In this document: in pieces, positions 1 to 64,000 of the stretch | Layout of the letters: each line of letters starts with the position of its first letter | How positions within the stretch are numbered: the first letter of the stretch is position 1 | From: Deltaproteobacteria bacterium | Lineage (GTDB): Bacteria > Myxococcota > Kuafuiibacteriia > Kuafuiibacteriales > Kuafuiibacteriaceae | Direction of reading: 5' to 3' | Assembly: GCA_040218735.1 (NCBI GenBank) | Contig: JAVJQW010000067.1 | Location: 160,001 to 224,000 of the forward strand | Length of the DNA stretch: 64,000 nt | Notes under the pieces: model-generated | Told to the model about the DNA's origin: nothing | Seen by the model: only the letters and a program-made list of their open reading frames with translations | Databases searched by the model: none | Program-made: the position numbers and the translations under genes

Positions 1-147
1 CAGCGTGTGTTCCGCGCCGTGTACGAGGACCCGGGCGTGCCGCACGCGGTCGTCGCGGAGCAGCTCGGGCTGTCCGTTCAGCGCGTGAGGCAGATCTTGT
101 GTGAAGTGCGACGTCGCGTCCGGGACGCGCTGGAGGAGGCGAAATGA
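1..147 (+). CDS. 3' end of a probable RNA polymerase sigma-70/ECF factor (region 4 HTH), truncated by the window edge
   Basis: Frame 1 reads QRVFRAVYEDPGVPHAVVAEQLGLSVQRVRQILCEVRRRVRDALEEAK*, a sigma region-4-like HTH pattern. Its TGA (145-147) overlaps the ATG (144) of a gene starting with an anti-sigma-type zinc finger. Confidence 0.6.
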   Translation, partial: QRVFRAVYEDPGVPHAVVAEQLGLSVQRVRQILCEVRRRVRDALEEAK

Positions 148-1994
148 GCGCCGACACCCACCACCCGTCCAACGGACACCCCTCGGACGAGCACCCTTCC
201 AACGAGCAGATCGCGCTGTTCGTGATGCGCGCGTTCGATCAGGTCACGTTCGATGACATCGAGTCGCACCTCGACGGCTGCGACGCGTGCGCCGATCGAC
301 TCGCCGCCGAGGCGCAGCTCGAGCTCGAGATGCAGGCCCTCGCGAGCACGACGCAGTGGTGCCCGCGGTGCGGCGTGGCCTCCGTCGCGACGTGCCTCAG
401 GTGTGGCATCGCCCTGAAGCCGGGAGGCTACGAGGTCGAGGCCGTCCTCAGCGAGTACGGCCAGGGCCGCACCTACCGCGGACGCGCCCCCGACGGTTCG
501 CGCGTTCGCATCAGCGAGCTCGAGTTCTCCCACGTGCGCGACCACGGCGTCATCGAGTCGTTCGTGAAGGACGCGACCCTCCTCGCGCAGCTGGACCACC
601 CGAACATCCCGAAGCTCGTCGACAGCTTCCAGGAGGGCGACGACGAGCACCTCCGACTGTACGCCGTGGAGGCGTGGGTCGAGGGTGAGCCGCTCGACGA
701 GGTGCTCGACAACCACCGCTTCGACGAAACCGAGGCTCGCCACATCGCCGAGCAGGTCCTCGACGTCCTCGTCTACCTGCAGGGCCTGTCGCCGGCGATC
801 TTCCACCGGGACGTCCGCCCCCAGAACCTGCTGTTCGCGGAGGGCGGCACGGTGTACCTGCGCCAGTTCGCGAACGCGCGCGACATGAGCGTCACCGGCG
901 CGTTCACCCTCGCGGGCCACACCGGTTACATCCCCGCGGAGCAACACCTCGGCGTGGTCGACGCGACGAGTGACCTCTACGGCCTCGGCGCCACCCTCGC
1001 GCACGTCCTCACACGGCGCGCGCCGCTCCCCGGCGATCCGGGGCTGGAGCGCGCGAACGTCTCCCCCGAGCTCGAGGCCTGGCTGAAGCGCCTCATGGCG
1101 ATGCGGCCCGAGGCGCGCTTCCCGTCGGCGGTCGCGGCGCGCGACGCCTTGTTCGAGCCTGCACCCCCGAAGCGACGACGCGTCACCGCGTTGTCCGTGG
1201 CCACGGCGATGATCCTCGCCGCCGCCGCCGCGTTGGCGGTCGCCGGCGTGACCTTCCTGACGTCCCCCACCGTTCCGCCTCCACCGCCGAAGCCGGCGGT
1301 GCCGAAGACCGGCGTGTTGCACTTGGAGTCGAACCCGAGCGGCGCGCGGATCTTCGTGGACGGCGTCCCGATGGGGACCACCACGACGCCCGCCGACCTC
1401 TCCGAGCTCACGTTCGGGCGCACCTACGCCATCCGTCTCGAGCTCGACGGGCACGCGCCGTACACCACCGCCAAGACGATGGACGAATCCCTGGACGGGG
1501 ACATCGTGCACCACACCTTCGTCGCGCTCGCCCCGCCCGAGGACACGCGCACGCCGCCGCGTCCCACCAAGACCCGTTCACGCCCGAAGCGCCCCCCGCC
1601 TCCCGCGGCGCCCGCACCGCCGGCGACGAACAGTCCGCCCGGCACCACGGGCGAGCCGCCGGTCGACGAGGTCGAAGCGCTGCGGTCCCGTCCGTTCGGC
1701 GACTACTCCGATCGTCCGTCGACGAAGCCCCCCATCCGCGACATCCCGGACGGACCGCCGGGGTGTCAGGTCGACCGGGACCGACCGCCGGGTTACGTCA
1801 CGCTCGCGACCAAGCCCTACGCGGAGGTCTTCTGGGGCAAGCGGCGCCTCGGACAGACGCCGCTCGCGCGCGTCCAGCTCCCGTCGGGCTGCATCGAGCT
1901 TCGCGCGATTGCGATCGACGGTTCGAAGCGACGCACGGTGCGCGTCGAAGTTCGACCGAGTGAAGTCGCGATCTATCGCTTCGCTCTCGAGTGA
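144..1994 (+). CDS. Membrane Ser/Thr kinase-like protein (probable pseudokinase) with N-terminal zf-HC2/ZAS finger, TM helix and PEGA domain(s)
   Basis: HLDGCDAC (HxxxCxxC) and a CPRC..CLRC ribbon. Kinase motifs LDHPNIPKL, HRDVRPQN, GHTGYIPAEQ, SDLYGLG. Hydrophobic TM segment, then PEGA-like LHLESNPSGARIFVDG and a Pro-rich linker. Confidence 0.85.
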   Translation: MSADTHHPSNGHPSDEHPSNEQIALFVMRAFDQVTFDDIESHLDGCDACADRLAAEAQLELEMQALASTTQWCPRCGVASVATCLRCGIALKPGGYEVEAVLSEYGQGRTYRGRAPDGSRVRISELEFSHVRDHGVIESFVKDATLLAQLDHPNIPKLVDSFQEGDDEHLRLYAVEAWVEGEPLDEVLDNHRFDETEARHIAEQVLDVLVYLQGLSPAIFHRDVRPQNLLFAEGGTVYLRQFANARDMSVTGAFTLAGHTGYIPAEQHLGVVDATSDLYGLGATLAHVLTRRAPLPGDPGLERANVSPELEAWLKRLMAMRPEARFPSAVAARDALFEPAPPKRRRVTALSVATAMILAAAAALAVAGVTFLTSPTVPPPPPKPAVPKTGVLHLESNPSGARIFVDGVPMGTTTTPADLSELTFGRTYAIRLELDGHAPYTTAKTMDESLDGDIVHHTFVALAPPEDTRTPPRPTKTRSRPKRPPPPAAPAPPATNSPPGTTGEPPVDEVEALRSRPFGDYSDRPSTKPPIRDIPDGPPGCQVDRDRPPGYVTLATKPYAEVFWGKRRLGQTPLARVQLPSGCIELRAIAIDGSKRRTVRVEVRPSEVAIYRFALE

Positions 1995-1997
1995 AGC

Positions 1998-2471
1998 TCA
2001 GCGCGCGGCCGCGTCGACCTCGACGGTGATCGCGTACTCGGCGATCGCGTCGGAGAAGACTTCGATCAGGTGGTCCCCCTCGAGGAAGACCTGCTTCGAC
2101 TGCTCGAAGACCTGATCGTTCCCCGCCGCGAGGAAGATGTCCGATCCCTCCGACAGGTACTGGTAGGTGTCGAAGCACCCGGGCTCGTGCCAGAGGATCT
2201 CGGTGTCGACGCCGGTCGCAACCTGGGTTGCAAAGAAGATCCGCACCGTGATGACGGCCTCCTCCGGCGCCGGCACGATGAACTGACGTGACCCGGGGAA
2301 GCGGCCCTCCAGGTACTTGTTGCTCCCCATGACACACCCGGCGGTGGTCTGGCAGATCGGGAAGGTGCCGTCGCAGCGGTCCTCGTCCAGACCGAGCGTG
2401 AAGTTGTCCTCGGCGCCGAGACCACACCCCGCGAGGAGCGACAACAGCACGACGGATGGGGCTCGCTTCAT
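1998..2471 (-). CDS. Hypothetical lipoprotein
   Basis: MKRAPSVVLLSLLAGC lipobox. ATG at 2471 overlaps the stop of the upstream minus-strand gene. Confidence 0.7.
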   Translation of the reverse strand: MKRAPSVVLLSLLAGCGLGAEDNFTLGLDEDRCDGTFPICQTTAGCVMGSNKYLEGRFPGSRQFIVPAPEEAVITVRIFFATQVATGVDTEILWHEPGCFDTYQYLSEGSDIFLAAGNDQVFEQSKQVFLEGDHLIEVFSDAIAEYAITVEVDAAAR

Positions 2472-3364
2472 TCGAACACTCCGTTCGCCAGATCCGTGGA
2501 CCACTCGGAGGCCGTACGCAAGACCGCGCGGGTCATCCCGTCGACCTCCTGGCCGACGGAGCGCACGCGGCTCAGCAGGAAGCCGTACTTCTCGGTGTTC
2601 GACGACAGCAGGAATGTCGTGGCCGCCGCCGGGACGTCGAAGCAGCCGTCGTCGACCACCTGGCAGATGACCTGGCCGCCGGACTCCACGCCGCCCATCG
2701 TCTGCTCGGGGTTGATGCGAATGACGATCGCGTCGCCGTTACCGGCGTTCCAGCGCACGCGCATCCCGGCGCGGTCGACCGTCCCCGTCCCGTCGGAGAC
2801 GGGTGATTCCACGACCACCGGCGCCGCGGGCGCGATCGACGCCGCAAAGCCCGGGAGCGCGCCGCTGGAGCTCACGGTCGCGGACACCTCGGTCGCGCCG
2901 GCGAGGAGCCCCGCGCCGACGTCGAGGTACAGCCCGGGCGTCGCGACGGCGTTGACTTCGATGTCGCCGCGCGCGGTGCCACCGACCACCAGGCGGTCGA
3001 TCGTCACGCCGGTCGGCGTCGCGTTCGTCGGTCGCGACACGATGCCGATGCATCGCTCGCCCAGCTCGAGCGCCTGGGCGGGGGTGCTAGTCCCCACCCC
3101 TTGCAGATCCGAGAACGATCCGGTGATTCGCCCGACGGTCGCTTCGGTGCGCGCGCCGGCGCTGTCCTCCGCGAACGTTCGGGTGTCGACCACGCTGATC
3201 GATGCCGTGAAGCGCGCGCCGGCCGTCGTGGGGCCGTCTTCCGGGGCTTCGAGCTCCATGCAAACGGGGTCGTCGGGGTCGGTCGGATCCTCCCCCGAAC
3301 ACGCGAACAGGAGCAGCCCCGTCAGCCCGAGCACGTGGACGCCACACCTACCCTTTATTCTCAC
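2468..3364 (-). CDS. Hypothetical lipoprotein
   Basis: Hydrophobic signal ending LLFAC-SG, followed by a beta-rich globular region. The true start may be slightly downstream. Confidence 0.7.
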   Translation of the reverse strand: MRIKGRCGVHVLGLTGLLLFACSGEDPTDPDDPVCMELEAPEDGPTTAGARFTASISVVDTRTFAEDSAGARTEATVGRITGSFSDLQGVGTSTPAQALELGERCIGIVSRPTNATPTGVTIDRLVVGGTARGDIEVNAVATPGLYLDVGAGLLAGATEVSATVSSSGALPGFAASIAPAAPVVVESPVSDGTGTVDRAGMRVRWNAGNGDAIVIRINPEQTMGGVESGGQVICQVVDDGCFDVPAAATTFLLSSNTEKYGFLLSRVRSVGQEVDGMTRAVLRTASEWSTDLANGVFE

Positions 3365-3387
3365 AGCGCTGATGATAGCCTTCGCCC

Positions 3388-4038
3388 GTGGGCATCAAAA
3401 GAGCCTGGGTCGTGGGGGTGGTCGCGCTGTCGTTCTGCAGCTGCCGATCCGCCCCTAGCCTACGCGTCGACGCGGACGTCCTCGACAAGATCACCATCGA
3501 GAACAAGCTCCTGCTGTTCGACGCGGAGAACGAGCTCAACATCGCGATCGATTCACGCGACCAGGTCGTGGACGAGATCGCGCAGATCAAAGACGACATC
3601 CGACGCGCCAGGAAGAAGCAGCAGGTCGCGGAGCGCGACTCCGAGGTCTTCGCGGACAAGGGAGACAACGAACGCGCCAAGTTTGCGGCGCTGCGGGCCG
3701 TCACCGAGGACTCGCGCATCGAGTACCTGGAGGCCTACCTCGCCTGGTCGCGCGAGCGCTTGGTGAAGGAGCGCGCGCGCCTGATCGTCGCCAAGGCCCA
3801 GTTCGAGCTCGCGAAGGCGCGCCTCGTGAAGAAGAACAACGTACCGGGTGCGTCGGACATCGAGCTCGCGGACTTCGAGGCCCAGGTCGAGGAGTACAAG
3901 GAAGACGTGAACGACACGGACGAGGACATCGCGGTCGCCGAGGCCGAGATGGCCACCAAGGAGGAGGCGTGGGTCGCCAAGTCGGAGCAGCTGGCGGCGG
4001 CGACCGGTGGCGCCCTCGGATCGCGATGGCTCGACTGA
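3388..4038 (+). CDS. Coiled-coil lipoprotein, function unknown
   Basis: Signal peptide VVGVVALSFCSC, then a long heptad-like E/K/A-rich helix. Overlaps the start of the TPR gene. Confidence 0.7.
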   Translation: MGIKRAWVVGVVALSFCSCRSAPSLRVDADVLDKITIENKLLLFDAENELNIAIDSRDQVVDEIAQIKDDIRRARKKQQVAERDSEVFADKGDNERAKFAALRAVTEDSRIEYLEAYLAWSRERLVKERARLIVAKAQFELAKARLVKKNNVPGASDIELADFEAQVEEYKEDVNDTDEDIAVAEAEMATKEEAWVAKSEQLAAATGGALGSRWLD

Positions 4039-6047
4039 CCGAGATTCGCGCGTTCCTCGCGGCCGTCACGCTCGGGGGGGCCCTGCTCGCCTTCGGCGCG
4101 CCGGTGTCGGCGCAGGAGCCGGACGACGCGCCGGACACCACCCTCGCGATCGACACGGAGAGCCACAAGGAGCAGTACGACCAGGCGGCGCTCAAAGAGG
4201 AGCGCACCAAGCTCAACGCGAAGCTGACCGAGACGCCGGACGATCCGGCGGCGAAGAAGCGGCTCGCGGCGGTGCTGTTCCACCTCGGGGAGACGGACCA
4301 GGCGCTGTCGATGCTCGCGCGGATCGTGTCGTCGAACCCGAAGGACGCCGACTCGCTCTACATGCTCGGCGCGGCGTACGAGCTGCGCGGCGAGCTGGAC
4401 CGCGCGATCTCCACGTACGAGTCCGCGGCCGAGCTCGCGCCCGACAACGCGCTGCTGATGCTCGACCTCGGCCTCGCGTACCGCAAACGCGGCGACCTCG
4501 ACCTCGCGGTCGAGCAGTACACGAAGGCCCACGCACAAGCGCCGGACCTCGCCGTGGCGCTCTTCAACCGCGGCGAAGCCTACGAGCGCCTCGACCGCCG
4601 CGAGGACGCGCTGCGGGACTACCGGGAGGCCGCGAAGATTGACGAGACCTACGCGCGTCCCCACGTCGCGCTCGGGAAGATCTACGCGGACCTCGGGCTC
4701 ATGGACCAGGCGATGCGGAGCCTCGCGCACGCGCTGCGGATCGATCCGCTCGAGCCGGACGCCCACTACGACCTCGGCGTGTTGTACTTCCGCCAGCGTC
4801 GTTACCGCGACGCGGTCGTGGAGTACGAGCTCGCGATCGAGGCCCGCCCGAAGTACGCGAAGGCGCATAACAACCTGGGCGTCGCGTTGGACCGCATCGG
4901 TGAGCGCGAGCGCGCGATCGACGCGTTCAAGCGCGCGACCGAGCTGCGACCGAAGTACGTCGACGCCGCGTTCAACCTCGGGCTCGGTTACTTCCGGCTC
5001 GGTCGCCTCAAGGAGGCGGGCGAGCAGTTCGAGCGCGTGCTCAAGATGAAGCCGGACCTCCCCGAGGCGCAGTTCCACCTCGGCGAGGTCTACTACCAGC
5101 GCGGCCGCTCCCGGAAGGCGCTGCAGCTGTACAAGAAGGCGCTCTACACCCGCCCGCAAGATGGGTTGACGTACCGGCGCATGGCGCGCGCGTACCTCGA
5201 TCAGGGCGAGCCGAAGAAGGCGATCGAGTACCTGGAGAAGCTCGTCGAGCTGACGCCGGACGACGCCACCGCACACGAGCAGCTCGGCCTGGCCTACGCC
5301 GTCCTCGACACCCGCGACGACCTCGCGCGCGCCGCCGAGGAGCTGGAGCAAGCGCGCACCCTGGATCCGGAGTCGGCGCAGATCCTCGTGAGCCTCGCGA
5401 AGGTGCAGTACCAGCAGAAGAAGGGGGATCAGGCGGAGGCGACGTTGAAGGCGGCACTCGAGCTCGACCCCGGGCACCGCACCGCGACGTTGGCGCTCGC
5501 CGACATCTACGAGGCGCTCAAGGACGACGCCAACGCGAAGAAGATCCTCGAACAGGCGCTGGAGCGACGCCCCACGTTCGCGGAGGCCCACTACCGCATC
5601 GCGCTCATCGCGCGCCGCGCGGGCAACACCGAGGAGGAGCGCGCGCACTACAAGAAGGCGCTCGTGCTCAACCCCGCGCACGCGAAGGCGCGCGCGGAGC
5701 TCGGTGCTTCGTACTACGAGGCGAAGGAGTACGAGGAAGCGGGCCAGATGCTTGCGCGTGCGATCGAGAGCGACCCGTCGTTGCCGCGCGCGCACGCGTA
5801 CCTCGCGGCCGCGTACGCCGCACTGGGCCGCGACGCGGACGCGCTCGAGTCGGCGCGGCGCGCGGTGCAGCTCGACGCGAAGAACGCGGGTGCGTTCAAG
5901 GTGCTCGGCGGCATCGAGAAGCGGCTCGGCAACCTCCCTGAAGCGAAGTCGGCCTACGAGAAGGCGTTGGCGCTCGACCCCAAGAACAGCGACTTGGCGT
6001 TCAAGATCAGTGACATCGAGAAGCTGATCGCCGAGAAGTCGCCCTGA
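4026..6047 (+). CDS. Secreted/periplasmic tetratricopeptide-repeat protein
   Basis: Signal peptide (…FGAPVSA-QE) followed by many TPR units (AHNNLGVAL, AAFNLGLGY, AQFHLGEVY, ALALDPKN). ATG at 4026 chosen as start. Confidence 0.9.
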   Translation: MARLTEIRAFLAAVTLGGALLAFGAPVSAQEPDDAPDTTLAIDTESHKEQYDQAALKEERTKLNAKLTETPDDPAAKKRLAAVLFHLGETDQALSMLARIVSSNPKDADSLYMLGAAYELRGELDRAISTYESAAELAPDNALLMLDLGLAYRKRGDLDLAVEQYTKAHAQAPDLAVALFNRGEAYERLDRREDALRDYREAAKIDETYARPHVALGKIYADLGLMDQAMRSLAHALRIDPLEPDAHYDLGVLYFRQRRYRDAVVEYELAIEARPKYAKAHNNLGVALDRIGERERAIDAFKRATELRPKYVDAAFNLGLGYFRLGRLKEAGEQFERVLKMKPDLPEAQFHLGEVYYQRGRSRKALQLYKKALYTRPQDGLTYRRMARAYLDQGEPKKAIEYLEKLVELTPDDATAHEQLGLAYAVLDTRDDLARAAEELEQARTLDPESAQILVSLAKVQYQQKKGDQAEATLKAALELDPGHRTATLALADIYEALKDDANAKKILEQALERRPTFAEAHYRIALIARRAGNTEEERAHYKKALVLNPAHAKARAELGASYYEAKEYEEAGQMLARAIESDPSLPRAHAYLAAAYAALGRDADALESARRAVQLDAKNAGAFKVLGGIEKRLGNLPEAKSAYEKALALDPKNSDLAFKISDIEKLIAEKSP

Positions 6048-6060
6048 CCTCTCCCCCGAG

Positions 6061-6993
6061 ATGATGCGTCGGCAGTTGTTCTTCTTGGCGGTGTGGGCGA
6101 CGGCCTGCGACCCCGGTGGCTTCAAGGTCACGCCGAGCGGCTCCGACTTCACGCTGCGCTCCGTGTACGTCAGCTCCGACGCATCCGCGCTGATCGCCGG
6201 TCAGTTCGGTGCGGTGTTCGACTGGGACGGTGAGACGTTCGTGGACACGTCGACCGACGCGGACCCCGGGCCGCGCGTCCCGAGCTTCTTCGCCGCGGCG
6301 CGCGTAACGGGGCGGAGCTTCATCGCCGGCGACGACGGGACGATGCTGGTCCGCGTCGGCGCGGGTGAGTTCGTCCTCGATGACTTCGACGGCAACAGCC
6401 GCGTGCTGACGATGCTCGCCCCGACGCCGAGTGTCCTCTACGCCGGGAGCGAGAATGGCCGCCTGTACCGTCGCGTCGCCGCCGACGGTGAGCGCTGGGG
6501 GCGCGTCGATCTCCCCGTCCCGGGCGGCACGAAGATCACCGGGGGTTGGGCGATCCGCGAAGACGACATGGTGCTCACGACCGACGCAGGGCTCGTGTTG
6601 GACCGCGTCGACGGAGACTGGGTCGCGCAGACGGTCGCGACCGAGACGTCCACGACCCCCCTCCCCCTGTTTGGCGTGTGGTCCTCGACGGTCGGCGCCG
6701 ATCTGTTTGCGGTGGGGCTCGGGGGCGCGATCTACCGGCGCTCGCCGCCGGACTTCGAGTGGGTCTCCGAAGTGTCGCCGACGACGCAGGACCTCTACGG
6801 GATCTACGGTCTCGCGGCCGACGAGATCTTCGCCGTCGGTGCAAACGGAACGCTGCTGGAATACGACGGCGCGTCCTGGCGCGCGATACCGTCCGGCACG
6901 TCCGAGGATCTCTACGCAGTTCACGCGCATGCGGGATCGCGGTGGGTCGTGGCGGTGGGCTCGAGCGGCATCGTCGTCAGTCGGCGGGATTAG
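6061..6993 (+). CDS. Lipoprotein with WD40/YVTN/BNR-like beta-propeller repeats
   Basis: Lipobox WATAC. Repeats DLFAVGLGGAIY, DLYGIYG, EIFAVGANGTLLEYDGASW. Confidence 0.8.
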   Translation: MMRRQLFFLAVWATACDPGGFKVTPSGSDFTLRSVYVSSDASALIAGQFGAVFDWDGETFVDTSTDADPGPRVPSFFAAARVTGRSFIAGDDGTMLVRVGAGEFVLDDFDGNSRVLTMLAPTPSVLYAGSENGRLYRRVAADGERWGRVDLPVPGGTKITGGWAIREDDMVLTTDAGLVLDRVDGDWVAQTVATETSTTPLPLFGVWSSTVGADLFAVGLGGAIYRRSPPDFEWVSEVSPTTQDLYGIYGLAADEIFAVGANGTLLEYDGASWRAIPSGTSEDLYAVHAHAGSRWVVAVGSSGIVVSRRD

Positions 6994-7026
6994 ACACGAC
7001 CCCGAGGGCCGGCGTATGCAGTCGGC

Positions 7027-7722
7027 ATGAAACGCCTGCTCCCCCTGGCGCTCTGCAGCGCCGCACTGTTCACGGCGGACGTCAGCTCTGCCCAACCCGA
7101 GGTCCCGTCCAAGGCCGACCGCGCAAAGGTCAAGGGCAAGATGAAGGGCTTCGAGGCGGAGCTGAGGAAGGCCGAGCGTCAGGTCCTCGAAGAGGACATG
7201 AAGGCGCAAAAGCGCGCGCGTGCCGAGGACGCCAAGAACGCCGCCAAGAAACCCAAGACGGACAAGATGCTGAAGAAGGCCAAGGCCGAGATGTCGAAGG
7301 GGATGGCAAAAGGAAAGGCGAAGGCGCGTGCCGACAACGCCGGTCCCAAGACGGACGAAGAGCGGGAGGCGCGCCGTGCGCAGATCCTCGCGACGGCGAA
7401 GGCACGGAAGGGCACGCGTGACGCGCGCAAGAAGGAGCTGAGGCAGCGCGGCAAGGCGCGCCTCGCCGGCGTAAAGGGCGACGCCAAGGCGAAGGCGGCC
7501 CAGGAGCTGCGTCACCACGCACGCCGCGTCGCGCGGCTGGAGCGCATCGCCGTGCTCGCCGCCGAGGCGAAGGACGAGAAGGCCGCGGATCGCGTGGTCG
7601 CACTGATGACCAAGGAGAACCAACGCCACCAGGCGAAGATGGCGCGTCTCACCGAGGCGCCCGCTGCGGCGGACGCGACGGAAGAAGCCGACGAGGCCAC
7701 CGAAGAGGAGACGAAGGAATGA
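7027..7722 (+). CDS. Secreted Lys/Ala/Glu-rich helical protein
   Basis: Signal peptide MKRLLPLALCSAALF…SSA-Q, followed by a charged helical composition. Confidence 0.7.
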   Translation: MKRLLPLALCSAALFTADVSSAQPEVPSKADRAKVKGKMKGFEAELRKAERQVLEEDMKAQKRARAEDAKNAAKKPKTDKMLKKAKAEMSKGMAKGKAKARADNAGPKTDEEREARRAQILATAKARKGTRDARKKELRQRGKARLAGVKGDAKAKAAQELRHHARRVARLERIAVLAAEAKDEKAADRVVALMTKENQRHQAKMARLTEAPAAADATEEADEATEEETKE

Positions 7723-7970
7723 ACCGCTGGATCGTCATGGGCCTGATGGCCGCGGGCCTGCTCGCGTGTGAATCGAAGCCGAAGGAGGCGCCCGCGCCGA
7801 AGGCCGCCGAGGCCGCCGCACCGGTGATGGAGAAGAAGGCCGCCGACGCGCCCGAGGTGGAGGTCGCGACGTCCGTCGACTTCGAGGCCGAGGCGGAGCA
7901 GGAGATCACCGCGGACAACTACACCGCGCAGCTCGACGCGATCGCGGCGGAGATCGAGAGCGAGAACTGA
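7719..7970 (+). CDS. Small lipoprotein
   Basis: LLAC lipobox. ATGA overlap with the previous gene. Confidence 0.75.
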   Translation: MNRWIVMGLMAAGLLACESKPKEAPAPKAAEAAAPVMEKKAADAPEVEVATSVDFEAEAEQEITADNYTAQLDAIAAEIESEN

Positions 7971-8126
7971 GGTGCCGCGAGCGTGGGTCCAGCGCCTCAC
8001 GACGACGAAGTCGCGTAGCGCGCGTGTGATCCGTTGATGCTCGTCTCTGCAACGTAGCCTGCGGCGTCTGACTTTGTTGGCCGGGCGCCCTACCGGCGCG
8101 CCCGCGGTCCGTCTACCGTTTCGTCG

Positions 8127-9290
8127 ATGGACGAGATCACGGACTATCCGCGGCTCGCGAGTTTCTGCGACGGCGCGAACCCAGCGGGGATGAGCCGCGA
8201 GCAGATCTACGAAAACTGCGTAGATCTCTGGCAGGCGTTCTACCCGACGACCTCGATCCTGGTCGGACTCGGAATCCTCGCCGCCGTCTCACTGATCTAC
8301 ATGATCATCTTCCGCGTCGCGCGCGGCGACGCGACGGGGACGACGGTCGCGACGTGCTTCGAAGTCATCTTCTACGTCCCGGGCGCGGCCTACGCCGGAG
8401 CGTCGGGTGGGTTGTTGCTCGCCCAGCTCCTCCATCCCTTCGCGGCGGCCAGCCTCATCTTCCTCGCCGTCGCGGTCGCGCTGTTCATCATGGTGAAGGG
8501 TTTGATCGACGCCGCCTCGTCTTCGACCAGCGTCGGCGGCGGGTGGATCTTCCTCGGTATCGTGGAGATCGTCCTGGTCGCCGGAGCCCTGGCGGTCACG
8601 GCGGCCTTCGCGGCGGCGGTGAACGAGACCAACGCGGCCGCTGAGTACGAAACGTACTACCAGTGGATGTATTACACGTTCGGGGGCATCGCGGCGATCC
8701 ACGCGCTGTACATCACGAGTTACCGTTCGTTCCACGCCGGCATCGCGTGGCTACTCATCCCGCTGGGCGCGACTTGGGGGCTCATCGGGACACTCCTCGG
8801 GACGTTCCACCACATCGCTTCGAGCCGCTTCAAACCGAACCACGGACAGCCGGCCCATGGGTTGCGCAGCCTCTATACGAAGTACACCAGTGGGTTCAAT
8901 CTCAAGGGTTCGTTCGGCTTCACGCTGGGTTCGACGATGTTTCCCGGCGGCGTCGAAAAACACGAATCGATTCACGTCCTGCAGCACTTCGTGTTCGGGC
9001 CGAGCTTCGAGCTGACCTACATGCTGTGGGCGATCGTGTTCTTCATCCCCGCGCTGATCGCCTCCCCCATCGTTGGGTACGACGTCGGCAAGGGCATCGA
9101 GGCCTACTGCTACTACAACAACCCCTGGGAGACGATGGCCTACGCCGTCGACGGCGCCGGGAAACCGGTCTCGCGCAAGAAGATGATCTTCAACGATCAC
9201 CTGCGTTGGGCATTGGCGGTCATCTGGTGGCAAGCCGGTGCCATCGGGTTGGTCATCTTCGCACTGTTCCGCGCGAAAGCGTTCGGCTGA
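8127..9290 (+). CDS. Polytopic membrane protein with a HExxH zinc-metalloprotease-like motif
   Basis: Multiple hydrophobic helices. KHESIHVLQH followed by YYNNPWETMAY (HExxH…E arrangement). Confidence 0.7.
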   Translation: MDEITDYPRLASFCDGANPAGMSREQIYENCVDLWQAFYPTTSILVGLGILAAVSLIYMIIFRVARGDATGTTVATCFEVIFYVPGAAYAGASGGLLLAQLLHPFAAASLIFLAVAVALFIMVKGLIDAASSSTSVGGGWIFLGIVEIVLVAGALAVTAAFAAAVNETNAAAEYETYYQWMYYTFGGIAAIHALYITSYRSFHAGIAWLLIPLGATWGLIGTLLGTFHHIASSRFKPNHGQPAHGLRSLYTKYTSGFNLKGSFGFTLGSTMFPGGVEKHESIHVLQHFVFGPSFELTYMLWAIVFFIPALIASPIVGYDVGKGIEAYCYYNNPWETMAYAVDGAGKPVSRKKMIFNDHLRWALAVIWWQAGAIGLVIFALFRAKAFG

Positions 9291-9333
9291 GCCCGTTGCG
9301 AGGGGTTTCGGCAGCGGGTAGAACGAGCGCGAA

Positions 9334-10542
9334 ATGACCGCGAAGACCGTCGACGTCACCGTCGTTCCGGAGTCCATCGAAGTCGAAGTCGGATCGGCGC
9401 CCACCAAGGTCGCCTTCTCGGTCACCTACCAACACGACGAGCCGCTCGAGGCCCTCGTGAAGGTGCTCGGGAGTGACGGCTCGGTCGAATCGTGGGTCGA
9501 GCTCGAAGGCGCTCGCGAGCGCACGTTCACCAAGGACAGCACCACGCAAATCCTCGCGAACGTCTCCGTGCCGAGCAGCGCGAGCTCGGGTGAGTACAGC
9601 TTCAAGCTCGCGTTCGTCGGCGTGCGCAACCCAGACGAGGACTACACCGAGTCACCGTCGGTGCGCGTGAAAGCGCGGCAGCCCGCCGAGCGCCCGAGCA
9701 AACCGTTCCCGATCTGGATCCTCGCGCTCGTCGCGGTGCTCGTCATCGTGGTGGGTGTCGTCATCTTCTTCGTCGTGCGCGACACACGCGCCGGCATCCG
9801 CGAGTCCTGCGCCGACGGCGTGCAGTGCGCGGACGGCCTGACCTGCAACGACGAACAGATATGTCTGTTCGCCAACGGCGGGACCTGCGCCGACGGCAAC
9901 GACTGCCTCACCGGCTACTGCGGCGCCGAGGATCACGTCTGCGCCGACGAACCCGGACCGCCCGGCCTCGGCGAGGCGTGTGAATCGGAGTGCGCCGAGG
10001 GCCTCACGTGCGCGGACAAGAAGTGCCTCGGGACGCTCGGCTTCGCCTGCACGGCCAGCGAGGACTGCCACGAGATGGTTTGTGACAACAGCCAGTGCAG
10101 TCGCCTCGGGCAGAAGTGCACCAACGACGCGAGCTGCGGCGAGGCGCGCCTGATGTGCTCGTCACTCGGCACCGAGCGGCGCTGTCTCCTGAAGGAAGGC
10201 CAGCCCTGCCACGAGCTCGGCGCCGCCCTCTGCGACTCCCAACAGTGCAGCGGCGACAAGTGCGTCGCGCCGACGCGGTGCCGCAACAACACCCACTGCG
10301 AGAGCGACGAGAGCTGCGTCTCGGGCTTCTGTTACACGAAGCCGAACATGAGCTGCAGCGGCAACGACGTCTGCCTCCGCTTCATGTGCGTGGAAGGGAA
10401 GTGCCCGACCTATACGTGCACGACGGCCCGCAAGTGCCCGGCGACCTACGGCTGCTCCAACGGTCGCTGCGTCCGCCGCCGCGCGGTCAAGACGGACCTC
10501 CTCGAACGCCTGAAGCTGAAGAACTGGAAGGGCTCGCTCTGA
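9334..10542 (+). CDS. Bitopic membrane protein: N-terminal beta-sandwich-like domain, TM helix, C-terminal Cys-rich repeats
   Basis: No signal peptide. Beta-rich N-terminus, then KPFPIWILALVAVLVIVVGVVIFFVVR TM, then dozens of Cys in CxxxxxC repeats. Confidence 0.8.
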   Translation: MTAKTVDVTVVPESIEVEVGSAPTKVAFSVTYQHDEPLEALVKVLGSDGSVESWVELEGARERTFTKDSTTQILANVSVPSSASSGEYSFKLAFVGVRNPDEDYTESPSVRVKARQPAERPSKPFPIWILALVAVLVIVVGVVIFFVVRDTRAGIRESCADGVQCADGLTCNDEQICLFANGGTCADGNDCLTGYCGAEDHVCADEPGPPGLGEACESECAEGLTCADKKCLGTLGFACTASEDCHEMVCDNSQCSRLGQKCTNDASCGEARLMCSSLGTERRCLLKEGQPCHELGAALCDSQQCSGDKCVAPTRCRNNTHCESDESCVSGFCYTKPNMSCSGNDVCLRFMCVEGKCPTYTCTTARKCPATYGCSNGRCVRRRAVKTDLLERLKLKNWKGSL

Positions 10543-11342
10543 GCGGCGCGGCCGACCGGCTGCGTACGCCGTTCTACATCGCCGCGCTGGTGATCTTCGC
10601 CTTTGCGTGGCTCCTCGAGAGCGGCTCGGCCGCCGGCCTCTCTGCCTCCCCGCCCCAGGGCGGCGCGCTCTACACCTCACTGAAGGGGAGCGTGCAGAAG
10701 TACGCCGACGACCTCGACGAAGACGAGGTCGAGGAGGAGACGAAGAACGCCATCGCCACGCTCCGCGCCGCGGACCCGCCGCCGGGGTTGGCGATCAGCT
10801 ACCTCGGCGTGTTGGACCTGATGGTCCTCGCGACGATCTTCTTCATGGGCGCGGGGATGCTCTTCCGCTTCCGGTCGTGGGGCCGCGTGCAGGCGCTCGC
10901 GTCGCTGATCCTCGGCGTGTTGGTCCTGCTCGCGGGAATCGCCCTGCTCTTCAAGGCGATCGGGCTGCTATTCCTGATGGTCGGGCTGTTTCTCGCGACG
11001 CCCTTCGGGACCATCGCGTACATCGCGACCTACGGCTTCTTCCCCACCGGCACGGCCAAGGCGATCCTCGGCTCGGCGCTGTTCCTGAAGGTGATCGCGG
11101 GCGTCTGCCTCGTGCTCGCGCAGCAGCGGATGTTGAAGGCAAAGGCCCTCGTCGCGATCATCCTCTCGTCGCTGCTGGGTTCGGTCATCATCAGCTTCTT
11201 ACACGGCATCGTGCCGGGCTTCCTCGTGAGCATCACGGACGCGATCGCGGCGATCGTCGTCATCATCATCGCGCTGATCTGGGCGGTCCTCCTGATCGTC
11301 TTTGCGATCATCGGACTGGTGAAGGGCCTCTCTAGGGATTGA
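10539..11342 (+). CDS. Multi-pass membrane protein (about 6 TM); start codon uncertain, CTG proposed
   Basis: The protein-like part of ORF 10095..11342 begins at LSGAADRLRTPFYIAALVIF. Hydrophobic helices, PPGLAISYL and LFLATPFGTIAY motifs. Confidence 0.7.
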   Translation: MSGAADRLRTPFYIAALVIFAFAWLLESGSAAGLSASPPQGGALYTSLKGSVQKYADDLDEDEVEEETKNAIATLRAADPPPGLAISYLGVLDLMVLATIFFMGAGMLFRFRSWGRVQALASLILGVLVLLAGIALLFKAIGLLFLMVGLFLATPFGTIAYIATYGFFPTGTAKAILGSALFLKVIAGVCLVLAQQRMLKAKALVAIILSSLLGSVIISFLHGIVPGFLVSITDAIAAIVVIIIALIWAVLLIVFAIIGLVKGLSRD

Positions 11343-11724
11343 TGCGGATCTGGCAGGTGCCCGCCGGCGGCTTCAGCGTGAGCGTCGCCCCGGCCTCGGA
11401 CACGTAGACGTCCTTCGGTTTGGCGTCGAGCCGCACATCGTACGCGGTGCTCCCGTCGCTCGGTGCGAATCGGACGCGCTTCTTCTTGCAGGCCTTGTTG
11501 CCCACGAGCGTCGCGCGCGCGTAGCCGTCGCCCTTGGCGATGCGGCACACGGTCACCAGCGGATCACACCCGGAGCCGAGGCGACCTTCGTCGACGGGCG
11601 ACGACATCAGCGCCAGCAGGCGATCGCGCATCGCGGTCTCGTCGTCGTCGTCCGTGGGCCACGCCATGCCCACCACGAACAGCGCGACGAGCAGTACGAC
11701 CACCCCGAGCAGGACCCACTTCAC
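11332..11724 (-). CDS. Small protein with N-terminal TM/signal, last gene of the CIS operon
   Basis: MKWVLLGVVVLLVALFVVGMAW, then a four-Cys domain. GTGA overlap with the tail gene. Confidence 0.7.
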   Translation of the reverse strand: MKWVLLGVVVLLVALFVVGMAWPTDDDDETAMRDRLLALMSSPVDEGRLGSGCDPLVTVCRIAKGDGYARATLVGNKACKKKRVRFAPSDGSTAYDVRLDAKPKDVYVSEAGATLTLKPPAGTCQIRINP

Positions 11725-12203
11725 CGTTCGACCTCCACGACCTCGAACGTAGCGTACGCCGGCTTCTCGCGCGCGACGATGCGACGCACGCGCTCGACCT
11801 GTCCCGCCGCGGCGGTCGGCACCTCGACGACCAGGTGGAACGGCTGGTCCTCAGGCTCACGGACCACGAAGCCGCGGACGTCGGTCGCGACTTCGAGGTG
11901 CTGGACCAACGCCCACGCGGTGCCGCGGTAGCGCGACAACACCGCGGCGCGCGCGACGAGCGCACGGGTGGCCGCGGTGGACACACCGTCGTTCGGATCC
12001 ACGCCGACCCAGTACGCCAGCATGCGAACGAGGTCTTCGTCGGCGCGCTGCGGATCGAAGGCTTCGTCGAGGCGGTCGAGGGTCTCGACGGTCGGCGTGT
12101 GCATCGCGGACATCACGCCGACGAGGGTGTCGAGCGGGTCGTCACGCGAGGCTGCGCGACGAATGACGTCCGGCAGCAGCCGAAAGATCTCAGTCGGCGT
12201 CAT
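11721..12203 (-). CDS. CIS baseplate wedge protein, P2 gpI-like tail protein (Cis12-like)
   Basis: FRLLPDVIR, FDPQRADEDLVRMLAYWVG, YRGTAWAL, REKPAYATFEV. Lies directly downstream of the baseplate J gene. Confidence 0.75.
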   Translation of the reverse strand: MTPTEIFRLLPDVIRRAASRDDPLDTLVGVMSAMHTPTVETLDRLDEAFDPQRADEDLVRMLAYWVGVDPNDGVSTAATRALVARAAVLSRYRGTAWALVQHLEVATDVRGFVVREPEDQPFHLVVEVPTAAAGQVERVRRIVAREKPAYATFEVVEVER

Positions 12204-14775
12204 CGCGGCTCACCACGTCGATCTGATGTTCACCCGAGCAGAACAGCCACGTCGGCGGGAGGTGCACGATGTCAGCGTCCTCCAGGCTCGACGTCCACAC
12301 GAACGAGGTCCCCTCGTCGCGGCTTCGGTACACCCCGCGCTGCGCGCCCGCGAGGATCGTGCGACCACCCGCGGCCACCGCGTAGATCGGCTCGAAGAGG
12401 CGGTCCGCCGTCTCGAGCGCCAGCCCCGACTCCAGGCTCGGCGACTGCCACGCGACGTCGCGCCGACGTGCGTTCAGGCGGAGCACGCCGCCGCGGTACG
12501 TCCCGGCGACGACGGTCGCGGTCTCGGCGTCCTCACCGAGGAACGCGAGGGAGAGGCAGCTCCCGCCCGTCCACCCCGCGCCGAAGTGCACCCACCCCTC
12601 GGGGGCCATGCCTTCGCCGGTGAGCTCCCAGGCGTAGCAGCCCTCGCCGTCGTCGCGGCGACCGTGCGCGGCGAGGCCCGCCCACAGGAACGAGCGAGGA
12701 CCGTCGCGCTGGACGGCGAGCACCCGCACGTCCTTGTTCGCGAGGCCGATGTTGGTGAACGTCCCGGGGCGACCGGCGCGCACCGAGAGCAGCACGCCGC
12801 CAAGCTCGGTGCTCGCGACCGCGACCTTCACGTCCCCGCGGGTGTCCGTCACGCTCGAGACGGCCCAGAAGCCGGCGTCCGGTTGGCCCTCGACGACGAG
12901 CACCTGCAGCGGGACGGCGTCGCGCTCGGTGGTCACCTCGTACAGGCCCTCGTCGGTCGCGATGAGGAGCACCGGATCCCCGCCGCGCAGCGTCCACGCG
13001 AGATCGTTGGCGCGCGGCATCACCTGTCGTGATTCGCTGAACGTCTCACCCGCGTCGTGCGAGAAGCGAATCGTCGTCTGCTCGCCCTCGCGTACGCCGA
13101 CCGCGAGGAGGCCCGGCACCGTCTCGTGCCGAACGACGTGTTCGATCTTGGCGCCCTCGACGCGCTGGACGACCTCCCAGCTCGACGCGTCGTTCATCGT
13201 CCGGAACAGCGACACCCCGTCCGCCGCGAACCAAGTCCGCGGTTGCGCGGGATCACGCTCCACGACCTCCGTGTGCACCGGCGCCTCGTCGATCGCGAAC
13301 CGCACGTTGTCGACGTAGCTGACGCCCGGCTCCGCCAACACGATGCGCCACACGTGCGCGAGTCGGAGCGGCTCTCCGAACGCCCAGCCCGAGCCCTCAC
13401 CGTACGGGAGCGGGTTGATCGTCTCGTGCAGGCGCTGCGTCACACGGCGCTGCAGCGCGACGAGATCTTCGCCCGGGTGCGCGACCACGCGGGCCTGCAC
13501 CGCGACGCGTTTGTGCGGGGCCCACTTCACGTCGACGTGCGTCGCGAGCGGGCGGCGTGCGTCGAGCGCTTGTTTCACACGCACCCGGAGCTCTTCGCTC
13601 TGCTCCGCGAGCAGCGCGTCGTGGGTGACGGCCGACGGCGGCTGCGGCGGATCGCGTTCCTCGAGGTCCGGGACGAGCAAGACCTCCACCGTCCCCGCGC
13701 GGGCGTGTCGCCAGACCTCCGCGGCGGTCATCGCCTTGGCCCGCCGGATGTCGCGTGAGGTGCGGCGGACGATCGTCTCGAAGTCACCCGCCGTCACGGC
13801 GCGGTCGAGCGACCGCAGCTCGAGGGGGCCTCGCAGCAACGCGTTCTCGACGGGCTCACGCGTCCGTCCGCCGCGCGCGCGGGTTCGGTTGGTGACCTTC
13901 ACCGCAGCACCGCCGGGGAGCGGGTCCAGGAGGTCCGTCAGGACCCCCTCGGTCACGTTGCCGTCCGAGCCTCCGCCTCTCCAGTACCAGGCGCGTATCT
14001 CGCGCTCGAGCGGCGGGACGGCGGCGACGGGGTCTTCGCGGATCGCACCGTCCGCGGCGCGGCGCCCGACCGCCGGGGCGAACGTGACAAGGCCCGAGGC
14101 GCGGTCGAGGAGGAAGACGCGGTCCGTCGGTTCGACGTTCGCGAACGACCCCACCTCTCGGTAGAGCAGGAACGCCTTGTCGGAGAACTCACGCGCCGGG
14201 GCGCCGTCGAGGATCTCGGAGGGATCCGTCTCGACGCCGATGACGAACGGGAGCGCGTCGCTGCGTCCGACGATCGCGTCGTCGGCCACGCGCACCGCCT
14301 GGCCGGCTCGCCCCGTCCCCATCCCGACGAGGCGCCCGACCTCGTAGCTCGCGTGGTACGCGACGACATCGACGGCCAGCTCCCCCGCGGCGATGCGCGC
14401 GTCCTTCGCGACGGTGAAGATCAGCGGCTCTCCGCTCGATCCCCCCTCGGCCGTGATGCGTGTGCCGAGCGGAATGTCGACGGGGGTCTCCTGGGCGGCT
14501 TCGAGCGTGAAACGAACGAGCGTGTGCGCGGGCGTCGCGGCCCACCGCTGCACGCCGATGAGGTTGAGGAGCGCGACGTAGACCTTCTCGGGGATGCGGT
14601 TGAGTCGGTAGAGCGTCGTCTCCGTGAGGTGCGCGAACACCTCGACGAGGATCATCCCCGGGTCGTGCACCGAGAGGTCGGTCCACTCCGGGCAGCGCCG
14701 TTGAATCAGCGCGCGCGCCTCGCGGACGAGCTGCTCGAAGTCCCGGTCGTCGAGGTTGGGGGACGGGAGCGCCAT
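12190..14775 (-). CDS. CIS baseplate J-like protein (Afp11/Cis11) with an inserted BNR-type beta-propeller
   Basis: MALPSPNLDDRDFEQLV…CPEWTDLSVHDPGMILVE…YRLNRIP; GGGSDGNV; DRAVTAGDFE. C-terminal propeller repeats (FRTMNDASSWE, FSHDAGETF, YRSRDEGTSF). Confidence 0.9.
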   Translation of the reverse strand: MALPSPNLDDRDFEQLVREARALIQRRCPEWTDLSVHDPGMILVEVFAHLTETTLYRLNRIPEKVYVALLNLIGVQRWAATPAHTLVRFTLEAAQETPVDIPLGTRITAEGGSSGEPLIFTVAKDARIAAGELAVDVVAYHASYEVGRLVGMGTGRAGQAVRVADDAIVGRSDALPFVIGVETDPSEILDGAPAREFSDKAFLLYREVGSFANVEPTDRVFLLDRASGLVTFAPAVGRRAADGAIREDPVAAVPPLEREIRAWYWRGGGSDGNVTEGVLTDLLDPLPGGAAVKVTNRTRARGGRTREPVENALLRGPLELRSLDRAVTAGDFETIVRRTSRDIRRAKAMTAAEVWRHARAGTVEVLLVPDLEERDPPQPPSAVTHDALLAEQSEELRVRVKQALDARRPLATHVDVKWAPHKRVAVQARVVAHPGEDLVALQRRVTQRLHETINPLPYGEGSGWAFGEPLRLAHVWRIVLAEPGVSYVDNVRFAIDEAPVHTEVVERDPAQPRTWFAADGVSLFRTMNDASSWEVVQRVEGAKIEHVVRHETVPGLLAVGVREGEQTTIRFSHDAGETFSESRQVMPRANDLAWTLRGGDPVLLIATDEGLYEVTTERDAVPLQVLVVEGQPDAGFWAVSSVTDTRGDVKVAVASTELGGVLLSVRAGRPGTFTNIGLANKDVRVLAVQRDGPRSFLWAGLAAHGRRDDGEGCYAWELTGEGMAPEGWVHFGAGWTGGSCLSLAFLGEDAETATVVAGTYRGGVLRLNARRRDVAWQSPSLESGLALETADRLFEPIYAVAAGGRTILAGAQRGVYRSRDEGTSFVWTSSLEDADIVHLPPTWLFCSGEHQIDVVSRDDAD

Positions 14776-15233
14776 CAGCGTCGTTCTCCGAATAGAGCGA
14801 GCGTGTACATGAGCGTGTCGGTCTCCTGCGTGGGGCGGACGCGGTAGTCGAGGATGACGTGGAGCTCGCCGAGATCCTCCTGCGCGCCGCCGGCGTTCGT
14901 GGCGAGCGGGTCGGAGCGCGTCGCGTCGAGGCGGAGGATCTCCACCCGCGGCTCCCACCGCGTGATCGCCTCGCGCACGTAGTGCATCGCGAGCCCGGCG
15001 GTCGTGTCGTCGTTCGGCGCGTAGACGAGGCGCGACAAGTAGCAGCCGTAATGGGGTCGCATGACGCGCTCGCCGGGGAGCGTAGTGAGGAGGATCAGAA
15101 GGGCCTGGCGCACCGAGGCCTTGTCATCGACGAAGCGCAGCCGCCCGGTGCGATCCGCCGACAGCCCCATCTCCTGACGGCCCCGTGCGAAGTCGGGGTG
15201 CACGAGCTCGAGCGCGCGGAAGCGACGTTTCAT
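14775..15233 (-). CDS. CIS GPW/gp25-family baseplate protein (Afp9/Cis9)
   Basis: SVRQALLILLTTLPGERVMRPHYGC and AITRWEPRVEIL motifs. Confidence 0.9.
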   Translation of the reverse strand: MKRRFRALELVHPDFARGRQEMGLSADRTGRLRFVDDKASVRQALLILLTTLPGERVMRPHYGCYLSRLVYAPNDDTTAGLAMHYVREAITRWEPRVEILRLDATRSDPLATNAGGAQEDLGELHVILDYRVRPTQETDTLMYTLALFGERR

Positions 15234-15565
15234 GCGTCCGACCCCACGAAGTTCTGGCCGGGTGCCTCGACGAGGTACTCGGCCGGGAACAGGGTGCCGT
15301 CGGTGGAGCCGCGTAGGTTGTCGAGCACGATCGGCCGGCCGTCGATACGCACGAACGCGGAGTATCCGCGGCGCGCGACCAGGGTGAGCGTGCACGGTTT
15401 GTTCGGGGTCGCGACGGGGCAGCGCGAGATCGGGCGCTGCTCCGGGTCGGACCGTACGAGGACGCTGCGCCCCTCGATCGTCACCCAAGATTGGTGCGGA
15501 TCGATCCCCACCTCCCCGGTCGCGTGGGTGCAACGAATCGTGGCGTCTTCGGTGATGACCTTCAT
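15230..15565 (-). CDS. PAAR-like spike-tip protein (Cis10-like)
   Basis: 111 aa directly after the VgrG-like gene, with DATIRCTH, ISRCP, KPC and GQNFV. This Cys/His pattern resembles PAAR-like (DUF4280-type) proteins. Confidence 0.65.
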   Translation of the reverse strand: MKVITEDATIRCTHATGEVGIDPHQSWVTIEGRSVLVRSDPEQRPISRCPVATPNKPCTLTLVARRGYSAFVRIDGRPIVLDNLRGSTDGTLFPAEYLVEAPGQNFVGSDA

Positions 15566-15567
15566 GC

Positions 15568-17010
15568 TCAGCCTTGCTCGAAGTCGATCGCGTCCGCGAG
15601 CAGCACCATGCGGCGGCCCGGTGCGGCAATGCGGAGGTCGGTGGAGGAGTGGAGGAGCGTTTCGTCCTCGTTCATCTCGAGGTGCGTACCGCGACCGTCG
15701 TCCACGCGGACGACGCCGCGGTCTGCGTCGAGCTCGACGACCTGCCCCGCGTGCGTCGTCCACGCGTAGCGGTGGTTCTTGCCGCCGGAGGTCCCGGAGG
15801 ACGGCGCTTCGTTTCGACCGTAGAGGCCGCCGAGCACCACCGCGTTGGCGAGGTCACCGCGCGGCGCGAGGATGAGCACGACATCCTCCTCGTCGGGCAT
15901 CGTAACGAACCCCTTGCGCGCGCCGCCGCCCGGCAGACAAACCGGGAGCCACGGCGTCTGGACGTCGGCGGTCGCGGTGAGGCGCACGCGCACCCGGCGG
16001 CGCGCCTCGGGATCTTCGACGTCACAGACGACGCCGCTGGCGAGGGTCGTCGCGCGGTCGAGCTCGAAGGTCGGAGGCGGGCTCGAGTCGATCTCGGTGA
16101 CGAAGCCGAGGTGATGATCGACCCGGTGGACGACCGCGGTCATCACGAAGGTCTCGTCGTCCCCGACCCCTTCGACGTCGACGGCGTCGCCGGGTACGAG
16201 CTCTGGATCACCTTCGACCACGGCCTTCAACACCCGCGCGCCGAGACGCGAACGCGCTCGTGCCGCGACCGCCATCGCGCGGACCTCGCCCTCCGCGCGG
16301 GCGAGGCCGTCGACGTGGTGCTGTGTGCCCTCCGGGAGCGTGGTGTCCCGCGCCGAAGCGTGGTGCGCGGAGGCGTCGTCGAGCGACGCGCCCCAGGCGA
16401 CGTGCTCCCCGAAGACCTCGTGGACGTTCGTCTCGACCGACGCTTCCAGGAGGTTGTCACCCGCCCGCAAGGTGGCTTGCACGATGTGTTCGTCGAGGTC
16501 GATGAGCTCGACCTCCCGACCGTCGGCCCGCAGGTAACGGCCGACGCGCGCGGCCTCGTGTACGAGGAGGGTCAGATCGTCGACGTCGTGCTGGACGATC
16601 GACGCGCGCACCGGCGCGCGGCCCGAAGTCGCGAGGGTGCAGCCGGCGGCCGACAGGAGCCCCTCGGCGAGACGGAACAGATCCGTCTCGGTAAACAGGC
16701 GCACCGGGCGGTGACGGCGGAGGCGGTGCAGGCGGTCGTACGCGCGCACCACGAAGCGGCGTTGTCCACCGGGGCCGAGCTCGACGCGAGTCGCGGTGAC
16801 TTCGCCGACGAAGAGCGACGCCGCGTGCCCTTCGACGCGCACCTCGACGGGGCCGGCGGTCACCGAGGGGAGCGGTGCGTGCGGCGCGATCGCGTAGGTC
16901 AGCTCGAGCTGCGCCGGAACGGAGAGCGCGCGCCGCACGTAGACGTCGACCAGGGCGCCGTCGATGTCGAGGTCGACGGTGACCTTCGGAATCACGCGCG
17001 AGGTCGTCAC
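15568..17010 (-). CDS. CIS VgrG/gp27-gp5-like hub-spike protein (Afp8/Cis8)
   Basis: RAYDRLHRLRR, EGDPELVPG, VEDPEARRRVRV, GGGARKGFVTMPDEEDVVLI, VVLGGLY (OB fold). GTG at 17010 overlaps the upstream stop. Confidence 0.9.
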   Translation of the reverse strand: MTTSRVIPKVTVDLDIDGALVDVYVRRALSVPAQLELTYAIAPHAPLPSVTAGPVEVRVEGHAASLFVGEVTATRVELGPGGQRRFVVRAYDRLHRLRRHRPVRLFTETDLFRLAEGLLSAAGCTLATSGRAPVRASIVQHDVDDLTLLVHEAARVGRYLRADGREVELIDLDEHIVQATLRAGDNLLEASVETNVHEVFGEHVAWGASLDDASAHHASARDTTLPEGTQHHVDGLARAEGEVRAMAVAARARSRLGARVLKAVVEGDPELVPGDAVDVEGVGDDETFVMTAVVHRVDHHLGFVTEIDSSPPPTFELDRATTLASGVVCDVEDPEARRRVRVRLTATADVQTPWLPVCLPGGGARKGFVTMPDEEDVVLILAPRGDLANAVVLGGLYGRNEAPSSGTSGGKNHRYAWTTHAGQVVELDADRGVVRVDDGRGTHLEMNEDETLLHSSTDLRIAAPGRRMVLLADAIDFEQG

Positions 17011-17729
17011 GACTCGGACTCCCGAATCTCTTCGGCCGGCGGGACGACGATCTGGTAGCCCGCCTCCAGCGCGCCGGGATCGTCGAGGTCGTTGAGCGTC
17101 GCGAGGACGCGCCACCAGGACGGGTCACCGTAGTAGCGCGCGGCGATCTCGTCGAGGCGCTCGCCGGAGCCGTCGCCGGCGTCCTGGATCTCGTGGATGC
17201 GGACTTCACTCGAGGTGAGCGCCTCGGTGGAGGGGTTCGCTGGCGGTCGCGGCGTCGGTGCCTCGACGAGCTGCGGGACGTCGCGGACGAAGCGCATCGT
17301 CACCCACGACCGCGTCGGCACGCCCTCCGGGGTGAAGCGCTCCAGCCGCTCTGCGATCTCGACGATCACCCCCGGCACGTTCCACGCCTTGCCCCACACG
17401 AAGCGAACGAGCGGCGGTCGCCCGCGGCCCTGCTCGATGTCGATGTTCTCCGTGAGCGCCCACAGCGGCGCGGTGAGCGCGCGGACGTCCGGGCTGTCGA
17501 CGTTCGAACCTTCGATGCCGACGTCGAAGAGCAGCTCGAGGCGCAGCTCGGTGACGCCGCCGCCGGTGAAAAGGAGCGGGTCGTCGTTGCCGTCGGGGCG
17601 CGTGAGGTCGCCGCCGATCGAAGCGCGCTGCTTCACGCCCGCCCGGCGCCGGAACTCGACGGAGCTCGGGTTGAGGAGGCACGCGATGCGCCGATCGTTC
17701 TTGTCGATCAGGAAGCTCACCCGCTCCAT
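17007..17729 (-). CDS. CIS tube-initiator/LysM protein (Afp7/Cis7)
   Basis: LLNPSSV, LELLFD, PPLVRFVWG, ERFTPEGVP. C-terminal LysM-like GERLDEIAARYYGDPSWWRVLATLN. Confidence 0.9.
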   Translation of the reverse strand: MERVSFLIDKNDRRIACLLNPSSVEFRRRAGVKQRASIGGDLTRPDGNDDPLLFTGGGVTELRLELLFDVGIEGSNVDSPDVRALTAPLWALTENIDIEQGRGRPPLVRFVWGKAWNVPGVIVEIAERLERFTPEGVPTRSWVTMRFVRDVPQLVEAPTPRPPANPSTEALTSSEVRIHEIQDAGDGSGERLDEIAARYYGDPSWWRVLATLNDLDDPGALEAGYQIVVPPAEEIRESES

Positions 17730-19222
17730 GCGCGGCCCTCCTGTTCACGGCGTCGCGCGGCGTCGGTGGTGCGGGCCTCGAGCCGGGTGAGCGCGGCGTC
17801 GGGCTCGGGCGGGGCTTCGCGCAACGGGAGCCAGCCGTCGTTTGTGTCGTCACGCGCGCCCTCGGAGGGGAGCGCCGGCCACGGGGAGGCGGCGCCGCTG
17901 AGGTCGAGGGGCGCGTAGGACGGTCGGTCGGCGGACGGAGGCCCGTGGTCTTTCGGGTGGCGCGAAGCGTCGGACTGCGGCGTTGCGTCCGAGCCCGAAG
18001 CGTCGGCCCACGGGGCGCGGGCGACCGCGGTCGTCTTCACGCGCCGCGCCGACGCCTGGGACGCGGACGTCCCCGCTGCGTCGCGTTCGTCCGATCGCGG
18101 CTGGTCTCGTTCCCGCAGATATCGCGCCCGCTGGTCTCGTGCCCGCTGGTCTCGTCCGAGTCCGTCGCGTTCACGCCGTGCCGTCTCGGCGACCCGCGGA
18201 GATGTCACGCCGTCGTCGGCTCCGGGCCGGACGCGAGCGCCGAAGTCTCCGCGCGCGCTGCCGATCGGCTTCGCGTCGTCATCGCCGACAACCCGAGCGA
18301 GCGCCTCGTTCCGTGGCGGGCCCTCGATCGAGTCGCCGCGCGCGACGGGACGAGCCGTCGGACGCGACGCCAACGGCCCGTCGTCCGCAGCCACCGTGTC
18401 GCGCGACTCGGCCGGGGGAGCTTCGGTCGCCGGCGCGCCCGATTCAGCTCCACCGAGGGGCGACGCGTCGGTCCGGCGTTCTCGCCGCGCGCTCGGCGCG
18501 ATGGCCTCACCCGTCGGCGCGCCGCGGATGGGAGCTCGTGGTTCGGGGGCCACCTCGTCAGCGCGTGACGCCGCGCCCGAGCCCGGCGCGCGGCGCGGAA
18601 AACCGCGCAGCTCCGCCGGTGCGCCACCCGAACGGGCGTCGCCAAGGCCACCCCCGATGCCGACCCGTTCGGCACGCGACCCACGAGCCTTCACTTGTCC
18701 CGAGGTGACGCGGCCCGCCGCACCCGCGTCCTGCGGACCGTCCACCGCTGCGGACGTCCCAGGCCGCGCTTCGCCGCTCCCACGGCGCGATGCACCGCGC
18801 TCGCCGACGCGCGGAGCCTTCACACCACGGTCCGACACCAGCGGGTCTTCGGGTTCGAGCCCCCGCGCGACGCCCAGCACCAGCGCGACGGCCCGCGCCA
18901 ACACGCCGTCCGACGCGATGTTCGGCGCGAGGTCCGCGATGCGTTGCGCAACGCCGTCGGGCCCGTCGTCGGGCGCCGCTTCGACCCCGTCCGGCGCCGC
19001 CGGCATCCACTCCGTCGGGTCGAGCCCCGCCCGTTCGATCCGCGCGAGCCAATCCGCGGGCGGACCGGTCCGCGCCGCGACGTGCGCCGCCCAGTCCTCG
19101 GGCGTCGCGGGTCGCGGTGGCGGTGGGGGCGGCGCGGGTTCGCGGACGGCGCGCTCGGCGAGATCCGCCGTGCGGCGCGCGGCGCGCGCAACCCAACGCA
19201 GGGCTCGATCGCGACGGCTCAT
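17717..19222 (-). CDS. Low-complexity Ala/Pro/Arg-rich protein inside the CIS operon
   Basis: ATGA overlap with the tube gene and a short overlap with the LysM gene support a real gene. Appears largely disordered. Confidence 0.6.
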   Translation of the reverse strand: MSRRDRALRWVARAARRTADLAERAVREPAPPPPPPRPATPEDWAAHVAARTGPPADWLARIERAGLDPTEWMPAAPDGVEAAPDDGPDGVAQRIADLAPNIASDGVLARAVALVLGVARGLEPEDPLVSDRGVKAPRVGERGASRRGSGEARPGTSAAVDGPQDAGAAGRVTSGQVKARGSRAERVGIGGGLGDARSGGAPAELRGFPRRAPGSGAASRADEVAPEPRAPIRGAPTGEAIAPSARRERRTDASPLGGAESGAPATEAPPAESRDTVAADDGPLASRPTARPVARGDSIEGPPRNEALARVVGDDDAKPIGSARGDFGARVRPGADDGVTSPRVAETARRERDGLGRDQRARDQRARYLRERDQPRSDERDAAGTSASQASARRVKTTAVARAPWADASGSDATPQSDASRHPKDHGPPSADRPSYAPLDLSGAASPWPALPSEGARDDTNDGWLPLREAPPEPDAALTRLEARTTDAARRREQEGRAWSG

Positions 19223-19725
19223 CCGCGCACGAGTCGGTCACACACCAACGTGATCGATTCGATCGCGAGCTCGCTGCCGGTCGCGTCGAGCGGCGTCCCG
19301 CGCCACTCACGCGGCCACGCCGCGATCAGATCCCAGCGCATCACTTCGCCGGTGCCCGCCGTGTCGAGCAACACGATCGACACGTTGCGCTGGTACTCCG
19401 CCTTCGGTTTGCCGCTGACGACGTCCTGCAGCCAGGTCCACAGCGCCTGGTCGTCGGTCAGGCCGTACCGCAGCGTGACGTCGGAGTACGAGACCTGCCC
19501 CGCGAGGCGCGTGACGTCGGTCGTCCCGCCCTCCCGGAACTCGATCGCCTCCACGCTCACGCCGAGCCCCGCGCACTGGGTGAAGTGCCCGAGGACCTGC
19601 GTCGACTCCTGCTGCGTCAGCTTGAAGTTGTACGCGCGATAAGGATCGACCCAGGCGCCGGTGCCCCCGTCCTGTCCTTCTTCCGCGTTGCCTTCGGTGT
19701 TCGCTTCGTCGGCTCCACTGCTCAT
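19219..19725 (-). CDS. CIS inner tube protein (T4 gp19-like, Afp1/Cis1)
   Basis: DPYRAYNFKL, GHFTQCAGL, IEFREGG, VTLRYGLT, AWPREW, AIESITL. Confidence 0.93.
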   Translation of the reverse strand: MSSGADEANTEGNAEEGQDGGTGAWVDPYRAYNFKLTQQESTQVLGHFTQCAGLGVSVEAIEFREGGTTDVTRLAGQVSYSDVTLRYGLTDDQALWTWLQDVVSGKPKAEYQRNVSIVLLDTAGTGEVMRWDLIAAWPREWRGTPLDATGSELAIESITLVCDRLVRG

Positions 19726-19737
19726 ATCGCTGACTCC

Positions 19738-20934
19738 TTACCCCTCGCCGCCCGCGTCTTCGACCTCGGCGCCCGCCGCGGTCTGACCGATCCGGAAGAT
19801 GATGAACTCTGCCGGCTTCACCGGCGCCAGGCCGATCACCGTTACGACCTGCCCCGCGTCGATCACCTCGGGCGGGTTCGTCTCCTCGTCGCACTGCACG
19901 AAGAACGCTTGCTCCGGCGTCGCCCCGCGCAGCGCACCGTCGCGCCACAGCCGCATCAAGAACGCGGTAACGTCGCGGCGGATGCTCTTCCACAGCGACT
20001 GGTCGTTCGGCTCGAAGACCACCCACCGCGTGCTCTCGGCGATCGACTCTTCGATCATGTTGAAGAGGCGCCGCACGTTGATGTAGCGCCACTCACTCGC
20101 CGCCGGCGCGAGCGTCCGGCCGCCCCACACGCGAATGCCCTCGCGCGTGAAGAACCGAATGCAGTTCACGCCGTTGTCGTTGAGGATGCCCTGCTCTTCG
20201 CGCGACACGCGGTACGACAGCGACAACGCACCGCGTACGCCCTCGTTCGCCGGCGCCTTGTGCACGCCGCGCTCGCCGTCGCTGCGCGCGTAGATGCCGG
20301 CGACGTGACCGGACGGCGGCGTGAACACCACCTGCCGCGTCGTCGCGAGCGGGTCCCGCACGCCGACCCACGGGAAGTAGAACGCGCCGAAGCCCCGGTC
20401 GGAGTTGCGCGGTCGCAGGCCCCCCGCGGGCACAATCTCCGCGTCGTCGTCCGCCGGCGGAGCGCCTTCCGTGGCGACCTCGGTGAGCGCCCGCAGGTCC
20501 GGCACGTCGAGCGGCGCGTCGAGGATCGCCACACGATCCTCCAGGCGCTCGCAGTGCCCGAGGAGCGATTCGTAGGCCGCCGCCCCGGTCGCGCCCGGCG
20601 CCGCGACGATCGCGATCTCGTCGATCCGACCGAGCGCTTCGAGGCCGGCGTCGAGCCGATCGATCGCCCCGACGTTCACCACGTACAGGTTCTTGCCGCC
20701 GTTGAGGAAGAAGCCCCAGACCGCGCGCGACAGGTCCGTCCCGGTGCTCGACTCGGAGCAGAACAGCCGCTTGAAGTGCTGCCAGTTGTTGACGCGCACC
20801 GCTTCGTCCAAGCGGCGCCGCGGCTCGGGGGCCACGCCGACGAAGCCGGCGGTGCTCGTCCCGACCGCGACGATCGGACGTGAGCCGCCGGAGATCTCTT
20901 CGACGTAGACGCCGGGGGTCGAGTAGTTCAGCAC
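19738..20934 (-). CDS. CIS contractile sheath protein (Afp2-4/Cis2)
   Basis: TPGVYVEE, GFFLNGG, PPSGHVAGIYARSD, GVHKAPAN, WGGRTL, WRYINVRR, WVVFEPND, APVKPAEFIIFR. Confidence 0.95.
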   Translation of the reverse strand: MLNYSTPGVYVEEISGGSRPIVAVGTSTAGFVGVAPEPRRRLDEAVRVNNWQHFKRLFCSESSTGTDLSRAVWGFFLNGGKNLYVVNVGAIDRLDAGLEALGRIDEIAIVAAPGATGAAAYESLLGHCERLEDRVAILDAPLDVPDLRALTEVATEGAPPADDDAEIVPAGGLRPRNSDRGFGAFYFPWVGVRDPLATTRQVVFTPPSGHVAGIYARSDGERGVHKAPANEGVRGALSLSYRVSREEQGILNDNGVNCIRFFTREGIRVWGGRTLAPAASEWRYINVRRLFNMIEESIAESTRWVVFEPNDQSLWKSIRRDVTAFLMRLWRDGALRGATPEQAFFVQCDEETNPPEVIDAGQVVTVIGLAPVKPAEFIIFRIGQTAAGAEVEDAGGEG

Positions 20935-20935
20935 G

Positions 20936-21613
20936 TCATTCCTCCAGTTCGAACTGCACCCGCACCGGCTCGCGGCCGTCTGCGGGGGTCAAGGCGAGCT
21001 TCTGCGTGCGGCCCTTCGCCGTCACGACCAGCTCGAAGGATTGGTCGGCGGGCACCGCGTCGAAGCGGAACCGCCCTCTCGGATCGGCGCGGGCCGTCAG
21101 GTTCAGCGTCGGGATCGACGCGACCGCCCCGGCCAGCGGAATCGACTCGGGCCCCTGCACGACGCCGCGCAACACTCGCGTCGTCGTCAACGCGACGCGC
21201 AGCGGCGTGCGCACGAGCTTCGCCGGGTGAATCGCGCGCGCCTTCGTCGCGAGGAGCGACAGGCTGAACGCGGGACGCGGACGACAGCCGAACGCCGACC
21301 ACTGATCGAGCGCGATCGGATCGTAGTCGATCGTCGCGTCTTCGTGATCGAGCGCGGCCTCCAACACCTGCGACAGCAGCTCGTGCGCGCGGCGGGTCTG
21401 CTCCGCCCAGGTCGTCACGAGGTACCGGCCCCTAAACGCGACCGGCGGGCGGTTCGGGCCCCGCATCGGCTTCTGCTCGTCGAACCCGAGCAGCGCGAGC
21501 GAGACGCCCTCCCCGGCCAGGTCGTCCGACGGGGCGTCGAGCGTCACGGCGACATTGCCGCGCACGACCTCCTGCACCCACGCGACGATCTGGTCGTCGA
21601 GCTCGACGATCAT
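20936..21613 (-). CDS. Pvc16/Afp16-like tail-terminator (cap) protein with C-terminal carboxypeptidase-regulatory-like domain
   Basis: Position ahead of the sheath gene. Motifs GVSLALL, RYLVTTW, QWSAFGCRPRPAFSL and C-terminal ARADPRGRFRFDAVP. ATG at 21613. Confidence 0.7.
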   Translation of the reverse strand: MIVELDDQIVAWVQEVVRGNVAVTLDAPSDDLAGEGVSLALLGFDEQKPMRGPNRPPVAFRGRYLVTTWAEQTRRAHELLSQVLEAALDHEDATIDYDPIALDQWSAFGCRPRPAFSLSLLATKARAIHPAKLVRTPLRVALTTTRVLRGVVQGPESIPLAGAVASIPTLNLTARADPRGRFRFDAVPADQSFELVVTAKGRTQKLALTPADGREPVRVQFELEE

Positions 21614-22791
21614 CGACGCCTCCAGGCGAGCAGCCCGAGCACCAGCCAGGCGACTCCGCTCCCGCTCCCCGTCCGCGACGTCGAGCAACCACAGCCGTCG
21701 TCCTTCGGCGCCTCCGTCGAGCCCGTCGAACCGGTGGGACCGCGCGCCGCGGTCTGCGTGCCGGCGTCCCGGTTCTCGATGCTGGCCTCCACGTCCGGCT
21801 CCTCGAACAGCTCCAGCTTCAGGCGATACGGCCCCGAGCGCTCGACGTCGGAGCGATCCGTCCACGTGTCGGTGACGAGGTAGTAGGTCCCGGCGTCGAG
21901 CACGACGTTCAGCGACTTGTCCGCGCGCTTCACACACGCCTCCGCCTTCGGGGCGGAGAGGACGTGGAGGTCCACGTCGACGAACTTCGGGACCTCGACC
22001 GAAGCGAGCAGCCGGCTCTTCTTCGGGACCGCGAACCGATACACGTACTCCTTACCACTCTCGTCCGCGTGCGCTTTGCAGCTGTAGCTGTCGAAGGTGT
22101 CGCTGCACGCGAGGAACATCGAGCGCTGCTCTTCGAACGGGAACGACGACACCACGATCGGCTTCGCGACCGTCCCCTCACACGCCGGCGGCCCCGCCTG
22201 GATGTGTTTGTAACGCACGGGCCGGTAGCCGTTCAGGTACGACCAGCTCGCGTGGTGATGCAGCCGTACGCGCCCCGGCCCTCCGGCCGCTTCGTAGAAG
22301 ATCGGCACGCCGTCGTTTCGCGTCCCGGCGAACAGGACGACGTGGTTGCCCGCCTTGTTGAGCGCGTCCCCCGCCTCGAGGTCCTCGAAGTCGATCGTCT
22401 CGGTCACCTGGTGCAGCGTCGATGTGGAGTATTTCTTCGACGTCCCCCACGCGAGCGACACGAGCCCCGAGCAGTCCACGCCCGCGACGCACTTCAGGAC
22501 GCCGTGTTTCTTGTGCGAGCCCGCGCCGTGTCCGCGGCCGATCTTGTCGACGAAAGCCTCGACCTCGTCGTAGCCGCCCCACTTGTACGGCATCCCGCGG
22601 TGGCTGCCGGGTTGGTAGTCACTCTTGTACGACGACGGGCACGTGCAGCCGGTGCAGTCGCTCGATTCGAGGTCCCACTCCAGGTCGACGAACCGATCGA
22701 CACGCTCCAGGACCTGCTTGCGCGACAGCGGCTCCGCGTTTGCGACGCACGGGACCGCGAGCAGCACGGCGAGGACCTCAAGGCGCCGCAT
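21610..22791 (-). CDS. NlpC/P60-like Cys hydrolase with PPC-like domain and MYXO-CTERM anchor
   Basis: Signal peptide. GMPYKWGG, GVDCSGLVSLAWG, GDALNKAGNHVVLF. LDAGTYYLVTD (PPC-like). C-terminal GCGCSTS…WLVLGLLAWRRR. Confidence 0.8.
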   Translation of the reverse strand: MRRLEVLAVLLAVPCVANAEPLSRKQVLERVDRFVDLEWDLESSDCTGCTCPSSYKSDYQPGSHRGMPYKWGGYDEVEAFVDKIGRGHGAGSHKKHGVLKCVAGVDCSGLVSLAWGTSKKYSTSTLHQVTETIDFEDLEAGDALNKAGNHVVLFAGTRNDGVPIFYEAAGGPGRVRLHHHASWSYLNGYRPVRYKHIQAGPPACEGTVAKPIVVSSFPFEEQRSMFLACSDTFDSYSCKAHADESGKEYVYRFAVPKKSRLLASVEVPKFVDVDLHVLSAPKAEACVKRADKSLNVVLDAGTYYLVTDTWTDRSDVERSGPYRLKLELFEEPDVEASIENRDAGTQTAARGPTGSTGSTEAPKDDGCGCSTSRTGSGSGVAWLVLGLLAWRRR

Positions 22792-23797
22792 ACTTCAGCA
22801 CCTTCACGCGATCGACGTACGGCAACATGACGAACACGTTGCCGTCCTCGTCGATGTCGATGTCCTTGTCCGGGATGAGCACGTCGTCGACCGGGAGCTC
22901 GAACGTGCGCAGCGGTTTCAGATCCTTGTCGAGCACGCGCACGAAGCGCCGCACCGCGATCGCGCCGTCCTTCATCGACACCATCTCGATGCGCACGAAC
23001 GTGCGCTTCTTCTTGTCGGTCGACAGGTGCGTCACGGACGCCAGCTTCCCGGGCGCGGGCGGGCTGATCTCGATCTCCTTCGTCGGCTGGTTCCGTGCGC
23101 CGGCGAAGCTCCTCAGAGACGCCGTGCCGCGCTTCATCACGACTTCGGTCGACCCGGAGCGCGTCGCCGTGCGGCGGTGCGCCATCCGCGTCAGCTTGAG
23201 CCGCTGCGGCGGCGGAGGCGGCGGCGCGACGTGGGTCATCGGCCCGATCAGCGATCGCGCACGTCGGGGCAGCGTGCGTTTGTCGATCTCGTAGCTTCCG
23301 TCCTGCTCCTCGACGACGACCCGCCCGCTCGCGATCCGGCGCAGCCCCTTGAATCGCTTCAGCCGGTTCGCGAGCAAGCGCTCCACGCCGCCACGGTCAT
23401 CGACCATCCACAGCTGCGCGTCCTTCGCGTCGAACAGGACCACGCGCCCGTCACCGACGTGCGCCGCGTCCGAGACAGTGCGCGCGATCGGCAGCTTCGA
23501 ACGGCGCACGATGCGTTTGTTGTTCAGGACGACGGCGCGGTCCTTTTCACCGTCGACGATCAGCACCTCGCCCTTCGGCATCGCGATGATCGCCGAAGGC
23601 CCGCGCGCCCGCTCTTCGTTGCGTCCGGCGTGCACCCCGAGCGCGTCGTCGGCGTTACCGGTCGGAATCTCGGCGACGACCTGCTGCCGCCACGGCGCGC
23701 GAATCAGGCGCATGTTGGTGGGCGGTATCTGCGCCCACGCCTGGCCGCCGAGCATCACGCCCAGCAGCGCGACACACCCCGTCCTCACCCAACCCAC
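22778..23797 (-). CDS. Secreted protein, probable beta-propeller
   Basis: Signal peptide ending AWA-Q. GPSAI…GEVLIVDG and DIDIDEDGNVFV (NHL-like). 14-nt overlap with the NlpC/P60 gene. Confidence 0.65.
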   Translation of the reverse strand: MGWVRTGCVALLGVMLGGQAWAQIPPTNMRLIRAPWRQQVVAEIPTGNADDALGVHAGRNEERARGPSAIIAMPKGEVLIVDGEKDRAVVLNNKRIVRRSKLPIARTVSDAAHVGDGRVVLFDAKDAQLWMVDDRGGVERLLANRLKRFKGLRRIASGRVVVEEQDGSYEIDKRTLPRRARSLIGPMTHVAPPPPPPQRLKLTRMAHRRTATRSGSTEVVMKRGTASLRSFAGARNQPTKEIEISPPAPGKLASVTHLSTDKKKRTFVRIEMVSMKDGAIAVRRFVRVLDKDLKPLRTFELPVDDVLIPDKDIDIDEDGNVFVMLPYVDRVKVLKYAAP

Positions 23798-23889
23798 CGC
23801 GGGGAGTTCGTAACACGGGGCCTGAATCTGACAAAGATGGCCGGGCCCGATCGCGCGCCCGTGTCATCGGCCGCGACGAACGTGAACGA

Positions 23890-25812
23890 CTACTGTTCGA
23901 ACGTGGCGAAGTCCGTCTCTTGGAGCTGCACCGCGGCCACGTCCGGGATGCGCACGTCCGGCGGCAGGTACTGAATTCGGAGCTGCGCGACGTGGAAGAT
24001 GCCGTAGCCCTCCAGGTCGCCGTCGGGGACCTGGCCGAAGTAGACGTCGATGTCGTTGTTCCCAGGCCCGAAACCTCGGTCGAGGGTGTCGACCAGCGTG
24101 ATGTTGCTGACCCGCATGTCGTAGCAGGAGCGCAGGTCCATCGTCGGGCCGAGGTCCGTCGTGCGGTACCGGTAGGCGAGCTCGGCGCGCACCGTCGCGT
24201 CGTTCGAAGCCGCGTCGGTGTGCGCGCGGATCTCGCGGCCGTTGTTGACGCCGTCGATGTCGAGGTCGTCGAGGTTGTCGTTGAAGATGATGTTGGTCCC
24301 GGCGCGGAACTCGATGCCGTCCGGGAAGCCGTCCGCGTCGGTGTCGAACAGGGTGCGGTCGGAGGCGAGCAACCGCTCCTCGCAGTCGCGCAGGCCGTCG
24401 CCGTCCGTGTCGAGCGTGGGGTCCTCGCAGTCGTCGAGGACGTTGGGCGCCACCGGATCCATCCCGAGCGGGCGCAGCAGGTGCTCGAGCTTGTCGTTGA
24501 AGAAGTCGAAGTCCGTGTCCGCGTTGAGCGGATCGAGCCCCGCGATCAGCGCTTCCTCCGCGTCGGAGAGGCCATCCGCGTCGCTGTCCGGCTCGAACCC
24601 GTTCAGCGTGGGGATCGCGTTGCGGTTGTAGACGAGGAACTCCTTCAGCACGAACAGCCGCTGCGTGCTGCGGAAGTCGATGTGCGCGAAGTTGATCTGG
24701 TCCGCCGAGGCGAAGCGCTCGTAGCGCCCGCCCGCCGCGAGGGACATCGAGAGGCCGAGCGTCTCCGCCCGACACGACGAACGGCACGAGGTCTCACACA
24801 TCCCGTTGTTGCAGTTGTACGGGTACGCAGGGTCGGCGCAGTCCATCACGGTCCCGTCGCGGTCGTTGTCGACGCCGTCGAAGCAGTCGAGCTCGTCGCG
24901 CGCGCAGAAGTTGATCGTCGTGCCGTCGGGCAGGTCCGTGATCGCACACGTGGTGCGCAGCGGATCCGTCACACACGCCGGCGCGTTCGGGTCACACAGC
25001 TCGACGCAGCGCCCGACGTCCGCGCGTCCGCCGGACTGCACACACACCGTCCCGGCCATGCACGTCGGCATCGGATCACGCGGATCGCAGGGGGCCCCTT
25101 CGACGTGCGCCTGCTCGAGGTGCACGGTGTGGAACGCGAACTCTGCCGCGCCGAGATCGAGGACGGTGTCGCGGATGTCGCGCACCGCCTTCGTGAAGAA
25201 CGCGACCTCGCAGTTCGGCGGCTGCACGTCGAACAGATCGCGGCAGCGGTCGGGCGTGATGGGCGGCGCCGGGGAGCCGTTCGTGATGTGCACGACGACG
25301 TACTTGGTGCGCGACAGCGGGCCGAGCTCCGCCTGGAAGGCGTCGCCGGTGATGATGCTCTCGGCGAGGGACATCGCCGACGCGAGGTCGCGCGCGCCCG
25401 CGGCGTTTCGGAGCGCGGCGACGGCGCCGTCGATCAGCGCGTCGTCGCGCGAGAAGCCCGAGGTGATGCGACCCATCTGCTCGCTGATCAGCGACGTCGC
25501 GTTGGTGTCGTAGCGGATGACGCCGACGAAGACGTTGTTGATCGGGAGGAACTGACTGATCGTCTGCTCGATCGCGGTGACGTGCTCCGCGAGCGGCGCG
25601 GCCTCCGCCATCGGACCGCTGCCGTCGACGATGAAGAGAATCTTCACCGGGAACTTGCGCGTCGCCGGGTTGTCCGTGCACAGCACGCCGGTGACGGTGA
25701 GCTTGTCCGCGAGGAGCGGCTCCTGCCCGAGCTTGCCGTACAGCGATCGGTCCGTGCAGGACACGAGCGACAGCGCGGCGCCGAGGAGACAGACGTGAGC
25801 CAGGCGGGCCAC
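23890..25812 (-). CDS. VWA-domain lipoprotein with thrombospondin type-3-like Ca-binding repeats (resembles myxobacterial MtsD-type cohesion proteins)
   Basis: Lipobox LVSC. KILFIVDGSGPM (VWA). Repeats DSDADGLSDAEE, DTDGDGLRDCEE, DTDADGFPDGIE. Confidence 0.75.
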   Translation of the reverse strand: MARLAHVCLLGAALSLVSCTDRSLYGKLGQEPLLADKLTVTGVLCTDNPATRKFPVKILFIVDGSGPMAEAAPLAEHVTAIEQTISQFLPINNVFVGVIRYDTNATSLISEQMGRITSGFSRDDALIDGAVAALRNAAGARDLASAMSLAESIITGDAFQAELGPLSRTKYVVVHITNGSPAPPITPDRCRDLFDVQPPNCEVAFFTKAVRDIRDTVLDLGAAEFAFHTVHLEQAHVEGAPCDPRDPMPTCMAGTVCVQSGGRADVGRCVELCDPNAPACVTDPLRTTCAITDLPDGTTINFCARDELDCFDGVDNDRDGTVMDCADPAYPYNCNNGMCETSCRSSCRAETLGLSMSLAAGGRYERFASADQINFAHIDFRSTQRLFVLKEFLVYNRNAIPTLNGFEPDSDADGLSDAEEALIAGLDPLNADTDFDFFNDKLEHLLRPLGMDPVAPNVLDDCEDPTLDTDGDGLRDCEERLLASDRTLFDTDADGFPDGIEFRAGTNIIFNDNLDDLDIDGVNNGREIRAHTDAASNDATVRAELAYRYRTTDLGPTMDLRSCYDMRVSNITLVDTLDRGFGPGNNDIDVYFGQVPDGDLEGYGIFHVAQLRIQYLPPDVRIPDVAAVQLQETDFATFEQ

Positions 25813-25961
25813 GACGTCACGATAACAAAGGTCGAGCGCGTTCCAACCCTCACACCGCGATTACGACGTGCGCCCGGGGCTTTGGGCCCCCACCCTTGCA
25901 TTCGTCCTCTCGTTCGCGCCGTGCTTTCGCCCCTCGCGGCGGATGAGTATGCTCGACGCCG

Positions 25962-27023
25962 ATGAGGGCGTGGGTCTTGATCGTCGCGTTCGCGCTGGGG
26001 CTCGCGGGGTGCAGCGACGACGTCTCCGGGCTCGACGACGACACGCTCCTCGACGGCGCGGCCCCGCCGGTGTGGTCGGTCGAGACCGACGTCCCGACCG
26101 AAGCCGACCTCCTCGGCGTGTGGGGGCGCGCAGCCGACGACGTGTACGCCGTCGGGTGGGACGGGACCATCGTGCACTGGGACGGCACCGCGTGGTCGCT
26201 GGAGACGACGTCGTCGACGGTGGTGATCACCGCCGTGCACGGCATCCCGGCGCCGCCGCCGATGGATCCGCCGGATCCGAACCCGCCACCCCCCGGCCCG
26301 ATCTTCGCGTCCGGTTGGGGCGGTACGATCCTCGAGCGTGTCGACGGCAACTGGCAGACCGTCGCGCCGACGAGCACGCACACCGAGGACCTCTTCGACA
26401 TCTTCATCGGCGGCGAGGACTCGGGCCTCGCGGTCGGCGACGGCGGTCGCGTCCTCGCGTGGGACGGCACGGCGTGGACGAAGATCACGATGTTCGTCCC
26501 GGGTGAGTTCTCCGGTTCGCTCATCGAACCGAAGAGCACGCTGCAGGCGGTGTGGTCCGGGAACGGCCGCCGCTATTACATCGCCGGCTCCGGCGGCGCC
26601 GCGTACCGCTCCACCGGCGGAACGCAGAACTTCGAAGCGCTCGACACGCGCGTCTTCGAGCCGCTCCGCGACCTGTGGGGTCCCGCGACGAACGACGTCT
26701 TCGCCGTCGGCCTCGGCACCTTGATCCTCCGCTACGGCGGGCAGTGGCGCCGCGTTCGCAACGACGGTGCCGACGAGCTGCCGAACACGTTCCTCTTCGG
26801 CGTCAGCGGCACCGCGGGCGACGACGTCACCGTCGTGGGCTGGAAGGGCATCGTCGCGCGCTACGACGGCACGGCGTGGTTCGTCGAGGAGACCGGCGTC
26901 GAACAAGACCTGCGCGGCGTCTGGGTCGACCCGGTGACCGAGGTCGCCTACGCGGTCGGCGCGCGCGGGCTGATCATCCGACGGGACCCGCCGCCGCCCG
27001 ATCCGGAGATGCTGATGGAGTAG
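25962..27023 (+). CDS. Lipoprotein with WD40/YVTN/BNR-like propeller repeats
   Basis: LAGC lipobox. Repeats LLGVWG..DDVYAVGWDGTIVHWDGTAW and DLWG..NDVFAVG. Confidence 0.85.
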   Translation: MRAWVLIVAFALGLAGCSDDVSGLDDDTLLDGAAPPVWSVETDVPTEADLLGVWGRAADDVYAVGWDGTIVHWDGTAWSLETTSSTVVITAVHGIPAPPPMDPPDPNPPPPGPIFASGWGGTILERVDGNWQTVAPTSTHTEDLFDIFIGGEDSGLAVGDGGRVLAWDGTAWTKITMFVPGEFSGSLIEPKSTLQAVWSGNGRRYYIAGSGGAAYRSTGGTQNFEALDTRVFEPLRDLWGPATNDVFAVGLGTLILRYGGQWRRVRNDGADELPNTFLFGVSGTAGDDVTVVGWKGIVARYDGTAWFVEETGVEQDLRGVWVDPVTEVAYAVGARGLIIRRDPPPPDPEMLME

Positions 27024-27088
27024 CCGGCGCGTCGAGCGTCCGCGGTCACAGCGCGAATCCCCGCGCGCCGAGCCGCGTCGATCGATCC

Positions 27089-27703
27089 GTGCGGCCTGTG
27101 ATTATCTTCAGCGCGCTCCTGGCGAGCGCGTGCGCGGCGTCGCGACCGGGCGTCGCTCCGGTCGTGAAACACCAGGCGCCCCCGGCGTTCGACCGCGGCG
27201 CCGCGATCGCGAACATCGCAAGAGGCTACGTCGGGACGAGGCGGACGTTGCGGCGTGACGACTGCTCGGGGTTCGTCGAGACGGTGCTCGCGTCGGTCGG
27301 CACGGACCTGAAGTCGAGCACGCGGATGTTCTGGGAGGCCGCGGTCCGCGACGCGCGCCTCGTCGACGGACGTCCGCGCCCCGGAGACCTCGCGTTCTTC
27401 GACTTCAGCTACGACGCCAACAAGAACGGCCGCCGCGACGATCGGCTCACGCACATCGCGATCGTCACGCGGGTGTACGCCGACGGCCGAATCGAGATGA
27501 CCCACCGCGGCGGCAGCGGCGTGACGTTCCTCCGTGCGCACCTCTTCCGCCGTTCGGAGCACAGGGACGGGTCGCTCGTCCTGAACGACTTCCTCGCGCA
27601 CAAGAGCTACGCGAAGGCCCGCCCGCGCCTGACCGGCGCGCTGCTGCGCGGCTTCGCGCGCCCGCCCCCGGAGCGCTTCACGATCCACAGCCCCGTGGCC
27701 TGA
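27089..27703 (+). CDS. NlpC/P60 / CHAP-family peptidoglycan hydrolase-like lipoprotein
   Basis: LLASAC lipobox; DCSGFV; PRPGDLAFFD; LTHIAIV. GTG start at 27089 or 27098. Confidence 0.8.
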   Translation: MRPVIIFSALLASACAASRPGVAPVVKHQAPPAFDRGAAIANIARGYVGTRRTLRRDDCSGFVETVLASVGTDLKSSTRMFWEAAVRDARLVDGRPRPGDLAFFDFSYDANKNGRRDDRLTHIAIVTRVYADGRIEMTHRGGSGVTFLRAHLFRRSEHRDGSLVLNDFLAHKSYAKARPRLTGALLRGFARPPPERFTIHSPVA

Positions 27704-27953
27704 CGCGGGTGATCGCGCGCTGTGCGCCGACCTGATCCATGAGGACCACCGTCACGAACGCGACGAGCCCCACGAGCCCGACGCCTCTCGCTCCGCTCGC
27801 ACCGGCGATCATCGTCGCGAGCGCGAGGGCGTACAACACGACCAGCACGACCGCGCGCCGTGTCTGGCCGGTGTAGAAGTGCCCGCCGCCGGGGACCACG
27901 AGGCTGGCCCCTACGGCGATCAGACGGCGGCGTTTGCGATACGTGTCGGGCAC
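27678..27953 (-). CDS. Small membrane protein
   Basis: SLVVPGGGHFYTGQ motif followed by two hydrophobic helices. Confidence 0.6.
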   Translation of the reverse strand: MPDTYRKRRRLIAVGASLVVPGGGHFYTGQTRRAVVLVVLYALALATMIAGASGARGVGLVGLVAFVTVVLMDQVGAQRAITRVRPRGCGS

Positions 27954-27985
27954 AGGAATCGAAGTACGTCCGCCTCGACCCGAAT

Positions 27986-29323
27986 CTACCCACCGTGCTT
28001 CTTGATCAACTTATGTAAGTACTTCCTATCCATGCGGGCCGCGCGCGCGGCGGCCGAGACGTTGCCGTCGTGGCCGTCGAGCAGCCAGTGCACGTACGCC
28101 TGCTCTCGCGCGTCGACCCAGCGCTCCTTGCTCTGCGTGAAGGACAAGGTGGGATCGAAGGACGGCGCCGGAGCCGCCGGACGCGGCGCCTCCGGTTTGG
28201 TGCGGTTCGTCGTCGCGAGCTGACCGATCTCCAGGCCCTGCCCCGGCCGCACCGCAGCCAGGAGCACGGCGCGCTCGACGACGTTCCGCAGCTCACGCAC
28301 GTTGCCCGGCCAGTCGTGCGCGGTGAGGCGGTCCACGGTTCTCCCGTCGAGCCGCGGCGCGGTGACGCCGCGCGACTCGGCGATGGCCTCGAGGAAATGC
28401 TCGGCGAGCAGCGGGATGTCCTCCGGACGATCGCGCAGCGGTGGGATCTCCAGCGTGACGACGGAGAGGCGGAAGTAGAGGTCCTCGCGGAAGGCGCCGC
28501 GCGCGACCTCGCGCTCGAGATCGCGACGTGAGGCCGCGATGACGCGGATGTCGACCGGCGTCGGACCGCCACCGCCGACGCGACGCACCTCGCGCGCGTC
28601 GAGCACGCGCAACAGCTTGGGTTGGAGATCCAGCCCCAGCTCGCCGAGCTCGTCGATGAAGACGGTGCCGCTGTTCGCGAGCTCGAAGGCGCCGAGGCGA
28701 CGGTCGTAGGCTCCGGTGAACGCGCCCTTTTCGTGACCGAACAGCTCCGACTCCACGAGCTGGCGCTGCACCGCGCCACAGTCGACCACGACGTAGGGGC
28801 CCTTCGACCGGGCCGACGCCTGCTGGAGCGCGCGGGCGACGAGCCCCTTGCCGCACCCGGTCTCGCCTTCGATCAGCACGGTCGCGTCGGTGCCTGCGAT
28901 GCGGGACATCATCCCGAACAGCCGCCGCATGGGCGCCGACCGCCCAAGCACCGGCCCGAAGCGATCGTGGGGCCACGGGGGGACGACGACGTCCTGGCGC
29001 TCCGGGACGAACGCAATCTCGACCTTGCCCGCGACGACGACCGCGCCCGCTTCGATCGGTGCGTCGGTGACCCGCGCGCCCGCGACGAACGTCCCGTTGG
29101 TCGATCCGAGATCGACGAGACGCCAGCGGTCCTCGCTCTCGCGCGTGATGCGGAAGTGGCGCCGAGACACGCTCGGATCCTCCAGCACGAGATCACAGTC
29201 GGGCATCTTCCCGACGGTGACGACGTCGCGATCCACGACGCAGCCCTTGCCTGCGTCGGGACCGTTCTTGACGGTGAGTCGCAGCGAAAATAGGGCCGCG
29301 CCGCGATCACTTCCCGAGGCCAC
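27986..29323 (-). CDS. FHA-domain sigma-54-dependent transcriptional activator (bEBP)
   Basis: FHA ([13 protein letters not shown]). AAA+ motifs [40 protein letters not shown]-terminal Fis HTH. Confidence 0.95.
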
Positions 29324-29440
29324 GTGCGGCGGAGCCTAACAAAAAGCCGCCGCAAAGTACGCGACGCCGGGGCCGGCCGAGAAACGGTTTGACTTCGCGC
29401 GCACGGGGATTTGAAACGGCGCCGCGGAGGACAGTCCCTC

Positions 29441-30376
29441 ATGGCAATCATCGAAGTCGAAAATCTAACCAAGAACTACGGAAATGTACGGGCGCTCAAC
29501 GGGGTGTCGTTCGCCGTGGAGCGCGGAGAGATCATCGGTCTCCTCGGCCCCAACGGCGCGGGTAAGACCACGACCATCAAGATCCTCGCTGGGTACCTCC
29601 AACCCTCGGAGGGGACGGCGATGGTCGCCGGCCACGACGTCGTCGAGGCCCCCCTCGCGGTCCAGGCGAGCCTGGGTTACCTGCCGGAGAACGCACCGCT
29701 GTACCTGGACATGGCCGTCCAGGAGTACCTGCTCATGATGGCGGAGCTTCGGGAGATTCCCGCCGACAAGCAGCGCGGGCTCCTCTCCCAGGCCATCTAC
29801 GCGGCCGGGATCGACGGGGTGCTCACGCGGACGATCGGGACGTTGTCGAAGGGCTACCGGCAGCGCGTGGGGCTCGCCCAGGCGATCCTCCATCAGCCGG
29901 AGATCCTGATCCTCGACGAGCCGACCAACGGCCTCGACCCGAACCAGATCGTCGGGATGCGCGCGTTGATCAAACGCCTCGCCGAGACCGCGACGGTCAT
30001 CGTGTCGACGCACATCCTGTCGGAGGTCGAGGCGACCTGCGACCGGGCGATCATCATCATGGAGGGCGAGCTGCGCGCGAACGCGAAGCTCGACGAGCTC
30101 ACGCACACCTCCGGCGCGGTGGTCGCGGTGGAGTCCTCGGTGTCGGACGTCGAGTCGACGCTCACCGGGACGAACGGCATCCAATCCGTGAAGAAGCTGC
30201 CGAACGCCAACGGCTTCGCGCATTACCGCGTCACCGGCGACAAAGACCTGAAGTTGTGCCCGCTGATCTTCGACGTCGCGCGCGAGAAGAACTGGCGCCT
30301 GGCGGAGCTGCGGCCCGATACACGGACGCTCGAAGCGGTGTTCCGTGAGCTGGGGCAGAAGGGAGCCAACCGATGA
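29441..30376 (+). CDS. ABC transporter ATP-binding protein, GldA-like
   Basis: GPNGAGKTT, LSKGYRQRVGLAQA, ILDEPTNGLDP, STHILSEV. Confidence 0.92.
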   Translation: MAIIEVENLTKNYGNVRALNGVSFAVERGEIIGLLGPNGAGKTTTIKILAGYLQPSEGTAMVAGHDVVEAPLAVQASLGYLPENAPLYLDMAVQEYLLMMAELREIPADKQRGLLSQAIYAAGIDGVLTRTIGTLSKGYRQRVGLAQAILHQPEILILDEPTNGLDPNQIVGMRALIKRLAETATVIVSTHILSEVEATCDRAIIIMEGELRANAKLDELTHTSGAVVAVESSVSDVESTLTGTNGIQSVKKLPNANGFAHYRVTGDKDLKLCPLIFDVAREKNWRLAELRPDTRTLEAVFRELGQKGANR

Positions 30377-33255
30377 GCCACATCCTATCCATCGCGAAGA
30401 AGGAGCTACGCGGGTACTTCCTGTCGCCCGTCGCGCTGATCTTCCTCGGCCTGTTCCTGCTGACGACGCTCGGTCGCCTCTTCAACGGCGGCTTCTTCGC
30501 GCGGGGCATCGCGGACATCCGGCCGCTCTTCGAGCTGCTGCCGGTGTCGCTGATCTACCTGTGCTCGGCGCTGACGATGCGCCTGTGGAGCGAAGAGGAG
30601 AAGCTCGGCACGCTGGAGGTGCTTCTGACGATGCCGGTCGAGAAACACCGGCTGGTGCTCGGCAAGTTCCTCGCGGCGATCGCGCTGACGGCGATCGCGC
30701 TGGTGCTGACGTTCTCGGTGCCGGTGACGGTGGCGATGCTCGGGCCGCTCGACTGGGGTCCGGTGATCGGAGGCTACGTCGGCGCGGTGCTGATGGCGGG
30801 GGCGTACCTGGCCATCGGGATGTTCTTCTCGTCGATCACGTCGAACCAGATCGTCGCGCTCACGGTGAGCACGTTCGTCTGCTCGATGCTATTCATCGTG
30901 GGTGAGCCGATCGTCGTCGACAACGTCGGCAACAACACGGCGGAGATCCTCACGGCGGTCGGTACGGGGTCGCGGTTCCGCAGCATCCTGCGCGGCGTCC
31001 TCGATATCCGTGACCTCGTCTACTACGTCGGGATCGTCGTCGTGTTCCTCGGCCTGAACACGCTGCTCCTCCGCGCGAAGGGCTGGAGCGAGGGGGCGCG
31101 CACGGCGTCGCGTCGCCACAACGCGATCGCGACGGTGCTGCTCCTGGTGCTCAACGTCCTCGCGATCAACGTGGTGCTCTCGAACGCCACGGGCATCCGC
31201 GTCGACATGACGGAGCGCGGTGAGTACAGCATCTCGAAGGTGACCAAGGACCTCGTCCGGTCGCTCGACGAGCCGCTCCTCATCCGCGGGTACTTCTCCG
31301 AGAAGACCCACCCGCTGCTCGCGCCGATGGTGCCGCGTATCCGCGACATGATCGAAGAGTACGGCGAGATCTCCGGCGGCAAGGTCGTCACGGAGTACGT
31401 CGACCCGCGCGAGGACGTGGAGATGGAGAAGGAGGCGAACCAGCTGTACGGGATCAAGAGCTTCCCGTTCCAGGTCGCGGACCGGCTCGACACGTCGGTC
31501 GTGAACTCCTACTTCAGCATCCTCATCAAGTACGGCGACCAGTTCCAGGTGCTGACGTTCCAGGATCTCATCGAGGTCTCCGGGCGCGACCCGCGGAACA
31601 TCGAGGTGAAGCTGCGCAACCTCGAGTACGACCTCACACGCGCCATCAAGAAGGTCGCGTACGGGTTCCAGACGCTCGAGGCCGTGCTCGCGGAGCTCGC
31701 CAAACCCGCGAAGCTGTCGATGTACGTCACCGCGGCGTCGCTCCCCGAGAACTTCCAGGAGACCCCCGGCAAGATCGAAGGGGTCCTGAAGAAGATGTCG
31801 ACCGAGGCGAACGGGAAGTTCGAGTACGTGAAGGTCGATCCGGACGCGCCGGGGTCGGCGGTCACCCGCGACGACCTCGCGAAGCTCGGCCTGCGGCCCT
31901 ACGCGACGCTCTTCTCGCAGACCTCGTTCTACCTGCACCTCGTGCTCGACGTGGACGGGAAGCTCGAGCTCATCCCGTTGCCGGAGCCGTTCTCCGCGGC
32001 GGACTTCGAAAAGGACGTGAAGGCGGCGCTCGAGCGGTCGACGCCCGGGTTCCTCAAGACGGTCGGCTTGTCGAAGCCGAAGTCGGACGTGCCGGATAAC
32101 CTGCCGCCGCAGCTTCGCGCGCAGATGCCGCCGCCGCCGCCGGACCTCACGCGGGCGGTCACCAAGCAGCTCTCGGAGACGTACACGGTCGAGACCGCGG
32201 ACCTGACGACCGGCAAGGTCGACGGCGCGGTCGACGTCCTCGTCGTGTTCGCGCCGAAGGACTACGACGAAAAGCAGCGCTTCGCGATCGACCAGCAGCT
32301 CATGAAGGGCGGCACGGTGATCGTGGTGGGCGGCAAGTTCGAGCTCGACACACACGGTGGGCAGAGCGTGAAGATCAACAAGATCACCACCGGCCTCGAA
32401 GAGCAGCTCGCGAGCTACGGCGTGGAGCTCGGCGACGTCATGGTGATGGACCCGCAGAACGAGCCGTTTGCGATGCCGGTCGAGCGTGACCTCGGCGGGA
32501 TGCGCGTGCGCGAGATCCAGTACCTGCCCTACCCGTTCTTCCCGAACGTGCGCTCCGACGGCATGGCGGACGACACGCCGGTCGTCGGTGGCCTCCCCGG
32601 CGTGACGGTGCCGTGGGCTACGGCGCTGACGGTGAACGTGCCGGAGGCGAAGGAAGGTGAAGGCCCGTCGCGCGAGGCGACGGTGTTGCTGCAGTCCTCG
32701 CCGGACGCGTGGACGACGTCGGACACCAACGTGCAGCCGGACTTCAAGACGTACCCCGAGGCGGGCTTCGCGGGTGCGCCGGGTGAGACGAAGCGTCACG
32801 CCCTCGGTGTGCTGGTGACCGGTTCGTTCGAAAGCTTCTTCAAGGGCAAGAAGGACCCGACGGGCGGCGGCGCCGTGCTCGAGCAGTCGCCGGCGTCGGC
32901 GCGGTTGGTGGTGATCGGCTCGTCGGCGTTTGCGAACGACGTGGCGATGAGCCTGTCGCGTCAGGCGGCTTCGAACCTGGAGCTGGTGCAGAACCTCGTG
33001 GACTGGGGTGTGGAGGACGTCGACCTGCTGTCGATTCGTTCGCGCGGGACGTTCGCGCGCACGCTCGCGCCGATCGACAAGGACACCCGGCTCACCTACG
33101 AGCTCGCGAACTACGGCGTCGCGACGGCGCTGCTGGCGCTGATCGTCGTGCTCGCCTACGGCCGGCGGCGGCGACTCACGCCGATCGACCTCGACACGAG
33201 CGCCAAGGACAAGGTCGCGTTCGCGGCCGCGGACAAGAGCGCGGTGGAGGCCTAG
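30373..33255 (+). CDS. Fused ABC-2 permease (GldF-like) and GldG-family auxiliary component
   Basis: KELRGYFLSP, LTMRLWSEE..GTLEVLLT, VLGKF. Then RVDMTERGEYSIS, EYDLTRAIKKV, AIDQQLMKGG, LLSIRSR and a C-terminal TM. Confidence 0.88.
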   Translation: MSHILSIAKKELRGYFLSPVALIFLGLFLLTTLGRLFNGGFFARGIADIRPLFELLPVSLIYLCSALTMRLWSEEEKLGTLEVLLTMPVEKHRLVLGKFLAAIALTAIALVLTFSVPVTVAMLGPLDWGPVIGGYVGAVLMAGAYLAIGMFFSSITSNQIVALTVSTFVCSMLFIVGEPIVVDNVGNNTAEILTAVGTGSRFRSILRGVLDIRDLVYYVGIVVVFLGLNTLLLRAKGWSEGARTASRRHNAIATVLLLVLNVLAINVVLSNATGIRVDMTERGEYSISKVTKDLVRSLDEPLLIRGYFSEKTHPLLAPMVPRIRDMIEEYGEISGGKVVTEYVDPREDVEMEKEANQLYGIKSFPFQVADRLDTSVVNSYFSILIKYGDQFQVLTFQDLIEVSGRDPRNIEVKLRNLEYDLTRAIKKVAYGFQTLEAVLAELAKPAKLSMYVTAASLPENFQETPGKIEGVLKKMSTEANGKFEYVKVDPDAPGSAVTRDDLAKLGLRPYATLFSQTSFYLHLVLDVDGKLELIPLPEPFSAADFEKDVKAALERSTPGFLKTVGLSKPKSDVPDNLPPQLRAQMPPPPPDLTRAVTKQLSETYTVETADLTTGKVDGAVDVLVVFAPKDYDEKQRFAIDQQLMKGGTVIVVGGKFELDTHGGQSVKINKITTGLEEQLASYGVELGDVMVMDPQNEPFAMPVERDLGGMRVREIQYLPYPFFPNVRSDGMADDTPVVGGLPGVTVPWATALTVNVPEAKEGEGPSREATVLLQSSPDAWTTSDTNVQPDFKTYPEAGFAGAPGETKRHALGVLVTGSFESFFKGKKDPTGGGAVLEQSPASARLVVIGSSAFANDVAMSLSRQAASNLELVQNLVDWGVEDVDLLSIRSRGTFARTLAPIDKDTRLTYELANYGVATALLALIVVLAYGRRRRLTPIDLDTSAKDKVAFAAADKSAVEA

Positions 33256-33257
33256 TC

Positions 33258-34244
33258 ATGACGAAGACGAACAAGATCCTCATCGCGGTGTTGGTGCTGC
33301 AGGTCGTCCTCATCATGGGGATGCGGTTCGGGGGTGAGTCGAACCTCGACTACACCGCCACGCGGGTCCTCCCGACCCTCGAGGCGGACGACGTCACGAG
33401 CCTCCAGATCGATGGTCCGCCGAAGACGGGTGACGGCCCTCCGCAGAACTCGGTGACGCTGACCAAGAAGAACGGCGCCTGGGGCGTGGCGAGCGCCGAC
33501 GACTTCCCGGTGGAGGCGACGAAGGTGAAGGAGCTGCTCGAGAAGCTCGAGAGCCTCACCTCGCGGACGCGGGTGCTCGACAGCGGCACCTACCACGAGA
33601 AGTTGGAGGTCGCGCCGGACAAGTTCCAGCGGAAGGTGACGCTCGACGCGAAGGGTACGAAGACCGTGCTCTACGTCGGCTCGTCGGCGAGCTTCAAGAA
33701 CGTGCACGTGCGCGTCGACGGGCAGGACGCCGTGTACCTCGTGAACGACTTCGCGACGACCGACGTCGGGGACCGCGCGTGGAACTGGGTCGACCGCGAC
33801 TACGTGAAGCTCGACAAGGCGAACGTGTGGCGCGTCGACGTGAAGAACGCGAAGGGCACGCTGACGCTGGAGAAGAACCCCGTCGACAACCTGTGGGCGG
33901 CGCTCGGGGTCACCGAGCCGCTCGACAAGACCAAGGTCGACGACCTCGTGCGGAAGGCGACTCAGATCGACATGGAGGCGCCGGTCTCGAAGGCCGCGAA
34001 GCCGGAGTTCGGGCTCGATTCGCCGCTCGCGACGGTGACGATGGTCACCGGGACGTCCACGATCGCCGGGACGCCGCCGCCGAAGACCGACTTCGTGACC
34101 GTGAAGGTCGGCAAGAAGATCGAGGCGGAGAGCGCCTACTACGTGAAGGCATCGACGTCCGAGTACGTGGTGAAGGTGCAGGCGTTCGGCGTCGAACCGC
34201 TCGTGAACCACACCAAGGACGACCTTCTGAAGAAGGAAGAGTAG
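33258..34244 (+). CDS. DUF4340-like membrane-anchored protein
   Basis: N-terminal anchor; two repeated units (LTKKNGAW…, EFGLDSP). Typical third gene of Gld-like ABC modules. Confidence 0.75.
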   Translation: MTKTNKILIAVLVLQVVLIMGMRFGGESNLDYTATRVLPTLEADDVTSLQIDGPPKTGDGPPQNSVTLTKKNGAWGVASADDFPVEATKVKELLEKLESLTSRTRVLDSGTYHEKLEVAPDKFQRKVTLDAKGTKTVLYVGSSASFKNVHVRVDGQDAVYLVNDFATTDVGDRAWNWVDRDYVKLDKANVWRVDVKNAKGTLTLEKNPVDNLWAALGVTEPLDKTKVDDLVRKATQIDMEAPVSKAAKPEFGLDSPLATVTMVTGTSTIAGTPPPKTDFVTVKVGKKIEAESAYYVKASTSEYVVKVQAFGVEPLVNHTKDDLLKKEE

Positions 34245-34254
34245 AATCGAGGGC

Positions 34255-35865
34255 GTGCTCCGTACGCCCTTCGTCCTCGCCGCCCTGCTGATCCCCGCGC
34301 AGGCCGCGGCGGTCGACTACGACGTCAACCCATCCAACTACCGCGACCGCCTCGGGCAGCTCGGCCCCGGCGACACCTTGCGCCTCGCGGCGGGCGACTA
34401 CCCCGGGCTGCCGATCAACGGCCTCGAAGGCGCGGCCGGGATGCCGATCGTCATCACCGGACCGGACACCGGCGCGCCGGCGGTGATCACCGGCGACCCG
34501 AACCGCAACACGGTGAGCATCCGCGACGCCGCGTACGTGACGCTGCGGAACTTCGAGATCGACAACGGCGGTCTCTTCGTCGACGGCGTGAAGGCCGAAG
34601 GTGACGCGTCGTTCGCGCACCACATCACGGTCGAGGGGTTGTACATCCACAACTTCGGCCCGAACCAACAGCTGGTCGGCATCAACACGAAGTGCCCGAC
34701 CTGGGACTGGGTCATCCGCGGGAACCTGATCGAGGGCGCGGGGACGGGCCTGTACCTCGGGAACTCGAACGGCGAGGAGCCGTTCGTGCGCGGGGTCGTC
34801 GAGTACAACGTGGTCGTGAACCCGATCGGCTACGACATGCAGATCAAACATCAGAACCCGCGCCCCACCCTCCAGGGCATGCCGACGGGCGACAGCGTGA
34901 CGATCATTCGCCACAACGTGTTCATGAAGTACGCGAACGCTTCGATGGGCGGCGACGCGCGACCGAACCTGCTCGTCGGGCACTGGCCGCTGTCGGGCGT
35001 GGGTGTGAACGACCGCTACGAGATCTACGGCAACTTCTTCTACGAGAACGCGAGCGGGTCGGAGGGGCTGTTCCAGGGCGAAGGCAACATCGCGTTCTAC
35101 GACAACGTCCTCGTGAACACGTTCGGTCACGGGGCGAGCTTCCAGGCGCAAAACGACGTGCCCAAGGCGATCGACGTCTTCTCCAACACCGTGGTCGTCG
35201 CGGGCACCGGCGTCGGGATCTTCGGCGCGGACGGGAGCTTCACGCAGACGGTGATGGGCAACGCGGTGTTCGGGAGCCAAGCATTCAACGGCGGCGGGCA
35301 GCGCACCGCCAACGTCACGGGCTCGGTCGGCGAAGCGGCCGGGATGCTCGTCGCGCCCAACGGCGCGCTCGGGACGCTGAACGTGTTCCCGAGCGGCGCA
35401 GGGCTGCGAACGTCGGGCATCGACCTGTCGCGCTTCTCCGCGATGACCGACTACGACCGCGACTTCGACGGACGCCCCCGCGACAGCTCGCAGGCCGGCG
35501 CGTACGGCACGGCGGGGAGCGCCGCCGGGTGGATGCTCGCCGAAGCGATCAAGCAGCTCGATCCAAACGTCATGCCCCCGCGCGACGGCGGCGTGGTGCC
35601 CATCGACGCCGGTTTCGACGACGCCGGCACCCCGATCGACGCGGGCTTCAGAGACGGCGGCCCCCCGCGCGACGCGGGACCGGTGGATCCGAACCGCGAC
35701 AGTGGGGTCCGCGACGGTGGCGAGGCGCCCGACGCGGCGCCCGTCGTCGGTACGCGCGGCACCAGCGGCGGGTGCGGGTGCTCCGCGGAGCGCGGTGGAT
35801 CCGGAGGCCTCGGGCTCGGCGTGTTCGCGCTCTTGGCGCTCCTTCGACGACGACGGGACCGTTGA
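34255..35865 (+). CDS. Right-handed parallel beta-helix protein with MYXO-CTERM
   Basis: LGPGDTLRLAAGDY and N/G-rich beta-helix repeats. DAG/RDGG linker. C-terminal GGCGCS…LALLRRRR. Confidence 0.8.
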   Translation: MLRTPFVLAALLIPAQAAAVDYDVNPSNYRDRLGQLGPGDTLRLAAGDYPGLPINGLEGAAGMPIVITGPDTGAPAVITGDPNRNTVSIRDAAYVTLRNFEIDNGGLFVDGVKAEGDASFAHHITVEGLYIHNFGPNQQLVGINTKCPTWDWVIRGNLIEGAGTGLYLGNSNGEEPFVRGVVEYNVVVNPIGYDMQIKHQNPRPTLQGMPTGDSVTIIRHNVFMKYANASMGGDARPNLLVGHWPLSGVGVNDRYEIYGNFFYENASGSEGLFQGEGNIAFYDNVLVNTFGHGASFQAQNDVPKAIDVFSNTVVVAGTGVGIFGADGSFTQTVMGNAVFGSQAFNGGGQRTANVTGSVGEAAGMLVAPNGALGTLNVFPSGAGLRTSGIDLSRFSAMTDYDRDFDGRPRDSSQAGAYGTAGSAAGWMLAEAIKQLDPNVMPPRDGGVVPIDAGFDDAGTPIDAGFRDGGPPRDAGPVDPNRDSGVRDGGEAPDAAPVVGTRGTSGGCGCSAERGGSGGLGLGVFALLALLRRRRDR

Positions 35866-36632
35866 TGACCGCTTCCACCGGTCTCTTCGTCTTCCTGGCG
35901 GTCGCAGGCCTCGTCCGCGACGGCGGCCCCGAGAACTGCCCGCGCTTCGACGCGCGCAACCTCGTGCTCCTCCCGCCCGCCGACGCCCGCGCGATCCCGC
36001 TCAATGCTTCGATCTGGGTCCTCGAGAACCCATCGCGATCGGGCCTACCGGTCCGGCTCGCCGACGAGACCTCGAGCGTCGCCGTCGACCTCGACGTGAC
36101 GACCCACGCGACGCTCCTCGGGACGGTCCTTCAGCTCACGCCCACGCAGGAGCTCGAACCCGAGCACGACTACCGCATCGACAACAACGGGGAGCGGCAG
36201 TGGTTCGTCGCCGGCGATCGCCGCGACACGACGCCGCCCACACCACCGACGAACATCCGCTACGCGTTCGGCTACCGCCCCTGCGAGGGGCCCGGCACGG
36301 TCGTGACGTTCGACCCGTCGGAGTCGAATTCGATCACCTTCTCCGAGTACCCCGATGGTGTGCGGCCGAGCTTCGGGGAGCGCAGCACCCCCCTCCTCGT
36401 CCCGAGGTACCCCGAGGAGAACTTCGAGTTCACACTCGTGACCTACGACATCGTGGGACAGCGGAGCGCGTCGTCCGAGGTGATTCGCACCGAGCAGGTC
36501 GTCGTGCCGATGCCGTCCGACGGCTGCACCTGCACGGCCAGCCGCGACGAAACCAACGCGCCCGCGTGGCTCCTCGTGGTCTTGGTGATCACGGCCCTGC
36601 GTAGGACCAGCCGTCGCCCTCGACGTCGATGA
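35865..36632 (+). CDS. Secreted protein with MYXO-CTERM-like tail
   Basis: ATG overlaps the previous TGA. DTTPPTPP motif; C-terminal DGCTCT…AWLLVVLVITALRR. Confidence 0.7.
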   Translation: MTASTGLFVFLAVAGLVRDGGPENCPRFDARNLVLLPPADARAIPLNASIWVLENPSRSGLPVRLADETSSVAVDLDVTTHATLLGTVLQLTPTQELEPEHDYRIDNNGERQWFVAGDRRDTTPPTPPTNIRYAFGYRPCEGPGTVVTFDPSESNSITFSEYPDGVRPSFGERSTPLLVPRYPEENFEFTLVTYDIVGQRSASSEVIRTEQVVVPMPSDGCTCTASRDETNAPAWLLVVLVITALRRTSRRPRRR

Positions 36633-39024
36633 GGATCGGGTTCACCGTCGCCTTCGTCTCGGAGAGGATCGGCGGGCTCGAGCCGCCGCTCACCTCGACC
36701 ACGTAGTGGGAGTCGACGGTCGGTGTCGCCGTCACTGTTCCACTGAAGCGAATCGCCGGACGCATCGTGTCGCGGTCCGCCTCGGTGATCGGTCGGGTCA
36801 CGAGCGGCGCGCCGTTTTCGTAGACGGTGAGCGTCGCGACGTCCATCCAGTCGGGCGCCTCGACGTGGATGTCGATGCCGATCGGCCCCGAAGCCACGAC
36901 CGTCTCGCCCGCGCCGCTGCCCTGGACCTCGGCGACGACGAACGGGCCGTACGAAGCGACCGCGTGGCCCGCCTTCAGCTGCTCCCAGACGTTGGTCACG
37001 TCCCCGCGGACGTAGGTCCGACCGTACCCGACGCCGAAGTCACCGTGCACGTCGGAGGTCCCCACGGCGGTGACGCGTTTACCGGTCTCGAGCAGGACGA
37101 ACACGTCCTGGAGCACCTCGGCGTACTCGTCGACGCGTTTGCCGTTCAGCAGCTCCACCGCGTCCGGGTTCGGCCACGGGCGTTCGGTGGCGCCCGTCGC
37201 GTCGAGGCCGAGGTAACCGAAGACACCGCCGCTGGAGCGCGGGTGGTTGACCTGCACGATCGTCGCGCCGCCCATCCGAAGCTCCTGCGCGACCTCGGCC
37301 GGATCGCGCACGCGGTCGAAGCGCCCGTCGCCACTGTAGATGAACCAGCCCGGGTTCCAGTGGTCCTGCGGGACCGACGCCATCAACGGGTAGCCGTTCA
37401 TATGCCCGTAGAGCATCGACATCTCGATCCCCGGCACCGGCATCACGACCCCCTCCAACCCCAAGGCCGCGACGGTGGGGGCGTAGTCGGTGACCGCGTC
37501 GTGGTCGGTGGCGACGAGGACGTCGACGCCCTCCGCCGCCGCGCCGAGGACACGCTGCTCGCGCGAGACCTCGCTGTCGGAGCTGCGCGTCCCGTGCACG
37601 TGCATGTCCGCCGAGACCCAGCCGGAGGTGTCGACGGAGCGCTGCACGCGCGCTTCGACCTCCGCCGTCATCCCGCGCTCCACCGTGACGTCGGCGAAGA
37701 ACAGATCGTGTGTCGGCCCTCGTGATGCGATGACCGTGTAGTCGCCCACCGCGAGCGGGACGGTGACCTCGGCCGGCACGTAGTTTTGGTAGACCGCGCC
37801 GGAGGTCGCCCGCGCGCCGTGGCCACTCGCGATGCGAAGGCGAATGGGCGTGGGGCCTTCGTCGCCGCCGTCGAGCCCCAGCGAACGCGCGCTCACCTTC
37901 ACGGACCCGAGCGCCTGCACCGTGTGGGTGAGCGCGTGGGGGCCGGGGCCGTCCGGGATCGTCAGCTCGAAGTTGTCGACGATCCGCCCGGCGATCGACA
38001 GCTCCGCGTCGTAGGTGAACGGGCGCGCGGTGAACACGAGCGGGCCGCCGTCGCCGTTCACGCTCGTCACCGCGCGGTCGTTCGCCATCAGGAGCAGGCT
38101 CGGCTTCACGAGGGGTACGTCGGCCGTCAGCTCCAGCGAGACCTGCACCGGGTCGTTCCCGCCGAAGCCGCTCTCCTCCTGCGGCACCTCTTCGAGCGCG
38201 CTGCTGAGGTCGCCGCGGTCGCCGAGGCTGAGGAAGTAGCGCTCCTGGATCGTCGCGTTCGCGAGGAAGTCCACCGGGTCGGGCGCGATAGGCAGGATGC
38301 CGAGCTCGTCGAGGATGACGTTCACGGGCTCGCCGGCCGGGCGGTGGAGCGTGTAACTCGTCGTCGCGTCCGGCGAGAACGCGGCGAGGTACTGGTTCTC
38401 ACCGCCGACCCCGGAGCCGATCGCACGGTTCGGCGACACGAGGGTGTACGCGTCGCCCGGGAGCAGTACGACGCCGCACTGGATCTCACGCGCGCGGGTC
38501 TTTCGTTCATCCTTCACCTTCAGGTCGATCTCCAACGTCCGGCCCGTCGGGGGGAGAATCAGATCCACCGTCATCGTGATCTGCAGCGGGTCGCGCGGCA
38601 GCAGCGCGTCGAGGAACGGCAACCCCGCGTCCGCGCCGACCAGCCGCAGGATCCCCGGCGTGCCCCCCGCGCCGTCGCTGACGATCTCCGCGCGCTCGGG
38701 CGCGAAGCCGCGCAGGTCACACTGGATGAACAGCTCCTCGAGGAGATCGTTCTCACCCTCCGCGTGGGTGGAGATGTCGACGAGGCTCCCGCCGTAAAGG
38801 CCCCACCCCGTCGACGAGCCCGGCTCCTGCACGACGAAGCGCACCTCGCCGTTGTCGAGCACGTAGTCGCCCACGCGCCCGGTCGCCTCGACGCCCGTCA
38901 CGAGCTGCGAAGGTTCGGTGATGCGCTGGACGAGGTTCCCCGGCGCGACGTCGTCGCTGCACCCACCGCAACCGGAGAGCAGGCCGAGCGTAGCGGCGAG
39001 CGCCGTCGAGCGAAGACGGATCAT
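36589..39024 (-). CDS. CehA/McbA-family (PHP-like) metallohydrolase lipoprotein
   Basis: LLSGC lipobox; ADMHVH..SSDS, ATDHD, GHMN, VNHPR, GTSDVH. Confidence 0.8.
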   Translation of the reverse strand: MIRLRSTALAATLGLLSGCGGCSDDVAPGNLVQRITEPSQLVTGVEATGRVGDYVLDNGEVRFVVQEPGSSTGWGLYGGSLVDISTHAEGENDLLEELFIQCDLRGFAPERAEIVSDGAGGTPGILRLVGADAGLPFLDALLPRDPLQITMTVDLILPPTGRTLEIDLKVKDERKTRAREIQCGVVLLPGDAYTLVSPNRAIGSGVGGENQYLAAFSPDATTSYTLHRPAGEPVNVILDELGILPIAPDPVDFLANATIQERYFLSLGDRGDLSSALEEVPQEESGFGGNDPVQVSLELTADVPLVKPSLLLMANDRAVTSVNGDGGPLVFTARPFTYDAELSIAGRIVDNFELTIPDGPGPHALTHTVQALGSVKVSARSLGLDGGDEGPTPIRLRIASGHGARATSGAVYQNYVPAEVTVPLAVGDYTVIASRGPTHDLFFADVTVERGMTAEVEARVQRSVDTSGWVSADMHVHGTRSSDSEVSREQRVLGAAAEGVDVLVATDHDAVTDYAPTVAALGLEGVVMPVPGIEMSMLYGHMNGYPLMASVPQDHWNPGWFIYSGDGRFDRVRDPAEVAQELRMGGATIVQVNHPRSSGGVFGYLGLDATGATERPWPNPDAVELLNGKRVDEYAEVLQDVFVLLETGKRVTAVGTSDVHGDFGVGYGRTYVRGDVTNVWEQLKAGHAVASYGPFVVAEVQGSGAGETVVASGPIGIDIHVEAPDWMDVATLTVYENGAPLVTRPITEADRDTMRPAIRFSGTVTATPTVDSHYVVEVSGGSSPPILSETKATVNPILIDVEGDGWSYAGP

Positions 39025-39086
39025 CCGTGCAGGTTAGCAGCCTCGCGGTCCAGGCGACGTCGGACGAACGGCGCCCAGTCCGGCGC

Positions 39087-40388
<1,302 letters not shown>

Positions 40389-40415
40389 TCAGTCAAGGTG
40401 CGTCGAGGTTACGCG

Positions 40416-40450
40416 TCGATGCCTACAGATCGATGCCTACAGATCGATGC
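40416..40450. repeat. 2.5 copies of a 14-bp tandem repeat (tcgatgcctacaga)
   Basis: tcgatgcctacaga tcgatgcctacaga tcgatgc, spanning the stop of the small gene. Confidence 0.9.
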
Positions 40451-40646
40451 GTATGGTGTCGGGCGCGGCGCCGTCGTCGTCGTGTTCGTCGCGCGTGGGA
40501 TCGGTGGGCACCTCGACGTCCGTATCCGGACCGGCCGGCGGCCAACCGGGGATGTCGATCTGCAAGCGGGGCCGCTCGGCGTCCTCACGGATCCGCCGGG
40601 CCTCATCGCGTTTCTTGATCTCCTCGATGATGTACGCGTCGAGCAC
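40437..40646 (-). CDS. Small acidic hypothetical protein
   Basis: MLDAYIIEEIKKR…RPRLQIDIP. Fits the gap between glpX and eno on the same strand. Confidence 0.7.
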   Translation of the reverse strand: MLDAYIIEEIKKRDEARRIREDAERPRLQIDIPGWPPAGPDTDVEVPTDPTRDEHDDDGAAPDTIRIDL

Positions 40647-40715
40647 GGGTTACGGTTTTCATGTTCCGTGCGTCGGCCGGACAACGCAAGTTTGGGGATC
40701 CCCCTCAAGGCGACA

Positions 40716-41690
40716 TCACGGCAACAAGTCACCGTAATCCGGCTTCCTATCGAAGCGGTGCTCCGCTTCGATGAGCCGGACGGTCATCGTCTTGCTGCGC
40801 ATGACGACGGAGTGTGTGTGGGCACCGCCGCGACGAAAACGCACGCCGCGCAGGAAGTCTCCGTCGGTGATCCCGGTGGCGGCGAACAGGACGTCGCCGC
40901 TCGCGAGCTCCTCGAGCGTGAGGATCTTGTCGACGTCGTCGATCCCCATGCGCTTCGCGCGCTGGATCTCCTCGTTGTTGCGCGGCCGAAGTTGCGCGAG
41001 CATGTCGCCACCGACGCACCGTAACGCCGCCGCGGACACGACCCCCTCCGGGGCGCCACCGACGCCGATCAACATGTCGATCCCCGCGTCCTCGTTGCAG
41101 GTCGCGATCGCCGCGGAGACGTCGCCGTCGGTGATCAGCTTGATGCGCGCGCCGGCCTCCCGGACCTCGCGGATCAGCTGCTCGTGTCGGGGGCGGTCGA
41201 GGATCACCACCGTGAGGTCTTCGACGTAGACGCCCTTCGCGTCGGCGACCGACTGCAGGTTCCAGGTCGCCGACTCGTTCATGTCGATCGCGCCCTTCCC
41301 GCCCGGGCCGACCGCGATCTTGTACATGTACGTGTCGGGCGCGTGCAGGAAGCGGCCGTCGCGCGCCATGGCGATGACACTCATCGCGTTGGGCAAACCG
41401 AGCGCGCACAGGCGGGTGCCTTCGAGCGGGTCGAGCGCGACGTCCGTGTGCGGATCGTCTTTGCCCCAGCGGCCGACCTTCTCGCCGATGTAGAGCATCG
41501 GCGCTTCGTCCTTTTCACCTTCGCCGATGACGACGGTGCCGCGGATGTCGAGGCCCTTGAAGGCTCGACGCATCGCGGACACCGCGGCTTCGTCGGCGCG
41601 GTGGAGATCGCCCTTCCCCATCGCACGGGCGGCGGAGAGCGCAGCGGCTTCCGTGACGCGGACGGCATCGAGGGCGAGGTTTCGTTCCAT
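40716..41690 (-). CDS. glpX: Class II fructose-1,6-bisphosphatase
   Basis: VRVTEAAA, VVIGEGEKDEAPMLYIGE, DPLEGT, GGAPEGV, FAATGITDG. Confidence 0.97.
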   Translation of the reverse strand: MERNLALDAVRVTEAAALSAARAMGKGDLHRADEAAVSAMRRAFKGLDIRGTVVIGEGEKDEAPMLYIGEKVGRWGKDDPHTDVALDPLEGTRLCALGLPNAMSVIAMARDGRFLHAPDTYMYKIAVGPGGKGAIDMNESATWNLQSVADAKGVYVEDLTVVILDRPRHEQLIREVREAGARIKLITDGDVSAAIATCNEDAGIDMLIGVGGAPEGVVSAAALRCVGGDMLAQLRPRNNEEIQRAKRMGIDDVDKILTLEELASGDVLFAATGITDGDFLRGVRFRRGGAHTHSVVMRSKTMTVRLIEAEHRFDRKPDYGDLLP

Positions 41691-41691
41691 G

Positions 41692-42117
41692 CTACTGGCC
41701 TTGGACGTCATTTTCGTCGTCGGGCTCCAGCTTCGAGCGGAAGTCGTCCGGGATCCGAACGACGCGCCCGCTGGGCCCTACGCACGCATGCATCGTCTCC
41801 CCCGTGGCGATGAGCGTGTCGTCGCTTTCTCGGACCAGACGATACGTGATGCGCAGACTTCCGTAACGAACTTCTGCAATCTCGATCGTGAGAGCGAGGG
41901 GATCATCGTACTTCGACGGGGCGTGGTACTTCGCGGACGCCGACGCGACGGGCAACCCATACCCTCGGTCCTCGAACATCCTGTATTCGAAGCCTGCCGC
42001 GCGGAGGAACTCCGTGCGCCCCGCCTCGAAGAAGCGGAAGTAGTTCGCGTAGTAGACGACGCCCATCATGTCGGTGTCGCCGTAGATGGGGCGGAAGCGG
42101 TGAACGTGTCGGCGCAT
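41692..42117 (-). CDS. YbgC/FadM-family acyl-CoA thioesterase
   Basis: YGDTDMMGVVYYANYFRFFEAGRTEF hotdog-fold motif. Confidence 0.92.
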   Translation of the reverse strand: MRRHVHRFRPIYGDTDMMGVVYYANYFRFFEAGRTEFLRAAGFEYRMFEDRGYGLPVASASAKYHAPSKYDDPLALTIEIAEVRYGSLRITYRLVRESDDTLIATGETMHACVGPSGRVVRIPDDFRSKLEPDDENDVQGQ

Positions 42118-42130
42118 GGTGCGGACGGCG

Positions 42131-42610
42131 TCACGCGTACAAGCGCGCGGCGCAGTTGAGGCAGTTCGAGCGATCGGCCGGGTTCGAGATACCACACTCG
42201 CTGCAGCGCTGCGTGTCCGTATCGTCCACGACCTCGGCCTTCTTGGTCCGCGGCCTCAGGCGAAATCCGCACCCGTCGCACACGGCCGGCATGGGCCGGG
42301 GTTGCTGCGCGCGGCACCGCGGGCACGCCGTCAGCTGGCGCACCGCCGTCGGCGTCGGGGCCGACTCGGGCGCGAGCGCCGTCGACTCGAAGCCGGGGAG
42401 GCTCGGTCCGTCGTCCTCGCCCGGGACCTCGACGAGCGACCCCGGATCGAGCACCTCGACCAACGCGTCCGCGGGCAGCTCCATGGGCGGCGGCGCCTGC
42501 GCCGGGGCGGCGCCGGCCGAACCCCGCGTCCCGGTCACGATGCGAAAGCCACAGGCTCGGCACTGGCCGGCCTGAAAGGCGACTTGCTGACACGCGGGGC
42601 ACGGGACCAC
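42131..42610 (-). CDS. Triple zinc-ribbon protein
   Basis: Three CxxC…CxxC pairs (CPAC/CRAC, CPRC/CDGC, CSEC/CLNC). Confidence 0.7.
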   Translation of the reverse strand: MVPCPACQQVAFQAGQCRACGFRIVTGTRGSAGAAPAQAPPPMELPADALVEVLDPGSLVEVPGEDDGPSLPGFESTALAPESAPTPTAVRQLTACPRCRAQQPRPMPAVCDGCGFRLRPRTKKAEVVDDTDTQRCSECGISNPADRSNCLNCAARLYA

Positions 42611-42643
42611 GACGCAGATCCTAGCTCAAAACCCGGCGGACGA

Positions 42644-43129
42644 TCAGGGCCGCAGCATCGACACTTGGCTGACGCGGTAGCGCATCGCCTCGGTCCGCAC
42701 GAGCGTCAGCCGAACCTTGCGCCCTTCGCGACCGGCGAGCGGTAGCAAGTCCGTCTCGGGGAGCGCGACGTATTCGACGTAGTAGTGGTCCTCGCAGATC
42801 ACGTCGCTCTTGATGCGATCCGGCGGTACGTCCTGGACGCCGCGCGCCTTGAGGGCCTCGATCCGATCCGCGTCGACCGGCTGCCGGATCATGATCATGC
42901 CGTCCTGGACGGATACCAAGAACCCCTCCGCAAAACGCTCCGCCAGCGCGACCTGGACGGGATCACCGCGACGGACGGGGCGCTGCGCGCCGAGGCGCAC
43001 CGCATCGAACTTCGCCCGCACCGTCGGCGGCGCTTCGAAGCGCGGCCGGTAGTCGAGCTCCGGCTCGGCGGCGGCGTTGGACGCCAAGAGCAGCGCGAGC
43101 GCGCCGAGTCCCCACGTGACCTTGTTCAT
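42644..43129 (-). CDS. Secreted hypothetical protein coupled to pilY1
   Basis: Signal peptide MNKVTWGLGALALLLASNAAA. ATGA overlap with the pilY1 stop. Confidence 0.7.
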   Translation of the reverse strand: MNKVTWGLGALALLLASNAAAEPELDYRPRFEAPPTVRAKFDAVRLGAQRPVRRGDPVQVALAERFAEGFLVSVQDGMIMIRQPVDADRIEALKARGVQDVPPDRIKSDVICEDHYYVEYVALPETDLLPLAGREGRKVRLTLVRTEAMRYRVSQVSMLRP

Positions 43130-46100
43130 CGCTCCCTCCAGAAGAAGAGCCCGGGGCGCGATCGCTTCCGAGCGTTGAGGCCGGCCTTCTGCCGCTTGCC
43201 GAGGTCGGCGTGGCTGACGAGCACCGGGCTGTCCTTGGGCGTGAAGAAGAAGAGCCCGCCGCCGATCTCGGTCTGGCCGATCCAGACCTCGCGCTCGCCG
43301 ATCGCGCGGGAGCCGTCGCCGTCCTTGTCGTCGACGGCCCGGGCCGTGCAGCTGTCGATTGCGTAGACGCGGTCGACGCCCGACCCGCCGCCACACTCCA
43401 ACGCCTCGGTCGTGGGTTCGAAGGACTTGTAGTAGACGACCCGGTCGAACACGAGCGGGTCGCGGAGCATGCGCTCGTTGTCGGCGAGCCGGATCGTCCA
43501 GCCGTGTTTGTTGTGCAGCAACAGGTCGGCCGGGTTGACCGCCGGGATCGCGCTGACGTTCTCGAGGTCGTCCTCGGTGAGCCCCGACGGGAGCTTCGGC
43601 GTGTCGTAGAGGACGCCGATGAGATCGCGGCCGTCGGTGACCGCGGCGTCCTCGAGCAGGTCCTTGTCGGCCGGCCGCTGGACGTCGCCGGTGCCGAAGT
43701 ACAGCGCGACGGAGCGCTGCCCCTGGCAGGACGAGAGCGCGAGGTCGATGCGGCGCTGAATCTTGCGATGGTGTTTGTCGACGTCGGTCTTCCCGCCGTT
43801 GAGGTTGATCAAGCGCTTCGCCTTCCAGTTCTTGCCGAAGTCCTCCGTCCAGAACTTCCAGATCTGCGCGCACTCGTCGCCGACGTACAGCGTGTTGGCG
43901 TGTTGGTTCTCCGTGTAGACGCTGACCTCGGCGCTGATCGGGCAGATCATGTGCTGCAGATCCTCGAAGTCCTCCTGGTCGTAGCAGCGGCCTTCCGCCC
44001 GGCCTTCGCAGTCGTTCGTAAAGCGAAGCAGCATGCTGTCGTCGCGGGTGTTCTCGGCGAACGCCTTCGGCTTCGCGACGTGGTTCCAGACGTCGAGGTC
44101 GACGATGTACAGCGACGGGTGGCGGTCCACCCCCAACTCGATCTCCTCTTCGGGGAGAATCGGCGCGACGGGGACCGCGACGGGCGGCGGCACGATGATC
44201 GGCGCACCGGGGACCCACTCCGCCTTGTTGATCGCGTAGCCGCGGTTCTTGGTGTCGACGCCGTCGGTGATCAGGCGAAGGACGATCTCCTCGTCGTACA
44301 CCCACGGGGTCCATTTCTTCTTCAACGACGTACGCGTGTACGCGCCGATGAGGTTCCCCGCGCCGTCTTCGATCCGGAGCACGTCACCGTCGTTCAGATC
44401 GAACTTGTTGAAGTACAGCCGGATCGCGGCCGCGTGGTTCTTGCCGTCGTTGTACGTGAGGGGCGCCGTCGACACATCGAGCGGAGCGCCCGCCGCGTCG
44501 TAGCACGACTTGTTGTTCCCGTTGCAGTTCGAGTACCACATGCTGCTGCACCACTTGGAGTGGTGGAGGCCGTTGAAGTCGGCGAAGTGGCCCGAGCCGT
44601 TGCAGTTGACCTTCTTCTTGTCGTCGAGATCGATGACGACCGGCGGCGGCACTCCGCCGCCGACGGCGACGACCGCTTCCTCTTCGGAGAGGTCGAGCTC
44701 GGGGATGTGGCCGGACCCGAAGATGGCGACGCGCTTCGACTGACCGTCGATCGGTGCGAGCCCGAGCCACGGCGCCGCCCACTGGTCCTCGATGTCCTCG
44801 AACGACGTGTCGTCCTCGGGCTGCAGCGGGTACACGGGGTTGTTCGCCGCGGTGAGCTTGCCGCCGGGCAACGTGGAGATGGGCATCATGTACGCGACGC
44901 GGCCGCCGCGCCCCAGCGAGAACACCAACCGCGCGACCTCGGTGCTCTGAATGATCCCGTCGGCGTTGTCGTCCTCGTGGAACACACGCATCCCGCCGTC
45001 CACGTAGTAGCGGTGTGTGAAGGTCGGTGACGGCTGGGACATGATGTCGCGCAGGATGCTGTGCACCCGATCGCTCGGCTGCCAGATGTCCGCGGGGATC
45101 AACGCGGTGGTCTCGGCGCCGGTCGCGGTCTCGAAGAAGTGCACCATCCCGTCGTTCATCGCGGCAACGAGGTAGCAGTTCCCGGCGATCGGGACGCCGT
45201 CCGCGTCCTCACACGCGCCGTACTTCAGCAGCTGCGGCGCCGCGCCGACCGCGTCGCCGAGCGGCCACGTGTCGACCGCGACGGGATCGCCGTTCGAGCA
45301 GTTCGCGTCGTAGGTGTAGCCGTGCAGGTAGTTCATCAGTCGGTAGTAGTCGCAGCCGTTCGTCCAAGCGTCCGCGGAGGACCAGTTGTCGTAGTCGACC
45401 TTCGTGTAGTCGTTGTCGCCGTTGCGGTAGGTCAGGATGTTGCGACGCCCGTAGTACGGCTTCTCGGGCGGCTGCCCGGCGGACGCGCCGAGGGTATCGA
45501 ACAGCACCTCGCCGGCGCCGCCGCGGTCCGCGACGAGGGAGCGCGTCCCGGTCCACAGGTCCATCGCGTCGGGGTTCGTCTCGAGCTCACGCCCGTCGGA
45601 CGACGCGACGAAGAGGCAGGTGTCTACCCCCTTGTCGTAGCTCCCGTCCGCGAGGAGCGGGGGCGCGATGCAGTACTTCTTCACGGTGCCGCGCCACGGG
45701 CCGCCGGCCTGCGGTTTGAAGCTCGCCGCAAACGCGTAGTTCTCGGCGAACATGGAGCCCGTCTGGATCGCGATCGGCGCGAAGAACAACGCGCTCTTGG
45801 CGACGATGGCGCCGATGATGCTCTCGAAGGCGACCGAGAGCTGCTCCGCGTCGGACGCGTAGAAGTACTCACCACCGCCGTAGGTCGCGATGTTCTGGAG
45901 GTTCGACGGGCTGAACGTGCCGGGCGCGCCGAAACCAATCGTGTACGTGCGGATCGACTGGTCGCCAGGGACGTCGCAGAGGATGTCCTCGTGCTGGAAC
46001 AGGTAGTCGGATCCGAGCCACGGTTTGTTCGACGCGACGTAACGCGACTCCGGCGACGCCGAGCACTCGTAGTCGAACGTCGAGGCGCCGCCGTTCGGGT

Positions 46101-46602
46101 TGCCGTCCGACAGCATCACCAGGAAGTTCGGGCGGCACTCGAGCGTGTTCCCGCCGCTGAAGTAGTCCTGGAAGTACTTGGCGTGGTCGCGCAGGCCCCT
46201 CGTCATGTACGTCGCACCCGACGACGGGATGCCGAGGACGCCCAGCTCCAAGTCACCGAGGAGCGCGTCGAACGCGGTCGTCTTGATGACGGACGAACCA
46301 AACTCGAAGATCGAGAAGTTCACCCGGTCCGACCACAGGTCGAGGATGCCGTCGGAGTCGCTCTTGCAGCCGACCAGCACGGCTTTCATCATGTCCTTCT
46401 TGTTCATGCTGGTGTTCCCGCTGCGATACTTTGCGGCGTACCAGGTACACGACGTGTTCGTGTAACCGCCGCCCATCGAGCAGGACCGATCGAGCAAGAG
46501 CCCGACCTGCGGGACCACGTCACCCGCGCGAAGGTGGTCCATCGCGTCGGGGTACTGTGAGGCGAGCAAACTCGCGGTAACGAGGACGGTGACCGTGGAC
46601 AT
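43126..46602 (-). CDS. pilY1: PilY1/PilC-like type IV pilus tip adhesin (VWA, PilY1 propeller, CUB-like insert)
   Basis: VWA motifs LLLDRSCSM, LSDG, TYTIGF. PilY1 motifs WRGTVKKY, WPLGD, MNDGMVHFF, YYVDG, LGRGG, LYFGTGD, HGWTIRL. Last large gene of the minor pilin cluster. Confidence 0.88.
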   Translation of the reverse strand: MSTVTVLVTASLLASQYPDAMDHLRAGDVVPQVGLLLDRSCSMGGGYTNTSCTWYAAKYRSGNTSMNKKDMMKAVLVGCKSDSDGILDLWSDRVNFSIFEFGSSVIKTTAFDALLGDLELGVLGIPSSGATYMTRGLRDHAKYFQDYFSGGNTLECRPNFLVMLSDGNPNGGASTFDYECSASPESRYVASNKPWLGSDYLFQHEDILCDVPGDQSIRTYTIGFGAPGTFSPSNLQNIATYGGGEYFYASDAEQLSVAFESIIGAIVAKSALFFAPIAIQTGSMFAENYAFAASFKPQAGGPWRGTVKKYCIAPPLLADGSYDKGVDTCLFVASSDGRELETNPDAMDLWTGTRSLVADRGGAGEVLFDTLGASAGQPPEKPYYGRRNILTYRNGDNDYTKVDYDNWSSADAWTNGCDYYRLMNYLHGYTYDANCSNGDPVAVDTWPLGDAVGAAPQLLKYGACEDADGVPIAGNCYLVAAMNDGMVHFFETATGAETTALIPADIWQPSDRVHSILRDIMSQPSPTFTHRYYVDGGMRVFHEDDNADGIIQSTEVARLVFSLGRGGRVAYMMPISTLPGGKLTAANNPVYPLQPEDDTSFEDIEDQWAAPWLGLAPIDGQSKRVAIFGSGHIPELDLSEEEAVVAVGGGVPPPVVIDLDDKKKVNCNGSGHFADFNGLHHSKWCSSMWYSNCNGNNKSCYDAAGAPLDVSTAPLTYNDGKNHAAAIRLYFNKFDLNDGDVLRIEDGAGNLIGAYTRTSLKKKWTPWVYDEEIVLRLITDGVDTKNRGYAINKAEWVPGAPIIVPPPVAVPVAPILPEEEIELGVDRHPSLYIVDLDVWNHVAKPKAFAENTRDDSMLLRFTNDCEGRAEGRCYDQEDFEDLQHMICPISAEVSVYTENQHANTLYVGDECAQIWKFWTEDFGKNWKAKRLINLNGGKTDVDKHHRKIQRRIDLALSSCQGQRSVALYFGTGDVQRPADKDLLEDAAVTDGRDLIGVLYDTPKLPSGLTEDDLENVSAIPAVNPADLLLHNKHGWTIRLADNERMLRDPLVFDRVVYYKSFEPTTEALECGGGSGVDRVYAIDSCTARAVDDKDGDGSRAIGEREVWIGQTEIGGGLFFFTPKDSPVLVSHADLGKRQKAGLNARKRSRPGLFFWRER

Positions 46603-46608
46603 CTCTTC

Positions 46609-47106
46609 TTACCTTCCGTGCATCCGCGGCTGGATGACGCCGATCTTCGAGGACGCGATCTTGAAGACCTCCGCCTCGACACCGGCGCCCACGCGACCAT
46701 CGATCGTGGATTCGACCGTCACCTCGTAGATGACGGCGCGAACCGAGTTGTGGGAGCTCTCCAGCATCGGCGCGATGCGCACGAGCTGGATGTCGGCCTG
46801 GTACTGCAGCGAACCGTACGGGCTGTCCTCACGGCCGAAGTGGCTGTCCGAGGCGGCCTGGTAGGAGGACTTCATCTCGGTGTCCGTCGGCGACGGCATC
46901 AACGTGAGGACGTCGAGGTCGTTCATGAACTCCATGAGGCCGCCCTCGGCGGTGATGCGCGCTTCACGCGCGCGTCGCTCGTGCGCTTCGATGTCGCGAT
47001 CGGTCTCGATGACGTCCAAGAGGACGAGCGCAGACACCGTCGCGAGGGACATGAGGAGGACGATGGTGACGAGCGCGAAGCCGCGCTGTCCGTGATGGCG
47101 TTTCAT
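46609..47106 (-). CDS. pilX: PilX-like minor pilin
   Basis: QRG|FALVTIVLL prepilin site lacking Glu5 (a PilX/GspK trait); AEGG motif. Confidence 0.75.
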   Translation of the reverse strand: MKRHHGQRGFALVTIVLLMSLATVSALVLLDVIETDRDIEAHERRAREARITAEGGLMEFMNDLDVLTLMPSPTDTEMKSSYQAASDSHFGREDSPYGSLQYQADIQLVRIAPMLESSHNSVRAVIYEVTVESTIDGRVGAGVEAEVFKIASSKIGVIQPRMHGR

Positions 47107-48146
47107 CTCAGCTGCATCCTTCCTGCGTTGCGAATCTCGACGCTCGACCGGAGCACACGACGGTCGATGCCGTCGGCGTCCGTCCCGCACGGCGCGGGGA
47201 GGCACTGGTCGGCGAGCTGGAGCTTCACCGCCTCGGTCGAGCCGCGGTGCGCGTCGGAGCCGCGCACGACGAGCTCGATGTCGACGCGAATGCGGTCGCG
47301 ATCCGTGACGCCGCTCGCGGTGGTTCGGTTGGCCCAGGTCTCGTTGATCGAGTCCCACTGCCAGACCGCGACCTGCAGCGCTTCGACACCCTCGGCGACG
47401 ATGCCGCCGCACGACGCGTCTCGCGCGGAGCACGGTCGCGCGGCGTCGATCTCGGCGCGGCGGAGGGTCCCTTCGTTCGCGTCACCCGGCTCGACGAACC
47501 AGACCGTCTCCGTGAACTCCGCGATGATCTCGCCGTCCGCGAAGGATGCGTTCACCGCGTAAGGGTCGGAGGCGTAGGTCGAGTCGCTCTGCCACTGGAA
47601 CCGCTCGCAGCCGAGGACACACACGCCGCCGGTGCACGCCGAAGGCTCGATGCTGTCGATGCGGACGCTCCGCGAGTGCAGCCCCTCGCGCGTCATCATG
47701 ATCGCGAGGTCCCCGGCCGCGAGACCGGAGCCCGCGCAGACCTCGCCCGAGCTCGTGTCGTACTTGGCGATGGTCCGCACGCGGCCCGTGGCCTTGCGAA
47801 TGCCGAGGTCGTCCGTGACGACCTGACCGGACTCGAGCTTCAGGACGTAGTCGTCCGCGCGGAACTGCGCGCCGCCGCTGACGACGAAGTCACCGCGGGC
47901 GAGCCCACCGAACGCGCCGTCCGGTCCGTAGCCCACGCCGACGCCCGCCATGCGGAGGTCGTAGGCGAGGAGGTCCATCGTGAGCCGCGCCGCCTGCGCG
48001 CGATCGACGCGGTCGGTCGTCTTGCCCAGGATGCGTGCGTTCTGCGTCGACATCGAGACCGCGGCGGCGAGCAAGAAGCTCCCGGCGGCGGCGCTGACGA
48101 GCAGCTCGACGAGTGAAAAGCCGCGCTGTCGAGATCGCATGTTCAT
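47103..48146 (-). CDS. pilW: PilW-like minor pilin
   Basis: QRG|FSLVELLV, DLRMAG, VAEGVEALQV. Confidence 0.85.
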   Translation of the reverse strand: MNMRSRQRGFSLVELLVSAAAGSFLLAAAVSMSTQNARILGKTTDRVDRAQAARLTMDLLAYDLRMAGVGVGYGPDGAFGGLARGDFVVSGGAQFRADDYVLKLESGQVVTDDLGIRKATGRVRTIAKYDTSSGEVCAGSGLAAGDLAIMMTREGLHSRSVRIDSIEPSACTGGVCVLGCERFQWQSDSTYASDPYAVNASFADGEIIAEFTETVWFVEPGDANEGTLRRAEIDAARPCSARDASCGGIVAEGVEALQVAVWQWDSINETWANRTTASGVTDRDRIRVDIELVVRGSDAHRGSTEAVKLQLADQCLPAPCGTDADGIDRRVLRSSVEIRNAGRMQLR

Positions 48147-48661
48147 ACCTCCGGCACCACGAGGCGCTCGACCTGCACCTGCTGAACGAGGCCCTTGGCG
48201 TTCGTCCAACAGACGCTCACGCTGAGGACCCGTGCGTCGCTCTGTTGGCCCGACCCGGGCGGCACGTCGATGGCGGTATCGATGCGGTACTTGCCGACCT
48301 CCAGCGTCGTCGTGTCGTCGGGGATGAGCCCGTCGTCGACGATCTGCGTGCAGGCAAACGTCGGCGCCGCAGCCCGCACCGGCGCGTAGGCGCGGGTGCC
48401 GATGCGACAGGACAAGAGCCCGCCGCCGCACGCGGGGAGGCGATCGGGCGGGAGTGTGCCGAGCTGCTCGGCGCGCTGAATCGCGAGCTGCGTCGCGACG
48501 TCGCGTGAACGGGCGTCGAGGTCGGTGCGGAACGACGTGGTGAACAGCTCGGCGAGCGCCACGACGCCGCAGCCGAGGACGAGGCTCGAGATGAGCACCT
48601 CGACGAGCGTCATGCCTCGAACCGAGCGTCGCGCGCGCGGGCCGGATCTACGGGACTTCAT
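48143..48661 (-). CDS. pilV: PilV-like minor pilin
   Basis: RG|MTLVEVLIS, ATQLAIQRAEQL, VSVCW. Confidence 0.8.
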   Translation of the reverse strand: MKSRRSGPRARRSVRGMTLVEVLISSLVLGCGVVALAELFTTSFRTDLDARSRDVATQLAIQRAEQLGTLPPDRLPACGGGLLSCRIGTRAYAPVRAAAPTFACTQIVDDGLIPDDTTTLEVGKYRIDTAIDVPPGSGQQSDARVLSVSVCWTNAKGLVQQVQVERLVVPEV

Positions 48662-48761
48662 CGACGTCCTGGTTCGGCCCGAACCACACAATGTTGATGA
48701 GTGGGTCGAATCGGAACGGCCACTCGTATCCGAGGTGAGACGGTCGATACCCCTTGAAGCG

Positions 48762-49685
48762 ATGGTCACGCTCGATCTGGATCGCGCCAGCTACTACAAC
48801 GACATGGGTATCGACACCCTCTGGACTGGCGACATCCAGAGGAGCCTCGACATCTCGATCGACATCCGTCCGCCGGTCGACGTGGAGGAGCTCGACGCCC
48901 GCCGTCGGGGATTCGAACGGTACTCACTCCGCGAGAATCTGGTGCGTGCGGCCCTCTTCGGCGTGTCTCGGCACGTGCGGTACGGACGCGTCACGGACGC
49001 CTCCGTGACGGGGATGTGGATCGAGACGGAGCACCCCCTCCCCTTCCGCGCCGAGGTCGACGTCGAGTGGTCCGTGATGGGCTTCGCGCAGACGTTCCCG
49101 GGGCGCGTGGTGCGCGCGACGAAGGACGGCATGGCGATCCAGCTCGATACGGACGACGCCACGTGGCGCTTCCGCTCGTCGTTCATCGACCTCGCCCGGA
49201 CGCCCACGCAGGACCCGCCGCAGGTCATCGTCCGGACGCGGCGCGACCGCGCCGACCGACACGTCGCGCCCGACACGGCGCTCCTCGCGCAGCTCGAACA
49301 CGAGTGGCTCGGCGTCCTCGAGACCCTCGAGGACGACGAGGCTCACCAGGCGTTCATCAACGCGTGCCTGAAGAACAAACGTCTGGAGTTCGCGTTGGAG
49401 TGTTACCGCGAGCTCAAGACCACGAACCCAGAGTCGGACGTCGCGACCCGCTACCTGAAGCAGATCGGGACGATCCTCTCGTTCTATACGCTCCAGCCCA
49501 CACAGCAGCGCGACGAGCGCGACAAGAAGAAGCTCTTCCCGATCATCATGATCATCCTCGCGGTGCTGGTCGCCGCGATCGCGGCCCCGTCCGTGGTGCG
49601 GAGCAAACTCGAGCGCCCGTCCTCCTCCGCGCCGGGCACTCCGGACACCGGCGGCTTCAAGAGCACTTCGCCGGGCGGCCCCTGA
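48762..49685 (+). CDS. PilZ-domain membrane protein
   Basis: RRGFER (RxxxR) and DASVTG (DxSxxG) c-di-GMP motifs, plus a C-terminal TM. Start is 48762 or 48805. Confidence 0.78.
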   Translation: MVTLDLDRASYYNDMGIDTLWTGDIQRSLDISIDIRPPVDVEELDARRRGFERYSLRENLVRAALFGVSRHVRYGRVTDASVTGMWIETEHPLPFRAEVDVEWSVMGFAQTFPGRVVRATKDGMAIQLDTDDATWRFRSSFIDLARTPTQDPPQVIVRTRRDRADRHVAPDTALLAQLEHEWLGVLETLEDDEAHQAFINACLKNKRLEFALECYRELKTTNPESDVATRYLKQIGTILSFYTLQPTQQRDERDKKKLFPIIMIILAVLVAAIAAPSVVRSKLERPSSSAPGTPDTGGFKSTSPGGP

Positions 49686-49687
49686 CG

Positions 49688-52291
49688 TCACCCCACGCGA
49701 GAGAGGGCCAGGCGCTCGGCGTAGCGCCGCTCGAGCTCGGCGGCGAGCGCCGCGTGCTCGGCGAGGTCCGGATCCCCTTCGAGGATCGCGAAGGCTTCGT
49801 CGCGTGCGCGTTCGAGCACGGCGGCGTCGCGGACGAGGTCCGCGAGGTGTAGCTCGGCGAGGCCGGACTGACGGGTGCCGAGGATCTCCCCGGCGCCGCG
49901 CAGCTCGAGGTCGCGCTCGGCGACCTCGAACCCGCTCGACGTCTGCGCGAGGACCTGCACGCGCTCCGCGCCCTCCTTCGACTTGGCGTCGACGAGGAGC
50001 ACGCAGCGCCCGGTGTACTGGCCACGCCCGACGCGCCCGCGGAGCTGGTGGAGCTGGCTGAGGCCGAAGCGCTCGGCGTGTTCCACCACCATCACCGACG
50101 CGTTCTCGACGTCGACGCCGACCTCGACGACCGTGGTCGACACCAACACCGCGACGTCCCCCTTCACGAACGCGTCCATCACCTCGGCCTTCTCGTCCGG
50201 CTTCATTCGGCCGTGGAGCAGGCCCACGCGTTTGGGTGCAAAGCGGTCCGCGAGCTCTTCGACCGCGTCGCTCGCGGCGGTGAGATCGAGCTTCTCGGAG
50301 GCCTCCACCAGCGGGAACACGACGTACGCCTGGCGCCCCGCGGCGAGCTCGTCGGAGACGATGCGGTACGCGCGGCGACGATCCTTCAGCGGGTAGACGT
50401 TGGTCTCGGTCGGCGAGCGCCCGGGGGGGAGCTCGTCGATGATCGTGGTGCGGAGGTCGCCGTACGCGGTGAGCGAGAGCGTGCGCGGGATGGGGGTGGC
50501 GGTCATGACGAGCACGTCGGGGGTCGCGTCCTCGCGTTTGGCGGACAGCGCGGCGCGCTGCTCCACGCCGAAGCGGTGCTGCTCGTCGACGATAGCGAGG
50601 CCGAGGTCCGCGAAGCGCACGGCGGGTTCGAGGATCGCGTGGGTGCCGACGAGGACGTCGACGGTCTTGGCGCGGAGCCCCGAGAGGATCTCGGTGCGCG
50701 CCGCCGCTTTGGTCGAGCCGGTGAGGAGTCGAACATCGAAGCCCGCCGGCTCCAGGAGCTTCAGCGCGTTCTTGAAGTGCTGCGACGCGAGGATCTCCGT
50801 GGGCGCGAGGATCGCCGTCTGGCGGCCGGCCGCCTGGACGAGCGCGGCGGCGATGAACGCGACGGCCGTCTTGCCGGAGCCGACGTCACCCATCAGCAGC
50901 CGGTTCATCGGGCGTGACGCGGCGAGGTCCTTGGCGATCGTCTCCAGCGCCCGCGCCTGCGCGCCGGTGAGCTCGAAGGGGAGCAGCCGCTCGGCGAGCT
51001 GGGACCAGGTCGCGTCGGGGCGGTGGGTGAGCCCGACGAGCGCGTCGCGCGCGGTGCGGGTGCGTGCGAGCGCGAGCTGGAGGAAGAAGAGCTCGTCGAA
51101 CACGAGGCGGGCGCGCATGCGTTCGAGGGGGCCGCGCGGGTCCGTGGTGTCGGTGGGCTCGGGCCGATGCGCGCGCAGCACCGCCTCGGCGAGCGGCGCG
51201 AGGCCGAGGCGTTCGCGGAGATCTTCGGGGAGCGGATCCTCGATCGCCGCGGCGGCGACCTCGGCGAGGGTCGTGACGATCTTCGTGAGCGTCTTCTTCG
51301 GTACCGCCTGGATCTCCGGGTAGACCGGGACGATGCCTTCGGGCGCGGGCGGCGCGTCGTCGACGTGCACGCTCATCTCCGGGTGCACCATCTGGCGCAT
51401 CGCGCCCCACTTCGTGACCTTGCCGAACACGACGACCTCGACGCCGCGCGCGAACTTCGCCTCCATCTGGTTCTTGGAGAAGCGGAAGAAGCGGCAGCTC
51501 AGGGTGCCGGTGTCGTCGCGCACGGCGATCTCGAACATGCGCTTCCGTCGCCCCATCATCCGCATCGAAGCGGCGGAGACACGCCCGCGCACCGCGGCGT
51601 GCTCACCTTCGACGAGGCGGTCGATCGTCGTGAACTGCGTGCGGTCCTCGTAGCGCGTGGGGAGGAAGAACAGCGCGTCCTGGACGGTCACGATGCGGTT
51701 CGACGCGAGGCGCTCGGCGGTCTTCGGCCCGACGCCGACGAGGTCGGCGAGGTGGTGTCCCGGGGTCGCCTGCTCCATCGGGACGCGCTTCGCGGGCCGC
51801 TCGGCGACCGCCGCCTGAGGCGCCGCCTTGCGAACGCGGCGCGCGGTGACGGCGGGCTTGAAGAGCTCGTCTTGCTGCGCGGCGGATTTCGTTGGCGCCG
51901 GGGCGCTCCGGGATTTCGCGGTCCCGGCGGGTTGCGTGGGTGCCGCGGATTTCGTTCGTGTGGCGACGCTCTCGGGTCGCGCGGCCCGCGTCGCCTTACG
52001 CGGCGCGGCGGATTTCGTTGGAGTCGCGGGGCCGTCGCCGAGGGCGGCGCGGATGCGGTCGCGTTTGGTGTGGTCGTCCGCAGCGTCGATGCCGTCGACG
52101 CAGGTGAGGACGTGTTGGAGCTGGGCGCGTTGCGGTGCGTCGAGGTGGGGTTCGGCGGCCTGCGCGGCGGCGCGAACGGCGGCCTCGACGCCGCGGATCA
52201 CCGAGAGGTTCGAGAAGTCGTTCTTGGCGGCGAACCGAAGGGGGCGGAGGACCGGCGCGAGCGGATCGTCTCGGTCAGACGAACTCGACAC
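49688..52291 (-). CDS. recG: ATP-dependent DNA helicase RecG
   Basis: [57 protein letters not shown]. Confidence 0.98.
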
Positions 52292-52754
52292 GGACGATCT
52301 CGTACTCCTTTTCGCCCTTCCGCGGCAGCCGTACGGTGACGGCGTCCCCGACGGACTTCCCGATGAGCGACCGCGCGACGGGCGCGGTATACGAGATGAG
52401 GCCGTTCTTGGCGTCCACCTCGTCGGTTCCGACGATCTGGTAACGCGCCTCCTCCTCGGAGTCGGTGTCCATGACGGTCACGGTCGCCCCGAACACCACC
52501 TTGTCGCCGGACAGCTTCGTCGGGTCGATGATCTCGGCGAGCGCGAGCTTGCTGTCGATCTCGGCGATGCGCCCCTCGATGAAGGACTGCTTCTCCTTGG
52601 CGGCGTGATACTCGGCGTTCTCCGACAGGTCGCCGTGGGCTCGGGCCTCTTCGATCGCGGCCGTGGTGGCGGGGCGTTCGACGGACCTCAGGTGTTTGAG
52701 CTCGTCTTTGAGGAGGTCATAACCTCGGCGGGTCATGGGTTCTCTGTCCGACAT
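52275..52754 (-). CDS. greA: Transcription elongation factor GreA
   Basis: [35 protein letters not shown]. Confidence 0.97.
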
Positions 52755-52806
52755 GTCCTTTTGGGTCTAGGTCATCTTTGGTGGGGGTTCAATGGTTTGC
52801 TTGGTG

Positions 52807-52848
52807 GGGGTGGGAGTGCCCAGGCTCGGGGTGGGAGTGCCCAGGCTC
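52807..52848. repeat. Perfect 21-bp tandem duplication (ggggtgggagtgcccaggctc x2)
   Basis: Copies at 52807-52827 and 52828-52848, abutting the left end of the large palindrome. Confidence 0.95.
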
Positions 52849-53779
52849 GGCTGCGCTTTGGGTGGCGCGGCCGGGGGGCAGGCGGAGCGACCGTTTCCGG
52901 TCGCCGTGTCTCGGCCCCTTCGCTCCGCTCGACCTCCCTCGCGGCGACCAAAAACTCCAAATCGCTCCGCCGACCCCCCGACCGCGCCCCCCTCGCTCCG
53001 CATGACGAGCTGCCCTCTCCCGACCGAGCCGGATTGCTAGCGCCCGCGTGGGTGGGCGACCCCGTTTGGGTGATTCAGCGGCTTGGTGCCCAGGGGCCCG
53101 CTCCGCGGCATCGGGCGGGCGGGGGCCCTCGGGCCGGCTTGCTCTACGACGCGTGAAGACGAGGACCGCGAAGAACGCGATCCGCGCTCGGTGGAGCTGA
53201 CGGCGTGGCGGACCGTGGTCGGGACCCCCGCCCGCCCTCGCCGCTCCGCTCAAGACGTCGGCAGGATCGTGGGAGGCTCGCGCGACCTCGTCTTGGTGGA
53301 CCGCACCGCGCTGAGGCGCCCGCAGAAATTCGGACGACACGCGCGGTGCCCGAGCGTCCCCGCCGACTCGCCTAGCGGAGCGGAGGCGGCGGGCGCGACG
53401 ATTCCGAAAGACGGTCCGCCACGAGTCGAGCGCGTCCTCTTGCCTATCTCGACCGCAACGCCGTGGGCTTCGCGTGTCGCCGATCTGGCCGGACCGAGGG
53501 CGTCGCGCCCGCCGCCGGAGCGGAGCGAGCCCCTGGGCAACGGGTCGAACCATCGCAGCGCGGGATCGTGGCACCCCCGGGTACAAAACCGAGTGATTGC
53601 GCCGTCAGGACGGCTACTCGTGATGCGGAGCGGGAGAGTGCGGTCGGGGGGCTGGGGGAGCGTTTGGAGATTTGGGTCGCCGCGGAGGCGGTCATCGAAG
53701 CCGTAGGAGTCCGGACACGGCGACCCGAAGCGGTCGCTCCACCAGACCCCCGGCCGCGCTCTCCAAAGCGCAGCCGAGC
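52845..53779. repeat. 935-bp imperfect palindrome (foldback element), centre about 53312
   Basis: Exact reverse-complement blocks: 52845-61/53763-79, 52884-93/53731-40, 52899-910/53714-25, 52974-85/53640-51, 52994-53003/53623-32, 53087-97/53529-39, 53204-16/53411-23, 53241-50/53374-83. Confidence 0.92.
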
Positions 53780-53789
53780 AACCTCTCCC

Positions 53790-55871
<2,082 letters not shown>

Positions 55872-55959
55872 GCGTCGGGCGTATGTAAGCTAACTCCACC
55901 CGGGTCAAGCAAAAGCTCACGCGTGAAACTCGGGTCCGAGTTTGCGACACTCGGCGCCG

Positions 55960-56517
55960 ATGTGGCGCCGATTCGGCTTCGTTCCCCTACTGGCGATGAC
56001 CCTCACGGGTTGCCCCGACGACAGCCTGGATCGGGCCCGCAAACTCGAAGCCGAGGGGCGCATCCGCGAGGCCGGCGAGCTGTACCAGCACATCGCCAAG
56101 CAGGACCCGGCGAACCTCGGGGCCTGGGACGGCGCCGTCGATCTGTGGTGCACCAAACACGTCGACGTCGGGGCGTGCATGGGCGTCCTCGACCTGGAGT
56201 TGGACCTGCTCGGCAACGTCGAGCGGCACCGGGACGCCCTGTCCGAGGTCCTTGAGCTACGCGCGCGCGCACGCGCCGAGAACGGCATGGCGCAGGCGGC
56301 GCTCACGGATCTCGAGCGGGCCGAAAAGGCCGGCCCCGAGCGACCGACGGTCTACACCGCCAAAGCACGCGTGCTGATGATGCTCGGCCGCCCGGACGAG
56401 GCGCACGACGCGCTCGACATCGCCAAACGCCTCGACCCGAACAACGCCGAGGCCGACGCCCTCTACAAGGAGCTGCCCTCCAAGGACCCCGGCTTCGGTG
56501 GCGCCGTGAAGGACTAA
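55960..56517 (+). CDS. TPR lipoprotein
   Basis: TLTGC lipobox; TPR-like AKRLDPNNAEA. Confidence 0.75.
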   Translation: MWRRFGFVPLLAMTLTGCPDDSLDRARKLEAEGRIREAGELYQHIAKQDPANLGAWDGAVDLWCTKHVDVGACMGVLDLELDLLGNVERHRDALSEVLELRARARAENGMAQAALTDLERAEKAGPERPTVYTAKARVLMMLGRPDEAHDALDIAKRLDPNNAEADALYKELPSKDPGFGGAVKD

Positions 56518-57350
56518 GGCGCGACGCCGAGGCGTGCGCCCATGCGAACGGGCTGGCCCTTCTCCATCGGGTTCAGCTCGACCGGGCGCTCCGTCACGAA
56601 GATGACCGTCGACCCCATCTCGAAGACGCCGAGCTCGGCGCCGCGCGCGATGGGGATCGGCTCGTCATAGGTGTGCCGCACGATCTCGGTCTGCCCCGTA
56701 TTGGTGCGAATCGCGTCGTCGTAACACAGGGAGATGTGGCCGACGTTGGTCGCGCCGACCTTCACCACCTCGACGCGCCCGAACTTCTCGGACTGCACGT
56801 GGGTGATGAGCCGCTCGTTCTTCGCGAACAGCTCGTCGACGTGCGCCACCGCCGCCGCGTTGACCGGCCACAGCGCACCGGGCACCGCGGTGTAGCCGGT
56901 GATCACGCCGTCCACCGGGCAGTGGATGCGATGGTAGTCGCGGGGCGCGAGGTACAGCGTCGCGTAGGTGCCGTCGGCGAAGATCTGCTCCGCGTCGTCC
57001 TGGGCGAGGAGCGCCGCGAGTTTGTAGTCGCGGCCCTTCGCCTGGAACAGGCGCCCGTCGCCGACCGGCCCGCCCACCAGATACGCACCGTCCACCGGAG
57101 ACACAAACGCCTCCGGCGCGTCGTCGATCGGACGCACGCCGGGCTTGAGGCGGCGGGTGAAGAAGTCGAGGACGCTCTCGTACGCGTCGATCGGCTTTTC
57201 GGCTTCTTCCACCGCCACGTCGAAGCGGGCCGCGAACCGGCGCACCGCCATCTGGGAGCGCACCGCCGCGAGGCGGCGCACTGCCTTGGACAGGGGCTTC
57301 TTGGGAAGCACCCGCATCCCCGTGATGAACAGCTTGCCGGGTTCGCTCAT
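56514..57350 (-). CDS. psd: Phosphatidylserine decarboxylase proenzyme
   Basis: FFTRRLKPGVRPI, SPVDG, YLAPRDYHRIH, VGATNVG, and the FEMGSTV autocleavage site. Confidence 0.95.
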   Translation of the reverse strand: MSEPGKLFITGMRVLPKKPLSKAVRRLAAVRSQMAVRRFAARFDVAVEEAEKPIDAYESVLDFFTRRLKPGVRPIDDAPEAFVSPVDGAYLVGGPVGDGRLFQAKGRDYKLAALLAQDDAEQIFADGTYATLYLAPRDYHRIHCPVDGVITGYTAVPGALWPVNAAAVAHVDELFAKNERLITHVQSEKFGRVEVVKVGATNVGHISLCYDDAIRTNTGQTEIVRHTYDEPIPIARGAELGVFEMGSTVIFVTERPVELNPMEKGQPVRMGARLGVAP

Positions 57351-57354
57351 CGCG

Positions 57355-58425
57355 TCAGCTCAGCTCGGACAGCGCCGCGAGGATCTCCGCGGCGTGGGTC
57401 TTCGGCGACACCTTCGGGAAGGCCTTTGCGATGTTGCCGTCCTTGTCGATGATGAACGTGGTCCGCAGGATGCCGTTGAACTCGCGGCCCATGAACTTCT
57501 TGGGACCCCAGCTCCCGTAGGCGCTGATCACTTCACCCGCGGGATCCGAGAGCAGCGGGAAGTCGAGGTTGAACTTCGCCTTGAACTTGTCGTGTTTCTT
57601 CACGGTGTCGCGGCTGACGCCGAGCACGACGGCGTTCGCACCCGCGAGCTCCGACGACGCGTCGCGGAAACCGCAGGCCTCGACCGTGCACCCGGGCGTG
57701 TCGTCGCGCGGGTAGAAGTACAGGACCACGTTCTTGCCGCGGAGCGCTTCGAGGCTCACCTCGCCGCCACCGTCCGACGGGAGCGTGAACGTCGGCGCCT
57801 TCGTCCCGACCTCGGGCGCGGGCTGAATCGCCGGCTCCGCCGCGTCCGCCGCCGGCGCGGCCTTCGCGGGCGCGGGCGCGGCGACCTTAACGGGCGCCTT
57901 CTTCGCAGCGACCTTCTTCGCCGGAGCCTCTTTCGCGGGCGCTTTCTTCGCGGGCGCCTTCTTCGCGGGCGCCCTCTTCGCGGGCGCCTTCTTCACGGGC
58001 GCCTTCTTCGCGGGCGCCTTCTTCGCAGCGGCCTTCTTGGCGGGCGCCTTCTTCACGGCAGCCTTCTTCGCAGCAGCCTTCTTCACAGCAGCCTTCTTGG
58101 CGGGCGCCTTCTTCACAGCAGCCTTCTTCACAGCAGCCTTCTTGGCGGGCGCCTTCTTGGTCGCGCGCTTCTTCGTGGGCGCCTTCTTGGCAGCGCGCTT
58201 CTTCGTCGCCTTCTTCGCGGCGGCCTTCTTCGTCGCTTTCTTCGCGGCGGCCTTCTTCGTCGCTTTCTTCGCGGCGGTCTTCTTCGCCGCGCGCTTCTTC
58301 GTGGTCTTCTTCGCTGCCGTCTTCTTCGCTGCCGTCTTCTTCGCGGCGCGCTTCTTGGTCGTCTTCTTGGCCGCCGTCTTCTTGGCAGTGGCCTTCTTCT
58401 TCGAGGTCGTCTTCTTCCGAGCCAT
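57355..58425 (-). CDS. bcp: BCP/PrxQ peroxiredoxin fused to a long N-terminal histone-H1-like KKAA/KKAP repeat
   Basis: ATG at 58425 ([10 protein letters not shown]…), a long K/A/T/P pentapeptide repeat, then [23 protein letters not shown] in the same frame with no stop. Confidence 0.88.
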
Positions 58426-58556
58426 GGCGACCCCGTTAACGAGGAAGATCGTCCCTGGCAAGGCGGCGTTCGCGCCCGGTGGCGCGGAGGAAGCGGAAGC
58501 GGTGGGAGGGAGGAGGCGCGCGCGGCGGCGCCACCGCCGCGCGACTTCGGTCGAGC

Positions 58557-59744
58557 CTACTGGCAGTGGCCGGTGGCCGTGTTGCACGTGCCGCCGCCGC
58601 ACTCCGCGTCCATCGTGCAGCGCGGGATGCAGACGTCGATGGGCGAGCCGTCCTGGAACATGCCGATCCGCTCGCAGATCGTGTTCGGGTTCAGGTTCGA
58701 GCACGCGGTGTCGTTTCCGAACGTGCACTGCTGCACGCAGATGTTCCCCTCGTTCTGCGTCACGAGGCAGACCGAGTTCATCGGGCACTGGTCGAGCACG
58801 TTGGTGCAGGACGCGGTGCACGAGTTCGCCAGCGTCGCCGAGCACGCGCCGCTCTGGCAGTCGCCGCCCACCGTGCAGGTCTGCCCGATGTCCGTGAACG
58901 ACTGCACGTTGAGGCACAGGCCGACGCCGTCGTTCGGCGCCTCGAGCGGGTCACACTGGTAGGTGCCGAGGCTCGGGCACACCGAGCCGGGGTTCCTGTC
59001 GTCGCACAGGCGCGAGCAGACGCCCATCGTCACCGGCGGGTTCGCCTGCGACGACACGCCGATGCAGAAGTGGTTCGACGCGCGCTCGCAGGAGTCGGAG
59101 TCGATGTTGCCGCCGAGGTCGAACGTCACGGTGCAGGCCTGCGCGTGCGTGCCGCCGTTGCCGAGCGGCTGGCAGACGCCGGGCACCACGCCCATCGTCC
59201 CGAGCCAGAAGCAGCCGTTGCCCATGCCGCAGGTCGAGTTCGCCGTGGGCACGTAGGGGTCGCACTCGCTGAAGCAAGCGCAGTTGCCGCCGCCCGCGCA
59301 GCGCCCCGAGCCGTCGTTGATCAGGCAGACGCCGTTCGGGTCCGCCATCTGGCAGTCGGTGTCCACGTTGCAGCCGCCCTGCTGCATCATCCCGCCGTCG
59401 CGGGTCGGGTTGTTCACGCCGCCGTCGCGCGGCGGGTTGATCGGGTCGCAGGCCATCGTCGCGTCGTTCCAGACGTAGCCGCCCTGGCAGTTCGGCAGGC
59501 ACTCACACGCGGGCGCCATGCCCACGAGCTGGAACGGCGCGCAGTTGTTGTTCGCGCAAGGGTTCGGGCCCGCGTCGGTCGGGTTGTTGGTGTCGCCACC
59601 GTCGCGCGGGGCGCCCGAGCCTCCGTCGCGGACCGGTCGGATCTTCGTGCCGCCGGTGTCGCGGCCGCCGCTGCAGCCGAACGCGACGGCGGCGGTACAC
59701 AGAGAGAGCAGGAGGTGAGCAGAAAGAGAGGTCGAGGTGCGCAT
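58557..59744 (-). CDS. Cys-rich lipoprotein
   Basis: AFGC lipobox, RDGG linker, many disulfide-type repeats. Confidence 0.8.
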
Positions 59745-60027
59745 AGTAACCGTTCCCCGTTACTACTCGCGCACCGGATCTCGGGTCGGTCGATCGACCT
59801 ACGCGGCGGCAGTTGAGCGCGCGCACGCCGACGACGGGCGGAGAAGGGGCCGTTCGACGCACTCGGGCGTCAGGCGATGACAGCGAAATGGAGGGGCGCT
59901 CAGGATTGGAGCCGGAGGCGGTCGCCTCCATCGGCATCCTGACCCTCGCCCTCGCCTCTCGAGGCCAGAGCACGGCCTTCGTCGTGTTGAAGGCTAGGGC
60001 CGGGGTCAGGGCTAGGAGGCCTCGCTT

Positions 60028-61518
60028 CTAGAAGCGGTAGCCGATCGAGGTGTTGACCATCATGTTCCCGCCCGAGCCGGAGAGGAACTGTGGGCCGCGC
60101 ATGAACCAGAAGGGGTCGATGTGCAGGTCCGCGAAGAAGCCCTCGTAGTGGGCGCCGAACCCGACGAAGTAGTCGAAGAACGGGTCGTCGCGCGTGACGT
60201 CGTTGTTGGCGTCCGCGTTGTTGTCGTTGGTGTCGTCGTCGAGGCGATCGATCGTCGTGGCGCGCATGTACTTCACGACGCCGCCGCGGAAGTCGAGCCA
60301 CGAGAAGAGCCGCGCCTCCGCCGCGAAGCGGATGTAGGGCAGCGCGTCGATCGAGATCGTCGTGCGCGAGAACTCGAGCGGGATGTCGCGGTTGAAGCCG
60401 TTGTTCGGATCCTCCGCGATCTGGTGCTCGAACTCGCTCGCGAGGCTGTAGATCTGGAAGCCCGCGATCGCCCAGAAGTTGATGCGGTCGGCCGGCTTGA
60501 AGTGGCCCGCGACGCCGACGTCGAGGAGGAACAGCTGCGCGCGGACGTCCGTGATGTTCACGCGGCGGGTCTGGTCACCCTCCCAGCTGATGCCGTCCTG
60601 GTAGTCCGCGAGGTCCGCGGCCGACAGGTTCTGGAAGCGGAAGCTGATCGCCGGGACGATCTCCCACCACTCGGACGCGCCGATCATCGCGCGCACCTCG
60701 GCGTTGAGGTCGATGCCGCCGCCGCCGTCGACGAGCTGGTTGCGCTCGTTGGGCGAGTAGCCGAGCGAGTGGAACTTCAGGCCGAGGCCCGCGTCCACCG
60801 TCGCGAACTCACCGATCGGCAGACCGCCGCCGAGGCGGAAGCCGAAGTGCGAGGTCGTGATCTTGTCGCGCTGCCGGCTCTCGACGCCGCCCATCAGGTC
60901 GGCGGGCACGTCCGGGTCGTTGTCGTTCGGGTTACGAACGTAGCGCGACGAGCCGTAGGTCAGCTGCAGGCCGAGCTGCGCGATGTCCTGCAGGTTGTAC
61001 GCGAAGAACAGGTCGAACTTGCGGTTCGCGTCGCCGGGCGCGTCGGGCGCGACGGGCAGCCACGGGAACTGCGACGGGTCGCCCGAGGAGCTCCCCGCGA
61101 GGAAGCCGAGCAGGTCCGGGACGGTCGAGTCCTCGTAGTCGGACAGGTGCGCCGAGATGAACAGGTCGTCGGTGACCTTGAAGATCGCGCCACCGCCTGC
61201 CTTCGACATCACGGGCATCGTGTCCGCGACCTCCAGCGACGACGGCTGGATGCCGCCGCGGTTGCTGTCGTCACCGAAGGCGTTCTGCGAGGACTCCCCG
61301 CCGAACAGCTCCAGGTAGAAGATGTTCCCGTACCGCGTGATCATGTGCGGATAGAGCCAGCGGTTCGCGTCGTCGAGCACGAAGCGGTTGGAAACCCCCA
61401 GCGTGTAGATGCGCGTGGTCGTAGCCTCGGCCAGCGACGGCGCCGTCATGAGCGCGCCCAAGGCCACGATCCCCGCCCAGCGTGCGGTCTTCGTGGTCCC
61501 CTCTCCCCAGTTACCCAT
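60028..61518 (-). CDS. Outer-membrane beta-barrel protein
   Basis: Signal peptide ending AEA-T, amphipathic beta strands, C-terminal SIGYRF. Confidence 0.8.
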   Translation of the reverse strand: MGNWGEGTTKTARWAGIVALGALMTAPSLAEATTTRIYTLGVSNRFVLDDANRWLYPHMITRYGNIFYLELFGGESSQNAFGDDSNRGGIQPSSLEVADTMPVMSKAGGGAIFKVTDDLFISAHLSDYEDSTVPDLLGFLAGSSSGDPSQFPWLPVAPDAPGDANRKFDLFFAYNLQDIAQLGLQLTYGSSRYVRNPNDNDPDVPADLMGGVESRQRDKITTSHFGFRLGGGLPIGEFATVDAGLGLKFHSLGYSPNERNQLVDGGGGIDLNAEVRAMIGASEWWEIVPAISFRFQNLSAADLADYQDGISWEGDQTRRVNITDVRAQLFLLDVGVAGHFKPADRINFWAIAGFQIYSLASEFEHQIAEDPNNGFNRDIPLEFSRTTISIDALPYIRFAAEARLFSWLDFRGGVVKYMRATTIDRLDDDTNDNNADANNDVTRDDPFFDYFVGFGAHYEGFFADLHIDPFWFMRGPQFLSGSGGNMMVNTSIGYRF

Positions 61519-61629
61519 CGATTCTCCTTCTACTCACGACGCCAATCGCGCGTGCGCGTCGCGCCTCTAGCACGGACCCTCTGTCAGTCCAAGCGCTGGT
61601 TCCTACGTCGACCGCCGTCACACCTTCCT

Positions 61630-64000
61630 TCAGAAGCTGAGAAAGGACTGGGCGAAGTCGAGGTACACGGCGGGGGGCCCGACCCGGACGCGGCCGGCGT
61701 CGTCGACGAGGGGGATCGCGATGTCGATCGCCATGACCCCCGGGCGCACGCCGAAGTAGTCCAGGTAGATCCGAAACCCGTAGCCGACGTCGGCGCGCAG
61801 GGGTCGGTCCGACAGTTCGTCGAAGCCGTCACCGATCCACGCGACGTCCGCGAACAGCGCCCCGTCGAGCTTCGTCGCCCAGACCAGCTCCATGACGTTG
61901 TCGTCGACGTCCCAGAGGATCGGGTGCAACCACTCGCCGCTGAGGATCCCGCGCAGGCGCCCGACGGCGTCGTCCACGACGTACCCACGGACGTTGTTGC
62001 GTCCCCCGAGCGCGTACCGAAGCTGAGGCCGCGGTGTCCCCGCCACGAACGCGCCGAGGTTCGCGCGCACCGAGAACTGGTGCGCGGCGTTCACCCGCCA
62101 GGCCTTCAGCCCGCGTAGCGCGACGCTCACCGCGTTCGGCGTGACCTCCGGCGATCCGGCGAGATCCCCGAAGACCCGGTCGAACGCGACGGACGCCCGG
62201 ATGGCCTCCCCCGCCTCCGGCACCCAGACCGTTCGGCGTGTATCCCAGCCGTAGAACAGCGCGCCCGACGCCGAGTACGCCGACTCCGTCTCCCCCGCGA
62301 AGTTCGGGCGGAGGTACTCGCCGGCGGCGATCAGCCCGATCCACTGGGACAGCCGATCCGGCGTCAGCGGCTCGCCGAAGTAGTAGACGGCGCGCCCCGA
62401 CAGCGACACCGCGTCCGGCGCGTAGCTGGCGCGCGCGGCGAAGCGCCACCGAACGTCGCGCACGCGGGAGAAGCCGACGTCGAGCGCGGTGTCGATGTTT
62501 CCGGCGGTCGGGGAGTACAGGATGTTGAAGTTGTTCAGCAGGAAGCGCCACCGCGGGTGGGTGCGGTTGTCGAGCTTCGGCGACGGCACCTCGGCGCTCG
62601 GGGCCTCCGCGAGGCGCCCGTTGGGATCGAGGATCACGGAGTCGAGCGGCGCCGCGAGGGTCGCGGTGAGCGTGCGCATCGCGGCGGTGGAGGTCGCGAC
62701 GCGGACGAGGCGTTCGTTGTCGTCGTCGTCGATCAGCTTCAGCTCGACCGGCTCCGCGATCGCGGCGCCGGTGCGCTCGACGACGACGCGCGCGCGGCAG
62801 TCGGGCGCGCACGAAGATCCGTAGTCGGCGATGCGGTACTGCACCTCCGGGTACGGGCCGAGCCAGGTCTCGAGGAACGTGTCGGTGTCGTCGCAGAGCG
62901 CGACGCGGAGCGCGGCGACGACGTCGGTGCCCTGCCCGATCGCCTCCATCGCGACGTCGGTGTCCTTCGGCCCGACGCGGTCGAGGAGCTTCTCGTAGAT
63001 CAGCTTGCCGCGCGGGTACGGCGACGGGGGATCGAGGAGGTTGGCGCGGAGCGGATCCGTCTCGCGGATCAGGCGAAAGTAGGCGCCGACGAACGGGAAC
63101 TGCGGCGCGTAGAGCATCGAGTCGACGGCCGGGATGAACGACCACAGGTAGAGGACGTCGAAGACGTCCTCGCGCTCCTCGAGCTGATGGCGAACGAGCG
63201 CGTCGACCAGCCACGCCGCGACGGCGTCCGCGCCGACGACCGCGAGCGGCTCTTCACTGCGAAGGCGGAGCAGCGTCGACGCGACGAGAACCTCGCGGAG
63301 GATCGGGTAGCGGTGAAACCGCAGGAAGCGCTCGGCGGGGGTCAGGCGGAACGCACGATCGCTGACGAGGACGTGGCCGTCGGTCGCGCGCGCGAGGTCG
63401 TGGCGTAGCGGTGCGTCGACGATCGTGAGCGGCGCGTCGGCGGTCGGCGTGGGCCAGCTTCGCTCCGCGAGGAAGTCGAACAGCTCGTCGAGCGCGAGGT
63501 CGAGCTCCTCGGCGCGCCGCTCGAACTCGAGGTGGTCCCGCCCTTCGAGGCGCGAGACGAGCCGCACGCGCCCGCGGGCGATCAGACGGGCGCCGGCGTT
63601 CGGCGGGAGGACGACGATCGGGACCTGCCGGGCGCGCACCGTCTGACGGACGGTCGCGGTGTGCTCGTGCCAGCGATCCGCGACGACCGCCGAGTGACCC
63701 GGCGGGACGGTGAGGGTGAGGTCGATCGTCGTGAGCGGCGCGGGTGCGTCGGGTTCGGCGACGCGCGGGTACCAGCCGCCGCCCAAGGTGAGCTGGCGTT
63801 TGTGGAGGGAGAACGGGCCGTAGCGATCGGGGACATGCAGCGTCGCTTCGACGCGGACGCGGACGCGGCCGGTCGCGGGGCAGCGGACGAAGTGGTCCTT
63901 CGCGTGTGCGTCGCAAGGGGCGCCGTCGATCGTGATCGTCACGTCCTCGAAGCCGCCCGGCGCGAACGCCCCCGCGAACAGCTCCGTCTCACTCGCGGGG
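61630..64000 (-). CDS. Large protein with a degenerate M1-aminopeptidase-like region and a C-terminal Omp85-like barrel; 5' end lies outside the window
   Basis: Frame stays open to the window edge. YPRGKLIYEKLLDRVG (M1-like), LGGRNNVRGY (VRGY-type Omp85 motif), ADVGYGFR, terminal Phe. Confidence 0.65.
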   Translation of the reverse strand, partial: PASETELFAGAFAPGGFEDVTITIDGAPCDAHAKDHFVRCPATGRVRVRVEATLHVPDRYGPFSLHKRQLTLGGGWYPRVAEPDAPAPLTTIDLTLTVPPGHSAVVADRWHEHTATVRQTVRARQVPIVVLPPNAGARLIARGRVRLVSRLEGRDHLEFERRAEELDLALDELFDFLAERSWPTPTADAPLTIVDAPLRHDLARATDGHVLVSDRAFRLTPAERFLRFHRYPILREVLVASTLLRLRSEEPLAVVGADAVAAWLVDALVRHQLEEREDVFDVLYLWSFIPAVDSMLYAPQFPFVGAYFRLIRETDPLRANLLDPPSPYPRGKLIYEKLLDRVGPKDTDVAMEAIGQGTDVVAALRVALCDDTDTFLETWLGPYPEVQYRIADYGSSCAPDCRARVVVERTGAAIAEPVELKLIDDDDNERLVRVATSTAAMRTLTATLAAPLDSVILDPNGRLAEAPSAEVPSPKLDNRTHPRWRFLLNNFNILYSPTAGNIDTALDVGFSRVRDVRWRFAARASYAPDAVSLSGRAVYYFGEPLTPDRLSQWIGLIAAGEYLRPNFAGETESAYSASGALFYGWDTRRTVWVPEAGEAIRASVAFDRVFGDLAGSPEVTPNAVSVALRGLKAWRVNAAHQFSVRANLGAFVAGTPRPQLRYALGGRNNVRGYVVDDAVGRLRGILSGEWLHPILWDVDDNVMELVWATKLDGALFADVAWIGDGFDELSDRPLRADVGYGFRIYLDYFGVRPGVMAIDIAIPLVDDAGRVRVGPPAVYLDFAQSFLSF

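Follow-up and report, generated by a model that had tools for sequence, protein, structure and literature searches.

A widespread lineage of contractile injection systems with its own membrane module, sister to the subtype IId cytoplasmic systems

Contractile injection systems (CIS) of subtype IId are cytoplasmic systems of Streptomyces and Roseiflexus, and they include the nearest characterised relatives of the locus described here; the site of action of these relatives is reported to be the cytoplasm (PMC10066040, PMC12998442). The best point of comparison is CIS-Sc of Streptomyces coelicolor (PDB 8bky, 9gtp, 9gts), in which the wedge consists of two Cis11 and one Cis12, and in which firing depends on CisA, a bitopic protein encoded in the tail-fibre slot (PMC12237407). 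Fibre genes lie 3' of the Tail_P2_I gene, and the fibres are predicted to attach to its product (PMC12923769). The proteins Sco4256-4258, which were detected in particle preparations after purification and proved toxic in E. coli, were read as effectors; the Sco4256 family has a PapD-like first domain, a transmembrane (TM) second and a variable third domain, and is rare outside CIS loci (10.1101/2022.08.10.503483; PMC10066040). Membrane binding of the haloarchaeal CIS, also called archaeal T6SS, is correlated with the presence of a conserved 6-TM gene (PMC11566945).

In this study, a window of 64,000 nucleotides from a Myxococcota genome was analysed and shown to hold a complete CIS of a distinct lineage, sister to subtype IId. 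The CIS operon occupies 11332-21613 of the minus strand and, by ORF calls and Pfam, encodes a cap, sheath, tube, disordered protein, tube initiator, VgrG, PAAR-like tip, gp25, baseplate J, Tail_P2_I wedge and small membrane protein, with neighbouring genes overlapping by 1-14 nt or separated by at most 12 nt (ORF coordinates). Operon and gene order thus agree with an earlier note on this DNA, as does the lack of capsid, terminase and integrase, since neither these families nor any fibre family was found among the 40 window proteins scanned.

The core proteins, all encoded on the minus strand, were assigned as follows. The cap or tail terminator (20936-21613, 225 aa) has a Pvc16_N-like N-terminal part and a carboxypeptidase-regulatory-like C-terminal domain, both scoring slightly below the curated cut-offs (Pvc16_N 24.3 bits against 27, CarboxypepD_reg 29.7 bits against 32.3); its top PDB match is the Pvc16 N-terminal domain protein 9gts_0A (E 0.013), and its gene precedes the sheath gene in 17 of 21 related Myxococcota loci. 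The short sheath (19738-20934, 398 aa; Phage_sheath_1C 77.6 bits, Phage_sheath_1 51.5 bits) matches the Streptomyces CIS sheath best (8bky/9gtp, E 3.6e-103; Pvc2, E 4.9e-52) and has full-length orthologues, which are 55-66% identical in other Myxococcota; the one on a Deinococcus plasmid is 62% identical. It is followed by the inner tube (19219-19725, 168 aa; Phage_T4_gp19 111.6 bits) and, beyond the disordered protein, by an Afp7/Cis7-like tube initiator (17007-17729, 240 aa; CIS_tube PF19266 50.5 bits), which shares 30.6% identity with the product of a Streptomyces clavuligerus gene annotated as LysM-domain protein; the LysM-like motif at its C-terminus was read by eye and is not reported by Pfam. 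The VgrG/gpD spike (15568-17013, 481 aa) is one contiguous gene (Phage_base_V 62.6 bits; Phage_GPD 21.7 bits, under the cut-off), and no toxin extension was recognised in a Pfam scan of the 481-aa protein. The PAAR-like tip protein (15230-15565, 111 aa) was matched by PAAR_motif at E 0.035 (14.8 bits only) and by nothing in a PDB search, and is kept in the same position at 38-58% identity in all complete loci. Next come a gp25/TssE-like sheath initiator (14775-15233, 152 aa; GPW_gp25 78.1 bits) and the Cis11/TssF-like baseplate J (12190-14775, 861 aa; Baseplate_J 66.4 bits, TIGR02243 208 bits), for which 9gtp_1K is the top PDB match by sequence (E 3.1e-61) and 9gtp Cis11 the top Foldseek match (E 1.7e-23) of an AF2 model with a mean pLDDT of 74.9. 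In that model, residues ~500-856 form a lineage-specific C-terminal beta-propeller resembling GH74-type propellers (Foldseek, E ~1e-10); 60 of 61 related loci encode this extension. The Cis12/TssG-like Tail_P2_I wedge (11721-12203, 160 aa; 49 bits) matches 9gtp_E (E 6e-8) and pyocin Tri2 PA0619 (E 0.15).

The gene at 17717-19222 (minus strand), whose start and stop overlap the adjoining genes, lies in the tape-measure slot and encodes a disordered protein of 501 aa without a Pfam or NCBIfam match. A helix at the N-terminus and a conserved motif at the C-terminus (WP.LP ... EQ.G) flank a Pro/Ala/Arg/Gly-rich middle part whose length varies. All 20 loci examined have an ORF of 280-501 aa at this place, and both terminal motifs are present in most of them; the ORF measures 189-516 aa in 12 loci examined from other phyla, most with the same C-terminal motif, and the protein is also found on the Deinococcus plasmid. 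The claim that the system has no tape measure was therefore not supported, as a conserved family occupies that slot.

The comparison with Streptomyces CIS made in the earlier note was supported, CIS-Sc being the nearest solved relative for sheath, baseplate J, wedge and cap. Both systems have a single contiguous VgrG and one baseplate J, the window encodes homologues of both Streptomyces wedge proteins, Afp12/13 fibre genes and a recognisable Afp14 are absent from both, and in both the wedge genes are followed by one for a bitopic protein whose N-terminus is cytoplasmic. The locus of S. clavuligerus likewise has a long Pro/Ala-rich open frame in the tape-measure slot. There are also differences. 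The Afp15-type ATPase of Streptomyces (sco4259) and of the S. clavuligerus locus has no equivalent in the window locus, the window sheath lacks the inserted domain (398 aa versus 534), and its baseplate J carries the additional propeller, whereas alignment with the S. clavuligerus homologue, which has no such extension, ends at residue 493. The fibre-slot protein of the window has a folded PapD/MSP-like N-domain, unlike the long disordered N-terminus of CisA, and the S. clavuligerus locus has no counterpart of the 6-7-TM protein or the small bitopic protein described below; in short, this classic IId locus has the ATPase (48% identity) and lacks the membrane module entirely. Sheath, tube, gp25, baseplate J, VgrG, PAAR and cap are shared with the classical eCIS (Afp, PVC) and R-type pyocins, and the Tail_P2_I-type wedge resembles that of pyocin R2, but the window has none of their fibres, Afp15 ATPase, recognisable toxin cargo or lysis cassette, and membrane proteins stand in the fibre slot.

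Since every structural part of a free particle is present, an ordinary released eCIS was considered, which would leave by lysis and hit other cells, its fibre, ATPase and cargo genes lying elsewhere or being too divergent, and its membrane genes being holin- or spanin-like or unrelated. The absence of ATPase and fibre noted earlier was supported. PF00004 (AAA) had no match on the contig carrying the locus, and no Afp15-like ATPase was found in 102 related loci or on the Deinococcus plasmid. When Afp15 was sought elsewhere, the source genome did prove to have two further CIS loci with Afp15-like ATPases on another contig, and these might act in trans; yet all five genomes whose sole sheath match at E<=1e-40 is of this type lack an Afp15-type ATPase, giving generic AAA-domain matches only, and the two longest of those checked were FtsH orthologues. 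In no complete locus is the wedge gene followed by a fibre gene, its place being taken by a TM protein. A possible cell-wall hydrolase at the operon start would also suit release. The gene concerned (21610-22791, minus strand), translationally coupled to the cap gene, encodes a secreted protein of 393 aa that the earlier note had called NlpC/P60 MYXO-CTERM: the MYXO-CTERM tail was supported (TIGR03901, 21.4 bits, cut-off 20), while the NlpC/P60 likeness was below threshold (PF00877 NLPC_P60, 14.1 bits, cut-off 23), the product has no PDB relative, and tblastn found no homologue in any of 21 related Myxococcota loci. Upstream, a secreted protein of 339 aa with a signal-peptide-like N-terminus read by eye (22778-23797, minus strand) has no Pfam or NCBIfam family and no homologue in the 21 loci, and heads the operon in the source genome only. 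The region 21610-23797 thus encodes two secreted proteins that are not part of the CIS. The loci share no endolysin, and the hydrolase-like gene is peculiar to the source genome. Monoderm phyla, for which spanins would be pointless, have the same membrane module, and the cytoplasm is the reported site of action of the nearest characterised relatives. We therefore regard release as improbable.

Three plus-strand membrane genes (mem1-3) converge on the CIS operon, as their coordinates confirm for the trio noted earlier. The lineage marker among them is mem3 (about 10539-11342), a polytopic protein of ~265 aa with 6-7 TM helices by hydropathy, without a Pfam or NCBIfam family and with the conserved motifs PFGT and SITD. 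Its start codon is uncertain here: no ATG, GTG or TTG is found at the conserved N-terminus, and the CTG located at 10539 overlaps the stop codon of the gene before it. Among 401 Myxococcota genomes, mem3 is present in 37 of the 40 with this sheath and in none of the 361 without it. It was found at 328 loci in species genomes, and 63 of the best 80, from at least six phyla, have CIS core genes within 10 kb. The other 17 of the best 80 have no CIS core gene; by coordinates most are cut by contig ends, while one (L079) extends ~10 kb on both sides of mem3. The small bitopic protein (11332-11724, minus strand, 130 aa) has an N-terminal TM helix (3-21, hydropathy) and a ~105-aa domain. In other loci the bitopic adaptor is followed by a ~160-aa protein, of which it is probably the counterpart, as a profile of 17 Myxococcota homologues ranked it first, though weakly (E 3.4e-4, 11 bits), among 23 window proteins; the ~160-aa family was detected at 49 of 61 loci of other species and on the Deinococcus plasmid (E 1e-10). 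The remaining gene, mem1 (8127-9290, 387 aa, ~6 TM by hydropathy, no family), is an occasional member of the module: 7 of the best 80 mem3 loci (of 328) have a homologue beside the wedge gene or beside mem2, and the HExxH motif is kept in all seven as well as in the window. A homologue also lies directly 3' of the wedge gene on the Deinococcus plasmid, whereas the 21 Myxococcota loci have none.

A conserved membrane module could also serve a T6SS-like, contact-dependent weapon, in which it would span the envelope as a conduit, joined in diderms by outer-membrane partners, for firing the tube into a neighbour or prey. The T6SS niche is free in the source genome (96.5% complete), because no canonical T6SS sheath (VipB) was found there, and the haloarchaeal CIS offer a precedent, being membrane-bound with one conserved polytopic cluster gene (PMC11566945). 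They are described as another CIS clade with an ATPase gene, and their putative anchor (Hbor_38620) has a ~150-residue cytoplasmic domain that mem3 lacks. In 13-14 of 20 loci, nearly all from one Myxococcota family, the cap gene is adjoined by genes for a lipoprotein and for a signal-peptide-like protein with a C-terminal Phe, by eye possibly an outer-membrane barrel; but both genes are absent from the source genome and from the two other Myxococcota families, and they may be mere neighbours, as they lie beside housekeeping genes. No ClpV-like recycling ATPase was found on the contig or in the 102 related loci, and no effector-immunity pairs were recognised. The modules of monoderms and diderms are alike: Actinomycetota, Chloroflexota and Deinococcus have the same one, and the families have no conserved outer-membrane part in common. 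The TssJLM-like, diderm-specific envelope complex suggested earlier is thus not supported, and such a weapon appears very improbable.

The second gene of the trio encodes mem2 (9334-10542, plus strand, 402 aa), a bitopic protein with a PapD/MSP-like beta-sandwich (6-115), one TM helix (127-150) and a Cys-rich ectodomain. It has no signal peptide, and its N-domain is predicted to be cytoplasmic; this domain is modelled by AF2 with a pLDDT above 90 (79.9 for the whole protein) and matches PapD-like chaperones and MSP/VAP domains in Foldseek (E ~3e-6). In most genomes mem2 lies directly 3' of the wedge gene, in the tail-fibre slot, with a 1-nt stop/start overlap in 15 of 18 loci; in the window, mem1-mem2-mem3 are inverted as an operon of their own and this coupling is lost. 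The N-domain profile matches in 59 of 61 loci holding the wedge gene and mem3. The association of mem2 and mem3 with the CIS, which the earlier note had proposed to check by co-occurrence and synteny, was found, and the membrane genes are true CIS companions. There are 2-5 copies of mem2 in 26 of 65 loci, and the ectodomains vary, with PASTA in 10 of 15 database matches and PAN in one.

These features can be read in two ways, and mem2 could be either a membrane anchor or an effector, because it matches the published architecture of Sco4256-4258: a PapD-like domain, one TM, a variable C-terminal domain, near-exclusive CIS association and often several paralogues. On the effector reading, a free cytoplasmic CIS would eject the bitopic proteins as membrane-active effectors and fire inside the producer, leading to regulated cell death with no stable docking, and the polytopic and small bitopic proteins would be immunity, insertion or handling factors. 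Paralogues with differing ectodomains fit it, and the conserved gene set contains no other recognisable cargo candidate. The likeness to Sco4256 is nevertheless one of architecture: a search of one S. clavuligerus IId locus with the N-domain profile gave no match, and no Streptomyces name appears among the 15 database matches. Moreover, mem2 usually occupies the fibre slot, which is that of CisA in S. coelicolor, and is translationally coupled to the wedge gene in 15 of 18 loci; its Cys-rich, PASTA or PAN ectodomains resemble binders or sensors rather than toxins and differ from the ricin/lectin type of Sco4256-4258; and the 36-53% identity of mem3 between phyla is more what one would expect of a mechanical part than of an immunity protein. 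We consider this reading unlikely, though a serious contender.

As a whole, the evidence is best explained by a distinct CIS lineage whose particle would be held at, and fire on, the cytoplasmic membrane via the bitopic protein, an explanation towards which we lean with modest confidence. Several observations speak against it, namely the inverted mem1-mem2-mem3, the mem3 loci without CIS core genes, the non-canonical mem3 start and the possible trans-acting ATPases; multiple bitopic copies would suit sets of cargo or fibre proteins no less than anchors, and Sco4256-4258, of the same published architecture, were read as effectors in the sources cited. On the docking explanation, the particle would assemble in the cytoplasm, and the bitopic protein would use its cytoplasmic N-domain to catch the baseplate periphery (propeller and/or wedge protein). 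Because this bitopic protein would hold the baseplate as a transmembrane stand-in for the tail fibre, the particle would sit on the membrane and fire at it once, without ATPase recycling.

The locus thus represents a widespread, so far undescribed CIS lineage and a complete phage-tail-like injection machine, characterised by a short sheath, a propeller-bearing baseplate J, a Tail_P2_I wedge, a disordered protein in the tape-measure slot, the lack of an Afp15/ClpV-type ATPase and of a tail fibre, and its own membrane module of at least one bitopic protein in the tail-fibre slot, a small bitopic protein, a 6-7-TM protein and sometimes an HExxH polytopic protein. Because the usual ATPase and fibres are missing and its own membrane proteins always accompany it, action at the membrane from inside the cell is suggested, and this docked mode is a plausible inference for a system known here from its genes. 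The variable ectodomain could set the place or time of firing, and the outcome may be death of the producer, as in Streptomyces, or a hit on a neighbour.

The eleven-gene operon at 21613-11332 and the membrane genes that adjoin it encode a complete contractile injection system (CIS) of a lineage adjacent to subtype IId, with neither a dedicated ATPase nor fibres and with a lineage-specific membrane module. Because the DNA of the window is 65-74% G+C, reading frames were picked by third-position G+C. The eleven genes lie on the minus strand, and neighbours overlap by 1-14 nt or are separated by gaps of at most 12 nt. Pfam analysis assigned the sheath (19738-20934) to Phage_sheath_1C, the tube (19219-19725) to Phage_T4_gp19, the tube initiator (17007-17729) to CIS_tube, VgrG (15568-17013) to Phage_base_V, with Phage_GPD below cut-off, gp25 (14775-15233) to GPW_gp25, baseplate J (12190-14775) to Baseplate_J and the wedge protein (11721-12203) to Tail_P2_I. 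A tip protein of 111 aa (15230-15565) matched PAAR_motif weakly (E 0.035), a disordered protein of 501 aa (17717-19222) fell into no Pfam family, and the last product, of 130 aa (11332-11724), carries a single N-terminal TM helix by hydropathy. In the cap (20936-21613), Pvc16_N (Afp16; 24.3 bits against a cut-off of 27, and 22.2 bits in the genome scan) and CarboxypepD_reg (29.7 bits) each lay slightly below cut-off, its best PDB match was a Pvc16_N protein (E 0.013), and its place ahead of the sheath gene is conserved. All six components of the eCIS superfamily core (sheath, tube, gp25, baseplate J, VgrG and the Afp7-like initiator) scored above the Pfam cut-off, and this map, made by Pfam and hydropathy, bears out the list and order of CIS genes proposed in the earlier note. 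Three plus-strand genes run convergently into the operon end, and hydropathy gave about six TM helices for the first (mem1, 8127-9290), one for the second (mem2, 9334-10542) and six to seven for the third (mem3, ~10539-11342). Around the start of mem3 (10518-10600), ATG, GTG and TTG are absent where homologues begin (M-D-R/K-L-R-K-P-F); a CTG at 10539 shares bases with the stop codon that ends the gene before it, and the next canonical start is a GTG at 10590, use of which would truncate the first TM helix.

Wherever a core protein has solved relatives, the nearest is that of the Streptomyces cytoplasmic CIS. The sheath matched 8bky/9gtp at E 3.6e-103 as against 4.9e-52 for Pvc2, baseplate J matched 9gtp at 3.1e-61 by sequence (top Foldseek match 1.7e-23), the wedge protein matched 9gtp_E at 6e-8 with pyocin Tri2 a faint second, and the cap matched 9gts at 0.013. 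The Streptomyces CIS are described as belonging to subtype IId, acting in the cytoplasm without fibres or a recognised tape measure, and depending on CisA, a bitopic membrane protein whose gene follows the wedge genes (PMC12237407; PMC10066040). The IId signature is described as a single afp11, contiguous afp8, the presence of afp10 and the absence of afp12, afp13 and afp14 (PMC6899500), and this gene set was found at the present locus, with the PAAR match weak; the Afp14 slot is nonetheless filled by a conserved protein. Nearness to IId was judged against PDB E-values and one Streptomyces clavuligerus locus as outside references. That locus differs in having a DUF4255 cap, a long sheath, an ATPase with 48% identity to the Afp15-like AAA domain of the present genome and a baseplate J that stops at the equivalent of residue 493, and in lacking mem2, mem3 and the small bitopic protein. 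Its fibre-slot protein (584 aa; the slot is the position directly after the wedge gene) was matched by no window protein in the locus search. To our knowledge CisA is restricted to actinomycetes, and we know of no close cisA homologue in Roseiflexus. In a baseplate J tree of 72 rows, drawn without an outgroup, sequences grouped largely by phylum and the window stood on a long branch.

The Afp15-type AAA+ ATPase is termed universal for eCIS regions in one preprint (10.1101/2022.08.10.503483) and is listed elsewhere among eight subunit types found in more than 85% of eCIS loci (Chen et al., PMC6899500). None was found at the present locus, and the window's contig holds no PF00004 AAA domain. The genome has three Afp15-like ATPases on a different contig, close to two other CIS loci. 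These two loci (contig C9, ~515-550 kb and 583-606 kb; L071-L074) have two tube genes each, long sheaths and a full Pvc16_N cap. When the genome's own Afp15-like protein was used as a query, there were no matches in 102 related loci. The query was also run against five genomes whose sole sheath match at E<=1e-40 is of the present type; all five gave matches through the AAA domain only, at 30-38% identity, and the two longest of these, when fetched, were FtsH orthologues. Among the 40 window proteins scanned there were no fibre, capsid, terminase, integrase or toxin families, and judged by tape measure, fibres and lysis cassette, as well as capsid, terminase and integrase, these proteins make up neither a prophage tail nor an R-type tailocin. 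The VipB-type T6SS sheath (PF05943) is absent from the genome, which is 96.5% complete, and with no AAA match on the contig the locus does not correspond to T6SS subtypes i-iii.

Of 401 sampled Myxococcota genomes, 40 (the window's included), belonging to three families, gave a sheath match at E<=1e-100 whose aligned part was 55-70% identical, and 21 of their loci were taken for tblastn comparison. The complete series from cap to wedge is retained in 18 of the 21, one more locus, from the same family as the window, retains all but a detectable wedge-gene match, and two are remnants holding just cap, sheath and tube. mem2 was detected in 19 of the 21 loci and mem3 in 16. In 15/18 loci the wedge gene's stop and the mem2 start have one base in common; therefore mem2 normally occupies the slot of the phage/eCIS fibre. 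A protein of ~160 aa with an N-terminal TM helix is encoded after mem2 in 17 loci, and its family profile, run against 23 window proteins, placed the window's 130-aa protein first at a weak E of 3.4e-4. In the window, mem1, mem2 and mem3 have been turned into a separate operon on the opposite strand. The profile of mem3 found a single copy in 37 of the 401 Myxococcota genomes, all 37 among the 40 with the sheath and none among the other 361; two of the three sheath-bearing genomes without mem3 have remnant loci.

The same companionship was seen beyond the Myxococcota. Relatives of mem3 occur on 328 stretches in a genome set that represents each species once, and the best 80 of these 328 are spread over Chloroflexota, Acidobacteriota, Actinomycetota, Pseudomonadota, Planctomycetota and Myxococcota. 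Of the best 80, 63 have one or more CIS core genes of the present type within 10 kb, and tblastn found mem2 in 57 of the 80; the 17 loci with no core gene mostly have, by coordinates, a contig end on the expected side, and one (L079) has ~10 kb on either side of mem3 and still no CIS core gene. These counts, together with those for the Myxococcota, uphold the claim that the membrane genes belong to the CIS. Among the 61 loci bearing both the wedge gene and mem3, the mem2 N-domain profile matched in 59 and the small bitopic family in 49, and two to five mem2 N-domain genes per locus were found in 26 of 65 loci. On a Deinococcus plasmid, which has no Afp15-like gene, the order is cap, sheath, tube, an unannotated frame of 343 aa, initiator, VgrG, PAAR-like, gp25, baseplate J, wedge, a mem1-like gene, mem2 annotated as "PASTA domain" and the small bitopic protein, with mem3 convergent. 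The module is also present in monoderms, which tells against the proposal that it replaces TssJLM specifically in a diderm myxobacterium. A holin/spanin reading of the membrane genes was dropped on the same ground and for want of a conserved endolysin.

In 7 of the best 80 of the 328 loci, a homologue of mem1 adjoins either mem2 or the wedge gene, and HExxH is retained in all seven that lie beside CIS genes, a hint that some versions of the module may include mem1 as a metallopeptidase embedded in the membrane. The HExxH of mem1 was listed for the window and for loci L094, L118, L131, L140, L141, L142, L144 and L157.

On the upstream side, the limits of the system are narrower than previously proposed. 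Two minus-strand genes lie upstream of the cap gene in translational coupling with it, one for a secreted protein of no known family (22778-23797) and one for a MYXO-CTERM-tailed protein (21610-22791). The latter carries the TIGR03901 sorting domain at residues 365-393 (21.4 bits, cut-off 20) and a sub-threshold match to NlpC/P60 (PF00877) at residues 66-157 (14.1 bits against 23, E 0.048), and no PDB relative of it was found. A Cys/His motif was seen in it by eye. In the 21 Myxococcota loci there was no tblastn match to either of these secreted proteins, to mem1 or to the 130-aa protein. The earlier note had counted the NlpC/P60 gene as the hydrolase of the system and had carried the CIS up to 23797; the role given to the hydrolase is not supported, and the top 2.2 kb of that extent is not CIS.

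Several observations concern the surroundings. Paralogous genes for secreted proteins or lipoproteins flank the region on each side (6061-6993 and 25962-27023, both plus strand), with repeated G-x-x-G-T-I/L ... W motifs, beta-propeller-like by eye, and no Pfam family found. Just upstream of the operon are a lipoprotein with VWA and bacterial TSP3 repeats (23890-25812, minus) and a CHAP/NlpC_P60-like protein (27020-27703, plus; 27 and 25.8 bits), followed by a sigma-54 activator with an FHA domain (27986-29323). No CHAP-like, VWA/TSP3 or sigma-54 genes were found beside related loci, bar a match resembling the sigma-54 activator in one remnant locus. Because PilY1-like and PilW-like type IV pilus genes (43126-48431) and genes for enolase, GlpX, RecG and an H+-pyrophosphatase share the window, the CIS lies in ordinary chromosomal surroundings. 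DNA near-identical to 12190-21613 (at least half of the sampled words) occurs in sponge and biofloc metagenome contigs from two studies, neither of them that of the likely source sample, which is a habitat hint only, and no RNA dataset containing this stretch was listed in a sampled-word search of sequencing runs. In loci L051-L070, two genes divergent from the cap lie 1-4 kb past it in 13-14 of 20 loci, a single Myxococcota family supplying nearly all of them: the product of the first (~210 aa) begins with a signal-peptide-like stretch, ends in Phe and is, by eye, possibly an outer-membrane barrel, and the second encodes a lipoprotein of ~183 aa. A ~430-aa protein with two central TM helices lies near the CIS in 12 of these loci, and a FAD-linked-oxidase-like gene, named by eye, is also found beside the CIS in this family. 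Since the latter gene looks housekeeping, the neighbourhood shared within the family may be inherited rather than functional. An envelope complex of barrel, lipoprotein and 2-TM protein was dropped as a candidate, as its genes are absent from the window's genome and from the two other families.

The accessory proteins were analyzed for fold and family. An AF2 model of mem2 (pLDDT 79.9) shows a confident beta-sandwich (residues 6-115), then a TM helix (127-150), along with small Cys-rich modules; the sandwich is similar in fold to PapD-like pilus chaperones and to MSP/VAP domains (E ~3e-6). Because mem2 has no signal peptide and has ~40 cysteines in its C-terminal part, its N-domain is probably cytoplasmic and the rest would lie beyond the membrane. 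Relatives in Actinomycetota, Chloroflexia and Deinococcus share the N-domain and a juxtamembrane KKPFPWW, followed by PASTA or other ectodomains, and one close relative has PAN domains. In the ESM Atlas, mem3 fell among unnamed "integral membrane protein" clusters at 0.90-0.91, which, recognition being low, is a lead only. Baseplate J ends in a C-terminal beta-propeller (about residues 500-856) like the GH74-type propellers, an extension retained in 60 of 61 related loci.

The disordered protein is, as judged from sequence, a real family. In most copies an amphipathic helix opens the protein, often along with GPP.HW, the middle is Pro/Ala-rich and the C-terminus carries WP.LP...EQ.G, and length ranges from 189 to 516 aa across the loci examined, the middle differing greatly. 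In gene order, P2-like tails encode the tape measure at this position. The tape measure reported missing in the earlier note is thus probably present, since a conserved disordered family fills its slot. In the S. clavuligerus plasmid locus (L158, NZ_CP065235.1), an uninterrupted Pro/Ala/Gly/Thr-rich frame of 1383 codons (locus 19928-24079) occupies the unannotated interval that separates the tube genes from the second tube/LysM genes, and this is the slot of the disordered protein. IId clusters are described in print as having no tape-measure gene; the frame may be chance, since high-GC DNA can yield long frames.

A cell-bound mode is plausible for the present CIS. The particle would assemble in the cytoplasm, and the cytoplasmic N-domain of mem2 may grip the baseplate at its periphery and tether the particle to the membrane, resembling the presumed role of CisA. 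VAP proteins tether partners to the membrane through a similar MSP domain. mem3 and the small bitopic protein might finish the docking or passage site, and the machine would probably fire only once, because it has no ATPase. A predicted complex of the wedge protein with the mem2 N-domain, run without controls, scored 0.01 against a mark of 0.32, a value that speaks neither for nor against a contact. The main rival is that the bitopic protein is an effector borne by the particle. By published description, Sco4256-4258 of Streptomyces have the same architecture and are read as effectors travelling with the particle (10.1101/2022.08.10.503483; PMC10066040), and mem2 shares with them a PapD-like N-domain, a single TM helix, a variable C-terminus and a place in CIS loci. 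The several paralogues per locus suit an effector as well as a fibre-like role. The mem2 N-domain profile gave a best E of 0.1, and hence no match, in the one S. clavuligerus IId locus, and none of the 15 matches in a word-limited database search with mem2 was named Streptomyces. On a joint reading of these data, which we hold as speculative and rather improbable, a CIS lineage of many phyla has swapped its tail fibre for a membrane-spanning "inside-out" fibre and is externally triggered, single-shot and ATPase-independent. The PapD/MSP-like domain of mem2 would hold the baseplate from the cytoplasm, the fast-changing ectodomain (Cys-rich, PASTA or PAN) would sense the cell wall or surroundings, and injection from inside the cell would be set off by an outside signal. 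Docking or passage would take place at the conserved 6-7-TM protein, and the disordered protein might act as a non-helical tape measure, its length (189-516 aa) setting that of the particle.

Streptomyces already offers the case of a cytoplasmic CIS whose fibre slot encodes a bitopic adaptor, and haloarchaea have a membrane-bound CIS for which a conserved polytopic gene is the marker (PMC11566945). What is new is a lineage across many phyla that joins loss of the ATPase, a baseplate J bearing a propeller, a disordered protein conserved in the tape slot and a fixed membrane module. No description of the lineage or module was found in the literature; supplementary eCIS catalogues (Chen 2019, Geller 2021 and Nachmias 2026) may list some loci. 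Species genomes contain 328 loci of the lineage, which reaches from Myxococcota, Chloroflexota, Acidobacteriota, Actinomycetota, Pseudomonadota and Planctomycetota to a Deinococcus plasmid and as a whole is without an ATPase, so assembly, loading and firing must be feasible without one. Screens that require an ATPase or fibres may overlook such loci, and the mem3 and mem2 N-domain profiles are sharp markers to find and classify them. The conserved disordered protein offers a simple handle on length control. The module, three to four conserved genes with a clear candidate adaptor, bears on how cytoplasmic CIS reach the membrane, and the question of membrane contact is directly testable because the module occurs in cultured and partly tractable hosts (Archangium, Corallococcus, Myxococcus, Pyxidicoccus, Catellatospora and Deinococcus). 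If the inside-out fibre is real, such a machine could drive developmental autolysis or prey killing in myxobacteria.

Follow-up and report, generated by a model that had tools for sequence, protein, structure and literature searches.

A probable non-autonomous foldback of two inverted IS1182-family left ends between hppA and greA in a myxobacterial genome

The sequence that separates hppA from greA in a Deltaproteobacteria bacterium is, most probably, a non-autonomous transposable foldback of 1,019 bp, composed of two inverted left ends of an IS1182-family insertion sequence (IS) and inserted at a CTAG tetranucleotide. We put the probability of this reading, in which the rod-like fold of the element is not under selection, at roughly 0.85. 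All coordinates refer to the window, the whole 64,000-nt stretch that was analysed (Deltaproteobacteria bacterium JAVJQW010000067.1:160001-224000). It belongs to an 11.6-Mb myxobacterial assembly of 70 contigs (G000), which was compared with a congener (G001), a member of another genus in the same family (G006) and further genomes. A preliminary description had offered three candidates for this sequence. One of them, a MITE-like foldback, is favored by dispersed relatives, by conserved termini at least partly shared with a transposase-bearing IS, by the CTAG flanks and by other genomes in which greA and hppA are almost contiguous; another, a large structured non-coding RNA, finds no counterpart in Rfam. 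The 935-nt rod is then what a decayed inverted duplicate of an IS end would be expected to form, and it calls for no new large RNA or viroid-like element.

The element and its insertion site

The genes at the locus and the parts of the element between them are as follows, with strand given where one applies.

52275..52754, minus strand: greA, 159 aa (Pfam GreA_GreB_N 1.5e-30, GreA_GreB 2.6e-26)
52767..52770: left CTAG, putative target-site duplication (from the sequence), 12 nt away from the greA start codon
52771..53789: whole element, 1,019 bp, placed by its position between two CTAGs, nhmmer homology, relatives without it between greA and hppA, and likeness to an element on G001 contig C1183 (G001:C1183)
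52771..52806: GT-rich outer left terminus of the C20-type subfamily (local alignment to the left end of G001:C1183)
52807..52848: 21-nt tandem duplication of the inner terminal repeat, containing GGGAGTGCCCAGG (repeat family D2, 100% identity)
52845..53311: left palindrome arm (repeat scan, folding, arm alignment)
53313..53779: right palindrome arm (repeat scan, folding, arm alignment), with the symmetry axis near 53312
53790..53793: right CTAG, putative target-site duplication, of which 53790-53792 is the hppA stop codon (TAG, minus strand)
53790..55871, minus strand: hppA, H+-translocating pyrophosphatase, 693 aa (Pfam H_PPase 2.2e-270)

Gene order in the window places recG beyond greA. The preliminary description had reported an imperfect palindrome with a single axis at 52845-53779, and a repeat scan agreed, returning six inverted-repeat pairs with coordinate sums of 106624-106627. 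The terminal pair (52845-52922/53702-53779) is 78 nt long and 83% complementary; the others are 52931-52978/53646-53693, 52960-52992/53633-53665, 52994-53017/53609-53632, 53087-53158/53468-53539 and a perfect 13-mer pair at 53204-53216/53411-53423. Several smaller features reported earlier were also recovered: the perfect 17-nt terminal inverted repeat of the palindrome (sequence and arm alignment), the recurrence of cgctccgc/gcggagcg (repeat families D3, D12, I20, I24 and I25 of the repeat scan), and a gcgacc...ggtcgc hairpin in each arm (52887-52904 and 53720-53737). The two longest open reading frames of the element (265 and 207 aa) gave no Pfam match, in line with the statement that no credible protein is encoded there. 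Predicted folds were very stable on the plus strand (-643.5 kcal/mol, z -15.8) and on the minus strand (-645 kcal/mol, z -22.6), and 0/20 dinucleotide shuffles of either strand were as stable. A search of Rfam 15 with both strands of 52000-54500 returned three weak matches, none with E <0.05; their scores (24.6, 23.7 and 17.6 bits, where the gathering scores are 72, 100 and 49) and their models, for eukaryotic miRNA and archaeal snoRNA, mark them as noise.

The palindrome as described stood, but its extent had to be revised, because the element is larger than 52845-53779 and spans 52771-53789 between the CTAG tetranucleotides. In the main subfamily of related elements, each end has the 21-nt GAGGCCGTATCAGATAGCCGG as its outer repeat, with GGGAGTGCCCAGG and more conserved sequence further in. 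The window copy carries the inner repeat (GGGAGTGCCCAGG...) at both ends and the outer 21-mer at neither. At its left end, where the main subfamily has GAGGCCGTATCAGATAGCCGG, there is instead the GT-rich stretch of 36 nt, which has no counterpart at the right end; the two units of the adjoining tandem duplication are 52807-52827 and 52828-52848. At the right end, CTAG directly abuts the inner repeat. Since the outer repeat is missing at both ends, the termini of the window copy are only partly those of the parent IS. The right outer terminus appears to have been lost, and without it the copy is probably immobile now.

Because the GT-rich left end aligns with that of the G001:C1183 element, the window copy falls in a second, C20-type subfamily. 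It is the sole copy of this subtype in G000, and G001:C1183 is a second one; the two CTAGs and this one relative are the basis for the exact boundaries of the window copy. The G001:C1183 element is flanked by TTAG on each side, and a 211-aa open reading frame inside it matched nothing in Pfam at E up to 0.1 and nothing in G000.

The greA-hppA gap, measured between the ends of BLAST matches, is 22-141 nt in G001, G006, G004 and G007, versus 1,035 nt here; the genes are separated by 3.5-6 kb in G005, G003 and G008. Read directly from the sequence, the interval between the greA start and the hppA stop in G001 is 43 nt and includes a 9-bp GC-rich hairpin. In G006, 9 nt lie between the genes, the hppA stop codon sits within a CTAG, and there is neither an element nor room for a hairpin. 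Excising 52771-53793 (one CTAG and the interior) from the window leaves 12 nt and then CTAG between the genes, a layout like that of G006. For the window copy, the CTAG flanks and the short gaps in G001 and G006 provide a target-site duplication together with presence/absence polymorphism. Since the intergenic sequence of G001 cannot be aligned with that of G000, the G001 site falls short of an exact empty-site allele.

Throughout the family, the tetranucleotide just outside the terminal repeats is CTAG in most cases, with some ATAG, GTAG, CTAA and others. The flanks of other full copies match each other only partly: TTAG and CTAG at the copy on contig C60, and CTGAG on one side of the C64 copy and of the C41b copy. 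Our reading of this signature is a duplication of 4 bp (or of TA) at YTAG. For ISPse1, a captured IS1182-family element of Paracoccus, 16-bp inverted repeats and 4-bp direct repeats are tabulated (PMC3281130). In a GC-rich genome, this preference for (C)TAG, or YTAG, accounts for the many copies that lie exactly at stop codons, and for the apparent tie of the elements to gene ends. An IS630-type transposase was considered for the CTAG target and set aside, as a genome search with PF13358 gave one sub-threshold match of 21.9 bits.

A dispersed family and its parent insertion sequence

Dispersed copies, which the preliminary description had proposed to look for, were found at 23 places on 17 contigs of G000. 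The nhmmer search with the C60 copy returned 51 matches, most places being matched on both strands; 14/23 places coincide with contig ends or lie no more than about 60 nt from them, and the assembly has 140 such ends. The window copy can be aligned with the C60 copy along its entire length (84 and 97.5 bits), which makes it a diverged full-length member of the family. Its best-conserved part, and the other palindromes delimited by self-comparison, are listed here.

53373..53547 (window): best-conserved core, ~175 nt, 70-77% identity at about ten other places in G000
C64, 127059-128032: palindrome, arm identity 75%
C60, 260697-261700: palindrome, arm identity 82%
C41, 262569-263469: palindrome, outer 219 nt 93% identical
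C23, 222953-223744: palindrome, outer 234 nt 87% identical

Self-comparison also revealed further family palindromes that are cut off by contig ends. Matches to the core often occur as inverted pairs, and the counterpart of the core in the parent IS lies immediately upstream of the transposase start. Other full copies measure 901-1,073 bp, and the other members of the family lie in unrelated contexts. When the empty sites of the C60 and C64 copies were sought in G001, their flanks fell on different G001 contigs, which left no empty site to be read. Two of the G000 copies sit where synteny with G001 breaks.

A MAFFT alignment of the arms separated two types. Type A comprises the left arm of C64, the right arms of C60 and C41b, and four contig ends; type B comprises the right arm of C64, the left arms of C60 and C41b, and four others. 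Similarity is 74-82% between the two types and 76-97% among copies of one type; identity between the arms of the window copy and all others is 55-60%. That two distinct arm types are conserved across copies indicates that the imperfection of the foldback preceded its amplification as a unit.

At their centers, the family copies resemble the upstream region and first codons of a transposase gene. Contig C57 of G000 carries an uninterrupted 490-aa open reading frame (G000:C57:105-1577), whose product scores 311.9 bits on NCBIfam NF033551 (IS1182 family; cut-off 270) and lies above the cut-off of Pfam PF01609 (DDE_Tnp_1); it is the sole intact transposase gene assembled for the family. A second DDE_Tnp_1 match in G000 lies at C36:7924-8436. 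The segment from C57:1 to about 134, which covers the upstream sequence and about ten codons, is 86-100% identical to the centers of family copies, and 79% identical to the window copy over 58 nt. The arms end at about codon 10 of the transposase gene. At the other side of C57, ~75 nt separate the transposase stop codon from a CTAG, and the last 15 nt of this right end match the foldback terminus of the main subfamily at 13/15 positions (by eye).

In G000 the IS left end is tied to the C57 transposase solely through contig-end overlaps of 38-39 nt, four contig ends overlapping C57:1-38/39 at 97-100% identity; two more contig ends (C16 and C60) reach the transposase gene, extending 214-250 nt into C57. 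The congener holds the same arrangement in one piece: G001:C1014 combines the terminal repeat, an arm of ~490 nt (78% identity to the C60 copy) and a transposase N-terminus with 88% amino-acid identity over its first 160 residues. Each arm is evidently a ~500-nt IS1182-family left end that runs from the terminal repeat to the first transposase codons.

G006 has a related 2.0-kb IS with a transposase about 50% identical and a left end of roughly 500 nt that begins with GAGCGTGTA beside CTAG. None of 40 scored full-length left-end matches in G006 was of the left-end/left-end type, and the derivatives of this IS look like internal deletions of roughly 0.7-1.05 kb. In a collection with one genome per species, the best full-length relatives of the transposase are 40-57% identical, several of them in Kofleriaceae and in other Myxococcota MAGs; the sole closer relative there is a partial match at 88%.

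These features suggest the following origin. Two left ends of ~500 nt would have been joined head to head at about the tenth transposase codon, with the gene itself missing. Since both termini carry the terminal repeat of the transposase, such elements could presumably be moved in trans by the intact 490-aa enzyme. The window copy would have landed at the CTAG that contains the hppA stop codon, duplicating it and splitting a tightly spaced hppA-greA pair; it is likely old as well as diverged, and probably no longer mobile. As the insertion splits a conserved gene pair, greA expression has probably been rewired in this strain. The parent IS would be the source of what is conserved in the arms: the terminal repeat, the sequence preceding the transposase start and a stem of 16-17 bp.

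Host use, arm pairing and assembly

We considered whether a transposon-derived element has been taken over by the host, as a promoter source, attenuator, bidirectional terminator or RNase III substrate for greA or hppA, a reading that takes in the RNase III-type regulatory element of the preliminary description and that we regard as distinctly unlikely. The insertion parts genes whose spacing is 9 nt in G006 and 43 nt in G001, and because it separates greA from hppA, greA would be transcribed either through the element or from within it. As modeled, a transcript across the element would form an imperfect duplex of ~450 bp, and the copy has been retained in strains sampled by two further studies. 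Against this, a scan of both strands of 52650-53900 with simple consensus patterns, which are crude for a myxobacterium, detected no sigma-70-like promoter and no intrinsic terminator. Nor is there a strand bias among the G.U-compatible mismatches between the arms; other copies lie in unrelated contexts, and the congener G001 manages without the element.

A second alternative, to which we give very little credence, is a large structured non-coding RNA or single-stranded DNA rod in which the long-range pairing is itself selected, as the preliminary description had inferred. It would account for the very strong fold z-scores and for a register kept within about 3 nt despite 26% mismatches; however, any decayed inverted duplication yields such z-scores. 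The arms of the window copy align over 447 columns, of which 331 (74%) are identical, with 41 gap columns in 23 runs. The 116 mismatches include 23 that are G.U-compatible on the plus strand, 22 on the minus strand, and 71 transversions. Counting G-U against A-C pairs, which had been suggested as a way to find the functional strand, pointed to neither strand and gave no excess of structure-sparing changes.

The same question was put to other copies by following the 424 Watson-Crick inter-arm pairs of C60, taken as the reference, in C64 and C41b.

C60 pairs followed in C64: 329 unchanged; 65 changed on one side (23 to G.T, 42 broken); 4 changed on both sides (2 still paired)
C60 pairs followed in C41b: 297 unchanged; 23 changed on one side (7 to G.T, 16 broken); 4 changed on both sides (3 still paired)

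One-sided changes (65 and 23) far exceed compensatory ones (2 and 3), and the mismatches within the window copy are strand-symmetric and mostly transversions; selection on a long rod is not borne out. The lack of an Rfam match and the explanation of the arms as IS left ends weigh in the same direction. Judging from these sequence comparisons, the rod fold is a by-product of origin as an inverted duplicate and has not been kept by selection. The foldback was imperfect before it was amplified, and a constant register with high substitution needs no selection; the register reflects 23 small gap runs that roughly cancel.

The preliminary description had also raised the possibility of an assembly artefact, and contigs from DNA runs span the element or cover parts of it. 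A contig of run X1, possibly the source of this genome, spans 52300-54200 with 0 differences. Contigs of X2 bridge both junctions (52605-52893 with 1 difference, and 53731-53894), and those of X2 and X3 (one study) and X4 (another study) cover the element in pieces; no contig of runs X1-X4 skips it. A fold-back between 52962 and 53664 in one X3 contig is the kind of mis-join typical of palindromes. A local inverted duplication or assembly artefact at one locus, unrelated to transposition, is hardly credible: template switching can make palindromes and assemblers mis-join at them, as that X3 contig does, but homologous sequence with shared termini occurs at 22 other places, the X1 contig spans the element, X2 bridges its junctions, and CTAG stands on both sides. 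The foldbacks of this family mimic structured RNAs and break short-read assemblies, here at 14/140 contig ends.

A stem within each arm, and known elements compared

Within each arm of the family, a stem of 16-17 bp closes a loop of ~100 nt. In the window copy the stems are as follows.

53113..53237: left-arm stem-loop, 53113-53128 with 53222-53237, 16-nt arms 94% complementary (15/16), 93 nt apart
53385..53516: right-arm stem-loop, 53385-53400 with 53501-53516, perfect 16-nt arms, 100 nt apart

The left-arm stem occupies the position homologous to that of the right-arm stem, but differs from it in sequence. Among 17 aligned arm cores from G000 and G001, 94.1% of the 287 cells pair. Two-sided changes occur at 4/17 pairs, in 25 cells, several of which may stem from few events as the cores are related; one pair is seen in the forms C-G, G-C, A-U and U-A. 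Covariation scores 0.257, versus 0.103 in shuffles, 0/500 of which reach the observed value; paired transposase-binding repeats could covary likewise. When the partners are slid by 1-3 columns, 29-50% of cells pair, and RNAalifold independently recovers the same stem. Direct GCGGAGCG motifs, the recurring motif of the preliminary description, flank the stem, which is located some 60-190 nt upstream of the start of the transposase.

We take the covarying stem to be a cis-element of the parent IS, acting at the DNA or RNA level, and it offers a concrete candidate for such an element in a poorly studied IS family. A broader, rather unlikely proposal is that the IS left end holds a functional structured element made up of the stem, the invariant flanking loop bases and GCGGAGCG, that foldbacks succeed by carrying two of these, and, separately, that the window copy supplies or gates greA transcription. 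Such a left-end element could be an RNA leader controlling transposase synthesis, or a DNA hairpin in transposition. Non-coding RNAs have recently been tied to other IS families, in a position comparable to that of the proposed left-end element.

The foldbacks resemble IS1182-derived MITEs in that they have no transposase gene, share termini with the IS (only in part in the window copy), occur in several dispersed copies, are intergenic, are flanked by a 4-bp repeat and fold on themselves; homology to the ends of an IS1182-family IS, absence of transposase coding capacity and dispersal were all observed here. MITEs are usually well under 1 kb. The elements described here are about 1 kb rather than 100-300 bp, consist of two complete left ends of ~500 nt rather than an internally deleted IS, and have two arms that are distinct variants (types A and B) copied together. 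With 1,019 bp in the window copy and 901-1,073 bp in the others, they exceed miniature size, and we therefore call them MITE-like and not MITEs in the strict sense. What sets them apart is the size of ~1 kb and the two long, non-identical left ends placed head to head. A literature search, with ISfinder and most subscription journals outside it, found no description of a bacterial foldback of ~1 kb made of two IS left ends. Non-autonomous elements of bacteria, on this reading, can be 1-kb foldbacks of two long left ends.

REPINs consist of two short REP hairpins each and are associated with a Y1 (HUH) transposase. Like the family described here, they are palindromic, non-coding, dispersed and intergenic; unlike REPINs, the present elements have arms of 500 nt that continue into a DDE transposase gene. 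The REPIN/RAYT connection suggested in the preliminary description did not hold, as the 5 Y1_Tnp matches in G000 (C21 twice, C24, C29 and C58:38714) all lie away from family copies.

In architecture, the foldbacks also recall the eukaryotic elements FB and Galileo. These are reported to have long inverted arms that make up nearly the whole element, copies that mostly lack a transposase, and positions at rearrangement breakpoints (PMC3688188). The likeness is one of architecture only, the transposase superfamily and the host domain being unrelated.

IS1272 of staphylococci has a transposase of the same IS1182 family as the parent IS here. It is reported to insert beside gene ends at terminator hairpins; the stem-loop of the target is replaced or in part deleted, and the target is not duplicated (PMC5678879, PMC4923244). 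Stem-loop replacement of this type was considered for the hairpin in the G001 gap and rejected, since CTAG stands on both sides of the window copy and G006 has no hairpin. A form called IS1272L, described in PMC5678879, has a 25-bp tandem duplication of its left end, which parallels the 21-nt tandem duplication at 52807-52848 of the window copy.

Foldbacks at contig ends and synteny breakpoints

In G000, the window's own assembly, the foldback repeat family holds 14 of the 140 contig ends: the starts of C1, C50, C56 and C57, the ends of C16, C27, C41, C43, C58 and C60, and both ends of C26 and C55. The family is therefore a major cause of the fragmentation of this assembly, and its actual copy number is uncertain.

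The right flanks of the foldbacks on C64 and C60 (G000:C64:128035-129100 and G000:C60:261727-263127) were compared with G001, the congener. Both right flanks lie on one congener contig, G001:C525 (stretches L058 and L054), ~2.1 kb apart, and the left flanks lead to two other G001 contigs. These two foldbacks thus mark places where synteny breaks, which would be expected of elements that mediate rearrangements.

Short elements of G000

L036 2488-2544 (C58:156487-156543): 57-nt mini-element
C57 (L041) 1635-1732: short CTAG-bounded repeat
C23:222870-222955: same repeat, adjoining a family end
C1:165-282: same, adjoining a family end
C9:490490-490607: same, adjoining a family end
C39:74257-74373: same, adjoining a family end
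C55:327-492: same, adjoining a family end

The mini-element consists of 15 nt of inner repeat between two terminal repeats of ~22 nt, pointing to a transposase that may need no more than the outer ~22 nt.

We also observed a short dispersed repeat of ~85-100 nt, distinct from the foldback family, with CTAG at both ends and a small hairpin within. A profile search (E up to 1e-3) returned 47 matches in G000. This repeat often lies directly against a foldback copy or the IS, at the outer end, and shares GAGGCCG with the termini of both. It is possibly a true MITE that depends on the same transposase, or else a site at which insertion is favoured.

Related insertion sequences and a foldback with an insert

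L043 1387-3407: IS1182-family element of ~2.0 kb, one example from G006, another genus of the same bacterial family
G000:C16:80008-80642: decayed copy of the transposase gene of the parent IS on C57
G000:C36:7924-8436: second DDE_Tnp_1 match
G001:C1183 (L020) 145-1894: C20-type foldback with insert
G001:C1183 (L020) 583-1218, minus strand: 211-aa ORF within that insert

The related element is much expanded in G006, with ~80 transposase matches, at least 40 left ends at 94-100% identity and numerous internal-deletion derivatives of roughly 0.7-1.05 kb; CTAG adjoins the start of its end, too. The C16 copy (61-69% identical) carries in-frame stops, with a family arm adjoining at the contig end. 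The C36 match (44.1 bits) lies in an open frame of 452 aa.

In the congener's C20-type foldback, which belongs to the same subfamily as the window copy, arms 89-93% identical enclose an insert of ~770 nt. Searches with its 211-aa ORF gave nothing in Pfam at E up to 0.1 and nothing in G000. The ORF is possibly a passenger gene, with an IS left end on either side. TTAG flanks this foldback on both sides.
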